From: Protoeuglena noctilucae
Lineage: Eukaryota
Reading direction: 5' to 3'
Length of the DNA: 64,000 nt
Assembly: GCA_958009085.1 (NCBI GenBank)
Contig: OY253684.1
Location: 434,001-498,000 of the forward strand
This document shows positions 1 through 64,000 of the stretch, one piece after another; the stretch's first letter is position 1, and every line of letters starts with the position of its first letter. The translations under genes were made by a program, and so were the position numbers. The notes beneath the pieces were generated by a model that searched no databases, was not told the origin of the DNA, and saw only the letters and a program-made list of their open reading frames with translations.

Positions 1-388
1 GTGGCAGTGGGGGTGGCATTGAGGGCGGCAGGGAGGGTAGCGTTGAGGGTGGCAGTGGGGGCGGGGGTGGCAGTGGGGATGACAGCAAGCGGACGAGGTG
101 ATGGTGGGCGGGGCGGTGAGCGAGGGTGGGGGTACAGGTGAGGCGCAAGTCAGCCAGAACCCGACCACCCATACGGGGTGCTGACCACCGCACTACACAC
201 TATATCCCACCATACATGCCCTACCACCCCTTGCCCCTCACCTCCTTGGTCCAGAACACCTGTCCGCAGTTGAGGCTAGTTGAGGCTAGAGACAAGACAA
301 CAACCATACCACCGCTCCCTCACCTCCTTGGTCCACCTGGCTAGGTACAAGACAATAACCATAGTGGTACCACTCAATCCCCCCTCAC

Positions 389-3300
389 CTCCTTGGTCCA
401 GAACACCTGCCCGCAGTTGAGCACGAGCTGCCCCGGCCACTGCAGGATCCACGTGCTGCGTTCCTTGTTGGGGAAGTCCTCGATCGCGTCTCTCGCCATC
501 TTGTGCACCGTCTGGTAGATGACCTCCTCACACTTGGTCAACCACGCCTCGACCGCCCCCACCTTACCGGGGCTCACGGGTTCAATCCACGGGATGCGCT
601 CCTCCTCGACCGAAACCATCCCCGTGATGTCGCCGTTTGCGTGGAACTTGAACCGCGCGACCGCCTCGAATATCTTCTGCGTGAAGTCCTGTATCTTGAG
701 GGGATCCTTGCACTCGGACAGAATCTCCAAAAGCTGGTCGTTGGAGAGGAAGTAGAAGCGCGGGAAGGCCATCTTCTTCGTCTCGAGAAACTCGTTGAGG
801 CCCTTCTCGACAACGTCCAATAGCTCGTTGGCGTGGGTGAGGGAGTCGAGGAGTCCATCCATGTCGGCCACGTGCGTGAGCAGCGGGTCCTGCACGGTGC
901 GGTCCATGACGCCCCGCCAGATTGCGTCCATGTCCCGGAAAGCCATCCCCTCCGTCGGGATCTGCCGCACGATCTCCTCGGACCCGAAGATCGGCTGCAG
1001 GTACATCCACCGGCCCTGGCACTTGAGCCACTCCTCCAGGATGGACTGCAGCCTTGTCAACAGCGACTCCCAGGGTCCGATCTCGCGCATGTGGGGCTTG
1101 GCGAAGGGAGACGTGCCCATGGCCTGGACCTTGATGATGTGGTCGTCCAGCAGCGCCTGGGCCTCGTCGACGGGGCCGCCCTTGAGGATGTACGTGCCGG
1201 TGCGGTCGTACTCGGCGAGCTCCAGTGACAGCCCCTCCCAGTCTCCCTTCATCTTGCCCAGCTGTTTCTCGATGGTAAACTCCCGCGACGCCCGCTCGGA
1301 GATCGCCACCAGGCGGCCCACGGGGTCAGGCACCTCGCACTCCTCGAGTTTCTTGATCAGCTGCCCCAGCCGCATCTCGTCCGGGCGGATCTCGATGCCC
1401 ACCGCCCCCACCATCTCCGCCCAGTGACGCGCCTTGAGGCCCTTGTTGCAGATGGCGTGGATGAGGGGCAGGTGCACGCGGAAGTTCTCGATCTTCTGCT
1501 TCGTCTCCAATGCCAGGTTGAGGGGGTCCTCCAGGAGCTGCAAAGAGGGTGGGGGTGGGGAGGGTGGTTGGTTGAGGGTGGGGGTAGCAGTGGGGGTGCC
1601 AGCAGCAACAGCACCGCACCACACAAGCACCCCTGCCTCCCTCGCTCCCTCGTCCGCAACCCCACCACCGCATCACTCACCACCACTGCGCCTCCACTCC
1701 TACCCACTCCTGTACCTCGCTCCCAACCCGTTACCACCCTTTCACCCCCTCCCCCCACTCACCCTCTCCACCCACCAACCCCCCTCGGCACCCACCCACT
1801 CGCACCCACCCACCCCAACCCCACTCACCCTCCCCCCCGCCGACCCCGAGAAGACCTTGGTGAGCTTGTCAATCTTCCGAGTGCACTCCAGCACCTCGTT
1901 CTCAATCTCCTCCGGATCCAGCGCCCCGAACGTGATCTCGTGGTTGTTCGTCCACTTGTTGTAAGATTCGAAGAACTGGTGGGAGGTGGTCCATAATATG
2001 AGGAAGGGCTCGAGGCGGGAGATGGCAGCACCGATGTTCTGGAAGCTCGTGGTGATCATTCCGAGGATCTTCTCCTGCGCGTTGATCTCCTCCGACTTCG
2101 CCTGGGCCTCCCTGGGGATGTGGGATATGGGTGGAGGGGTGTGGGTGGGGGTGGGGGTACGGGTGGGTGTAGAGGGGGTGTGGGTGTGGATGTGGGTGGG
2201 GGTGGGTGGATGGGGTGTCGCATTTGGGGCTGAGAGGGTAGGGGCATACGCCACTTTCCATACAGAACTCAGCCTCCCCTCGAGCCCCCCCCCACACACA
2301 CGCATCTGAGCTTCTCCATGAGCTCCACCAACACACGCATAAACATCCACATGAACCCCTCCCTGTTCCCCACCTCAGCTTCTCCATGAGCTCCACGACC
2401 CTCGCCGAGTGCTTGGCGCGGCTGACCACCCCCCCCAGCGTCTCGAATTCGTCCACCTTGGCCTCCAACGCCGCCACGTCCTTCTTGAACGCCTCAACCA
2501 CGTCCTTCAGGTCCTGCGGGGACACAGAGATGGGGGGTGAGTGTGAGATGCAGGGAGAGTGAGAGTCATGCGGGGCATGTGGGGACGAGGGAGGGATGGG
2601 CATGGGATGCAGTGAGAGTGAGAGGCTTGTGGGGCATGTGGGGATGTGAGTTGATACATGTTGCATGCAGGCTGAGAGTAGAACATAGGTACAGAGATGC
2701 AGAGAGCAGAGGTAGGGACATGATGATGCAGAGAACTGCGCTCGCTCAGCCTCGTATGCACCCACAGACACATCACATCGCCCCTCTCCCACCCCCCCCC
2801 CATCCTCGCCTTCTGGAATCGCTGCTCCTCGGCGTTGGCCCTGGCGATGGCCTCCCTCATGATCTCCAGCATCTTCTTGGGCCACTGGTACGCCTTCATG
2901 CTCCACACGAAGTCCTGCGATGCGATGGGGGAGGTGGGGGAGGTAAGGGGCGTGTGCGTGCAAAGTCGCTATGTTAAAGATCGCAGGCTGCCCTGTGCAG
3001 GGTTCCACATTCCCATCCCATCACCACCACCATCACCATCACCAATACCATCCATCCCCCCCATTCGTCACACGTAGGCATGACACCACCCCTCAGGCGT
3101 CACCTCTTCCTCCACGGGGAAGCAGAACCGCTCCAGGTACTCGTCTCTCTCCTGGTTGAACTCAATGTCCTCGCGGAGCTTGTCCTGGTCCTGCTGGCAC
3201 TTGCTGCGGGGGAGAGGAGAACACACGCGTGCTCATCGCAACAAGCTCATCACTTGCTGCCGTTCCGCTCATCTCATCTCTCCTGTCTCGGCCCCAGTGC

Positions 3301-6300
3301 CCGGCGTCGCGCAGCAGTCAGAATCAAATCCACTCTCACTCACCTGTAGAACTTCTTGAGCGCCACCACCTCCTCCCCCGTCTTGCTCACGCTCGAGAGC
3401 TTCCGCTGCATCTCCTCGTACGCCTCGCAGATCTCCTGGGATGCGACGAGCGACATGCAGTGAAGATGACGATTGCTACCGATGCTATATGTACCAGGTT
3501 TGAGAACGGCCATCACACGAGTCCGCAGAGCTGGTATGACTGCACCACACGCAACCGGCTCAGCACCACCCTGCGCACCTGGTTGCTCTGCGCGTTGGCC
3601 CTGCGGATCTCCTCGAGCAGCGTCCGCACCACCGCGTTGGCCTTGTCCACCAGCAGCTGCTTGAAGCCCGCCGCAGAGACCTCGAACAGCCCCGTGCGTA
3701 CGTCCGCCATGCACGTCGCCTGCAGGGCGGAGGACGACGCGCTGCAGTCCATCACTGCCACAGAGACTAATGGATAAGCCATGAACAGATTCGCAAAAGG
3801 AGGTGACCCATAGGACATATAGAACAGCAGCTGAACGTGCCATCGCACCATCGCCAACTGTTTGCTCCTTTCGCACTGAAGCACTTGCATAGTACCCCCA
3901 GAACCTTCCATTTTTAAAAACAAAGCAAATTGCCTTCTTCCGCGCACCTGGATGGCGGCGGCGGCCTTCTGGAAGCGCTCAAGCTCGTCCGTGTATTGGT
4001 CGAGGCTGGGCTCGGATTTGTTGAACTCCTCGCAGTGCGCGCGGACGTCGAGGGGGACGAGGAACATGAAGTCGTCGAAGAGGCGGGCCAGCGCGTGCGG
4101 CGCCTGGGTGTTGGCGCGCACGATCGCCCGCACCCGGTCCACCGCCCGCGTCACGCACTGCTCCCCCAGCTGCACCGTGGGGATCTCCTGGTCCTTGGAC
4201 GGGGCCACCTGGGGAAGAGGAATCATGATATGGAGATTTATAAAGAGACCATGTGGAGGTGTACATCCCAGGCTGTGGCATATCCGCATGACGCCTGCGT
4301 TGCCGCCCCGCCCCGATATCCCACCCACCTGCACGACGCCCGCGTTGCCCCCCTGCCCCGCCTCGACCCTGGGCAACCCCTGCACCGCGAGGGTGAAGTG
4401 GTGCAGCACGTCCACGCACATCTCCTCCACCTGCTCGAACGACGGCGAGAAGTCCACGGACTGGTCGGGCGAGACGACGAGCTCCACGCGGAAGGCCGCC
4501 GGCTGGTGCCAGAACAGCCGCGTCGCGTCGGGGTCCACCTGGGGGCGCGGAGAGGGCGAGAGGGATGGAATGCATGGGGTGCCTTAATGGGAGATGGGTG
4601 GCAGGTGCAGTGCTTGCGGCGAGGGGGCGCCACGTGTGACAGGATTGGTTTCAGGCGACGCTGGTACTAGCTGTGCGTGAGAGGGTCAATTGAATGTGAC
4701 GCTGCCCTGTCAGGTCCACCCAACCGCTTCCTCCAAGCATCGCGCCCCGCATGCACCACATGCCTCCCGTCACCTCGGGCACGGCGGGGTGCGACTCGAG
4801 GAACCCCACGAAGGCGCTGAGGGAGTCCTCAACCAGCTGCCGCAGCTGGTTGGACTGCAGCGTGGCGATGGAGCGCCAGTAGGCCTCGGAGTCGTTGTTG
4901 ATGAAGAGGGGCGGGAGGCGGCGGAACACCTCGGAGCACTTGGGCACCCACACGGTCCAGAGGAGGTTGCGGATGCGCTCGCACTGGCCCATCTGGTGGG
5001 CCTTGAACTCCTCAATGCGCATAGGGCACTGGTTGCGGAAGCCCAGCGAGGAGACGTCCACCAGGACCTGGGTGGGGGGTGGTGAGAGGTGACGGATGGG
5101 GTGTGGTTAGGGCTGCAAGGTGGGGTGCGAGGCGGGTGCGACGGTGGGTGCGGGGTGGCGTGTTGGAAATGCACAAGTGCAGGGTCCCTCCCTCTTCGCT
5201 TCAGCCGCATGTCATGTGGCAGAGTGCCTCACCTTGTCCGCCACGCCGCTGTGCGACTGCCAGATGGTGGAGAGCTCGATGGCGTTGGGGGAGAGGGTCT
5301 GGAGGGACCAGGCGAGGTCGTGGGTGGCCTGGTCCACCGCCACGCGCCACGAGCCGGGGAGCTGCCGGAAGCACGGCCGGCGCCACCAGTTGCGCCACAG
5401 GCTGTACTCGGGCCACACCTGCGGGGGCGCCGAGGTGGGTGGCGTGAAACGAAGCGCCGGGCCAACGAGCAGGCCGCAACGGACCCGGCACTGCCGTCGG
5501 CCATCGACAAGATTGCACCGCAAACCAGGCGCCAGCACATTCGCCTCTATCGACCAAAACCCAGCCTCACCTTGGCCAGGGCGTCCAGGCCCAGCCTCTG
5601 CCGCTCGACCGGGCTCACAATGGCGTAGTCCACGATGGCCTTGCGCATGCTCTTCAGGTAGTCCCTGCGGCCGAGGAGCGGGGCGAATGCAACATTATCG
5701 CGACGTTAGACGTCCCGACGCCGCACCGCGACCAGCCCCTCGCGTCCCTGCCGCACTGCACCGAGCACGTGCCACCGCCACCACCACGTTGCGCCTGCCC
5801 TGCGCCTCTCCGGTCACCTGTGCATCTCGAGGATGCTAGACTCGACCATTTCGTAGTAAAACTCCTCGCTGACGCCCGGCGGGGCCGTCTGCGGGATGAG
5901 CGTGAGGGCGTTGGCGGCCCATTCGTCACGGTAGGGTGCGATGTGCCGCTCGGAGATCCCCTCCTCCAAATAGAAATAGTATCGCATCACGGCGTCCGCG
6001 ACGGTCTGCACGTCCGCCACGGGCGTGTCCACCGGCAGCACGGTCAGCCGGGGATCTGTAAAAAGGGCAGGAGGGGCAGGGTCAGGGTGGGTGCAGCGTA
6101 CGGTGCGCGTGCCACACCCTCTTTCTAGCTTCGACGGAACGCGAGCGAGAGAGGCTTGGAGCATCAGAAGCTCGTTCTTGGTGCCGCGCGCGCTCACCCA
6201 TGTCCACGCCATCGCCCCACGGGACGAGGATGCCCTCGATGGGCCGCCCCTCCTGCGCCATCTGCCGCACGCGCACCACCTCGGGGAGGCCCTCGCTGGC

Positions 6301-7387
6301 CAGCGACGCCGTGCTGGGCTCGGAACCGATCCCGGAGGAGCGGCGGGGTTCGCCACCCTCTGGGCCGTCCCCGTTCACCCTGCAGGGAGCAGCGGGTTCC
6401 GACCGTCACGCCCGCTTCCACCACCCACTGCGCCTGTTTGATTACTGCGTGTCAGCCTGCCCATCGATCGGGTCGCCCTGATCGCCTCACCGGCTGCCGT
6501 CCTGGCTGGCCCCCTCGTCCTCGCCCCTCAAGCGCCGGATCGTGCTCTCGAGCAGCTCCTCCCGAGACAGCCCCGGCCCTGCCCGGGTGTCCCCGGGAAG
6601 GGCCCTTGGTTGGGGTCCCGACCGCGGGCGCACGGGGCGGGACGACGCGTGCATGGAGCGGATCTGGGGGGGATGAGGGCGCAGGACAGGTATGTAATGG
6701 GTCGGCTAAACCTTTGAAAAGGAGGAGAAGACAGGAAAGCGTGCAGTGATATTGCGATGAGGGAAACAAAAGTTCTATCGTGGGCCATGCGCATGGCAGG
6801 GCGTAATTCATTCGCCCGCCAACCCCAGTTTACGCCAACGCCCGCCGCCACCGGCACCGTCCCCGGCCTCGCCTCGCTCAGTGGCTGCTTGGAGGCCTTC
6901 CGGGGCTTGTTGGGGTCCATGGGGAACTCCTCGAAGAGCACCGCCGCCGCCTCGGACGCCGTGGGCGTGAGGTTGCTGGCAATGCGCGTCGACGGGGGGT
7001 GGTAGTACGGGTCGTGCGTGTTGCCGTACGTCGCGGCGAGGGTGAAGAGCGCCTGCGAGAACCACGAAACGGGCCGGCGAATCAATTGCCGCGATGGTGG
7101 GGGCTTGAGCACACCAACAGCTGTGCCAAGAAGCGCTGCTCTGTGCAGTGGCGGTGCAAAGGGCCGCGCTGCTTTGGCGGCCGCTGCTGGGTGGACGGCT
7201 GGTGCCGCAAACGCCCCAGAGGCAGTTAGACGATCTCGCCTGGTCGTTGACCATTGGAGGGAGGCGCATCCGCGACTCAATCACGTGGCGCGCCATGGCC
7301 GCCTCGGCATCCGTCGCAAGGTGGAGCGGCACCGCCTTCCCCGGCTGCGCTTGAGCCGCTCTCCTCTTCTGCTTGGGATCTCCCACC
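389..7387 (-). CDS. Axonemal (probably inner-arm) dynein heavy chain, N-terminal part. Multi-exon; the gene continues past the left edge and the true start codon is not determined.
   Basis: Exon 389-1537 encodes DHC_N2 motifs (WLKCQGRWMYLQPIFGSEEI, FPRFYFLSNDQLLEILS, VEAWLTKCE, WILQWPGQLVLNCGQVFWT). Upstream exons are approximately 1829-2111, 2374-2513, 2810-2914, 3104-3203, 3344-3436, 3579-3719, 3948-4208, 4329-4538, 4774-5068, 5233-5418, 5571-5665, 5818-6054 and 6199-6379, with weaker exons up to about 7387, bounded by GT/GC-AG. Confidence 0.93.
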
Positions 7388-8780
7388 TGCAAACCAACGG
7401 GAGGCACGGGACGGTCGCTGGGGGACGGTCGCGGGGGCGCTTTGAAAGCAAGGCAACACCAGCCTCGTCGATGGCAGGGGCTATCCTGTACTGCAGCGCC
7501 AGCAGCAAAAGTCAATGCATAGCGGGAGTAAGGGCCGACGCGCCAGGGCCGCGAATATGGCGAGGCCTCGCGCGAAGTGTGCGCATCGGCCTGCTGCACG
7601 GATTCCGAGTCGCGCAGATCCGCCAAAGGGTGTGCGGAGCCGGCCCATCGCCCTTCGGCAATCGGAGATCACGGCAAAAGGCCAAGGGCCGGCGACAGAC
7701 ACGGGCAGAGGGCCCGGCCCGTTCCAGCATGCCGGGCACGAGCACACGCGGAGTCCCGCTCCGTGGCACGTCTGGGGCGCTGCACACGTGCCGAGAAACT
7801 CGAGAAGGCAACAATAAAGCGACAGGACGTCGCAAAATCTTAAAGAGGGTCTCAAGAGGGCAGAGGGGCCCGAGGAAGCGCAAAACCAGGACGGAGCAGC
7901 GCCCCTGAGCCGGGAAGCATCGAGACGACCGAAGATGATTGCTAATTGAGACATGAAATTTGCAATGAGGAGGTCACAGGCCTACGGCACGCTCCCCGCG
8001 GCAATCTCGTTCGGACAGGGGAGCGACAGCGCTTGCTTTCGAGAGGAAGTCGATGCGAGCGCATGGGAAAGACCAAAGTAAGATTGGTGGCGCGCCCAGC
8101 GCGTGACGGGCCCCACTGGTTCCTTCTAACGGAGGGACATGCCGCTGAGGCACCTGCACCGCCTTCTTCGCCACCTCCTCGAAAGGGAACAGCACCCCCG
8201 TCGTCCCCTCCGTCATGGGTCCCGCGAAGGGATCCGCGACGCCCTCCCCGAGCATCTCGCTGGCCAACCGCTTCATCTGGCTGGCCGTTCCCCCACGTTG
8301 CAAAGCAGATCAAATTCCGCCGGCCATGGCACCGTAAGTTGGTACAGTGCACGTCTGAACGGCACTCAGGTCACAAGTCTAGGTCTGCGGCACGAGCGTC
8401 CCGGCAGGGGAGTGAGGCTGGGCCTCGACCCGGGGCGGTGTCAAGCACGCGCCAGAGGAGCACCCCCTCGGCTCAACGGGACGCGCTCCGCGTGACCGTC
8501 CCGGATTCCCCGTTGCACGTTGCTGTGGCTGGCCGTCCGCGGTCCGAGTTGGCTGCCCAGGGATGCCGTGGTATTGGCCATTCGTTGGCTCACCGTCGCT
8601 GTCGCACTCGGAGGTCGATCTGATCCACCGGCGCTGCGGGAAGATAAGCGTGGGCATTGAAGGTAGCATCCACTGCGCGTCGGATGCGCATCGGGGGCGA
8701 TTCCAGCGCGAATGGATCCAACAAAGCTGCTTTCCTGGACGGGGTGGTTTCGTCATCAATGGTGCTCTGCTCGCCCGCAG

Positions 8781-9213
8781 TTCCAGCGGGCTTTCGACGT
8801 GTGCAGGCTTGCCAAGGTCCCAGCGCTGTCGGGCTCCGAGGCGGGCTCGCAGTCGTGCGAGTTAGTCGAGCGACAGCTCGTCACCTGCATCGCTGCGCAG
8901 GTCCAGCCGTGCGTGGATGTCTACGTGAGTGGGTGTGGCGTTCCTCGCGCTGGCCGAGCACGGCCACGCTTTCGATCGGGGCTTGTGCTCTCGTGCACCC
9001 CACCCCGCCCCACCAGCCTCGCTTCCCCCTTTGATACCCCATCTCTGCTCTGCACCACAGGTTGACTACCAGCGATTCGCCGACCAGCTCATGAAGTACG
9101 CGCACGGGCGCCCCAGCAAGGAGCAGGAGAAGGAGCGGGAGCAGAAGTATGCCGCCGTGAAGGCCTGCCTCGTGAGCCGAAAGCTATACCCATTCCCTCA
9201 CCCTCCCAAGTGA
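8781..9213 (+). CDS. Small spliced hypothetical protein, possibly with a degenerate EF-hand
   Basis: AG/GT-bounded segments with GC3-rich codons: FQRAFDVCRLAKVPALSGSE, VQPCVDVY, VDYQRFADQLMKYAHGRPSKEQEKEREQKYAAVK. The start is not determined. Confidence 0.35.
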
Positions 9214-9477
9214 ATCCGCGCCTGTCGACTCCATGCACCACCTGTTGTCACTTCAAGCGATATCGGGGCGCCGGTGCGCATCGGAGGGAGCCACGAGGGC
9301 CGCTAGCGGCGCGTGCTGTGCTCACACGGGGCGGCTGTCCCGGCGCATCCCGCCGGGCGCCGCACGCTAGGTGTCCGGCCGGCGCACGCGAGACGCGACG
9401 AGGCAGGTGGCCCGCTGCCAGGGGCCTGAGACGGAACGGGACGCGAAAGGGGACGGGTCGCGACTACGGGCACGCTG

Positions 9478-11299
9478 TCACTGGGCCGTGCACCCACCCC
9501 CGCCAGTGCCGTTCTTGGGCGGCGTGACGAGGCCCAGGTTGCACAGGGCCGTCATGGCCGACTTCTCCAGGTTGAGCGTGTACATGTGAAGGCCCGGGAC
9601 GCCCGCGTCGAGGATCTTCTTGCACATGGACGTGCACACGTCGATGCCGTACTCCTTGATCGCGTCGTCGCTGTCCTTGAACTCCTCCACCTTGTCCGCG
9701 ATCTCCTTGGGCACCTTGGTCTTGCAGAAGCTGGTCATGCGCTTGAACCCGTTGTACGTCATGATGGGCATGATGCCAGGGATGATGGGGCACTGGATGC
9801 CCTGGTCGCGGCAGTCCTTGACGAACTTGAGGAACTGATCCGTGTCGTAGAAGAGCTGCGGGGTGGGGGGCATGGCGGGCCATGGCAAAGGCATGGGGCA
9901 CACGCAAGCTCCGGCCCACGGGCGCCTCTGCCAGCCCTGTCCCCACCTGCGTGACGACAAAGTCGGCGCCCGCGTCGATCTTCTCCTTCAGATACCGAAT
10001 GTCTTTCCAGTAGTTCTCCTCCATCTCCTTAGGGTCCTCCACAATGCTGTCCGGGTGCGCCTCGGGGTACCCCGCCACTCCGATCCCAAAGTGGTCCCCG
10101 AACTCCTGCAGCGGTAGCAAAGCACCCTCTGTTAAGCTCGGAATGCGTCCCGCGGCCGGCGCGGCGCGGAAGGGGCGGAGAGGGCATGGCAAGAAGGCAC
10201 GGCTGTGTACGGGCAGGGCGCGCTGCAGAGGGGCCAGCCTGCGTTCCGGATCCGCGGCCCGTGGCTGCTGCGGCGCGCTCGCCTGGCGGATGTATCGGAC
10301 GAGGTCAAGCGCGCAGTTGAACCCCCCCTCGACGGCCTCCCACTTGTCCTGCCCCTTGGGCGGATCGCCGCGCAGCGCGAGGATGTTGCGGATCCCCACC
10401 TCCTTGCACCGGCTCAGTGCCTTGACGACCTTGTCCTTCTCCATGTTGGTGCACGTCAGGTGCATCATGGTCTCGACGCCCACCTCGCACTGCGCACAGC
10501 GCGGTGCGCTCAGCAGGTCGCCTGGGCTCGCTGACGGGCGCGGGCGGCACCCGGGCTGGCGCGCGCGCTATGAGCGGTCGGAGGCACCGGGCTCGAGGCG
10601 CGGCTCGCGCCCGGCGCTCCTATGCTGCGCGGGGGCCTCGCCTGCATCCGCGTCGCGATGTCCATTGTGAGGTCTGCCGTCGACCCGCCTGCGCCCCAGG
10701 TGATGTCGCAGAAGGTCGGGTTGCTCTGCACCATCCTCCCCATCCGCTCGAAAAGGTTGTTCACGCCCTGCGAGCGCGCGCCGGGGCGCAGATGGCCGAA
10801 GTGCCCGTGCCACACGCGCCCAGCGCCCGTCCGGGCCAACCACGCAGGCAGCATGCGCTCCCGGGCCCGTGAAATTCCAAAAACTCTGCAGCGCGAGCAT
10901 CCCCGGGCCGATTCCGCCGCTCGCGGGTCCCCGGCCTTAGCCGGGGAAAAAAAGCGAATGCGCGCGGCATCGACGCGACGCAGGGGGGCCCGAAAGCGAT
11001 CCCGCTCGTTCCGAGCTTCGTGGGATCGGGCCGGCCCTCCCAACCAAACGGCGGCCGAGGCCCGCGACCCCGGTGCCTGCCTTCCGCGCCCGGCCGCCCG
11101 CGCGCGCACGGGGCGGCGTGGGGCGCCTCCCAGCGCCAAGGCAAGACATTGCGGGGTCATCGCAATGTGGATCGCGTCCCTGGGGCCCCTCTGCATGCCG
11201 CACCTCCTCCGTCTTGGGCGGGAAATACTCGAACGAAAAGAACTTCTCCCCCCTCTCCATCCGCTCGTTCATAATGTCGATGATCTTGCGCCCCACCAT
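9478..11299 (-). CDS. MTHFR: Methylenetetrahydrofolate reductase, catalytic domain only (about 321 aa)
   Basis: Exons 11204-11299, 10642-10767, 10283-10489, 9947-10105 and 9478-9855 join in frame. Motifs: [79 protein letters not shown]. Confidence 0.96.
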
Positions 11300-11823
11300 C
11301 CCAGAGGCGCCTTCGGGGTGGGGTGCAGGGGGTCCTGCGGGATCGGCCTCCTGGATGGAAGGGGCCAGCGAGCGCGATGGAGGAACGTCGAGGACAGCGA
11401 GATCGACACCGGGAAGCCGCGGAGGCGCTGAACTTTTCGCTTTTCCACCGCCGTCAGGTTCCCTGACATCCGCCCGTCCGACCGCGGCTCCGCTCGCGCG
11501 TCCATGCCCGAGACGCCCGCCGAGAGTCGCCGTTGTGGACGCGAACCCGGTCCCGTGCCCTCTGCCCGAGTCCTCGCTTCCTCCGGGGGCCTCGGACCTG
11601 CTTAGACTCGGCGACGGGCGACGGGCGAGCGCCGGGGGACTTTTGGCTCGGCGGGTCTGGGGATGCATCATGAAGAGGGTCTGCGATGACGCGGGCGACG
11701 AGCTCGCCCAGCGTGTGCGCAAGCGCGCGCATTGGGTCGCGCAGACAGTGCGGTGACCATGGGTCCCGGCCACGTCCACACGCGAGCACGGTCCGGCTGT
11801 CTGAGCTCCCACAACGTGTGTCG

Positions 11824-14205
11824 ATGATGACGTGGCTAACTATACGCGAGCATCGTGCTCGCAGGCCCGACGTCACGACCTGGGTCGTGGGGGACGCCCA
11901 AGACTTCTGCCAAGCCAGGTGCTCCTGCCGCCGTTTCTGCGATGTTTCATCACCAGCGGCACAAACACACATTCGTCGGAACTACGTCACCCGCAGGGAT
12001 GCGGAGGACGTCCCCTCGGCCGATGACGGGCTCGCCCGGGACGCCAGCGATGACCACGGCTCGGCCGGGAACCCGCCTGAGCTGGACGCGGAGATCGGCA
12101 ACTTCTTCAAGGAGCTCCATGACCAGGGGCTGTTGGAGGAGGGCGGGGGTATGGAGGCCGAACAGTCGGGTCTTGGGCATCACGCCGGCGCAGGCCCCGC
12201 GGCACGGGACGGCTCAGGTGCAGAGCACCGCCGGTCAGCCCGCGGGGCGGGTCCCCCCGAGCCTTCGAGCAGCGCGAGTGACACCACCGCGGACAGCACG
12301 GGGACGAGCAGCGAGTGGGGGAGCGACTCATCTGCGGGCGAGCAGCGGGTGCTGGGGCCCCTGGAGGTGAGGAGGCCTGCGCGATCAGTAGTGGTGGTTG
12401 GTTAGGACAATCAACTGCGACACGTGGGCGGCGGGCAAGGGCGAGCAATTGCGGCACCTGCGCGCGTGACGCGAGGCACTACATTGTGCGCAGGGTGCCC
12501 CGGACTGGCAAGAAATCCTGGACACGTCGACGATGGAGGTGTACTTCTGGAACAGAGCGACGAACGACGTCCGGTGGCAGCCACCCCCGGGCGGCAGGCC
12601 GCGGAGGGCGCAGCCGCCAGCAGGGCGCGCGAGGTGCATACCGCAGCAGCCACCATCTCAGTTAAGAGACGCGAGGGTGGCGACGGCACCCAGGCCACAG
12701 CCTCACCTTCTCGTCCTCGCAGTGATGAGACGGGAGCGACGTCGCGCGGGGCAGAGTCCCCAGCAGATGTCATGGAGGGCGACAGGCGTGCTGCAGAGCC
12801 GCCAGAGGGCACCCAGGGGGGCGCATCAAGCGAGGGTGCAGGGCTGAGCGTAGGTGAGGGACTCGCGGCACTGTGGAGCTGCACAGGGCAGGCGCTGGCG
12901 ACTTGCTGTCACGACCTGCTGTATGGCTCGCTTTGCGCGCAGCGGACGCCGTGGCACAGGCCAACAAACTCCTGGAGGCGCTGTCAGCGGGCGTGCCTGG
13001 CAAGATCCTTGCCGCCCTCCCGGAGCTCGTGCGCCTCTTGGTGGCCGTGGAGCAGCAGGCAGGGAGGCTATGCGATGGCCTGTTAACGCTGCTACCTGCA
13101 GGTGCCATGTGTCCGGCACGTCTCATCCGCGCCGCATGGCCTTCGCCCGCAGGTCCTGCTCCTGTCGCAGGCCGCGGCGCTCCCGGAGTCCTCGCAACTG
13201 CCCTTCCTGTCAGCCGTGGCAGCGGGAATGGAGGCCACGCGAGAGAGGCTCGCGCCCGCATCGCAGGCGTTCGAGCGCGAGACCGCGGCCATGATCAACC
13301 AGGTGCTATCTCTCGCGGGCGCCCCCGGCGACGCGACAGGACAGCCGCAGGACGCGCCGGGGGTGGCAGGGACGGGACGAGTCCGCGAGGTGGACGTCGA
13401 AGGGGTGGCAGGGGTGGAGGGGTTCGCGGGGCCAATGACGCAGAGCGGTCCTCAGTCAGACAGAGCCACGAGCGAGTCGGCTGATCGAGGCACGGGGGTC
13501 GCACATAAGGAGGAGGCGGGGGTCGCGCCGTGCGCAGAGGGGGCGCCAGATGGGGAGATGGCTGACGATGCGTTGGCACACGCTCCCTCGCCGAGCGCCG
13601 CGGAGGGGAGTCGGGCCGGGAGCGCGCGGCCCGGCTCCATCACCGCCCGGCCTGTCTACTTCGACGCCAAGCCAGAGGGAGAGCCAGCGACCGAGTCAGC
13701 GCCTGTGCCGGCCAGCAGGAAGGAGGGCCGGGACCACAAGGTGCGTGGATGGCTGCGACGTGCGTCGTGCCCTGCGGGTGCTTGGATGGCCAGCGTTGTT
13801 CATGCGTCGACCTGGGCTGCTCGGTGCATGCGCAGGAGGCACAGCCGCTCTACAGGAGGGCCAAGAAGCCCATGGCTGGCAAGGCAGCCGCGCTCATCCA
13901 GAAATGGAGGGCCGTGTCGACCTCGGGCTCCCCGGACGAGTGAGGCAATGGCAGACGTGGACCGGGGCAGCCTGAGTGCCACTCAGGCTGAGGTTTCGCG
14001 TTGCCCTACTGACCTGGTCGGACTCCCGGCGCTTTCTAGCGGTAGGACAACCTCCTCATTCCACCAGAGCTTTGCCACCCGCGTTCGTTGCGCTCCAGCC
14101 AGCCGAGCGAAGGGCAGAGGATTGAAGGTTGGAATTGGCGCGTCTGAGGCACAGGAAGGGCCAGACAGGTCGCGGTGTTCAATTGACGAGGAGGCAAACA
14201 TGCAG
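11824..14205 (+). CDS. WW-domain protein, FNBP4-like; boundaries approximate
   Basis: The exon from about 12494 encodes GAPDWQEILDTSTMEVYFWNRATNDVRWQPP (WW domain). An upstream ELDAEIGNFFKEL segment and a C-terminal KKPMAGKAAALIQKWR segment resemble FNBP4-type proteins (from memory). Confidence 0.55.
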
Positions 14206-14449
14206 GTCGCCACGCAAGTGCGCAGGGGCGCGACGAGGTGCGAATTCCGCCAGCCAGGACGGGGCGGCGGGGCGCGCAGGCCCAGGCGCCTCCGAGCAGA
14301 CGTGTTTTCCGTAGATACGGGCCCTGGGCGACAATGCGCCGTCGGAAGCCCGCGGGCATTTCCTCGGCGGCAGCCCGGGCCTCGCGCGCGACGGCGCGCC
14401 TTCCAGACGGGCTGCCGTGCAGCGATTCGTGCAAGGTTGTTTTTGATGA

Positions 14450-15369
14450 ATGCGGGCAGCGCCCTCGGGGCCCCGTTGCCGTGCCTCATCGGCCGACGTG
14501 GCTCCTCCCTCCCACAGAGCCGCGACTAGCGCCGCGAAGGAGGCGCAGAAGCGGGGCGTCCGGTCGCCTATCGATCTCGTGAACTACGTGGGCGCGGCCT
14601 TTGCCCGAGCCATTAGCGAGGCGCACGCGAGGGCGCGGAACCTTCCCGGGTGCGGAGAACCTGCCGCCCGCCGCACGCTCCTGAGCATCCGCGCGTGCTG
14701 AGCCGCCCGCAAGCTCGTTCTTATCGTGTCGTGACCGTCCCGCGCCCCTTGCAGCGACGCCATTCGCGTGGGAGGCGCGGGGCAGCTCCTCGTACATGGC
14801 GCTGTCACGGAGGCGCCCGCTATGCAGGCGGGCCTCAAGGGCGGCGCCCGCATCGCTCACAAGGCCGCTCGCACTGTGAGTGCCGTCGATCGCAAGCGCG
14901 GCACCCCCTACGAGCTCCAACTCCTCGCGCACCAGCGCCCGTCAGCACCACGCACTGTCCAGGCTGTGCGCGCCAGCACCGCCCCGCAGGTCAGCTCTTC
15001 AGCGCCCCCGCTTGCGCTCGGACACGTCCTTATCCAGTGCCCGACACTGCTCTGTCCCCGCGGCCGCAGGCGAGGGCACTCCGAGGCACCCCCTGCTTCG
15101 GTGCCGTGGCCACGAGGGCCCCTGCCCAGGCCGCGCCCTCGGGCCTCGGCGTCTTCGTCCGCAAGTCCCCGGCCGGCCGAGCCATCGCGACCCTCCGCGC
15201 GCGCCACTGGGACCTGTCCAAGATCTCCCGAAGCGCCGCGGCACGTGTCGAGCGCCTGCGGGGCGGAGCAGCTCAGCTCGCGCGCCTGACGCGCGACGCC
15301 GCCCCGACGCGCCTCCACGTCGGAGCCACGCCGTCCCACATCACGCGCCGCGGGTTTTTTCTCGCATAG
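14450..15369 (+). CDS. Hypothetical spliced protein
   Basis: AG/GT- or GC-bounded open segments end at a TAG near 15369. No recognisable domain. Confidence 0.25.
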
Positions 15370-16066
15370 GCTCGCGATGATGGGCCCGATGCTCGTGGCT
15401 GGCGTCGACGCCATCCGTGCTGCCGCCGCCGCCGTCCGCAGCGTGCGCGCGGGTCCCATCTCGCTCGGCCCATCCATCCTGCAGAGTTAGCGCGTTTCCT
15501 TGACTTTTGATAGATCTCAACGGGCGGCGGCTGGTGCGGCCCCACTCCTCCGGGGCCTTTTTGCTTGCGTGGGAATGCGGAGCAAGTGGGCCTTTTCCCT
15601 TTCCGTGGCCCCGCCCCCACCACCCTGGCCGGCCTCGCCGTGCACTCCCGTTCCGCTGTCGTTTCCCCGCAGCTTGCCCTGGTCCCTAGCCTGTCACAGG
15701 CTGCCGTGGGTGCATGATGCGGCGCCAGGCGCGGCGCCCTTCTCTAGCCGGCGAGATTCCCGAGCTCTCATTGGGGTCTGGGTTCAAATTCAATCGCCGC
15801 GAGACGCAAGCCGCCTCGCACTGAGGCGGCACCGTGCGACACCAGGCGCGGGGTGTCCGGGGTCGAGATCTATCAAACAAACTAGGCAAAAAAGGGGATG
15901 CTCGCAGCGAGAATGGCCGAGAGATGCCGCCTCAGGGTCTCTCGCGATGCTCCCCACTCTGCGCCGGGCTGGGTGCATGCACCACCCGCCCCTCCTCACG
16001 CACAAGCAAGGCCCGGGGGCTGCAACTGGCCCTGGGACCGCCCGTGCGATTTGTGTACACCCCCGC

Positions 16067-17993
16067 TCAGTAGACCATGGAGGCCTCATCCCCCGTCATC
16101 TCCACCGACCCCATCTCGACGGGCTTCATGAAGAAGCACGCGAGCAGCTCCCCAGCGATGCCGGCCACCAGCGGCAGCCGCTCGAAGATCGACGCGTTGG
16201 ACCCCATGTTGGACAGCTTGGTGTTCATCTCCACGCACTGCGGGCAACCAACCCACGGCCGCGTCAGTCCGCCATTCCGCACCGCCCCAGAAAGCCAGGA
16301 ACCCACACACAGGAACCCCCACACACACACGTGCTGGCGAATGTACATGCCACGTGTGTCGAAGCCGTGGCAGGGCAGGGCAAGTGGGACGCGGGCTGTT
16401 CTGGCGTCAGAAACGTGAAAGAAACGCACCCGGTCCAGGCGCTCGAAGAACTCCGGGGACTCGACGTCGCAGACGGCCGGGAAGATGCGGGCCGTGGTGC
16501 GGTTGGTCTCGATGATGACGTGCTGGTTGAAGGCCTTGGTGTCCAGGCCGATCGACTCGTAGAAGCTCGAGCGCTGGTGGTCGTTGAGGTACATGGTGGC
16601 GTAGACGGACAGGCAGAAGAAGCGGCACCACAGCTTTGCCACCCAATCGTTCAGCAGCTCCGGGCGGGCCTTCAGCACGGCCGCCAGGAAATCTGCGAGT
16701 GGCGGAGAGGTGGGAGGCACATACAGCGAGGGTCGGGACACGCGGGCAGGTGGTTGGCGGGGCCACGCAGTTGGGCTGTCGAGATGGATTGGTGGATGAT
16801 GGCTGCCCCAGCCCGACTGCAGGTGGCTCTCACCCCCGTGCCGGGACTCGTCCTGGCACCAGTTCTCGAAGTACTCGAAGAGCGGGTAGAGCAGGTTGTC
16901 GGGGTTGCGCTGCAGGTGGCGGTAGATGCTGATGTAGCGCCAGTAGCCGATCTTCTCGCTGCGGGAGGAGAGGGCGACGGGGGCCGGTGAGCCGCGGCGA
17001 TGGGAACGCGGGAGCCGACGCATTTCTATAACCGTCGCGTTCTGGAAGCCGCGCGCTCGCCTGAGGTAGGTGGCGTAGATGATAAACTTGGGCTTGAAGA
17101 AGGTGTAGGAGCGGTTCTTGGTGAGGAAGCCCAGGTCGAGCGCGAGGTTGAAGTCGGACAGGGCCTTGTTGATGAAGCCGGCGTGGCGCGCCTCGTCGCG
17201 GGAGAGCAGCGTGAAGATCTCGGCCACGACAGGGTTCACGTCCTTGAGGCGACGCCCGAGCTCCTTGTACAGGAGGAAGCCGGAGAACTCGGCGGTGCAC
17301 GAGCGCTCGAGGAACTCGACGAAGATCTTGCGGGTGGGGCCCTGGATCTTATCGGCCGCCTCCTTAAAGGCCTTGTTGCGCACGAAGTGCGTCTGGTTGT
17401 AGTCGTTCCGGAACTCCTCGAGCATGGCCTGGGGGCGCGGGGGGACGCGATCGCTGCAACCGAGCGCCCTCCATCGCTGGGCGGCACGGCGCCCCCGCAC
17501 GACCGCCCCCCGGGTCTCCCGGGACGCCCCTGCCCAGCCCCTTCCCGAGACCCCGCCCGCGCCCGCCGGGCCCCCGGCCGGGCCCCGCGCCCGCCGACGC
17601 GTCGCGAACGACTCGCCTCGAGCTCATCCATCCGCAGGTTGGGGTTCTTCTCCAGCGAGAACAGCGTCTCCATCTCGTCGAAATCCGTCGTGTAGAAGCG
17701 GGGCGTGAGGATGGACTCCGCCGCGGCGACCTTGACGCCATCGCGCATCAGCTCGAAACCCTCCTCCGAAACGAGCGTCTTGGCCTGCGCCCGCGCCACC
17801 ACGGCCCTCCTGCGCGAGATATGGGACCGATATCGCCTCGGCCCCCGCCCAGCCCCGCCCGGCGATGGGGGCGTCCGCGACGCCGAGAGCAGGAACGCTC
17901 GATCTGCAGCGCGGAGGTTGCGGCTCACCGGCTCACGGTCTGGGGAGTCCCCCGCACCGCAAGGGTGCTGGGCACCAGGCGCGCGGACAGCAT
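16067..17993 (-). CDS. CRD1: Mg-protoporphyrin IX monomethyl ester oxidative cyclase (CRD1/CTH1/CHL27, AcsF family), plastid-targeted
   Basis: [103 protein letters not shown]. The N-terminus [14 protein letters not shown] resembles a transit peptide. Confidence 0.96.
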
Positions 17994-18744
17994 GTTCGGC
18001 GGCGCACGGGAAGGAGGAGTGAAGAATGGCTTTTGTCGGGCACGTCGGGGCCCCGCAGCCCCGCTTCTGCCCAGCTGACGTCTCTGGCGCCCGAGTGTCG
18101 GGGACGGCGGGCCTCATCCAAGCCGGAGTGCGGCTCCCCGCGTCGATTAGATCGCGCCGTGCCTCCCCTGACGCCCGGAACCGCCGAGTCGATCCGGAGG
18201 CGCTGACAGCCGGGAGCCCAGCCCGTGCCGTCGTCCTCACCCCGCCCAGCGCTCGGCAGCGGCCAGAAACGAGCGCGGAGAGCGCGTGCAGATTGGGATC
18301 TCCCGCCAGCGGTGCGCCCCTCGCTGCACGTCGGAGGGTCGGGACGAGGATGAGCGCGCCGTGCCGCACCGCGGTGCGCCCGGGCCACCAGCTCCGCGCG
18401 GTGTCATGTGCGAGGAGGGCGGAGGCGCCGCGTCGCCCCTGCCCGCGGATGGCCGCGGTGGCTGCGCCTGGTCGCGGCGTCGGGACTCCCTTCACGTCCG
18501 ATGAGGAGCACCTCGTGGTGAGTCGCGGTGTCGGTTACGGGGACTCAGCTGGGCGGATGGGAGGTGGGGGAGGCGAGGCGGGGCGTCGGAAATCCGACCT
18601 TCCCGACCACGGTTCTCTAACAACCACCGCGGGGGCAGATTCTGGGCGCGCGGGGGATTTCGCAGGTTCGGGCGAGCATGCTCGGATCCGCGGTATGGCC
18701 GGAAGGCTCCCTCGACGCGCCCGCGCGGCGCGCTCGCCCCCGGC

Positions 18745-21067
18745 ATGGGTGGCGTGCCTCAGTCGCGTTTCCCGCGCCGGATCCCGCGTTGCGGCCCCGT
18801 CGATCGAACGGGAGCCATCTGTTGTTCTTTGTTAGCGACATTCGCGTGCGTCCCGCTCGCGGCGTCGTCCCGGCGCTCGGAGCTGGCATCGCCCCTCGCT
18901 GCCCCGCAGAACTGGTCCCCCAGCTCGTGGAAGACCTACAAGGCCCTCCAGCAGCCCGAGTACCCCGACAAGGAGGCAGTGAAGCGCGCCTGCGAGGAGG
19001 TGAGCCTCCGGGGGCTCCACGGGCGGCCATGTTCAGACGGCCTGGACCCTTGCGACCTTCTCCGCCCCGCGCCGCGCCGCAGATCGCTTCCATGCCCCCC
19101 CTCGTCTTCGCGGGTGAATGTCGCATCCTCCAGGACCACGTGGCGGCCGCCGCGCGCGGCGAGGGCTTCCTGCTCTTCGGTGGCGACTGCGCCGAGGCAT
19201 TCTCTCAGTTCTCCGCCAACCACATCCGCGACCTGTACCGCGTCATCCTCCAGGCGCGTGGCGATGGCCTCGCTGCAACGCCGCGCGTCTGCCTGTGCAA
19301 CAAGGGCCGCGCCAGCAAGGGCTACGGTGGACTTTGCCGACCACGTGCAGTCCATGACGCAGGCTGACCACCTTGTCCCTGCCCCTGCCCTCGTCCGCAG
19401 ATGGCGGTGGTGCTCATGTTCGGCGGCGGCATCCCCGTGACCAAGATCGGCCGCATCGCCGGGCAGTTCGCCAAGCCCCGCTCGGCGGACCTCGAGACCA
19501 TCGACGGCGTGTCGCTCCCCTCGTACCGTGGCGACATCATCAACGGCCCCGAGTTCACCGAGGAGGCGCGCATCCCCGACCCCTTCCGCCTCGTCCGCGC
19601 CTACCACCAGTCCGCCGCCACCCTCAACCTGCTCCGCGGCTTCTCCTCGGGCGGCTACGGTGGCCTCGACCGGGTGGGGTCGTGGAACCTGGACTTCATG
19701 GCAAACTCGGAGCGTGGCGCCGACTACCTCGCCCTCGCCGCGCGCGTCGAGGAGGCCCTGCAGTTCCTCCAGGCCGTGGGCATCAACACGGGCAGCCAGT
19801 TCATGAAGGAGACGGAGTTCTACACGGCACACGAGTGCCTCCTGCTCGACTACGAGGTGAGGGTGGGGGTGGGATGCGAGAATGGAGCATTGGGTGGCTC
19901 AAGGGTGCTGCTAAGTTACAGTCAGATAACAGCATCGAGTCGTGCGCATGCCGTCGCTCGCGCATCGGGTGCCGCCGTGTTCTTCAGTGCTGCTGGGTGC
20001 CACTGAACCCGCCTCGTCCTCTCTCCTGCAGTCGGCGCTGACACGCGAGGACTCCACGACGGGCCTCTACTACAACTGCTCGGCGCACTTTGTGTGGTGC
20101 GGCGAGCGCACGCGGCAGCTGGACGGTGCCCACATCGAGTTCCTCCGCGGCGTGGCCAACCCCATCGGCGTCAAGGTCTCTGACAAGATGCCGCCTCAGG
20201 TGACAAACACGAGGGTCTGGATGCCATGCCATAGACGCGCCGCGCGGGGTGACCAGCTGCTCACCCAAGCAAGCTGGGGCTGTGGAACCTGAGGCACTGG
20301 CCGTCGCACCTGACCCAGCGCGGCAGTATGCTAATACATGTAATACACCCGCCCCGTTCGTCGCTTGCAGGACCTGGTGTCCCTCCTCCAGACGGTGAAC
20401 CCGAACAACGTGCCCGGGCGCGTGGCGGTCATCACGCGCATGGGCGAGAAGGGCATGCGCCGGTGCCTCCCCGGTCTCATCCAGGCCGTGCAGGAGGCCG
20501 GGCAGATCGTGACGTGGGTCACGGACCCCATGCACGGCAATACCGAGTCGTGCGGCCGCTTCAAGACGCGCCAGTACGAGAATATCCGCGCTGAGATCGA
20601 GGCCTTCTTCGACGTCCACGAGGAGATGGGCACCGTCCCCGGCGGCATCCACCTCGAGATGACGGGGGAGAACGTGACCGAGTGCATCGGCGGAGGCGCC
20701 CAGGTGAGGGGGCATGGTGGCACGTGGCGGGTGGGACTGGGCCATTCTTTGGAGACTAGTGTGGCGCATGGCTGGTGGGACCGGACCGTCTCATTGGGAC
20801 CAGTGTGGCTTGGGGCTGGTGGCACTGGGCTGGCGTGACGTGACGGCAAGGCACCCATCGGCCGTTGGCATGTCTTCCCCCCAGGTGACGGAGGAGGACC
20901 TGGCGTCCCGTTACCACACCCACTGCGACCCGCGCCTCAACGTGGAGCAGTCGCTGGAGCTGGCTTTCTACGTGGCGTCCCGCCTGCGCAAGATCAAGCG
21001 CACGCGCGCCGAGCAGGCCAAGCAGCTCGACGTGACCAAGCGCTACGGCGGCGCCAAGGCCCGCTAG
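18745..21067 (+). CDS. Class II DAHP synthase (phospho-2-dehydro-3-deoxyheptonate aldolase); start approximate
   Basis: [117 protein letters not shown] across six exons; TAG at 21065-21067. Confidence 0.96.
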
Positions 21068-21228
21068 GCTAATGCCAGGCGACGACTCTCGCGGTCCGTC
21101 GCTTTTTGAGTCCCCCTTGCTTTGCTTGCGTGCGTAGCAGCTCGCGTTGACAGTCCCGCACCTACGCTCACATGCTTGTCCCACTCCGTGCCTCCATGCC
21201 CCCTTTGGCTTACGGCCTGTTGAAGCGC

Positions 21229-22523
21229 TCACGATGGGGGAGTGAGAACCTTGTCGACAACGTAGACCACCTCCTCACAGGCGGCAAATGGGCCGGCGAT
21301 GACGTTGGCGCAAGACGCATCGCCCGCGCACAACGACAGCTGCCCGTTGCTCCCGTCCCTGCATGTCAGGCGACGCCAGTGGTTGCGTGTCGATGCGCGG
21401 CCTCGGGCGTGAGCAGTGGGGCGGTGCTGGGCAGGCCTTGTTGCATGGTATCAGCACACGACTTCCACAATGCTTGCTATGGATCGAGACATGCCGAGGG
21501 TTACCTGACAGAGAGGGAGACAGGCTGGCCGCCCTTGTGCTGGAGGGAGGTGTCGAGGGACTGGCCGCTCGTCAGGCGCGTGACGGCCGTGGGGACCGTG
21601 TGGAGGGCCACCAAGACCTGCAATGCGAAAGGCACGGCTGACATCACGAATGCATGGTGCTAGCGATACTGCTCGTAGGTGCAAGCATCCTCGCTCACCT
21701 TGAGCGAGTCCGTTGGCAGGGAGCCGGCTGCGATGTGGTCGGCACTGAGGAAGTCGGTCCATGCGTTGTCAGTCCAGGCGAACAGGGTGGCCTGGATGCC
21801 TTGGTTGTTCAGCTCGTCGATCATCCCGATCTTGCTCAGTGCGTCCTCAAATTTCTGCACTTGCCCCACCTGCAGGAGCGGCAGGTACGCACACGTGACG
21901 CAAGCAGGATAGTTTCCGTCTCCACCTGCACAGCTGCCAAATAGCTCTGCCATCGATTAAGCATATCAAAGGCAGGTCCCAGTGCCCGGATGTCACCCCG
22001 TTGCCGAAGGATTCCCAGACGACGGCGTCGTGAAGAGTGGTGCAGCTGCCCGACGACGGCGTGGGCGAGGACGGGCACGTCCCGCACGTACACTGACAGA
22101 AGCCCTTCATCCAATCCTCTCCGCACTTGCCCATGTCCTGCGGAGGGCAGCATGGGACGGGGCAGGCGACCGTGCATGCGTGGGAGGCAACAACGAAGAG
22201 CTCTCGGCGGGCGCATCGGCGAGCGGGGCTGACCCACCTTCTGCTGCTGGCAGGAGAACGCCTTGCTTGGAGGGTTGTCTGAGCACGCGCATGCCTGCAG
22301 ATGGCGGGCCGGGGCTCGCAATGCAGGTTCAAACGGAAAGGCCGAGTTCGTCCCATTCTGCCAGTCTTGCAGCACTTACAATGCGTTTCCATGTTTTGTA
22401 GAACTAATATATCGTAGCGAACACGACATGCGGCCGCGAGAGCCTCACCTGGCTTGCAGCGACCGCTGAACACGCGGCGATGGCCACCACGACGAGGATA
22501 GCGCTCATGCTCATGTGCCTCAT
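21229..22523 (-). CDS. Secreted protein: signal peptide, Cys-rich ShK-like module and fasciclin (FAS1) domain
   Basis: Signal peptide MRHMSMSAILVVVAIAACSAVAAS; module CSDNPPSKAFSCQQQKDMGKCGEDWMKGFCQCTCGTC; FAS1 H1 (ATLFAWTDNAW) and H2 (VVYVVDKVLTP). Six GT-AG exons. Confidence 0.78.
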
Positions 22524-22723
22524 GATGTTTGAGAGCCGAATGAAGGAGCAGGTGCGTTGATGTGCAACAATCGACGCTCAGAGGCGTCTCTCGCGGCCAG
22601 CTGCACTGGTGGCACCGGGATGCAGGGTCCGTGCTGTTTCAACTGCGCTCAGGCTCTCAACACTGTGAGCAGCAAGGCGAATGGGTGAGCTGCGGGCGCG
22701 CACTGCCGGCACAGCCTGACGCG

Positions 22724-24698
22724 TCACGCGTAAGAGGGCGACCGCAGCGGCGAGTTCGCGGCGGACAAAAAGAGGACGGATCCCGCGAGGCGGCCGGCGG
22801 AGATGACGCGCATCCCGAGCCAGATGCTGGCCAGCGACGGTGCCTGCTGGCACAGGACCCCCATCGAGGCCGTGGCTGCCAGCGACGCAAGGATGGTTGC
22901 CCCTGCGACCTCCCGGTGCCGCCCGGCTGCGAAGAGCACGCCCTCGAGTACCACTACGACGCCGTCGACCAGCAGGCCCCACGCGAGGGGGGTCCAGGCC
23001 TGCAGCGTCGCGGCCGCCACGGCCGCGTCCGCAGTAAAGATGCTCACGATGTGTTCCCGGGCTCCGAACAGCAGCGCCACCTGCGGCAACCAGCGTAGCG
23101 ATCGTGCGCTGCCCGTGGCGCACAGCCCCAGTCGCCGAGCGCAACCGCAAACAGCCGCGCCATCCCTCACACCTGAAGGGCCGAGAAGGCCACGTTGAGC
23201 TCAATCAGACGCCTCGTCATGGCCTGCGCCTCGCCGACGCGCTTCTCCGCGAGCAGTCCGGCCATTAAGCTCTGCGCCGCGATGCTCATGCCGTAGTACA
23301 TGATGGTGAGGAAGAAGGCGAGCTGCCGCACAATCTCGTGGCCCGCCAAAGCAGCACGCCCCAGGCTCTGGGCCAGCTGGGAGCCTAAAATGATGGCCGA
23401 ATAGGAAATGAGAGTCCGCGAGCTGCATCGAAACAAGGAAAGCGTTCTCGCGGCCTGCACTTGCACGCATGCGTGAGCCATGCAAGCACGACACCAGCAG
23501 GGCCCCTCACCTCATCGAAGCCGCCGTAGACAGAAGCGGGGCGACTTGCGCCATGGTGGGGACGCGGAAGACGCTCTCCCACTTCAGGATGCCCCTCTGG
23601 TGCAGCAGATGCGCCATGATGCAGCACGAAAGGGCCTGGGCCATGGACGTCGCAGCCGCTGCACCCGCCGAGCCCATTTGGCAAACAAGGACGAGGAAGA
23701 GGTCCCCGACGAGGTTGAAGGCGGATGCGATCGCCCCGGCCCTGAGTGGGGTCACCGTGTCCTTCAGGCCACGAAGGGCGCCTGACATGCCGTACTGCAC
23801 CAAGAGAAAGGGCAGGCCGGGGGCCCGGAAGCGCAGGTACGCGAGGGTGTTGGCGTAGACGGCGGGGTCGGCCGTCATGGACTTGGCGATGAACGGGGCC
23901 ACCGCCAGGACAGTGGCCGACCCGACCACGCCGAGGACGGCACCAAGCGCCAAGGAGGGACCGATGGCTCTGCCGACCCGGGCCACGTCCCGGCTCTCGG
24001 CGTAGGCCTGGGCGGCGATGGGCACGGTCCCGACCGAGAGGAAGACGCAGAGAGAGCCGAGGAAAGAGAATGTCACAGCGCCCAGCCCCGTGCCCGCCAG
24101 GGCGGCGGCCGATGTACGGCCCACCACGGCCGTGTCGATGAGCGCCATGAACGGGTCGAGGAGGAGCGTCACGAGGGCCGGGCCGGCGATGCGGAAGATC
24201 TCGCCGTCGAGCTCCGTGCGCAGCCGCAGCACGGCGCCGGCCCGCACGCTCCTCGCACGGCCCCGCCGGACCTGAAGCGGCGCGGGAGAGGGGAAGGAGA
24301 GGGTTGTGGAACGCAGTTGTAGTGGGGATCGAGTGGCAGGCAGGCGTGGCGAGTCGGCTGCGGCCTGAGCGCGCCATGCGTTGGCTCGGCAGTGTGCCAG
24401 CCAAGGAAACGCGTGCGATTGCACGTAATGGCGAGAAAAGCTTATCCCTGACGCCCTCACCCTCCCTGTTGTCGCGGGCAAAGCGACCGCCGCCGGGGAA
24501 CGGCCCCATGGCGGCGCGGTCGCCTCATGCGTGCGTCTCCTGGCCGCGAGCAAGACGCCGGCTCCCAGCGCCGAGGGAGTTCTCGGGCCCGCGCGAGGGA
24601 CGGCCCGTGGATTCTCGTGAACGCCAGCGTATCCAGAAGCAGCGGATGCGACGTCCGCGGCGCGAGGCCGCGCGGGATGGGGCTGACGACATAAACAT
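22724..24698 (-). CDS. MATE-family efflux transporter (DinF-like, probably plastid); start approximate
   Basis: EIFRIAGPALVTLLLDPFMALIDTAVVGR, GALRGLKDTVTPL, NLVGDLFLV, GSAGAAAATSMAQ, LAGHEIVRQ, LSIAAQSL-like MSIAAQSLMA; multiple hydrophobic helices. Confidence 0.9.
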
Positions 24699-24955
24699 GG
24701 CGGGCCTACGCGCGCGGACGCCATCCGGCTCGCCCGGAGGTGATCGGCTCTACGGCTAGTCACGTCAATACTTCTCTCAACGAGTTCGCACGCGAGAGAG
24801 CCAGAAAGAAGCGGGGCGCTTTCAGAGGATGAGGGTAGAGCTAGCCAGGAGAAGACGTGCACCAAATGCGATTATCGGTACGCGAGGCTTGACAAACTGA
24901 CGGAGACAACGCGATTGCTTGGCTCATGGCCCCGTTGTCGCACGGCGCTGCCAGC

Positions 24956-27270
24956 TCAGTCGTCCTCATCACGTTCTTCATCCTCGAAGTGCCCCTGCGC
25001 CGCCTGGCCTGTCGTGGCCAGCTCCTCGAGTTTGCTCATGTCGTATTCCTGGAGACTGACGATCCTCATGCGCTGCGGGGGCGGCCGGGGCGGGGAACTC
25101 GAAAACTGCGGCGCGGCACGAATAAATCCGCAACACGGAGCCCGCCCGACCCTCGCGCACCTCGATGTCGCTCGGGTTCGTGACGTTGAAGCAGTCAGGA
25201 ATCGACAGTCGCTCCTTGACCAACGACTCCTGGTCGATGAGGTCCTGCGAGAGCGGGGACAAGGTGCGGGCGCTTGGCGACACACAAAGGATAGTGAGAC
25301 TGCCAGTTGCATGGTAAAGCGGCGGCTCCAACAATATCGTCACCTGGTACTCCGAGAGGTACAGCAGCTTGGAGAAGAAGAGCCTCTGCGGGCACACACC
25401 GAGGCACGGATCGTCATCACAAGCGCATGTGTACGTGCCAGCCCCAGGTTAAGGCAATGCAGCGGCACCCCCAACGCGGCGCAGCAACGCACCTCGGTGG
25501 CCTTGCGCGCGATTCCCTCAGCCGTCATGCCCGACGTGCGAAACATAATGGGCCCCATCTTAGCCCGGATCCTCCGCGCCCTCTCCGCCAACGCCTCAGC
25601 CACCTGCTCGTCCGTCAGCTCCAACACATCGCGCAGGTGCACCATATCTCCGACCGCCTCCTCGTCGAACTGCCGCTCCTGCAGCATGTACCTGCACCAA
25701 GCAGCACCGCGTGGGGAACACTCACACAAGGTAATGCACACGCGCGTCATCTCTCCAGCACCATACTACGCGACAGCGGCACGCATCGCTCGGCATCTGC
25801 ACAATACTTCTACATAAGCCCTGCTGGCTCACGTGGGGACCAGCCTGTGCAGCACGGGGCAAGCCATGGCAACATACCCCTGCCACGCCTGCCCCTCACC
25901 AGAGATACTTCCGGAAAACCTCGGTGGACGTGTACCCCGTGCGGCGGCAGAGTCCCTTGGCGACGCCCTTGGTGAGCTTTTCGCGGTCGCCTGGCAAAAA
26001 GGCGGAGATGGCTTCGACCACCAGCTTGTTTTTGTTGACGGTCCGTGCGCGCTTTGACACTGGGGAGCTCCGCTTCAGGCCCACGCGGACCACGGCCACC
26101 AGGAACGTGATCGCGGCCACGGCGATGGCGGCACCCGTCCCCACGCGCACCATCTGCAACACACGGACACGCGATGGCAGCTGTCACAACAATGCAGAGC
26201 ACAAGGCACATTGAAGCAGATGCCAAGACGCGGAGCACGTTCTGCAGGCAGGATGCCGTGAGTCTGACAGTCCACTGCAGCACGCGGTACGCGCCTGTGG
26301 GCTGAGCTGGAACGCCGGCCCTGTCGACACCACCACCTCCGAAGGAATGGCATCCAGCGTCAGCTCTTCCTCGGCCTCCTTGACCCGCAAAGCTGCCGCT
26401 TTCTTCGTCTCTTTGCTCTTCCCCGACTCTGCGAGCCTCGGCGCGCCCGGTGGATGCGCTCTAGCTGTGCAGATTGCTGAGCTAAGACCCGCCCTGCGCT
26501 CATAGGCCCCTGTGGCTATCTGCAGCGAATGCCGATGCGGAAAACGCGCCATAGCCATTCACTCACTGGTCTTTTTGGCTGAAATGGGAGCCGCGTCGCG
26601 GTTCCCTGGCCTGTCCGCACCCTCCTTCTCACTGCTGCCGGCCTCCTCCGCGATCGAGGACGTCTGCGATGATGGAAGCAACTTTGACATGTGACAACGG
26701 TTTGACCTCGTTCCAGAGGAAGCCGCTATACTGCGGCGCGAGTCGCCAATCGCGGACGACGTGCGCCCCGCCACCGCACCTCGGCCAGCTCGTGCGAGCG
26801 CGGTCCTTCGGCCTCCACGACGTCGTCCTCGTCACTCCTGCGGTTGTGAGGACGTAGCGGGGAGGGAATCTCAGCCATCGCAGCCGTCCATCGCCGGCAG
26901 TCGCGCCGAGGAGCCAAGGTGGCCGCCACGCTTTATCTCCCGCAAAGGCCGTACCGCGCCCCTCCCAGGCCGCACTCCGGGCAAAGTAGAGACCTTTTCC
27001 TTGACAAAATATGCATCCAGGACAGCAATCGCCCCCTCTGTGAGCGAGGCGCGCTCACCACTGGTCGGGGCCGGCATCGTCCTCCCCCCCGGACAAGGCG
27101 CGGGGCGGCGCAGGCGACGTTCGGCGAATCTCCCGCGTCAGGAGGACTCGCCCTCCCCGCGCCAGTTGCTCCCGGGCGAGGAAACGAGTGGCGGGCGCCC
27201 CAGGAATCATCGCCGGCCTCGGCATGGAGCTGCACGGCCCCACCGCCTGAGACAAAACCATGGACGGCAT
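24956..27270 (-). CDS. Conserved green-lineage plastid protein with one TM helix and armadillo-like helical repeats
   Basis: The first exon resembles a transit peptide (MPSMVLSQ...). TM segment AAIAVAAITFLVAVV is followed by RARTVNKNKLVVEAI, TGYTSTEVFRKYLWY, LTDEQVAEALAERARRI and FFSKLLYLSE, a pattern recalled from plant and algal uncharacterised proteins. Confidence 0.7.
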
Positions 27271-27608
27271 GTCCCAACTTTGATGTTGTTCAAGAGGTCC
27301 TGCGGGCCGCTATATAGAGGAAGCGGGCGGCCGATAATAACGCAAACGCGAGATGTGTGCCTCCCGTGTCCTCTCTGTGTCGCGACCGGCGCACTCAGAT
27401 TGCCGCTGATGTGACCTACGTGCAATTCACATGCGGTTTTGATCCGGCAGCTGTGCTTCAGGCTTCAAGGCTCGGGCAGCGAGGCCGCGCCAGAGCTGCG
27501 CAAGATCGGCAACGCGGTGCTGCTCATGCACGAAACGTGGTTCGTTGCCATGCCGCGCACTGTCGTCGTCGCCACGTAAAGGCTCCAGGAAGCCCCTCGA
27601 GGGGTCCA

Positions 27609-28881
27609 TCAACAGACGTCCTCGGTGAAGCAGTGCCGCGAGAGCTGCTTGCTCATGTGAAACATGTTCAAGCGGCCCGCGGCCGTTCCCTGCACGCGAG
27701 AGCCCGAGGCAGCTGGTGACCTCCAAGCCGCGGCCACAGCCTCCCCACGTTCGCTGCGATGCGCCACTGCACGAATTGCACGCCTAGCGCGCATCGCACC
27801 ACCCGCTCGCCATCCACAACTTGCCTTGAATATCTTGGACAGTTTCTCGTCCAGAATGATCTTCCTGCGATCCTTGGGGTCCTGCAGGTTGTGCTTCTTG
27901 ATGTACTCCCATATCTTCTTGACCACGAGCTTCCGGTTCATGCTCTCCACCCCAAGGAACTCCTGCATCTCCGCGCTGAGGATGCTGCCGAAACGGTTGG
28001 CCCAGCGCGACTGGTGCGTGCTCCTCCTCCTTTCCTTCGCACCGTCGTCCTCGTCGCCTGCGCCCACGACCGACAGCACATCGCGACATCACGTCGTCGC
28101 GTGCCGGGCGGAGGGGGATCCGCGGTCACAAACGGCGCGCGCGCACGCGCTGCACGTGCCTTCCGCGTCCTCATCTCCCTCCCCCTCCTCCTCCTCCCCC
28201 TCCTCCTCATCCCCCTCCTGCTCGTCCCCTGAGCCGCTGGCAAGGATCTCGTCCACCACGCTCTTCAGCCAGCTCTTGCGGTCCTTCAGAGACACTGCGG
28301 GCGTGACATGGTTCTTGCACTCGCCATGTCACTGATATCGACGGCGCGCCCGCTCAGACTCGGGTCGCATTCGGCCCTTCAAGAGCCCATGCACACATAT
28401 GTAGGGCAGCGCATCCGCCACGCTGCCGGAGGCGGCACGCACCGTTGAATTCGGACTCCAGCATATTCCGTACTTTCTTGACCGTCAGCTCGTCCTTGTT
28501 GCTCGAAGAGATGATCTCCTCCACGCGCTTGCGCAGGACGTCGTCGCTCACATTCTCCGAATCCACCTTGGGCTTCTGCGCAGCGGCTCCGGTCTCGATG
28601 TGATCGGATTCGAGGTCGGCAGCAAGCGCGAACCGCGGCATCCCTAGCCGCGCTCTACGCACCTTGGTTTCCGGACCAGCACCCCCGCCCTTCTTCGCGT
28701 CCACCCCGCCCTCGGGCTCATGCGCCGGGTCCCTCTCGCGCTTCTTCGACTCGTCACCGGCGCCATCGCCACCCTTTGCCTGAGCATCGGCATCTCCGCC
28801 CGCCGCTACCTTGCCGCGCTCATCCGGAGGTGCGTCCCCCCGCGCCGCGCCAGCAGGCGCAGGTGCGGCCTTGTCAGGCAT
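27609..28881 (-). CDS. DEK-C plus SWIB/MDM2 domain chromatin protein (UAF30/TRI1-like)
   Basis: DEK-C: LRKRVEEIISSSNKDELTVKKVRNMLESEF...SLKDRKSWLKSVVDEIL. SWIB: LSAEMQEFLGVESMNRKLVVKKIWEYIKKHNLQDPKDRRKIILDEKLSKIF...NMFHMSKQLSRH. Confidence 0.9.
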
Positions 28882-29214
28882 CCGCTGTCTATGAGCAGAG
28901 CCACGGCAACAATCAGGCACAGGGAATTGCTGATGCTGAAGCAGCCAGAAGCTGGGTGGCCAAGAGAGAGCCTGATATAGAGGGGGAAGCCGCGCCAGCG
29001 GAATGACATTATGACAGGAGCGTAATGTGCTCACGGGCAGACAGCGCCACGCCCTGCCGGGGCCGCGGTGCCAGTGAGTGCCATGACGCGCACGGGGATT
29101 GGGCTGGCAGGCGCGATTGATGATGTACATTCCAGCTCTGCGTGCGGCGATTGAGCTCGATTGCTGTCCTGAACACCTGGCTCGCAAAGCTCGATCGGCC
29201 TTGTCGTTGGCGCG

Positions 29215-32097
29215 ATGGCCCCCAGGGCCACTCGGCGCGCCGGGGGCCAGGTGAGGGCTGATTGCCGTGATTGCGAACGACTTGACTATGGGAAAGCTCC
29301 GGCAATGCCCAGGGGACTCCCCGAGCCCCTTCACTCTTCGGGGCGGGTGCCGGCAGAGGGGACGTGCCCGCCGTCCCCCCGCGCGGCGCGCACGCGCCGC
29401 ACTGCCGTTCCGACCACTCGATGCATTTGCTTGCTTTCGCATACGCGGATGTCGCGCCTCGCTGGATTGACTGATGCCGCGAATGGCCTGCTTGGGCGCA
29501 CATGTGTCCCCGTAACAACGCAGGTGGCGGGACCCGCCGCGGCCGCCCAGGCCCCCGCGAATGACATCGATCGCGCGGATGAGGACGGCGATGTCACTTA
29601 CATTGTTGGACGCGGCGATGGGAGTGACACGCGCGACACGGACGGCCTGCGCGCCGACCACAAGGTGCGCCGTGGCGGCAACGGCCCCGCCGCGCGTGCG
29701 CGTCGTGAGGCGGGCCGCGCACCTGTCCTCGTGTCCTTCGCATACAGAGCCGCATTCAGTGGGCCAAAGAACAGATGGAGAAGGCCTACCGCGTCGAGGC
29801 GGGCCTGGAGCCTGCCGCCAAGAGCAAGCCGCGCGCCCCGAGCGCCGCTCGCAAGGAGAAGACCAAGCACGACATGGTGCGGCACGTTATGACATGCTTT
29901 CATCCCTGGCTTGGTTGGCTTTGCTATCCGATGCTCGCCGGCGCGCAAACCAGGTCGGCGTGATCACCGACCAGCACTCGGTGCAGGCACGAGCTCAGCG
30001 CGCCCGCCGCCGCGTGACCCCCGCAGCTGACCGCCGGAGAGGCTGTGGCGGCGGAGAACGATGCGTTGATGACGGACATCATGTCGCAGGTCGAGCAGGA
30101 GAGACTGGAGCGCATGCGGCGCAACCGGGCCGTGATGGCAGAGGTGCGGGATGGGTGCAGTGTGGGTTTGGGGCAGGCACTGTGTGACGGAAGCTCCCTT
30201 GTCACACATCTGGTGCTTCGCAGTGACAGCATCGTTCCTCTACCAACCCTTCCAATCCAAACAACTGGCACCTCGTTGCATCGCTCCCCACGGTCTCTCC
30301 TCCACACAGATGGGTCTCTTGGAGGCGGCGGCGGACCTGCGGGGCGCGGTGGAGGCGGAGAAGAAAGAGCGGTCGGCGGCACGCAAGCAGCGCGCCACGG
30401 ATGCAGCGGCTGAGGTGGCAGATCCGGAGCGTCGGTCGTCCCGTGCCAAGAAGGCCGTGGAGCGCCTGGGGGAGTTCGCGACGGGTGAGGTGGCTGGGAT
30501 GCGCCAGTGGTAGGGACAGGAGGGAATGGTTTGTGGTAACTTGCTGGGGAGTTGGCGATAGGTTAGCTGGTGGGCTAGGTCACTCCCACGCATGCCAACT
30601 AGCACACACACCTCTCTGCAACACCCCCACACCTCTCCGCTCTGCTCTCCTCGCAGGCAACGAGCCCCTGGTGGGCGAGAAGCAGCCGGGCAGCTCGAGC
30701 AAGTGTGCGGTGTTTGGCGAGGTCGAGGGCATCAAGCCGGGTCACCTGTGGCTGTCCCGGGTGCGGGCGTCTCAGGACGGCGTGCACGGTCCCTGGGTGG
30801 GGGGCATCCACGGGCCGCCCAGCGTGGGGGCCTATTCGGTCGTGCTCAGCGGGGGGTACGAGGTGAGAGATGGGTTGGCGGCGATTGCGAGTGAGCGGTG
30901 GGGCTCACTAAGCGGTGATCGTGGGAGTGACCGTGATTGTCACTCTTTTATCCACCCCTTGCCTCGCTGCCCCATTCCCCGGGACGACCTGGACCGTCAC
31001 TCTGTCGTTGTCTCTTTGATGTCTCTTTCATCACCATCACCACCCCTCTCTTACTCCACCCCCCCAGGACGACCTCGACCGTGGCGCGGACTTCACCTAC
31101 ACCGGCTCCGGTGGCCGCGACCTGAGCGGCAACAAGCGCACGGCCCCGCAGTCACGGGACCAGGAGCTGCAGGGGTCCAATCTGGCGCTGGCCGTCAGCA
31201 TGTGGCGCAAGCTGCCCATCCGCGTGGTGCGCGGGTACAAGTGCGACGCCAGATACGCGCCCAAGGCGAGGATGGGGGGGGTTGGGGTGACGCGTGTTGA
31301 TGTGTTGCATCGATGCTTGGCACCTGATGCGGGGATGGGTGTGGATGAAGCGAGACGTCGATCGCTGCAGGATGGCTGTCGTTGTCATGACAATCGATGT
31401 CAACCGTGTCGAACTCAAATGACTTGTGCGTTCTCTGCAGGAGGGCTACCGTTACGACGGTCTGTACCAGGTGGTGGACATGTGGCCGGAGATCGGCAAG
31501 AGCGGCTTCGTCATCTGGCGGTACCACTTCCGGCGGTCGGAGGGGCAGGGGCCGGCGCCCTGGGAGGAGGCGGCGTGGAGGGTCAAGGAGGCCAAGAAGG
31601 TGGGGGTGGGGGTGGTGCATTGGTTGGGGTGAGGGTGGTGCATTGGTTGTGTGTGTGGGGATCGAGGAGGCAAAGAGGGTGAGGGTGGAGGTGGGGGTGG
31701 CGACGTGGTATGTGGGGTGGTGCGTTGTTTGTGTGAGGCTTGATAGGCCGCTGGTGCGAATGTGAAGGCGCTCAGCATGTCTGCATATCATCAACAAGTC
31801 GCACCGCCACGCCGCCCCGAGACTCGTAACTGTGATCTCAATATCAGTATCATCACACCCTCCCATTCCCAGATCGAGGAGTTGAAGGCGGAGAACGGGG
31901 ACGCCCCGCTGATCCCCAAGGGAACTGGGACCATGGCACTGGCGATGCGGAGGAGGGCAAAGGAGGCGAAGGTAGGGGCGAAGAGGGGCGGGAAGAGGGC
32001 GAGGGTGGTGGAGGAGGAGCAGGGAGAGGGGGCGGGGGTTGCGGTGGGGACGAGGAGCGGGGCGGGGAGGAGCAGGCGTCAGCGGGTGGTGGCGTGA
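29215..32097 (+). CDS. SRA/YDG methyl-DNA-binding domain protein, UHRF1/VIM-type SRA with no visible RING, PHD or SET
   Basis: [90 protein letters not shown]. About 10 exons from ATG 29215 to TGA 32095-32097. Confidence 0.9.
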
Positions 32098-32261
32098 GGG
32101 GTTGGGTGGGGCGAGGAGCGTGGGGGATAGGGAACGAGAAAGCGAGTGGTGGCATGAGTGGTAAGAGGGCAATAATCAGGGTACCACATGCGCTGGTCTT
32201 TGGGGCAAGGGAGGGAATCGAGAGGAACAGATGGGGCCTGTTTGGATAAGGCCGGATAACC

Positions 32262-32266
32262 TGTAA
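32262..32266 (+). promoter_or_regulatory. Candidate chlorophyte polyadenylation signal TGTAA (SRA gene 3' UTR)
   Basis: TGTAA about 165 nt after the SRA stop. UGUAA is the established near-upstream element in Chlamydomonas-type algae. Confidence 0.35.
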
Positions 32267-32639
32267 GCTGATGAGGATAAGTCGATAAGATGTCTAAGGG
32301 TAAGCTTTGGGTCCTCGCTACCCAGCAGGCAGAAGCCGTAACCCAGCTGCTAAGTGCGATGATGCTTACTAGTGCTGCGGATGACAGATACGCTCGCCAT
32401 GCTTAAATGGCAGTGATCCTCATCGTTTGCTATCGGCCAGCGCCTCGGTCACATTCGATAGCGAAATTCACCGAAAGCGCCGTGGTTTTGATTTTTAACA
32501 GCTGCTGCTTTGGAGAGGCCGACGTCTGGCGCTCAACTGTGTAATCACATATCACACCCCTCCGACCAGCCAAGATACACAACACGAACACGCCCACTCC
32601 TCTCAGTCGCAATCAACCCATCCCCACCCGCCTAACCCG

Positions 32640-35600
32640 TCAGAACGGCCGGGGTGCGGCGGTGGTGGCGGCGGCCGTGGTGGTGGAGACCACCGTGGGC
32701 TCATAGGTGGGACCCACGAACCTGGCCGGCCCCGCCGCGACCGCCCCCCGCGGCCCAGCGACTGCCCCGGTGGGTGCGGCACGCTGCCCCGGCACCACTG
32801 GCATGAGGTCGCCTGCCGCGCGTCGCCCGTACGCCGGGCGCTGGTACGTGTGGGACCACACGGCCTGGGGTGGTGGGGAGGGGGGGGTTGTTTAGAGAAG
32901 GTGGAGGAGGTGGGGCTGTAGAGTAACAGAGCAATGGGGGGCAGCTGACCAAGTAAGAAGGGGCTCACGCTTACTCACCCCAACATGCGACTCCATTGCC
33001 CCGCTTACACGCCTATTCTCACTCACCCTGGCGTGCTGCTCCACGTCCTTGGACCTCACGTCCTCGAACGCCGCCCCCGGCCGCCGCTGCACCATTGCAG
33101 CGCCGTCGTTGGCCCAGAGGGGGTTGGCGCCCGCCGGGCGCTGCTGGGGCTGGCCCAGGGTGGGGGCGCCCGCGGCGGGGAGGTCCTCGGGGCGGGCTGC
33201 GAGAAGGGGACAAGGAGGGTGAGGGCAGTGAGCGAGGGCGGGGCGCAACCCGCCGAGCACCAGCAGCAGTGCAAGCTACCCAAGGAACCACGCACAGTCA
33301 GCGCCAGCGTCCGCACATCATCGCCAACTGCCCTCCCCATGTACATCACCTCCGCTGCTCTCCCATCTAACCTCCAACCCCCTTACTCGCCTCTCATGCG
33401 CCCGCTGCTCGGCCGCATAACCCCCTCGTCGTCCTGGTCATACCGCAGCGCACCCATCACGCCATCCGCCCCACGCAGGTGCGTAGGCACACCCGCGGGC
33501 ACGCCCCCCTCCGGCCGCGCCCGCGCCACCTCCCTCTCCCGCACGCCCCACCCGTCCCCCGCGCCGCCCATCGGCAGCGGCGGGCCCTCGGAGTGTCGCT
33601 TCGCCATTGCCCCCATCGGCTGCCTGTCCAGGTCCAATCCCCGCATCTGGCGCTGTGCAGCGTCCAAGCCGGGAACAGGGCCCCTCCCCTGTCCCTGCCC
33701 CTGTGCTTGCGCCAGGTATTGGTCTCGGGGTGGGGTGCCGTTGCGCTGCCCCGGGGACACGAACCGGCGCTGCTCGGCGGGGGATAGGGCGCCTGTAGGG
33801 GCAGGGGAAAAGGGGCGGGGTGTCGTGGATAGAGGGTGGTGAGTGGGGGTGGGAGAGGAGGGGGCGGTGGTAGATGGAGGGTGGTAGGTGGGGGCGGATG
33901 AGGGGGTGGAGAAGGAGATGATATGAGAGCGCGCACTGTAGCAAGATACCTAACGCCTGCAACATTTACAACCCCATTCGACCGCCCTCACCCTGCCCCG
34001 GCACCTCCACCACCCCCACGGCCCCGTCCCACTTCTGCACCAATCGGTCGGCCCCTACCCCACCCCCCTGCCGGTCCATCCGAGCCCTGTCCAGGTCATA
34101 CCCATCGCGAGTCTCGTCGTATCGATCCGAGTAATCGTGCTTCCTCCCATCCGCCCCCGCCCCCGCCTGCCTGGCACCACCCTGCCCCGCGTTGGCTTGG
34201 GCGTGGGCGCGGATGTAAGGGTCCGTGTCCCCCAGCTCCGGGGGCAGCCCCCGCGGCTGCGGCTTGTCCGGGGGGCTGATCGCGAGGTCGATGTTCAGCT
34301 CCCGGGCTTTGGTGCGGAGGGCGGGGAAGGCGAGGAGCGCGGTGGTGTCCGGGCGTTGGTCCGGCTGGTAGGTCAGGCACAGGCGCAGGACGTCGCTGCG
34401 TCGGGTTGGGAGGGAACGCAGTTAGTCATAGTCATTTGAGTGGCGTGGTGAGACGTGTCATGGCAAGCTAAGCGCCTGTGCCGAGGCCCCAGCATGAGTG
34501 CCAACCCCAGCGCCCCTCACCGCATCACAGCTGTTAAACAGACCACAGCCGGTAACAACCATGCCAAAGCATCCCTCACCGTATCGCAGGTGAGAAGGTG
34601 GCGGGTACAGGGTCATACTGGCCCCGTATGATCTTGCGGATCAATGCGCCCTCCGATTGGGCCTCGAAGGGGTGGCGGCCCGTCATCATCTCATACAGCA
34701 CCACCCTGGGGGTGCGAGGGGGGCAGGGGGGCTGGTGGTGGTGCACTGGGATGTGAGCCGACAGCGCTTCCGCAAGGGGTCAGATAGGGTAAGTGGGATT
34801 TGAGCCAGCGGGCGCAACGAGGGGCAGCGCGGCGTACACAAGCTGACCGAGAAGCCACGGGCATAAGCTATAGCACCTCTCCACCCCTCCCGCCGCATGC
34901 TCACCCGAGTGCCCAGACATCGCTCTTGACGTTGTAGGGCTTGTCCTCGCAGAGCTCCGGGCTGAGGTAGTACGGCGTACCGACGAGCGTGCGCGCGAAG
35001 CTGGAGCGGTTGGAGAGCGGCCGAGCGATGCCCAGGTCGCCCACCTGCAAAAAAGTACTGCAAAAAAGTACTGCAAAAAAGTACTAGTGTTGCACTTCGT
35101 TAAACCCATGCATGCAGGGCGCTGGTCCCGGGACGCACCCGAGCAGCTGCATGCGCATAATATGTATCGATCCATGCGATTGCGGACTCGCCTTGACGTT
35201 GCCGCGGCCGTCCAGGAACAAATTCAGCGTCTTGATGTCCCGGTGGATGATCTTGCGCGCGTGGATGTGCGCCAGGCCCGCGAGCGCCTGAATGAACAGC
35301 GTCCATATCTGAGGCTCCGGGAGTCCCTGCGGTTGGCGCGAGAAGCGGCGCGGAGTCGGGCCGCGGGAGCGCACCGCCACGGCTGTAACAACCAGGCTCG
35401 CCGCGCTCACAGGGCCGCGCGGAATCCCCCAAAGATCGCAGCGAACGCGTCTCACCCTCCCGGCCCCACTTTTGCGGATGAGGGTGTGGAGGGTGCCCCC
35501 CGCGGCGTACTCCATCACGATGTTCAGCATCGCGTCCTCCACGAACGCGTCGTAGTAGCGGACGATGCAGGGGTGGTCCAGGCGGCTGAGAAGGCGCGCC

Positions 35601-36103
35601 TCATCGATGGCCTCCTCCCGCTGCGGACAGGGGCGCCGCGGGCGCTCCCGGACGGCGGCTAATTTTGTCCACGGGGCGCGCCCTTTTCGGGGCCAGCCCG
35701 CGCGCCGCACAATCGCGGAAGGGGCTCACCTCCAGCCGGTTCATCCCCTCGAGATCGACCTGCTTGAGCGCGAACACCGTCCCGTCCGACAGGCGCGTCG
35801 CGTGGTACACGCGCCCAAACTCGCCCTTGCTAATCACCCCGTCCAGCCGGAAGGCGCTCTGCGGAGCGCGAAGTGCGAATGTGGTTCTGATATCGATGAG
35901 TGCGCCGATGAACCCCGCGCTCGGCCGGGAGCCACACGGCCGCGACGGAGAGGTACGCAACGCAGCACTGTGCACGTGTTCGCCCGCACCAGGCGCGGCC
36001 CGACCGCCACGCGGCCCCCATCAGACGCCTTGCGCTCCCCCACCACCGCCGCGTTTGCCCGAACACCGTCGCCCACGCCGGGCACCCCCCGGGGCCCTGC
36101 CAT
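32640..36103 (-). CDS. NIMA-related (NEK) Ser/Thr kinase, FA2/CNK-like
   Basis: [109 protein letters not shown]; low-complexity C-terminal tail. Confidence 0.92.
35045..35083 (-). repeat. Perfect 13-bp tandem triplication (TACTTTTTTGCAG)x3 at a NEK intron acceptor
   Basis: Forward ctgcaaaaaagta three times, immediately adjacent to the VGDLG exon. Confidence 0.9.
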
Positions 36104-36449
36104 CACGGGCGTTGTTTCTTTTTGGAACTCAGGGAATTTCAAAGCTCCTTTACCAACAGCTGGCTCCTGTGTATCCACAAAAGATGCCGCGGGTGCGTCC
36201 GCGGGCGTCCGCTTCCGCATTTTGCCGAGTCAGGGGACATGACCGGGCGGCCTGGCGTGCCGCAGCGACTGCTGGCATCTCCCGCAGCCTTCGCGCCGTT
36301 TCGCCATCTGCACGCCGTAAAATTAAAACTAAAGTGAAGCCTGCGACGGTGCTGAGGCGTTCTTGCCGCCTGGAAACGCGCCACGCCTCGGACGGCGTCG
36401 TGGTGGGGACGTGCAAGGCGCGAAGGCCGCATAAGTCGACGGAAGGGCC

Positions 36450-37994
36450 ATGCCGTGGTTTTACTGCGATGCCTGCGGCGACTCGGTCAAGAAACCGAAG
36501 ATACCGCAGCACCTCCAGACGTGCGGGGGCTGGAAGTACACGTGCATCGACTGCTCGCAAACTTTCGACGGCGACAGGTGTTTCGCGGGGCAGGATGTAG
36601 TGAAACATAACTTTGCGGTGCCTGCTGTATAGCTCCGGCAGAGTCGCGGGCTGCAGGCCGCCCGCCGCTGCGTGGAACGTGCCGGACCCGGCGGCTGCTT
36701 GGACGCGCCGCGCCCGTGCCGCGCCCGCAGCGTCAAGAATCACGTCCAGTGCGTGACGGAGCATGAGAAGTACGCCCAGGGCGCCACGAAGCCGGGAGGA
36801 TTTGCGGAGAAGGGATTCACGGGGAAGGCGGGGGCCGGCGGCAGGGGCAGCAACGAGGTCGTCGGTGATTGCCGCTGCTGAGCCCGTGCCGCGTGACTGT
36901 GCGATGCCTGCGGGTGTCACCTTCTTCAATCGCTCGCTTGCTGCGCGATATCATTCACTTATTGCACGCATGTGCGCCCCGACCGACCGGTGCTGGGGTC
37001 TCTTGCATCTACGACCCTCATCCGCCCTGCCTGATGACTCTCTCGCAGGCCTGGAGTACCTGGACCGCGGCAAGCTCCGCTGCACGCTGTGCGACGTGAA
37101 GTGCACCTCATGGGAGACGCTTGAAACGCACGGGAGGGGCGCCAAGCACGTGCGGCGAGCGCGGGCGGCAGCGAGGTGAGGGTTTGCGAGACATGGGGCC
37201 TGGCAGAACCAGGTATGTGCTGAGCTTTCACCTGGTGGGATGTGAATAGGCAAGAAGGCACGGGAGCACGACGCGCGTTTGGATGTTGCGTGCTGTGACG
37301 TGCTGTGATGTGTTGGCTGTCTCTCAGGGCCAAGGGCGAGGCGAACGGGGATGCAGATGCGGATGCTTCCAAGTCCAAGAAGGAGGGACACGAGGGTGGG
37401 GAGGGCAAGGACACCAGTGGGGCGGATGCTGGGGGGGACAAGAAGACGAGCAAGGGCGAGAAGGGCAAGAGCAGGAGGGGCGATGGGGATGGGGATGAGG
37501 AGGCTGGGGATGCGGGCAAGAAGAAGAGCAAGAGCGAGAAGGGCAAGAGGGACGATGGGGATGGGAATAAGGATGGGGAGGCTGCGGGTGGGGGCGAGGG
37601 GAAGAGCAAGAAGAGGAGCAAGGGCGAGAAGAGGGGCGATGACGATGGGAACGGGGATGCTGGGGATGCGGGGGAGAAGAAGGGCAAGAAGAAGAGCAAG
37701 AGGGAGAAAAGTGGCGATGGGGACGACGGGGGTGCAGGGGAGGGGAAGAGTGCAAAGAAGAGCAAGAAGGCTGCTAAGGGGGAGGCGGAGGAGAGCGCGA
37801 GGAAGCAAGAGGAAGGCGAGGGCGCGGAGAACGGGGCGGAAAAGAAGAAGAGTCGCAAGAGCGAGGGTGGGGAGGCGAAGGGTGGGGAGGGGGAGGGGAA
37901 GAAGAGGCGGGCGAGCGAGGCGGCTGACGGGGAGGTGGAGGATGGGAAGAAGAAGAAGAAGAAGGACAAGAAGAAGAAGGAGGCCGACGCTTGA
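36450..37994 (+). CDS. LYAR: LYAR-type C2HC zinc-finger nucleolar protein with a Lys/Gly/Asp-rich repetitive tail
   Basis: MPWFYCDACGDSVKKPKIPQHLQTC...TCIDCSQTFD...VKNHVQCVTEHEKYAQG; second finger CTLCDVKCTSWETLETHGRGAKH; internal repeats KKKSKGEK...DGDG (about 37440-37760). Confidence 0.88.
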
Positions 37995-38165
37995 CGCTTG
38001 TCGGAATGTGATGTGCGTGCTGCAGTCTTGCAGGCCTGCGTTTAGGGTGTGAAATGAACCACAACTCCAGCTCATCTCGTAGAACCGGCTGCCGTGGTAA
38101 GAGGCTGGGCACACCCTTGCGCAATCACCGAGAGCCTGCAGCGACCGCCTGCTGAGCCGCGCAGC

Positions 38166-40361
38166 ATGGCCGCGGCCGCGCCGGGCGTCAGATGGCGCCC
38201 GGGGTTATCTTTGGCGTCAAGCTCGCAGGCGCGACTACGCCTGGGCGTTCTCCACGCCGTCAGGTGCCACGGTTTCCGCTTGCGTCCACCCAGGCTGCAC
38301 ACCGTCGCCTGGCGTCTCCGTCTCGCCGACGCCGCGCCTCCGCACAGCCCGCGATTGTCTATGTGCAGGGGAAGCGGGAGCGGTTCTGGCGACGCCATGA
38401 TAGACGACCGCGAGGGACCGGGATGGGCGCGCGGTGGAGCTCACAGTGTCGCGGCTGTCGTCGCTCTATCCGCCCTGACCAACCCTCCTCGTGCGGCCGC
38501 ATTCGATGACTCGGTGTGTCTAGAACTGCGCCAGGCCCTGGCGACGAGCGCAGAGACTTCTCGCGGGTCCTAAGCGTGGCCGGCTGTCTCTTTCGCAGGA
38601 TTTCCCCCAGGGGACGCGACGCTACCGCCGGCTGCGCGACCAGGACACTTTGCAAGCCATCCGTCGGGGCCAGTACCAAGGTGCCGGCCGTTCACGAATG
38701 CAACCGTGAAATCTACAAGGATGGCATCGTGCCGGGGCCCTGCTTGTGCAAGCCTTTTGCGACGATGCGCCATTCAGCCCCCCGCAGACCCCTTCTTACC
38801 CGTGCACGACCAACTGCGGCGCCTGCGCCGGGAGGCCAGGAAGCGTGCCAAGGCGGCACGCAAGGCGCTGGAGGGGGCGGCGCGGTCGGCCGGGGCGGCT
38901 GCCGACCGGGCGGCGAGGTCTGCGACGGAGGCGGCGGCGAGCACGGGGCGGGCGGTGGACCAGGCGGCCAGCGTTGTGACGCAGCACCCTCAGGCCCAGG
39001 CGCTGCGGCAGAGTGCGCGGCGGCTGCTCAGCAACAAAGAGCTGGCCGAGACTCACTGGCGCGTCACGGTGCCACGTAAGAGCGGCGTGGGCGCGCAGAC
39101 GTCGATCGGGCAGGTGAAGGGGTCCGGCATCCCGCCCGGCGTGAGGGATGCGGCGGTGGCGACGGCGCTGGTGGTTGGGGTGGTGGCGGCGGCGTCTGCC
39201 GTGGCTGGTGCCGTGTCGGGCCGCGGGTGGATGTTCTTCAAAGGCCGCGGAGAGAGCGCGGAGGGGCGGTGGGTGCGCGACCGGTCCCTGGGAGGTCGGC
39301 TCGTGCGTGTCGAGACACCGAACGGCGCCACAGCGATGCCCAACCCTCTGGAGGGCGTCGAGGGCGCTGAGAGGCGCGCGACCACCCCAAACAAGCGCAC
39401 GAGTCCGGCTCCCGCGCCCGGGGATGTGGTGATGCCGGCGTGGTGGGATCGGCCGGTGGCGGTGTCGGTTCCTGAGTCGGTGCGGGAGAGGGCGGGGCGC
39501 GAGGCGACGGCGTTGCTGAGGCGAATGGAGAGCGACAAGGTGGCGGGGCGGGATGTGCCGATTGAGGTGAGTGCTTTGCAGTGACGTGTGTACTGATGGC
39601 TGACACCTTGCCGAGCGCGCACAGGACAGCACCCTGACGCATATCGATGTGGTGTCGGCAACGTGGGCCTTGGTTGCGTGGTGAAACGCAGGGCCTGGTG
39701 CGGCTGAGGCAGCTGTGCCAGGAGGGGCAGTGTACGGTCCGCGCGGCGACGCCCTCGGGTCGAGATGCGATGTTCCGGCAGGGGGTGCAAGCCGCGATCC
39801 AGGCCGCGGCATCCGGACGCACGGTCGCCATCGGCGGAAGCAAGCCCGCGCGGCTCGTGGCGGGCCTGGCGAAGGACCTCGAGGTGCCGGATGAGGATGC
39901 AAGGAGGATTTCCGTAGCTGAGGTGAGTGTGGTACCGTGATGAATCGAGCGTGGCTTGTCGGGGGCCAGGCGTGCGCGGGGCAGGCCAGGGTCCGCTCTG
40001 CCTGCGTCCGCTGCGCAAGTGAGGTGCTAATCTTGGTCATATCGACGCGCAGGTGGCCAAGACGCTGCGCGATGGCCTGGTGGACGCCTGTGCAGCGGTG
40101 CGGATGGGGGACGCGTCGCTGCAGCTGCGGACGGCGCTGGCGGTGGCGGGGGTCCTGGCCAACTTCCCCCTGGGTCTGAACACGCCCGAGGGGGAGCTGG
40201 TGTACACGCGCTTGAGGAGCGTGTGCTCGCAAGAGGAGCGGGAGACGGTGCTGCGGTCGGCAGAAGAGGTGATGGCGGGGGACGAGGAAGGGATCGAGAC
40301 GGTGCGGGAGCTGCTCGGGCTGCATCTCCCTACCTGGGCGCCGGGCATCGGACCCGATTGA
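38166..40361 (+). CDS. Hypothetical, probably plastid membrane protein
   Basis: Ala/Arg-rich N-terminus and TM segment AAVATALVVGVVAAASAVAG. GT-AG exons at about 38800-39567, 39692-39922 and 40053-40361 (GRWVRDRSLGGR, RDAMFRQGVQAAI). Confidence 0.55.
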
Positions 40362-41323
40362 GCGCGAGCAGAGGCCTCAGGCTCAGTTGAGCACTTGTTG
40401 GCTCCAGCGCTGACGAGCACCCGTCTGAAACAAACAAGCGAGCAAATTAGCAACCGCGCTGATGGCAACGACCGGTTGCAAAATGCGCGCTTGCGAGAGC
40501 GCGCACTATGCCACGCTCTTGTGGGCGACGGATGCTCCAGCCGCAGCAGTAAGCATCTGCGTAGATGCTCGAACGCAATGAGCATCCCCGCCGCGGTGCG
40601 TGGCCCATGCATAGCTTCGCAGTGTTCGTATGCGCAAGTGCTGCAGCACAGTATGTTAAATGAACGCGCGACTTGGGCTGGCCCCGCAAGCCAGCGTGGC
40701 GTGCAAGCCTCTTTTCTGAAGTCGTGCCACCTTCTCCGCCTAGTACACCGCAGGTTTTCAGTTCGAGACATCGTGAACTGCGGGTATATGCTTCGAAGCC
40801 CGTCTGCGCTTGCCCCCCGCGCTCGGTGGCCCGCAGCTCGCAGAGGGCGCCCGCGCGGCGCGTCACCAGGGGCCTGCTTGAGCCCGACCTGTTAGCGACC
40901 GTCCTCTTCTACTTCTTGGCTCTCTCGTCTCGTCCCTGCCGCGGCCAGAGACGGAGTGACGAGGATCCTCCCGCGTCCGCGCCCTCGTTTGGCCATGCGT
41001 CCCGCGACAGCAGCACGGCAGCGCTGAGCGACCTCGACCTCGAGCGTACCACGATCTGCAGCGAGTCGGCGCGCGAAGGCGACGGTTTCTTGGGCGCTGT
41101 GAAGCGCGCGGTCCCGTGGGCGGTCTCTGAGGGCGGCCGCATCCTCTCGGGCGCACCAAAGCTCACTCCCGAGCTTCTGCGAGGTGACGGTTATCCGCAA
41201 CGTGCGGTCCGCTCGTCAGCTTCCCGACCCGCGGGGCAGGACGTGAGTTTGGCCCCGCCCGCAGCCTCGCTGCACCGGGACCGCCGCGTCCCGTGCACCT
41301 GCGGCGCGGCCCTCGTCATCGCG

Positions 41324-43708
41324 ATGGCTGCGGCCATCAGCTTGAGGACGGAGGCTGCCGCTCAGGAGGTCGACGGCTTCGGCATGCCGGTCGCGTACGC
41401 GCGCGTGCCGGGGTCGCAGCCCGAGTCCCCACGGCTGGGCTCATGGGCCCTCCGGAAGCCCATGCGACTCTCTTTCGCGACCTACAACATCCGCAGCATC
41501 ATGGACAGGCGAGACGCCGCGAGATTCCGCGCCCATCGGCCCAACTCACGCTGTTGTTTATGAACCCTTCCCTGCACGCGCCTGTTCCTGTAAATCCCGC
41601 GAACGAGTCACGTCTGCGTTCTTTTGACCGTTCCGCAGGTGGCATGAGCGAGAGGTGTTCCTTCGCGACACGCTGCGCTCGCTGCGGTGCCACGTGGTTG
41701 CGATGCAGGAGGTGCTTACCCACGCATTCGAACAGGACGCGCAGCTCATGGGGCCGGAATACGCCGTTCAACCATGTCGAGCCGCGCTGGCCAACATCCG
41801 CGACCTGGGTGAGCGCGAGCGGGAGCGGATGCGCGCGGAGGGAAGTTGCGCCGCAGTCGGCCTCGCCTCGCGCGAAGCCAGGCCCCTCTCCGCCCCGCAG
41901 GTTGGGCCGGTCGGCTCTATTCCGCGACCGTCGACGCGCTCCTCGCCTTCCCGCCCACGCGCGCTCTGCTGGCCGCGCTCCCCGCGACCGCCGAGCGCCT
42001 CCGCGAGGGCTGCCGCTGCGACTGGCCCGCCGCGACGCTGGCCCGCGACCTGACTGTCCTGCCCTTCTTCGGCAACTCCATGGCGCTGCACGCGAGCACG
42101 GTGGCCTCGGAGCGCCACGAGGTCCTCTCCCTGGGCTGCTTCCGTGCCGCACACCGCGTCCTCATTGTCCTCCACGACCGCCCGCGGGCCCTGCGGCCCC
42201 CGACGGCCCCCACCGCCCTCCCGCGCCTGGCGGAGTGGCTGAACCGGCGGCGCGGGGCGGGGTCCCCATCTGCCAGTAACATCGGCGAGGCAGGCCGCGG
42301 ACCCGACAGTCCGTCCTCATGGCATTCAGGGACCTCTTGGGGAGTCTCTGCGGATGAGGAGGATGCCCTGGGCCGGCCGTGGGAAGCCGGCGGGGGTGGG
42401 GGCGGGGGCGACGGTCGCAGTGGGGCGGGGGCGGGGCCGTCGGGGTGGTCAAAGCGCAGGCCGGGGGCGGGGGAGGGGGCGGGTGGTGGTGGGGGGGCGG
42501 CTGTTGGTGGGGCGGTGGGGTTGGCGGGTCCTGGGAGCGGTGGGGACCGTGGTATGGACCGGGATGGCCCGCGGCCTCGTCGCAGTGAGAGTTGGAGCGA
42601 AAGGATGCAGTCGCCTGGGGAGTGGCTGCTGCACCGGTGGGAGGAGCTGGGGAGGCGGCAGGTGGGTGGGGATGGGGTGGGAATGGGGTGGGCAGGCGTG
42701 TTGCCTGTTTTCAGTCTTTGCATGTCTTGTGCTGAGAGCTTGGCTGGCCATGGCCGAACAGCATGACGAGAGCCCCCACTCTCGCCCCCCGTCCGCCTGC
42801 GCAGGAGGGTGGCCACGAGAGCGGCACCCGTGACCCCCAGAAGGACCCCGTGACGGGCCACTCCGTCCCGCACTCGCGCACGCTGCGGCCGGCCCAGGAG
42901 GGTCTGGCCGAGTGGGCGAGGCGTGTGTTGGTGCCGCCCGCGCTGAGGGAGAGCTCCGTGGCGGTGTGGGTGGTCAACACGCACCTGGACCATGCCGATG
43001 CGGGGAGGAGGGCGCAGCAGATGGAGAGGGTGCTGGGGGTGAGTGGTCTGGGGGGTGAGGGGTGTGATGGGGAGGACGAGTGGAGTGGATGCAGGACTGA
43101 CAGTAATCGATAATGATGCCAACTCGACATCCAATGCATTCACGAACATCCATTACGCATCCTCCCTTCTCCCTCTCTTGCAGTGGATGGAGCCCGTGGC
43201 GGGCGAGGCAGCGGCTGTGGTCATTGCGGGGGACCTCAACGCACCGCCCGACGAGCCCACGCACGCGCTGCTCGCCAAGTGAGTGGCTTGGGGTATGGAG
43301 CGTTAGATGCTTACTAGGTGCTAGGAGCGAGGCGGCTCTGCCGCCCTTACTGCCATCCCCACCCCCACCCCCACTGCTACCCTCCCAACCACCCTCACCC
43401 TTACTGCTACCCTCACCCCCACCCCCACCCTCCACCCCAGGCACCGCTTCGTGTCTGCCCACGCCAGCATCCACGGCCGTGAGCCCGACAGCACCTGGCC
43501 CTCGGGACTCACGGCCCCTCTCATGGACGACGGCGATCCCTTTTGTGCCGACTTCGTCTACGTACGCCCCTCCCCCGGCCACCGCTGCCGCGTGCTGAGG
43601 GCGGAGCTGGTGGGGCAACACCCGCACCCGTCTGACCCCACGCTCTTCCCATCGGACCATGTGGGTCTGCGTGTCGATATTGAGTTCGATAGGGATGTGG
43701 GCCAGTGA
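41324..43708 (+). CDS. Endonuclease/exonuclease/phosphatase (EEP) family hydrolase
   Basis: SFATYNI, VVAMQEV, FGNS, VVNTHLDH, IAGDLNAPP, DFVYV and PSDHVGL appear in canonical EEP order; TGA at 43706-43708. Confidence 0.87.
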
Positions 43709-44396
43709 GGGAGTGGGTTTGTGGGGGCAGTGAGGGGCAGGGGTGATGGGATGGGCAGCGGGGGCTGACTACCAACACCACTGGCGGCGAACGTGTGGGC
43801 TTGCCGCATTGTCATCTCCATGTTTTCTCAAATACTGTGCGCGTGAGCATCTGCGCATCTTGGTTTCCACGAGTTGTTTATCTGCATCATCAGGACGTGC
43901 TGTGGCGTGGCTTGCCCACAGCACGATCGAGGATCCCACAAGTCGGTCCTCGCACAGGGACCCACATGGCGCCATCGGGACGCTATCATTGCTAATAGAA
44001 GTTGAGCTCCACATGTCATTTGACCTGTTTCGCTAGCTCCACTGAGCTTGCAGACATAACTCCCTTGCGTGGCTCCCATGCGCAGTGGCTCCGCATGGCA
44101 CGCGTGTAACGCGGTGTGTACTCTCATAGAACGTGCCCTGCGCGGAGTTCCGTCGATCTCGCAGCAGTCGCAGTCGGACCATTGAATATGAAACGAGGAG
44201 AAGCGGAATTGCATAAGTTCAGTCCCATACTGTGTCGGTTGAAGGTGCATGTTGTGCACGCACAGTGATCCATGCACACGGGCCGGCATTTGAACACTAA
44301 TAGTGACAAGGGTTCAAATGCGGGACTCGCCAGCCGTACGAATCAACAGCGCCCCCTCCTTGCTCATGTAACTACCCCGCTCATCTCATGCACCCC

Positions 44397-47300
44397 TCAC
44401 GCCTCCTTCCTCCCCTTCTTGATCATCGCCAGTCTCCTCCCCAGCCGCTTCTGGAACTCGGTCTTGCCCTCCTTGCGGCCCTCGGGCACGTCCGACTGGG
44501 GCATGACCGAAAAGTTGAACGCCGTGGCCTGGGGGGGAAAGCGATGGGGGCAATGAAGGGGGTTGAGAGGCACAGCGAGGAGTGGAATGCCGTGGCCTGA
44601 GAGGGCGGGCGATGGGGAGGATGAAAAAAGGTCCAAGTGGGGCATCACCAAGAAGTGGAACGCGCGCGTCGCTTATGGAATCCCACACTGTCCTTTTATT
44701 CCCACTACCTTCATTCTCACTCTCACTCTCACCCCCACCCTCACCCTCACCCTCACCCCCACCCACCCCACCCTCACCACCCCACCCCTCACCTTGGGCG
44801 GCTGCGCCCGTGTCCGGTACTCCTCATCCCCGACCTTGGGCTTGGCCGCCTGGATCTCCCTCAGCTTCCTCTGCACCTCCGCTTCATACGCCCTCGCCTG
44901 CCTGGCTCTTTCCTCAGGTGTCACCTCCCCCACCTTTACCCTACCCGTCGCCTCCGCCCCTCCCCTCGACGCCCCCACTCCCAGCTGCTGCATCCAGCGA
45001 GTGACCAGGTCGCCGGCAAGGCGGCGATTGGCGGGGGTCTCGTCTGGGCATTTGGAGAGGAAGGCCACGGCCTGGCCCAGCTGGGACTGCTTGAGCTGTG
45101 GGGGGTGGGTGGGGGTGAGGGTGGAAGTGAGGGTGGGGGTGAGGGTGGCAGTGGGGGTGACACTGATCACATCTACACCCCGCCGTCCCCCCGCTACCTC
45201 TGTCACTGCCACCCCATCTCTCTCATCTCTCTCCCATCTCCTCCCCCCCCCCCCCCCTGCGTCCTCTCATCGTGTTACTAGCTCTGTCAATGCCACGCCA
45301 TATATCCCCATCTCTCTCATCTCTCCCCCATCCATCTCCCCACCTGCGTCCTCCTCATGTCGTCCTGCAGGTTGATGCGCATGTGCTGCAGCTGCTGCAG
45401 CACCGTGGTGCGGATCTTCACGTTGGGCAGCGACCCGTCCGGCAGCACCTCCAGCCAACGCTTGAGCGCCACGAGGAGACCCTCGGACAGCAGGTGGTCC
45501 TGCAGGTGCTTCTTGACCAGCTCTTGCGATACCTGGGGGTATGGGGGAGATGAGGTAGTGGTATGGGTGTGGTAGTGGTGTCGGTAGTAGTATTGCATGT
45601 ATGGGTGGGAGAAATAGGGCCGTGTGTCTGTGCCTGCCATGCTTTCAATGACTGCTATCCATGCCATCCCATCCATCACCACCCATCACCTCCTGCAGCA
45701 TCATGTACTTGCGCATGCACGGCCTCCCCTCCTTGCTGGCCCTCTCGTCCTCCTCAGCCGCGTGCTCCATGCGCTTCACAAACACCTGGGGTGGATATAT
45801 ACGTGAGGGAGGGGGATGAGTGCAACTAGCATCGACATTTGTGTCATCTGTCACCCCATCCACCCACCCCATCCCATACCACACCGCACCCACCCCATCC
45901 ACCTACCCCAATGAACCCCACCACCACCGCACCCCCTCGTCTCATCTCATCCCCTCTCATCCCATCTCATCTCATCCCATCTCATCCCATCTCATCTACT
46001 CACATGCGCGATGTTCTGCGCGTTGGCCTCCTCTTCTTGCACATCCTTGGACTTCTTCTGGCGGGGCTGCACCATCTTCTTGAACATGTCCTTCAAGTCC
46101 TCGTCCAACGTAGCCAGGATCTGCAGTATATATGACAGCGGCGGAAAGATATTGGGGTGATGGGGTATGCGCGGTGAGGGAGCAATCGCCCTTGCCCGCA
46201 CTGCTACCCCCATCGCCATCCCCACTGCCACCGTCACTGCCACCCCCACTACCACCCTCACCTTCACCCTCACCCCCACCCTCACTGCCACCCCCACTGC
46301 CACCCCACTGCCACACTTATCACCCTCCTCACTCCCACCCCCACTGCCACCCTCACCCCCCCCCCCCACCCCTCACCTGCTTGTCCTCCTTGTTCCCACC
46401 ACCCCCCGCCCTCCCCCCCTTGCTCTTCGACTTCCCCCCCGCTTCCTCCGCCTCCTCCCCCTCCTCAGCCTCCTCTGCTCTCCTCCGCTGCTTCTTGGCC
46501 TTCTTGCCGCGGCGCTCGTCGTCAGAGTCGCCACCGCCCCAGCGAGGGTCGTCATCCTGTATTGGAGAGAAAGGGGGGAGGGAGTGGTTGGATGAGGGGT
46601 GTGTAGATGAGTGACCATGGTCATGGTACGCATGGGTGCCGATGCTCGAGGTCAGCTCAGACTGCCATAACCATAGAATCTCCATCCCACGCCCAGCCAG
46701 CCACCCCCCCGCTACCAACTCAACCCCCCCCCCCCCATCGTCAACTCTCACGTCTTCTTCGTCCTTCTCGATGAAATCCCTGTCCGCCTGCGTCTCCACC
46801 CCCTCCTCGTCGTCGCTGGCCACGGGGCCGTCCGCCCCTTTGGGCTTTTTCTCCGCCTTGCGCCTGCGACGACGCTCGCGGCGACTCTCCCCCTCCGCGC
46901 CCTCCCGGTCCTTACGCTTCTTCTTGCCCTCCTTCTTTTTCTTCTTCTGCGAACGATCGGATGCGCGGGAGGGCGTCCGGCCATCGATACTCGTTGGGCA
47001 AAAGGACGAGGCAAGGAAAACGCGCCCTGCTTCTCTCGATCCCCCGCGCCAACGCACGAGGCCGCGCGATAGTAACGTGTACAACATACACCATCACATC
47101 CGCATCTCCAGCACCATGGAACGGGCCTCGCCTTCTTGAGCTCCTCCTCCTCGTAGTCGCTCGCGTCCTCCCCGTCCTCCGCGGGCCGCTTCTTCTTCTT
47201 CTTTTTCTTCCGCTTCTTCTGCAGTGGGTAACGCAAATGATAACGTCGTTCGCCGACCCTCTCCGGGGGCAGCGGAAGCAAACCCGCGGCCGCGGCGCTC

Positions 47301-47728
47301 ACCTCCCCGTCCCCCTCGCCCTCGCCCCCCTCCGCTCCCTCCGCCTCGTCTCCCCCGCTCTCCGGCCCCTCTGCCTCCGCATCTTGCTCCTCCAACTGCG
47401 CGTTCAGTGCCTCCAATCGCGCCCTGCGCTCGGCCAGGCGCGCGCGCTCGCCCCCGTCCCCGTCCCCGCCCTCGTCGTCATCCTCCAGGCCCGTGGGGCC
47501 CGCCCCGGCCGCCTCTGCGGAATCCACCAGATCCTTCAGCACCACATCGTCATCCTGCGGATGCGAGGCGACCGCCTGTGGCCCTCCCGGGGCCAACAGC
47601 GAAGCCGAGGTGCGAAGCGCGGGCTGCGATGCCAATTCAAGACGATTCTGCGTCACATTGCAATTGCTGCATGTCTTTCTCACCTCGAGGCCGGCGAGGA
47701 GGTTGGGAGGGTCGATAAGCTCGGCCAT
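44397..47728 (-). CDS. IWS1: IWS1/SPN1 transcription elongation factor (TFIIS N-terminal domain)
   Basis: Acidic N-terminus with DRDFIE; KRMEHAAEEDERASKEGRPCMRKYMML; LLVALKRWLEVLPDGSLPNVKIRTTVLQQL; LKQSQLGQAVAFL...ETPANRRLAGDLVTRW. Confidence 0.88.
45941..45998. repeat. Intronic (CATCT/CATCC)n pentamer repeat
   Basis: ctcatctcatcccctctcatcccatctcatctcatcccatctcatcccatctcatct. Confidence 0.7.
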
Positions 47729-48103
47729 CCCCGGCCCGGCGGACGCGTCCGGGGGTGCAGGCTCAATCGATGCGCGAGAGGGCGATTGGCGAGACCAGAA
47801 CACGCTGACTCGCAGACAAGGATGGTAAGAGTCACAAACTGCGAGCTGCGGGGCGCATCGTCGACGGGCTGAAGGCTGCCACCGACACGGCAGTGTCCTG
47901 CACCGCTCTGGCGCACGATGCGTCGCTTGATTCTCCAATGCATTCGCTACGTGCCCTCTCTTACATTCCAGCGGCCGGCAGCCGATGCGCCGGGGCTGGA
48001 AGGCGCAGTGAATGCGCGGCGTGGGCTGGTGACGCGGCAGCCGCGAGTGCTGTGCGCGCCGAGCTCCCATCTGCCGGCCTTGTGCGGCCGGCTGGTGTGA
48101 AGG

Positions 48104-49087
48104 ATGCGTCTGACGACGCTGGCTGCGACAGGGCCGCGCGCGGGTCCCCTCGCGAGTGGGATAGACAGGGCATCCCCGTCCGCCGGGCCTCTCAGCCGCG
48201 ATGTCGCACGTCGGGCGAGCGCGGGCGACGTGGGCCCCTCATCTCCCTCTCCTCCACCGCCTCCGCCGCGGCGTGCTGCGCGGGGAGTGTCCGGCGCGAG
48301 CACACGCCTGGTGAGGGCGTGAATGTTGCCGTCTCTCTCGCTCAGCTGCGCTCCGTCGGCAGTCGCCACTTAAACCGCTCGGGATATGAGTAAAGTAGAG
48401 TCTCGCCAAAGAAAGTCACCCACAAACCCGCACGGTCGCCGCAGATTGCTTTCGTCATCACTGCGCCGGGCAAACTCGACCAGTACTTCACCACCGGAAC
48501 TCTGCGGCGGGTGAATTGCATCTTTGCATATTATTTACAAGCCATATTGCGCATGTCATTTCTGCGCACCGCTCTATGCGCGCGAGGGAGTGACCCTGCA
48601 TTAAACGGGTTGCTGGTCTCGTGCAGATGGCTTGGTGCGTGATATCGTACGGGTTCGGCTACTACGTGGCCAACACGGTCTCGCTTACCTTCGGCGCCCT
48701 CTCCATCAACGACATCATCGCGGCCGTCATGATGGTGCTTTTCTCGGAAGTGGTCAGGTGGGAGTTGCTCGGAAGGCCACGCAGTATGACAGCCAAGGAA
48801 GGCCTTTGTGTTTTTTGCTATACGAGGTGCATGATATGGCTTAGTACCATCGCGGCGGTGATGGATCAGTTCCTCTGTATTAGTATCCATTTCTGTGCTT
48901 GTCGTCGCCTTCACACTCGCGTCATTTGCAAAGGCCAGAAATCAAACCTTGCTGTGCTGCGACTCGCCCCCGCAGCTACGTGTGCTACACGGCGGACCGC
49001 TGGGACTACCGCCTGCTGTTCCTCAACTGGTTCAAACTGGGGCTGCAGACGGCCTTCCTGGCAGACGCGTTCAAGCTCGGGGGATGA
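48104..49087 (+). CDS. Ycf20-like (DUF565) plastid protein
   Basis: Exon 1 resembles a transit peptide (…STRL). GFGYYVANTVSLTFGALSINDIIAA and C-terminal LNWFKLGLQTAFLADAFKLGG are typical of Ycf20-like proteins. Confidence 0.85.
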
Positions 49088-49250
49088 GACAGGGGAGAGT
49101 CGGTGTGATGAGGTGTGCTGCGATCCGGTCAGTTACGAGCTGATTGGCGAGGAGAGATGGACGCTTGCGTTGCTGCGTGCGTGCTGGGCGCCGCATTGGG
49201 TGCGTGACCACGTAACCAGAGGCCACTTAAGTGATTACGCTGTTCAACAA

Positions 49251-49255
49251 TTACA
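49251..49255 (-). promoter_or_regulatory. Candidate TGTAA polyadenylation signal of IFT172
   Basis: Forward ttaca about 200 nt beyond the IFT172 stop codon. Confidence 0.35.
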
Positions 49256-49457
49256 CCATGCGGCGATCGGTCTCGCGTCGCGGCACAGGCCCGGGCTCGC
49301 AAGCTACCGAATGACCTCTCGCTAGGGACCCCGCTCCCAACACCCTCGCCAAGCCACCCCTACTTGCACCCTCACCCTCAACCTCCCTGCCACCCTCCCT
49401 GCCACCCTCAACACCACCCTCACCGCCACCCGCCCTTCCACCCCCACATCCCACCCC

Positions 49458-52400
49458 TCAGTAGTGGCTCTGCTGCGGCGCGTTGCACACCGCGCAGCAC
49501 CCGAACCTCTCCACGTATTGATTCCAGGCATCCCGGGACGCCACATGAGACGCATTAACCGTGCACGCGTGCCTGTCCTCTACAGGGTACCCCGACACGC
49601 AGCACTGGGGACTGGCGGCCTTGCATCCGTGGCAGGTCAGTGAGCCCTTGAAGGTGTCGGTGGAGCAGCGGTCGCAGATGCGGGTGTGAAGGGCCTGAGG
49701 GGTGGTGGGCGGGTGGGGGTGAGTGGTGCCACACCCGTGCTGCACACACACACCCGCACCCACACACCCACTCTTTCTCCCTCACCTGCTCCACCCTCTG
49801 CTCCATCGACTTCTCCAGCACCCAGTCCCTCACGCGCTCCACCGCGTCGGCGTCCAAGTAACTCTCCGTGGGTAACGGCACTTCCTGTGGCAAGTCCGTC
49901 TCGGTAAAGTCCGCCATCTCAATCGCCGGATCACCACCCGATGCCGCCTCCTCCATCGCATCGTAGATATCGAGGAGTTTGTTCAAAAGCACGAACGCCA
50001 TCGACGCGGACTCGTCGTCCTCGCCGCCCGCCGCGTCGTTGGCCGCGCGCCACGCGGACCCGGCCAGCATGAAGGCCTGGGGAGGGGTGAGGGTGGGGGT
50101 GGCAGTGGGGGTGGGGGTGGGGGTGGGGGTGTGGGTAGCAGTGTGGGTAGGGTAGCAGTGTGGGTAGCAGTGTGGGTGGGGGTGTGGGTGTCGGTGGAGG
50201 TGTGGGTGTGGGTGGGGGGAGGGGGTGTGGTGGGGGTGGGGGTGGGTGTGGGTAGCAATGTGGAAAGTTGGTATGATAAGCAACGATTAATCACCATCAT
50301 AAACATCGTCAACATGCCACCGCATTCTCATCACTCCCCACCCCACAGATACAACCACTCGCCTTGTCGGCAGGCACGGCCGGCACAAGCCTCAGCAGCG
50401 CCGTGGCCTGCATGGCGGCCAGCGCGTGCATCCCCTCCTTCGCGCACTGCTTGTGCAGCTTCAGGTAGTGAGCCGCGTCGGCCATCCTCCTCATCTCCGA
50501 TGCCTGGCTCGCGGGCGCGCCCCCCATCGCCATGCGTAGGATCCGGCGTGTCGCATCGGCGCTCTCCGCGCTGTCCTTGCCCTGAGACAGTGCCAGGCAC
50601 CCCTTGGCGACGGATAGGTAAAGGGGGAGCAGCTTGGGATCGAAGGAGGCCATGTGTTTGTCCAGCACGATGGCTGCACCACCCCAGTCCTTGGACTGTG
50701 CTTTGATCTGCGCGTGGCGTGCCGCGTAGGCGTTGGCCACCTCGGGGCCCATGGGGCGGGCCATCTCATGCACGCGGTCCCACTGCGGGGGGTGGGGGGT
50801 TGGTGGGGTGTGGGTGTGGGTGTGGGTGCAGTGAGGTGGGTTGAGTGGGGTAGGTGGGGTAGCTGACGAGGTGACTGCCTCCACCAATGCACTGACTGCC
50901 ACTCATCGACTAACCCTATTACAACTCCCCCCCCCAATCACCTGCCCCCTCTGCGCCAGCATGTCCAGCGACTGCCACCACTGCACCACCACTCCATCCA
51001 TTACCAGTATAATCATAACCATTCCTCCACCCCCCCTCATGCTCCACCACCCCTCACCTGCCCCCTCTGCGCCAGCATGTCCAGCGACTGCCACCCACCA
51101 CTCCCTCTATCACTATCACTGTCACCACTCCCTCTATCACCATCACTATCACCACCCCTCTCACCTGCCCCCTCTGCGCCAGCATGTCCAGCGACTGCCT
51201 CCCCGCCCCCGCGGCCGCCAGCCCCTCCACATCCCCCGCCTTGGCCAGTGCCTGCGCCCTCTCTGCCTTGACCATCTCCACCAGGTCTGGGTCATTCGAG
51301 GACTCGGCTAACTGAGATGGGGGGGGGGGGGGGGGGGGAGGAGGGGGGGGAGTGAGGGGAAGTGGGAGGGAGTGGGAGGGAGAGAAAGGGAGTGAAAGAG
51401 AGGGAGGGAGGGAGAGAGAGGGAGTGGCAGTGGGGGAGTGAGTGAGAGGGAGTGAGTGGCAATAAGAGGGAGGGAGGGACAGTGAGTGAGACGGAGTGAA
51501 TTTGAATGTACAGGGGCGAGTGAGGCAGCGGTGGCGGGTTGATGCAAGGTGCAAGCAGGGTCGTGACGTCTGCCACCCCACCCGATCACCCATGACCCCA
51601 CCACCCCACACCATCCCCCATCCCCACCCACCCCCCCACCTTCCCCCCCCACCTGTGCCGCCTCCCCCCACATCCCCACCCATCATGCCATCACCCACAC
51701 CCCACCCACACCCATCACCCCACACCCCCCCCATCTCACCTGCGCCGCCTCCCCCCACACCCATCACCCACCCATCATCTACCCCAATAAACCCACCCCC
51801 ACCCCACCCTATACCCCAACTTCCCCACCCCACCCCCTCATCCCCCCACCTGTGCTGCCTCCCCCCACATCCCCACGCTGGTGTAGACCCTGCAAGCGGA
51901 CCTCACGTCCCTCACTCCCTGGTACAGCTCAGCCGCCGCAGAGTGCCTGCCCAGCTCCACCAGCTTGTCCGATGCGCGCTTGACGACCGAGGGGGCGCTG
52001 TCGGGGGTCCAGTCCTCGGCAAGGGCAACCGCCTGGGGGGTTGGGTGGTGTGTAATGGTTGATCTTACCAGTATTGGTATAACAACTACTATGAGTGGTT
52101 GCCGCTGAGTGTTCGTCACTGCTTTCATGGCCGCTGGTATCATCGCTGCAACACTCGCCTGCTCCCACGCCCTCTGCAGCTTGTCCGGATCGGCCACGTC
52201 TGCTTCGGAAATACTCAAATACGCCTCGATCGCCCCAGGGAAGTTCCTCTGCATCTCCAGCCCCTTCGCGATCGCCAGAGCGTCCAACCGCCGGCCGCTC
52301 GCGCTGTGTGCGCCCCCCAGCACGGCCGCCTGCGCCTCGCGGATCTCCCGCTGCTTGTGGGGGGGCAGCCAGGCCTGGGCCAGGCGCAGGGCGCTCTGCC

Positions 52401-55400
52401 AGTCGTGGTGGTCCCTGGGGGGGGAGGGGTGAGGGGTGCAGGGGGTGAGAGTGTGGGTAGGGGTGGAGGATGGGGGTGGCAGTGAGGGTAGCAGTGGGGT
52501 TGACAGTCACGACACGCAAGCCACCCTCCGGCTCACACCCCAGACACACAGTCACACAGTCAATCACACAGCATTGCACATAGCATAGTTCGTGACTCAC
52601 TTGTACATGTCGACTGTCCTCTCCGGCTCCCATCACAGTCACACAGTATCGCTCATGACTCACACACACAGTCAGTCACACTCACTTGTACATGTCCACT
52701 GCCCTCTCCGGCTCCTTGGCGTCGATGAAGAGCTTCTCAGCCGCGGCAAAGTCGCCCTGCTCAGCCAGGGACGTGGCCTGGGCGATCTGGGGGGAGGTTG
52801 GGGGAGAGGAGAGAGGTGAGGGGAGGGGGGGTGGGATGGGTGAGGGAGAGGGCGAGGTGAAAGGGGTGGGGTGCGTGCGGGGATGGAGAGCGGGAGAGAG
52901 TGGCAAAGTGAAGACACAGAGCATGACCAGCACAGTCATACCACAGCCACCCCATCCATGCCATCCCTGCTCTATCCGCTTCCCATCACTGCTCCTGCTC
53001 ACACCTGTATGTCCCTCACGCTGCCCCAACCCCCCCATTCACTCTATACCACTACCACAACCCCACTGCCCCCATCCCACTCACCTGTACGTCCCTCACG
53101 CTGGCCGCGTCGTGCCCCTCAGCCACCCTCATGGCCGCCGCGAAGTCCTGCTGGTGCAGCCACATGTCGATGGCCTCGCGGGGCTTGCTGGCCTGGATGA
53201 AGTGGCTCTCCGCTTTCTGTGTGAATGGGAGAGAGATGAGAGAGTGGGGGTGTGAGTGACCGTCAATGCTTGCTGGCCTGGGTGAAGGGTGAGCGTGCAC
53301 GGCGTACTTGAAATGCACCTCACCTCCACAGTATCTATATATATCACATATATACAAAGTATAATTACTGTCACCACATCACTCACCGCGAACTCCCCCT
53401 CGTCCTCCAGGTACATGGCGTACTTCAGATGCACCATCTACCATATACATCATTAATATATGTACAATATCTATACCATATACACGTCACTCACCGCGAA
53501 CTCCCCCTCGTCCTCCAGGTACATGGCGTACTTGAGATGCACCTCGGCCTCCTTGCCCTTCGCCCCCGTCTGCGCCAATTCGAATGCCATAGTGAAGTTG
53601 GCACTCTCCACCGCATACTCAATCGCCTGGTCGACCAACCCGTGCCGGCTCAGGTACTGCGCGCCCGCCTCCCCGCCCAAAGCCATGGCACGGGCAAAGG
53701 CGACCTGAGGGGGGGGTAGTGGGGAGTGGGGGTGAGAGTAGGGGAGGTGGGGAGTGGGGGTGAGAGAAGGGGGGAGGTGGGGAGTGGGGGTGGGGGTAAG
53801 GGGTGGGGGTAGCGGTAGGGGTGGCAGTGGGGGAGCGAGAGTGGGGGTTTCACTGTAACCACATCCCAGCCACGCCCCCTCGCCTGCTTGGCGGCGTTGG
53901 GTCCTCCGCACGCCTTGGCCACCCGGAGCGCGTCGTCCCACTGCTCGGCGTTCCTGTACATGTGCACCGCCTGCTTCCACTCGCGGGCCTCCACGTAGTG
54001 CTTCTCGGCCTCGCGCAGGCGACTCTGGGAAATGATGAGGGGATTGGATAAGGTTAGTTACTTATATAATGCGATCAAAAGCATCGACGTAGCGCCCCTA
54101 GCTGCTGCGCCACATCGCAGTCACGTCCCCACTCCCCCACCAGCACCACCCCTCCCCATCCCTCTCTCTCCCCCACCTGCCCCTTCAGCTGCTGCGCCAG
54201 GTGCAGGTGCATCACACATTCACATTCACATCCACACAACCACATACCCATTCACATCCCCATCCCCACCACCCCATCACCTGCCCCTCCAGCTGCTGCG
54301 CCAGGTGCAGGTGCGTCTCGGTCAGCAGCTCCTTGCGATGTTTTGATACTAATCGGATCATGTCTTCGAATCTCCCCTCCTTCTTGTACATGAAGATGGC
54401 CTTGTCGGCCTCGCCCACGGTTAAGTACAGGCGCTCGGCGTCACGCAGGTTGCCTGGGGGGTGGGGGGAGGTGTGTGTGTCAGTAATTGAGACATGCATT
54501 ATATAGCACTAGTACTAGGCACTGTTACAGCCGCATCATTCAGCCGATCGGCATTTGCGCTTGGCAAAACGGAGTGCCCACCCTCACCCCCTCTCATCCC
54601 CACCACTATCACCCCCACCCATCCACTCACCCGCCCTCTCCGCCTCCCCCGCCTTCTGCAGGTACAGCAGCGACCTCTCCGCCTCCCTCAGGCACTCGCT
54701 GGCCACCCTCCACGCCGCCTCGTGCTTGCCCGCGCCCACGTACATCGTCCACGCGTCCACGGGGCAGTCGGCCTCTCGGTAGAGGCGCTCGGCTTCGCTG
54801 AGGTCGCCGGAGTCCTCGTAGTGACGCGCGACCTGGGGAGAGGGGGGGGTGTGGGGGTGGTGATGAGAGGGGTGGTGGTTTTGGTGATGAGATGGTGATG
54901 AGGGGGGTTGGTGGGGTGGTGGTGATTAGACAGAGGAGGGGGTGAAGAGAGAGGGGGGTGATGGGTGTATGGGGTTGGGGGAGAGCAGCCACTGCCACGC
55001 CTGTCACACACACTGCCACCCACACCCACACCCACACCCACACCCACACCCACACCCACACCCACACCTACACCCACACCCACACCCACACCCACACCCC
55101 CATCATCCACCCCCACCCATCTCTCACCCTCTTGTACACGGCCGCTGCCCTGGTGGGGTCCCCCCTGAGCGTGGTGTTGGCGAAGGCCACGGCCTTGGCC
55201 CACTGCTTGGCGTGGATGGCCGCGTCGATGGCGCGGTCGTAGTTCTGCGCCTCGATGAAGTGATTAACAGCAGCGTCCCACTGCCTGCGAGTTCACACAT
55301 GTAATTGGTTGTTAGTATGAGTGGCTGTGTCTCGATGAAGTGATTGACCACCTGCCACCCCCCATCCATCCCCTCACCTGTTCGCCGCGTGCCACTCCCC

Positions 55401-58400
55401 CCAGGTGTCATTGACTCACACCCCCATCCATCCATCCATCCCCATTCACCCCTTCTCACCTGTTGGCGGCATGCCATTCCCCCAGGTGCCATACCATCAC
55501 ACACATCACATGAATCTCTTGACCCACTTCATTCACATCCCTCACCTGTTGGCGGCGTGCCACTCCCCCCATGTGTCCTCCACCTCGGCCACCCTGTCCG
55601 GGAACGACCGCCGGCAGAGCTGGATGGCGCGCTCGAAGCAGTGGCCCCTCACAAACGCATCCAAGGCACCCGCAGCGTCGCCCTGGAGGGAGGGAAGTGA
55701 GGGGGGGTGATACTGTTACTGATACCATCACACAGCGATTTCAGTCATAGAGACCACCCATTGTCATATCATCACACAGCAACACCATCACAGTCACACC
55801 AACACCATTCACGATCACAGTAGCACCATCATCATTCCCCACCTGGTGCTCCATCAGCTCCCCCGTCATCTGGTGCATCCCCGCCCGCTTGAGCGCCTCG
55901 GTCACTTTGGCCACCAGCGACGGCTCCACCCCCGCGCCGCCCTTCCCCTGCCCCATGATGACCTTGGCTGCTTGCGCCGGGAAGCCACCGCGCAGGTAGA
56001 GGGAAATGGCAGCTAAGTAGTCGCCCTCTCTCTCTTTGATCTTGGCTGCCTTGTCCTCCTGGCGACTGTCCAGGAGCCACTGGGGGGGGGGGGAGGAGGA
56101 TGGTGGGGTGAGGTGTCGATGGTAGGGAGATGGGGTGGTGCATGCGCTTGAGCTTGTTGTATCACATCACTCATATCATCACTCACTCATCTCCACTCAC
56201 CTGGTAGTGCATGCGCTTGAGCTTGTTCCCCTCCGGGTGCGCGTACCGGTCGGCCACGCGAATCGCGTCCTCCCACCGCCCCATGCCCTTGTGCAGCTGC
56301 ACCGCCTCCTCGACCGCCCCGTTCTGCAAGAGAAGCGACTCGGCGTCGTCCTGCCGACCGTTCAGCACCTGCAACCTCGCCCGCACCAGCCAATGGTCCA
56401 TGCCGGGGCGGCCCGTAGCACGTTCCGACTCGTGGGCCAGAGCACGGATGCGCTGGATGTACCGGGCCTTGGGGAGGTCGCCCACCGTCGCGAAGGCCAT
56501 CTCTGCGAGAGGGGGCGAGTCGGGGAGTGAATGAGTACATCTGTCATTGGTCATAACCAAGGTTCGTCAGTACTTCGATCAGTCAGTCAGTCAGTCCAGT
56601 GGCAGCCACCAGCCACCACCACGCACCCACCCGCCAACCACCCCAACCCCATCTCCCACTCACCCGCCACCACCAGGTCGCCATCTTCCATCGCCCGGTG
56701 CCCCACCCCCACACACCACACCACCACTCACCCACCACCCATCATCTCCCACTCACCCGCCACCACCAGGTCGCCGTCCTCCATCGCCCGATGCCCCAGC
56801 GCCCGCCACCGCGCCTCGGCCTCCCCCGGCGGCTGCCCCGACAGCACCTCGACCGCCGCCCACCAGTCGCGCCCCTCGATCGCGGCATCAAACACGATGT
56901 TGCTCTCGTCCAATTCAAACGTGTCGACCGTCTCCGGTCCTTGCACGGTGACCTGGGTGCGCCCCTCCACCCGCACCATCCCCGTCACGTCCCCCCGTAT
57001 GGGTATGACCTGCTGCTGGCTGGCGTCAGAAACCGAGTACCACACCACGAAGCTGGAGCCGCTCTGCGCCACCATGACGTCCGACGCGGGGGCCCACTGG
57101 CAGTAGCTGACCGAGGAGGCCATGGTGCGGCGCTGCTGGGTGGAGACGTCGAGCAGGAAGAGGTTGTTGCGCTTGTCTGCGAGAGTGGGGTGAGAGATGA
57201 GAGTGGGGTTACGGTAAGCAGAGTGAGGGTGGGGCTGTGGTAAGCAGACCGTGAGTTGGCATTACGTGGGTGCGCTACAGAAACCACCGAAGCACAAACC
57301 CGCTCATCTTACCCCATCCCATCCCATCCCCTCTCACCCTTGAACATGACGTGGGTGCCCCGGTGCGACATCTCCAGGAACGTGATGCGGTGCTCGTGCG
57401 TCATAGCCGCCAGCGCCTGCCCCGAGGCCAGGTCCACCACCCGCACCGTCTGTGCATCTAACAGGTACGCCAGTCGCTTGACGGCGGGGGTGGCGTCCCT
57501 CGCGGGCACCAGGCACAGGGAGCGGACGTACTTGCTGGGGAACTCGGTGCGGCCGGACCAGAGGGGCTCCGAGGAACCGTACTGGGTGGGTGAGAAGGGG
57601 TGGGGATGGGTAAGGAGGGTGTGGGGGTGAGAAGGGGTGGGGTGGGGGTGTGAGGGTGTGGGTGTGGGCAGGGGGGCTGCGGCGGTGTGCGGGTGGGATA
57701 GGAGGGTATGGGTGTGGACGGGGGAGGGCTGTGGGGGTGTGCGAAATGGCGCACACAGTGCGTGACACTGCCAGGTCCTCTGCCTTCACCTCCATCACCT
57801 TGAGCTTCCCCATGGCACATGCGACACATGCCACCATAACACCCCTGTTAATGTAATGTCCCACCTCCCCTCCCCCTCACCTCGATGACGGTGAGCTCCC
57901 CCATTGCACACACGACACGCCTTCCAATCACATCACAACCCTGCCTCCTCTCCTTCCCCTCACCTCGATGACCGTGAGCTCCCCCGCGGCGTAGACGACG
58001 CACGCGGCCGGGTCGTCGCAGTAGAAGCGCTCCTTGCCCGTGGCGGCCCACTTGATCTCTGAGAAGCGGCGCGTGGCCATGCTCCCCAGCAGCAGCGTGT
58101 GGGACGTGGTGGCCACCACGAACTCGCCGTGGTGCACCTTCACGGAGTCGATCTCGTGACCGTGCGCGGAGCCAACTGGGAGGGGCGGGAGGGCGCGGGG
58201 TGGGGGTAAGCGAGGTGCATTGGGGTTTGGAGGGGGGGAGTGGTGAGATGGAGTGCAGAATGAGCGAGTTATGCAGAGTCATGCAAAGCTGGGCTTCAGG
58301 GTACAAGTGTGGGGCGAGGGGCGTGCCCGCCTCTGCCATGACACGGCTACACTACGCCAGACAGACAGGCTGCCTCTTCCATCCACACACAGCAAGACTC

Positions 58401-59619
58401 ACCGGCGATGGATGCTCCCGTGGTGGCGTCCCGCAGCCGCACTTGGGACTTGGAGGTGTAGGACAGGTGAACCTCCTTCGCGTGGCCCATGGCGTCGGTC
58501 CCCACGTACTTGACCTTCCTCAGCATCGACTCAAAGACGTCCACGCACCCCGTCAGCGTCCCAACCACCACCCCGGCGCCGTCGGGGCGGAAGGCCAGGG
58601 CCGTGCCCGCGTACATGTTGGGCACGGCGCGACGGCCCGTCTGCTCCCACTTGAGCTCCCGGGGCCGCCACGAATAGACGACCAGGGCGTCGTGCGCCGC
58701 GACCACCACCGTGTCGCCCGCGGGAGACGCCGCGCCGCAGCCGACGTCGGCAGTCGGGGCGTCCGGGTCGGGCGGGAAGGTCGAGCGAGCACGGCCGGAC
58801 CGGGACTCGTAGAACACGACGTGGCCCGAGGGCCCCGCGGCGGCCAGGTCGACGCCCCATGCGAGGAAGGAGGGCGGGCAGGGGTGGACGGCCAGCTGCC
58901 GGAAGGACCCCGCGTCCGCGAAGTCGAACAGCACGATGGCCCCGTCGGTGTGGGCGGTGGCGAGGGAGCGGCCGTCCGGGGAGGTGCAGATGGCCGTGAC
59001 GGGCGCGCGGGTGTAGAGCGTGTCGGTCTTGTTCGTGCGGAGGTAGCCGGCCCGGACGCTGCCGTCCGCACAGCCGAAGGCGACCAGGTTTGGGTCGCTG
59101 GGGGACCAGCACACGCACGTGACGGGCGTGGGGACCTCGAACTTGTTGCAAATGGACTTCTTGTCGCCCCACTCACTGCCCAGCTTGTAGATGAAGACGA
59201 TGTTGTCGGACTGGGCCACGGCCAGCCGCGTGCTGTCGGGGGAAAAGGCCATGCCCCGCACGTGGAAGGGCCGCGCGGCCGCCGCATCTTTCACGGACGA
59301 GCGCGCCTTGAAGCGGTCCTTCTTCTCGCCATTCTCGTCGAACAGGAAGACCACCCGCTCCGTCGTCACCGCGGCGAGCTTCTGCCCGTTGGGCGCGTAC
59401 GCCAGCGCCGTGACCCTGGGCGCGCGGGGGGACGCGGTCGGGGCGCGGAGCGATTGTGGTATAAACGAGAAGCTCGCGGAGAACACGGTCGGGGATTGGC
59501 GGGGGGCGGGGACGGCGCGGGAGCTCGTCCCGTGCGCATGCGACGCGCGCCTCCCTTCCCGCGCACCTGGTGATCTGCTCCTTGCCCGGGAGCAAGTTCT
59601 GAGCGAACTTGAGTTGCAT
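49458..59619 (-). CDS. IFT172: Intraflagellar transport protein 172 (WD40 plus TPR-like solenoid), about 21 exons
   Basis: MQLK…VTALAYAPNGQKLA…LFDENGEKKDRF, LAVAQSDNIVFIYKLGSEWGDKKSICNKF, YCQWAPASDVMVAQS, VHLKYAMYLEDEGEF, and C-terminal REAWN-like RDAWNQYV…C. Hand-summed exons give about 1750 codons, matching canonical IFT172 length. Confidence 0.96.
55017..55099. repeat. (CACACC)n microsatellite in an IFT172 intron
   Basis: About 13 near-perfect hexamer units; on the sense strand this reads (GGTGTG)n just after a donor site. Confidence 0.9.
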
Positions 59620-60327
59620 GCTCCCTACGCCGGCCCGGGGGGCTTCCTACGGGGAGCAGGGGCGCTGGCTCCCGGCCCGCAGGTCGGGACCTGGCAGGGC
59701 GCGGGACGGTCGGGAGCCGGCCAGCGAGAGCAAGCGCCCGGAATGAAGGCCTTGGATCGGACGCCAATCACTGACGGGATGCGGGGCAGGCGGGCGGGCG
59801 GAGGGGACGGGGATTTCGAAACAAAACTCCGGCATCAGAAACGCCAATGGCGATGAGGAAAGGAGGGCTTAGGGCACAGTCCTGTCCTGCTCGGCGTTCC
59901 TGGCCGTCCCGATGGTTGTCTCTCTCGCGGCTGGGCGCGCTGGGCGAGGCGGGAACACGCGCACAGCGCCGAGGGCGGCGACGCGACGCACGACCTCGCC
60001 TCTCCGAGGGCAAGAGCTCCACGTACGGATGGGTGATGGGTATGCACGCTGGAGATCGAGGTTCGGCGCAGGTGATCTTCTGCAAGGCCCATGGCGCCGT
60101 GGACTGGTCAGGAGCGGCGCGGCCTGACTTTGCCGCCCCGCCTCGTTCAGGTTTCTGCGTTAAATAGGGGCCCGGGGGCCTCGTTAGGAGCAAAAGGCTA
60201 CAATTGTTCTTGACCGCGATCGGTAGTGCAAACCGTGCGTGATTGGAGCGGTTCCGCGTCCTCTCTCGCTGCCCAAGATGTGCGATCATATACCGATATA
60301 TTTTTCGGTGGTAAGTTTCGATTCTTT

Positions 60328-60402
60328 GCCCCCATAGCTCAGTAGGATTAGAGCGCCCGCCTTCTAAGCGGGAGGTCGTGGGTTCGAGCCCCACTGGGGG
60401 CG
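60328..60402 (+). tRNA. tRNA-Arg(UCU), intronless
   Basis: Acceptor stem GCCCCCA/TGGGGGC, D arm GCTC/GAGC, anticodon stem CCCGC-CTTCTAA-GCGGG (anticodon TCT), T arm GTGGG-TTCGAGC-CCCAC. No encoded CCA. A TTTT run lies about 8 nt downstream and a TATA-like segment about 30 nt upstream. Confidence 0.95.
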
Positions 60403-60637
60403 CTTGCTGATTTTGGCGTTTCTGCCGAAGCAGCTTTATTTTCGTTTGTGTAGCGCAACGCTGCGCCCCCCAAACGAACGCCGTCTGCACCCCTCGACTG
60501 TTGAATCGCTCATCATCACCGATTGGGCGTGCGTCATTATTTCTTGATCATCGTCGATAGGTAGGCCGTCGGCGTAGCGCGAGCGGGAGGGGGGCGAGGG
60601 GTGCGGCGGAGCGGTCATGTGCATCGCGACTCTCTAG

Positions 60638-63600
60638 GCAGGAGGCGAGGTCGCAAAACCCCTGGCAGGCGCCAGGTGGAGGCACAGCCGCTCGGTCTCG
60701 TTGGCTCGGGACGAGCCGCGCCCCGGAGCCGAGGGGGGCTTGCGAGGCGCCGCGCGCGTGGCAGCGTGCGGTAAAATGACGATCTGTAGCATGGATGGGC
60801 CGGGCGGCCGGCGGAAGGGGGTTGCGGCGACGGGGGCGGCCCGATCAGATGGTGCTGTTAGCTCGAGCGTTCGGGGCCCGCGCGGTGGCGGGGCGGGGCC
60901 GGCGTCGGGTCTTTTGCATGCAGGGGGTTCAGGAGGTATCGCAGGAGGGTCTACGGGGGGCGGAGGAGGCGGAGCGGGCGCGGGTGCGCGGCGCGGGGGC
61001 GCGCTGGGGCAGCATGGCGGCGCGAGGAGAAGGGGGGGCGGGAGCGGTCCGCGAGGCCGGGGGAGCGGGGAGAGTCGGTCTGGAGGCGTTCGAAGCTCGG
61101 GAGCGCAAGGGTCGGAGGTCGGAGAGGCGTCGGGGGCGCGTATCGGCGCGCTCCCACCCATCCCGCTGCCGACATTGGGGAATCTGCCCCCGCCGCCGCC
61201 GCCGCCGCGGATGGCGCCCGCCGCGGTGCCGGCGCGCGGGCCACGGCGACGGGGAAGGCGGAGCGCGGCGCGGGACCTCGCGCCCGACGACCTGCGGGTC
61301 GTCAGCGTCAACGTGCGGGGGCTGTCGAGCGGGGCCATGGCGGGCAAGCGGGCGACGGTGCGGCGGCTGGTGCGGAGGCTGCGGGCGGACAAGGTGGTTC
61401 TACAGGAGGTCAAGATGCGGGCGGGGCAGGAGGCGGTGGCGTCGGGATTCTTCCCCCAATACTTCTGCCACTGGTCGCTGGACGAGAACGGCGGCCCGGG
61501 GGGCGTGGGGGTGCTGGTACATCGGGAGTCGGTGGCGGGCGCGCCGAAGCGGCGCGGGGCGGACGTGGAAGGGCTGGCGGGGCGGGCGTGCGCAGTCGAC
61601 CTCGCATGGGCCGACCGGCGCTTCACGGTGGTGGGGGTCTACGCGCCGGCGTCCGGGGGGGCGGCAGCGCACAGGGACTTCACTGCGCGGCTGCGGCATC
61701 TGATGCCGCCTCGCCAGGCGCACAGGGAGACGATCGTCGTTGGGGACTTCAACTGCACGTCGGGTCACCCGCTCGAGCGGGCGTCCCGGCGCTACCACGA
61801 CGACCTGGCCAAGGTCATCCACTGGACGGAGAACGTGACGGGACCGCAGGGGCTGGCGGACGTGCACGTGCAGCTGGGGCTGCGCTGGGACACCTACACG
61901 TGGTTCAGGGCGCGAGCGGAGGGGGCAGCAACGCCGGCGGCGCGCATCGACCGCTGCCTGGCGCGTCCGGCCCTGCTAGCCCGGCACCCGGCGACGCTGG
62001 CGGCGCGCTTCGTGCCCGGGCTGGACCACAAGGCGCTCGTCCTGACGCTGCGGCGGCGGGCAGACAGGGCCGCGGGGCGCAACCCGCTGCGGCAGGTCCG
62101 GCCGCTCTGGGCGCCGGGGAGCCATGAGGCCGAGCGATTCCGGCGGGGCGTGTGGAGGGACTTACCGGCGGACGGGCCGGGGTGCACGTCGGTGCGAGTG
62201 GCCAAGGTCATCCGGCACCGCGCGGAGGCGATCAACCTGGTGGTGCGGCGGCGGCGGGACGGGGAGCGGAGGCGTCTGGAGAAGCAACTGGGACGGGCGG
62301 AGAGGAGGGCGCAGCGGACGAACGCGACGGAGGACTGGGACCGGATGCTAGACCTGCAGCGCCAGCTGACGGTGCTGGAGCAGCAGGAGGTCCAGTGGCA
62401 GAGCGAGCGGGCGAAGCACTTTCTGCGGGTCTTCGGGGCCGTGCCGAGTCGGCGGATCACGGCCCATTTCAAGTGGCGGCGGCGGGCTGAGGGCGTCACG
62501 GACGACCTCGCGCGGGACCTGCAGACCAATATGGCCCAGCTCTACGCCCCCGCCGCGCCCCCGGCCTCCGCGGACGGCCAACATGAGCGGGCGCGCGCCA
62601 ACTTCCTGCGCAACCCGCGGTCGCCGCTGTCGGAGGAGGCGAGGGCCGCTCTCGAGGCAGACGTGACACGGGCGGAGGCGGCTGAGGCGATACAGGGTCT
62701 ACGGGGCGACAGCTGCGGTGGCGCGGACGGCATCTCCCCGGCGCTGCTCAAGGCGTGCCAGGGCACCGGGACCGAGGCGGGCGTCGAGCGGGTGGTCGCC
62801 TACTTCGTCAACAAGCTCCTCCGCGGCGAGGGGCACGACGGCCGCCTCGCGAACGCCGCCATCACGCTCATCCACAAGGGCGGCTCGCGGACGGACTGGC
62901 GGCGGTACCGCCCCATCTCCCTACTGTCCGTCCTCTACAAGGCTTCGGCCAAGGTGCTGACGGCGCGGCTGCTGCGGGTGATGCCGCAGCTCGTGCACGA
63001 GGACCAGTTGGGTTTCGTCCCCGGGCGTGACATTGGGACGGCCATCTACTCGCTGCATCTGCTCGACGAGCTCATGCGCATCTGGCGGCAGTCTGCGTGG
63101 GCGGTGCTGGTGGACTTCGAACAGGCGTACGACACGGCCTTCCGGGGGTGGGCTGCGGACGCGATGGCGTGGGGAGGGCTCCCGCCGCGTTTTGTCAAGG
63201 CGGCGGTGGCGCTGCAGAGCGACAGCCGGGCGAGCCTGGTCCTCAACGGAGCGGCGGGGGAGCCGTTCCCGCTCAACCGGGGAGTCAAGCAGGGATGCCC
63301 CCTGAGCCCGCTCATCTTCGTGCTGGCGGTGGAGCCCCTCGCAGAGAGGCTGCGGGCGTGGGGCCAGGAGCCGGTGCAGCTGCCGGGCGGCCCGCGGTGC
63401 GACCGCGTGCTCGGCATCCGGACGACGGGCGGCAGGGCCGAGACGCTTCTGGCCTTCGCCGACGACTTCAACGTGCTGCTCCAACGGCTCGTGGGGCGCG
63501 ACAGGAACCAACTCGACCCGAGGCGGGAGCTGGCCGAGGTGCTGCGGGACTTCCACCGTGTGTCCGGGCTGAAGGCGAGCCAGACCAAGACGAAGCTCTA

Positions 63601-64000
63601 CCGACTGGGACGCATCAACAAGCGGCAGGAGGCCAAGGCCGCCGCGCAGGGCTGCCCGTGGGGGGTGGAGCCGGGGGGCGTGCGGCTGCTGGGGGCGCAG
63701 ACGAGAGAGCAGGCGGCGCTGGTGTGGCCCGGGCGGCTGGGGGAGGCCCTGCGCCGCGCGGACGCGGCGTCATCGCTGGGACTGCCGATCCGGGGTCGGG
63801 CGCGCGTCGCCAACGCCTACATCACCTCGCTCGCGGGGTACCACCTCGAGATGTCCCCCGCCGCCGACCACTCGTGCGTCGCTGACCTGCGGAGGGTCCA
63901 GGAGCGCTATGTCCTCAACGCACGATCGGCGGGGCAGGTGTGGTTCCGTGTGGGCCGCATCATGCTGACCGCCCCGCCGGAGGAGGGGGGGCTGGGCGCC
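60638..64000 (+). mobile_element. Non-LTR retrotransposon (L1/Tx1-like LINE) with an intact APE endonuclease and reverse transcriptase; truncated by the window edge
   Basis: One frame from the in-frame TAG at 60635 to the window edge. APE: LRVVSVNVRGL, VVLQEVK, VGVYAP, IVVGDFNC, YTW…ARIDR, DHKAL. RT: YRPISLLSVLYK, DQLGFVPGRDI, LVDFEQAYD, GVKQGCPLSPLIF, FADD (63455-63466). Downstream GR…N and GGLG motifs. No introns. Confidence 0.95.
60776..64000 (+). CDS. LINE ORF: Gly/Arg-rich N-terminal extension, APE and RT (ATG at 60776 or 60791)
   Basis: The ATGs, the APE start (61292) and the RT motifs (63101, 63455) are all in the same frame. The ORF track omits it because it has no stop inside the window. 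Confidence 0.9.
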   Translation, partial: MTICSMDGPGGRRKGVAATGAARSDGAVSSSVRGPRGGGAGPASGLLHAGGSGGIAGGSTGGGGGGAGAGARRGGALGQHGGARRRGGGSGPRGRGSGESRSGGVRSSGAQGSEVGEASGARIGALPPIPLPTLGNLPPPPPPPRMAPAAVPARGPRRRGRRSAARDLAPDDLRVVSVNVRGLSSGAMAGKRATVRRLVRRLRADKVVLQEVKMRAGQEAVASGFFPQYFCHWSLDENGGPGGVGVLVHRESVAGAPKRRGADVEGLAGRACAVDLAWADRRFTVVGVYAPASGGAAAHRDFTARLRHLMPPRQAHRETIVVGDFNCTSGHPLERASRRYHDDLAKVIHWTENVTGPQGLADVHVQLGLRWDTYTWFRARAEGAATPAARIDRCLARPALLARHPATLAARFVPGLDHKALVLTLRRRADRAAGRNPLRQVRPLWAPGSHEAERFRRGVWRDLPADGPGCTSVRVAKVIRHRAEAINLVVRRRRDGERRRLEKQLGRAERRAQRTNATEDWDRMLDLQRQLTVLEQQEVQWQSERAKHFLRVFGAVPSRRITAHFKWRRRAEGVTDDLARDLQTNMAQLYAPAAPPASADGQHERARANFLRNPRSPLSEEARAALEADVTRAEAAEAIQGLRGDSCGGADGISPALLKACQGTGTEAGVERVVAYFVNKLLRGEGHDGRLANAAITLIHKGGSRTDWRRYRPISLLSVLYKASAKVLTARLLRVMPQLVHEDQLGFVPGRDIGTAIYSLHLLDELMRIWRQSAWAVLVDFEQAYDTAFRGWAADAMAWGGLPPRFVKAAVALQSDSRASLVLNGAAGEPFPLNRGVKQGCPLSPLIFVLAVEPLAERLRAWGQEPVQLPGGPRCDRVLGIRTTGGRAETLLAFADDFNVLLQRLVGRDRNQLDPRRELAEVLRDFHRVSGLKASQTKTKLYRLGRINKRQEAKAAAQGCPWGVEPGGVRLLGAQTREQAALVWPGRLGEALRRADAASSLGLPIRGRARVANAYITSLAGYHLEMSPAADHSCVADLRRVQERYVLNARSAGQVWFRVGRIMLTAPPEEGGLGA

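Follow-up and report, generated by a model that had tools for sequence, protein, structure and literature searches.

In the window analysed here, 64,000 nt of contig OY253684.1 from the GC-rich marine alga Protoeuglena noctilucae, 16 of the 83 modelled introns contain direct copies (echoes) of the end of the preceding exon and its splice donor, against about 0.4 expected from matches to other introns. The copies are non-coding, lie in the intron downstream of the donor that is used, and were, we consider, rather probably left by recurrent short tandem duplications on which splicing acted as a filter, the units measuring 45-150 nt with a median of about 85. The type of mutation is already known; its density here is unusual.

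Methods

The window was compared with itself by blastn at word sizes 11 and 7, and exon ends were locally aligned to their own introns. Donor queries, made of the final 36 nt of the exon plus 6 nt of intron, were sought in the following intron, with the threshold at the 99.5th percentile of the 6806 scores obtained against other introns. The total of 83 introns comes from our own gene finder; RNA joints provided a check for IFT172 and parts of IWS1, and protein collinearity for the exon models of IFT172. Pfam DHC_N2 falls on 377-1672 in the dynein heavy chain gene and Pfam SAD_SRA in the SAD/SRA gene.

Occurrence of the echoes

The arrays are collected in Table 1. Affected donors have one or two extra copies, seven introns having two, and the affected introns are found in IFT172 (10/20) and dynein (4/19), with 2/44 in all other genes; this clustering in the two flagellar genes (14/39 vs 2/44 elsewhere) counts against the tandem-duplication reading. 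Local high-complexity direct matches with a score of at least 34 numbered 16, where the density of distant matches would predict 0.34, and chance is excluded as a source of the echoes. Acceptor queries passed the 99.5th-percentile cut in 5/82 introns, or in 4/82 at a threshold of 24; introns with donor-side echoes outnumbered those with acceptor-side ones by 16 to 4 (p = 0.012), and a usable AG is missing in four of the five acceptor-side copies. Control queries in inverted orientation matched in 1/83 donor cases (borderline) and 0/82 acceptor cases, exon-internal queries in 1/287 and 4/293, and queries to the intron on the wrong side in 0/71.

A first-pass annotation of this DNA had reported such echoes as pervasive, and every pair that it listed was recovered (14/14 sites) within a few bases; two of them, 30983-30997 and 55325-55348, are acceptor-side and not donor-side. 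Its descriptions of the echoes as always direct, as mostly keeping the GT donor (17 of 23 donor-side copies do) and as affecting about half of the IFT172 introns agree with the counts obtained here. The pairs and copies marked as new in Table 1 go beyond its list. A doubtful low-complexity echo at 1755-1782 is also absent from that list.

Table 1. Echo arrays in the window, with their source segments, copies and supporting observations
Gene and feature	Position	Strand	Source and copies	Other observations
Dynein heavy chain array	234..421	-	Source exon end 389-421 + donor; echo 234-274 vs 381-421, 40/41 identical; partial echo 317-339 (317-335 matches 19/19); spacings 65-82 nt (147 in all)	Spacer duplicated too, score 33 vs null maximum 20
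Dynein array	2303..2396	-	Source 2371-2396; echo 2303-2328; spacing 68	Echo donor altered to AT
Dynein array	4284..4360	-	Source 4329-4360; echo 4284-4315; spacing 45	Score 40; 4286-4315/4329-4358 26/30 identical; echo donor lost
SAD/SRA, acceptor side	30977..31082	+	Source 31062-31082 (acceptor + exon start); echo 30977-30997, upstream within intron	GG in place of acceptor AG in echo
SAD/SRA, donor side	31575..31694	+	Source 31575-31615; echo 31655-31694; spacing 80	
IWS1-like last intron, acceptor side	44490..44663	-	Source 44490-44531 (acceptor + exon start); echoes 44581-44599 and 44631-44663 (both new)	CAG kept after pyrimidine tract in 44581-44599
IWS1-like, donor side	45194..45358	-	Whole unit 45278-45358 repeated at 45194-45270; echo/source 45251-45270/45344-45358, part of 88-nt match	Exon part just 14-15 nt; echo GT altered to GG; spacer duplicated, 52 vs null maximum 31; RNA joint 45095>45344
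IFT172 array	50938..51203	-	Source 51161-51203; echoes 51050-51096 and 50938-50979; spacings 107 and 117	Echoes identical across 38 shared exon-derived nt; RNA joint 50782>51165
IFT172 array	51645..51876	-	Source 51847-51876; echoes 51737-51762 and 51645-51679	Exon borders set by protein collinearity
IFT172 array	52595..52715	-	Source 52680-52715; echo 52595-52630; spacing 85	RNA joint 52413>52685; both copies in independent DNA contig 51832-53408
IFT172 array (new)	53002..53106	-	Source 53082-53106; echo 53002-53026; spacing 80	RNA joint 52786>53085
IFT172, donor side	53183..53543	-	Source 53487-53543; echoes 53379-53435 (56/57) and 53295-53327	RNA joint 53216>53495
IFT172 acceptor-side echo (new), same intron as 53183..53543 array	53268-53287	-	Copy of exon start 53183-53202	
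IFT172 array	54094..54317	-	Source 54278-54317; echo 54174-54213; spacing 104; partial third copy 54094-54112 (new)	RNA joint 54024>54281; all copies in DNA contig 53783-54977
IFT172, donor side	55245..55577	-	Source 55539-55577; echoes 55455-55488 and 55371-55409	TRF period 82, 2.5 copies at 55363-55577; all copies in DNA contig 55111-56090
IFT172 acceptor-side echo in array 55245..55577	55325-55348	-	Copy of 55245-55268	
IFT172 array	56134..56227	-	Source 56203-56227; echo 56134-56158; spacing 69	Echo donor lost; both copies in DNA contig 56084-56679
IFT172 array	56613..56798	-	Unit 56706-56798 repeated at 56613-56705; spacing 93; echo/source 56650-56705/56743-56798	Exon part 3/42 differences, all at third codon positions; RNA contig pieces 56201-56502 and 56757-57177
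IFT172 array	57783..57985	-	Source 57956-57985; echoes 57873-57902 and 57783-57811; spacings 83 and 91	All copies in DNA contig 56746-60500; length of RNA contig record 21 fits exons 57338-57581 + 57964-58175

Assembly and splicing

Since six arrays are present whole, with 0 differences, in independent metagenome contigs, the echoes are not an assembly artefact; the copies are, besides, mutually diverged. The RNA joints across echo introns, shown or inferred, start at the exon-proximal donor in 7/7 cases, and no use of an echo donor was seen among the listed joints (15 of 34); as contigs lose rare forms, echo donors may still see minor use. The IFT172 protein of a relative (P0001) is collinear over 20 exons, from 59198 to 49461, with each exon present once; two of its stretches align twice, the second match being to the echoes 53295-53321 and 55371-55409. 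It had been proposed that echoes serve as back-up donors. This is refuted on coding grounds, since use of the echo donor is predicted to give a stop in 15 of the 17 GT-keeping copies and a frameshift in one more (16/17 together), and none appears in the listed joints. In 9/67 non-echo introns an interior GT site equals or exceeds the real donor in score, which indicates that the organism tolerates strong downstream donors generally.

Origin of the arrays

If the echoes arose by tandem duplication, the duplicated segment would begin 12-49 nt inside the exon and take in the GT donor and the first part of the intron, and the first donor would remain at the true exon end and in use. As that donor is still used, the extra units would fall inside the intron, be spliced out and decay as passengers, a longer intron being the sole lasting effect. 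Once the extra units are subtracted, the 16 echo introns measure 52-340 nt (middle values 164 and 186), and the median of non-echo introns is 157 nt. The process probably acts throughout these genes, with selection and detectability moulding what is visible: duplications within exons would be lost unless in frame and tolerated, those spanning acceptors would mostly mis-splice and vanish or persist only with a damaged acceptor, and intron-only ones would fade in fast-changing, low-complexity intron sequence. An in-frame coding tandem repeat of 78 nt at 37439-37719 shows the same unit size persisting in a tolerant exon. The first-pass annotation had suggested intermediates of intron gain or sliding by tandem duplication; the duplication is supported, but there is no sign of gain or sliding under way, the original donors being used and the relative's protein collinear.

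The intron spacer is duplicated as well in 5/14 arrays (2/14 under a strict rule), and in two-echo arrays the spacings are nearly equal, with ratios of 0.73-1.0 in 7/7. The spacers of 9/14 arrays are no more similar than composition predicts, which counts against tandem duplication; the whole-unit origin of these nine is suggested by spacing and by analogy with the other arrays. In several arrays similarity falls sharply 8-14 nt past the donor. Both features would be expected if only the exon end and donor (25-60 nt) had been pasted into the intron as end-joining filler, a templated insertion that we regard as quite improbable given the duplicated spacers, the regular spacings, the single borderline inverted copy and the exon-interior copies at control level. 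Moreover, both echoes of 50938-51203 share a boundary base unlike the source, so that one echo derives from the other and was duplicated within a unit. The earlier suggestion of polymerase theta templated insertion at G4 tracts likewise finds little support: all copies are direct and regularly spaced, the duplicated spacers point to whole units and not short patches, and a canonical G4 motif is missing from the first 150 nt of 10/16 echo introns, despite its enrichment (6/16 echo vs 8/67 other introns, p = 0.024). We find it barely credible that an introner-like small mobile element, inserted near the donor with a long target-site duplication, or else an artefact, explains the arrays. According to the available excerpt of PMC9860276, marine algae do have introners with target-site duplications, but the 15 spacers form no family, their pairwise scores (mean 14.4, maximum 30) being like those of control intron segments, and neither the three-copy arrays nor the duplicated spacers fit a single insertion.

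Under uniform breakpoints, 0.45 of the duplications would be intron-only, with 0.28 each at donors and acceptors, and without a correction for detectability the counts reject this model (p = 4e-5 to 1e-3). Only 2/14 spacers, however, are detectable without their exon part, so that about 26 expected intron-only duplications reduce to about 4 detectable ones, with 3 observed in unique sequence, and the apparent junction excess over intron-only duplications vanishes. The warning given at first pass, that copies derived from exons are more readily noticed, is thus quantitatively important and accounts for that excess. Junction arrays have no unit below 45 nt, though most tandem repeats confined to introns measure 6-44 nt, and this counts against tandem duplication.

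Intron 5' ends could also be targeted by the mutational process itself. On the sense strand, GC skew is +0.39 over the first third of introns and -0.37 over the last (first above last in 77/82), and the first 100 nt are more G-rich in echo introns (0.47 vs 0.37). Transcription might promote R-loops or G-quadruplexes on the non-template strand there and lead to breaks or fork stalling, followed by slipped or template-switch repair that copies a segment starting just inside the exon. This would suit the G4 enrichment, the predominance of the donor side, the seven introns with two echoes, the left breakpoint, which is always 12-49 nt from the donor, and the exon share of the unit (E/d), which is 0.34 vs 0.54 under uniform breakpoints (P < 5e-5), a difference that counts against tandem duplication. 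We nevertheless take such targeting to be possible though unlikely, because most echo introns are devoid of the canonical motif, two of the clearest arrays lie in introns that are AT-rich or GT-rich and lack G runs (53217-53494, 52415-52685), selection on splicing equally predicts the donor/acceptor and E/d asymmetries, and the detectability-corrected intron-only count fits uniform breakpoints.

Decay of the copies

The exon-derived part of the copies is far better kept than the intron-derived part (583/709 = 0.82 vs 584/954 = 0.61), a comparison biased towards the exon part, through which echoes were found. Even echo against echo, in 50938-51203, there are 0 differences in 38 exon-derived nt and spacers are 56% alike. 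Under simple neutral decay the gap in divergence should not exceed about two-fold, and this contrast counts against tandem duplication. Among the top-scoring echoes, 13/17 differences are at third codon positions, and real donors are stronger in echo introns (11.5 vs 8.1 bits, p = 0.001). These observations would fit echoes retained for function, for example as decoy exon ends that bind U1 and exon-binding factors and modulate splicing or the retention of introns, or echoes homogenised by gene conversion with the exon. Such retention is, in our opinion, improbable. Over all echoes, differences from the exon fall 19/11/27 at codon positions 1/2/3, that is 47% at position 3 (27/57), and by our own arithmetic estimate about 46% is expected for a neutral echo plus synonymous exon drift; GT retention is not above the approximately 80% (about 18/23) that we calculate for about 90% identity. 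Both values are near the neutral expectation, which suggests that echoes decay neutrally. The predicted coding consequences of echo donors and their absence from the listed RNA joints (15 of 34) also speak against retention.

Comparison with known systems

Tandem duplication, our preferred reading, has several counterparts. In the Rogers model, and in Hellsten et al. 2011, tandem duplication of an exon segment that holds AGGT creates an intron (available excerpts of PMC3265369 and PMC3443670). There, as here, two copies of a splice motif arise, the redundant one is spliced out and the protein is unchanged. As far as those excerpts go, the duplication in that model lies within an exon, the new intron equals the unit and its 3' end repeats the upstream exon end; in the alga, in contrast, an existing intron is lengthened, the echo is mid-intron and the acceptor side is unrelated.

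FLT3 internal tandem duplications can extend into intron 14. Duplication of the human FGG exon 8-intron 8 junction causes disease, the main products being aberrant frameshifted transcripts and correct splicing being rare (PMC9052919, in the part available). In both, a tandem duplication over the exon-donor border yields two identical donors, as in the echo introns. Judged by that part of the FGG report, the alga differs in that splicing starts at the upstream donor and many introns tolerate the duplication.

Work by Huff et al. from 2016 is also said to describe introner elements of marine algae. According to the available excerpt of Gozashti et al. 2022 (PMC9860276), introners come in repeated families, and short target-site duplications flank the intron as a whole. 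Like the echoes, they involve directly repeated host sequence at the edges of introns and occur in marine algae whose introns are dynamic. Echo spacers, in contrast, are mutually unrelated, and the repeats are 20-60 nt long and internal.

Decoy exons in retained introns (reportedly Parra et al. 2018) and G-run intronic enhancers near 5' splice sites (reportedly McCullough and Berget) are likewise exon- or donor-like intron sequences, which engage splicing factors without being spliced in. Unlike these, echoes derive from the adjacent exon itself, and no echo donor occurs in the listed RNA joints.

Gao and Lynch reportedly described in 2009 short segmental duplications within genes that take in exon-intron borders, some spanning splice sites. 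The echoes belong to the same class of mutation, persisting where splicing hides it, but are far denser (16/83 introns; 10/20 in one gene), with units of 45-150 nt, dominance of the donor side and no new intron or splice form.

Gene content and gene models

The window, with about 65% GC over its 64 kb, is nuclear DNA from an intron-rich eukaryote, and the same DNA was also present in marine metagenomes and metatranscriptomes. Pelagomonas does not suit the window as a source, its genome being reported to have 0.45 introns per gene (PMC9481584). Its genes were placed by a Pfam map built from long open frames, which covered 146 of the 158 frames of at least 165 aa. The LINE-like retroelement adjoining IFT172 has a frame of at least 1121 aa that leaves the window, and its domains are those of the endonuclease/exonuclease/phosphatase family and of reverse transcriptases.

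Positions of genes, echo arrays, duplications and repeats in the window
Feature	Position	Strand	Basis or remark
Dynein heavy chain	1 to ~8276	-	Pfam on open frames
MTHFR	~9.4-11.3 kb	-	Pfam
Rubrerythrin-domain gene	16-17.6 kb	-	Pfam
Class II DAHP synthase	18.6-21 kb	+	Pfam
MatE	23.5-24.9 kb	-	Pfam
DEK_C	28.3-29.9 kb	-	Pfam
SAD/SRA	30.2-31.7 kb	+	Pfam
Protein kinase	~35 kb	-	Pfam
IWS1-like gene (Med26 domain)	44.7-45.3 kb	-	Pfam
IFT172	49.5-59.6 kb	-	Pfam
LINE-like frame (reverse transcriptase + endonuclease)	60.6-64 kb (60638-64000)	+	Pfam
Introns with arrays whole in metagenome contigs	52415-52685, 52787-53084, 54025-54280, 55285-55545, 56080-56200, 57582-57963		run X5
Echoes taken for small in-frame exons	54177-54191, 53387-53422, 51058-51087, 56664-56684, 55378-55394	-	gene finder
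Introns with intron-only duplications in unique sequence	2514-2809, 20704-20884, 50077-50362
12-nt minisatellite, G-rich on +	e.g. 1-150, 2112-2241, 45082-45172, 50054-50263
12-nt minisatellite, C-rich on +	e.g. 43321-43438, 44691-44808, 46184-46384, 49346-49463

Introns were modelled with a small Viterbi gene finder, trained on RNA-supported exons and applied to 12 gene regions. Among the 14 pieces used for training, third-codon-position GC lay within 0.75-0.95 in 13 (0.75 in 47976-48309); it was 0.63 in a fifteenth piece, which was checked but kept out of training. Four predicted micro-exons proved to be echoes, that is, intron-borne copies of the adjacent exon end with its splice site, and their removal left 83 introns, of median length 171 nt. 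The IFT172 model was in accord with the displayed RNA joints and, by added-up lengths, with a 2531-nt RNA contig, and by tblastn it was collinear with the closest IFT172 protein (P0001, 68%) over 20 exons, each present once. The other gene models are predictions, and intron denominators outside IFT172 are thus approximate. One intron of the GC-AG type (52030-52155, minus strand, donor GCGAGT) was seen in RNA joints from three runs; the gene models predict GC donors in 10 of the 83 introns. A single RNA contig (run X10, depth 5.8) omitted 3 nt within an IFT172 exon at 57546 (minus strand), through strain variation perhaps, or by error.

Exon echoes at splice junctions

The first-pass annotation had claimed that introns of this window carry dense echoes. 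All the echo/source pairs that it listed were found again, and six further copies were added. Read in the sense direction, the usual layout consists of an exon end (E), the donor GTGAG (D), 35-80 nt of intron (I), E' and D' again, and then the remainder of the intron, which in some introns is preceded by a third E/D copy. When a query made of the last 36 nt of the exon plus 6 nt of the intron was scored against its own intron, with a cut-off set at the 99.5th percentile of 6806 comparisons to other introns, 16 of 83 donors were positive, as were 5 of 82 acceptor-side queries (4/82 at threshold 24). The reverse-complement queries yielded 1/83, borderline, for donors and 0/82 for acceptors; control windows from exon interiors, 60 nt or more away from the junction, were positive in 1/287 and 4/293 cases, and the intron at the exon's other side in 0/71 and 0/71. 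These controls of orientation, side and position within the exon show that the echoes repeat the end of the adjacent exon in direct orientation and lie on that exon's side.

Local high-complexity direct matches numbered 16, against 0.34 expected from the density of distant matches. Donor echoes clustered in two flagellar genes, IFT172 (10 of 20 introns) and dynein (4/19), with the rest in SRA (1/5) and IWS1 (1/8) and none in the 31 introns of other genes. In a comparison set of 67 other IFT172 loci (365 kb), 12 such local matches were found (0.33 per 10 kb), about one-eighth of the density in the window (17 matches, 2.66 per 10 kb), this baseline being a weak control since those loci are mostly intron-less transcripts. 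The echo pattern is real, statistically solid and unusually dense. Inspection by eye of intron 50783-51164 also disclosed, downstream of both of its clear echoes, what appear to be decayed exon-end pieces with GGCAGTC (50870-50905, minus strand).

The arrays in DNA and in RNA

Contigs from X5, an independent marine metagenome run, showed a single difference from the window across 16 kb and carried source and echo together, with zero differences, in six arrays, which rules out an assembly artefact; their breaks fall where the copies have exact 31-mers in common. Metagenome contigs also contained back-joints within two minisatellite arrays (45129-45157 and 46264-46354), owing perhaps to variation in array length or to ambiguous assembly.

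Metatranscriptome joints were recovered at 45095>45344, 50782>51165, 52413>52685, 52786>53085, 53216>53495 and 54024>54281, together with RNA contig pieces at 56502/56757. In every such joint among the matches listed (15 of 34), the exon-proximal donor was used and the echoes were skipped, although contigs drop rare forms and the joints are compatible with a minor use of echo donors. As judged from the RNA joints and protein collinearity, the mature mRNA is unchanged and the original splice site is used. A GT was present at the homologous place in 17 of 23 donor-side echo copies, no more than overall identity predicts. If used, 15 of these 17 copies would lead to a stop, one would shift the frame and one, the doubtful low-complexity copy at 1755-1782, would stay open. 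Because 16 of the 17 would thus give a stop or a shifted frame, the earlier suggestion that echoes serve as back-up donors does not hold. Interior GT sites with a score equal to or above that of the real donor occurred in 9 of 67 non-echo introns, and strong downstream donors are tolerated generally in this organism.

Origin of the copies

Several observations suggest the duplication of whole units, exon part and intron part together. In two-echo introns the spacings were near-equal (ratios 0.73-1.0, 7/7), and the spacers, the intron sequence between source and echo, were homologous above the null in 5 of 14 arrays (2/14 under a strict rule), most clearly in dynein (1-388) and IWS1 (45096-45343), with several others alignable by eye. 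In the remaining 9 of 14 arrays spacer likeness was no more than composition predicts. TRF detected a period of 82 at 55363-55577, the only junction array it picked up because two-copy arrays with diverged spacers miss its score. Once the extra units were subtracted, the 16 echo introns measured 52-340 nt, with middle values of 164 and 186, in the range of the other introns (median 157), as growth of introns by such units would predict. On the basis of this spacing, the uniform orientation, the repeated spacers, the TRF period and the length subtraction, we read the echoes as tandem duplications of whole units of 45-150 nt that would have straddled the donor, third copies presumably coming from a second round of duplication or from unequal exchange afterwards. 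We infer the same origin for the nine arrays whose spacers do not align.

Among the causes proposed earlier, tandem duplication is the probable one, supported by the regular spacing and by the spacers repeated in 5 of 14 arrays. Templated insertion by polymerase theta, which would leave short patches from either flank in direct or inverted orientation, is not well supported, since the copies are direct only and those same spacers are duplicated. A mobile element or introner with target-site duplication was also rejected because the spacers form no repeated family: an all-against-all comparison of 15 of them gave control-like scores (mean 14.4, maximum 30). Distant high-complexity matches within the window were few. 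Nor do the echoes represent intron birth of the type described by Rogers, in which the 3' end of an intron would repeat the end of the upstream exon and its 5' start the beginning of the downstream exon. They occur in the middle of introns, at 45-230 nt from the donor; acceptors are preceded by a C-rich tract that bears no relation to the exon, and the corresponding register, with an intron scoring at both ends, was found in 0 of the introns modelled.

Junctions, intron interiors and splicing

We compared the events with a uniform-breakpoint model that used the observed unit sizes and intron lengths and took all intronic outcomes as equally tolerated and visible. The expected shares were 0.45 for intron-only, 0.28 for donor-spanning and 0.28 for acceptor-spanning duplications, and the observed numbers were three in unique sequence plus four low-complexity arrays, 16, and four, respectively. 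Taken at face value, the model was rejected (p = 4e-5 to 1e-3). The intron-derived parts of the arrays, which amount to intron-only duplications of equal age, were detectable alone in 2 of 14 cases; 16 donor events would then predict about 26 intron-only duplications, some four of them visible, and three were seen. With this calibration, the caveat of the first-pass annotation, that exon-derived copies are easier to spot than copies of low-complexity intron sequence, is enough to explain the excess of junctions over intron interiors.

The excess of donors over acceptors persists (16:4, p = 0.012). It fits splicing, since the spliceosome would choose a second acceptor placed ahead of the true one, and the mRNA would be broken. 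Among the five acceptor-side copies, 30977-30997 has GG for AG, three are without the junction part, and 44581-44599 keeps CAG behind a pyrimidine tract. That a unit of junction size can survive within an exon is shown by an in-frame 78-nt (26-codon) tandem repeat at 37439-37719 (plus strand), with about 3.2 copies and 74% matches in a Lys/Glu/Gly-rich coding exon. In our view, an ordinary class of mutation combined with splicing selection and unequal detectability gives the best account of the pattern.

Decay of the copies and composition of the introns

Identity between copies was 0.82 overall in the exon-derived part of the unit vs 0.61 in the intron-derived part. In the array at 50938-51203, the two echoes were identical to each other over 38 nt, and their spacers were 56% alike, with large insertions that included a younger 27-nt repeat. 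The better keeping of the exon part may stem from fast slippage and indel turnover in low-complexity intron sequence, from bias in the detection of echoes, from conversion by the exon or from selection acting on the echo. The exon share of the unit was 0.34 vs 0.54 for uniform breakpoints (P < 5e-5), and the shortest junction unit measured 45 nt, with none below; either echoes with a long exon part compete as donors and are purged, or breakpoints are non-uniform. No rule linked decay with distance from the donor, as three to four arrays fitted a gradient, two were reversed and one or two were equal.

Differences between exon and echo fell at codon positions 1, 2 and 3 in 19, 11 and 27 cases, and the share of position 3, 47%, is about what we would expect if the echo decays freely and the exon drifts at synonymous sites. 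The best, young echoes stand apart, with 13 of 17 differences at third positions, but we make no claim of coding constraint, given this neutral-like full spectrum and the broken frames that echo donors give. That the echoes are functional, for instance as splicing decoys or enhancers, or maintained by conversion, seems to us improbable.

Echo introns were more G-rich at their start than non-echo introns, and a G4 motif was present in 6 of 16 vs 8 of 67 (p = 0.024). These features, along with the better-kept exon part, the low exon share with no unit under 45 nt and the concentration in two flagellar genes, lie outside the best account and keep alive a mutational process that would target the 5' third of introns, rich in G; 10 of the 16 echo introns lack a G4 motif, and we regard such a process as unlikely. 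Still more doubtful is a version in which the 5' splice junction would be a duplication hot spot in this lineage, with transcription- or splicing-coupled copying in the G-rich intron start, conversion from the exon refreshing the copies, introns growing from their 5' end, and G-rich donor-like filler as the residue.

Polarity was a general trait of the introns: in the 82 complete modelled ones, sense-strand GC skew went from +0.39 over the first third to -0.37 over the last, the first exceeding the last in 77, and by sequence the opposite ends of an intron might base-pair. Many introns are filled by a 12-nt minisatellite family (GGTGGCAGTGGG-like) in both orientations, with G-rich copies toward donors and C-rich ones toward acceptors when read in gene sense.

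Significance and comparison with known systems

Read as short donor-straddling tandem duplications that are swallowed by the intron, the echoes represent a way of lengthening introns in a compact, GC-rich algal genome. They also offer a natural experiment on 5' splice-site choice, in which dozens of identical or near-identical donors 45-230 nt downstream are passed over. Both the imbalance between donors and acceptors and the low exon share of the units are measurable signs of splicing selection or of targeted mutation. For annotation, echoes resemble coding sequence with a good donor: our gene finder took several for small exons and tblastn aligned two as second copies of a protein segment, so that automatic annotations of this genome are likely to carry false exons.

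A scan of metagenomes with the first exon of IFT172 recovered 67 loci, mostly transcripts, with a best segment of at most 56% protein identity; no DNA of a close relative was among them. A motif that begins with AGGTGAGCGAGCGAAGCGAGC is present four times (4575-4603, 4849-4877, 9900-9925 and 10245-10270) in L060, an unrelated marine metagenome contig encoding an IFT172 relative, and looks like a small introner-like family.

No published account of such a pattern was found in a search of open-access literature. Gao and Lynch reportedly described in 2009 internal gene duplications that span splice sites, the same kind of mutation as the echoes. Tandem duplication as a source of introns has been treated by Rogers, by Hellsten (2011, PMC3265369) and in a review (PMC3443670), and is likewise a mutation of the kind seen in the window. 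A duplication of the human FGG exon 8-intron 8 junction, which has the same structure as the echo arrays but is disease-causing, is reported to yield mainly aberrant frameshifted transcripts (PMC9052919). The echoes of the window differ from these known cases in their higher density, their very short units and their bias to the donor side, and in giving rise to no new intron or isoform.
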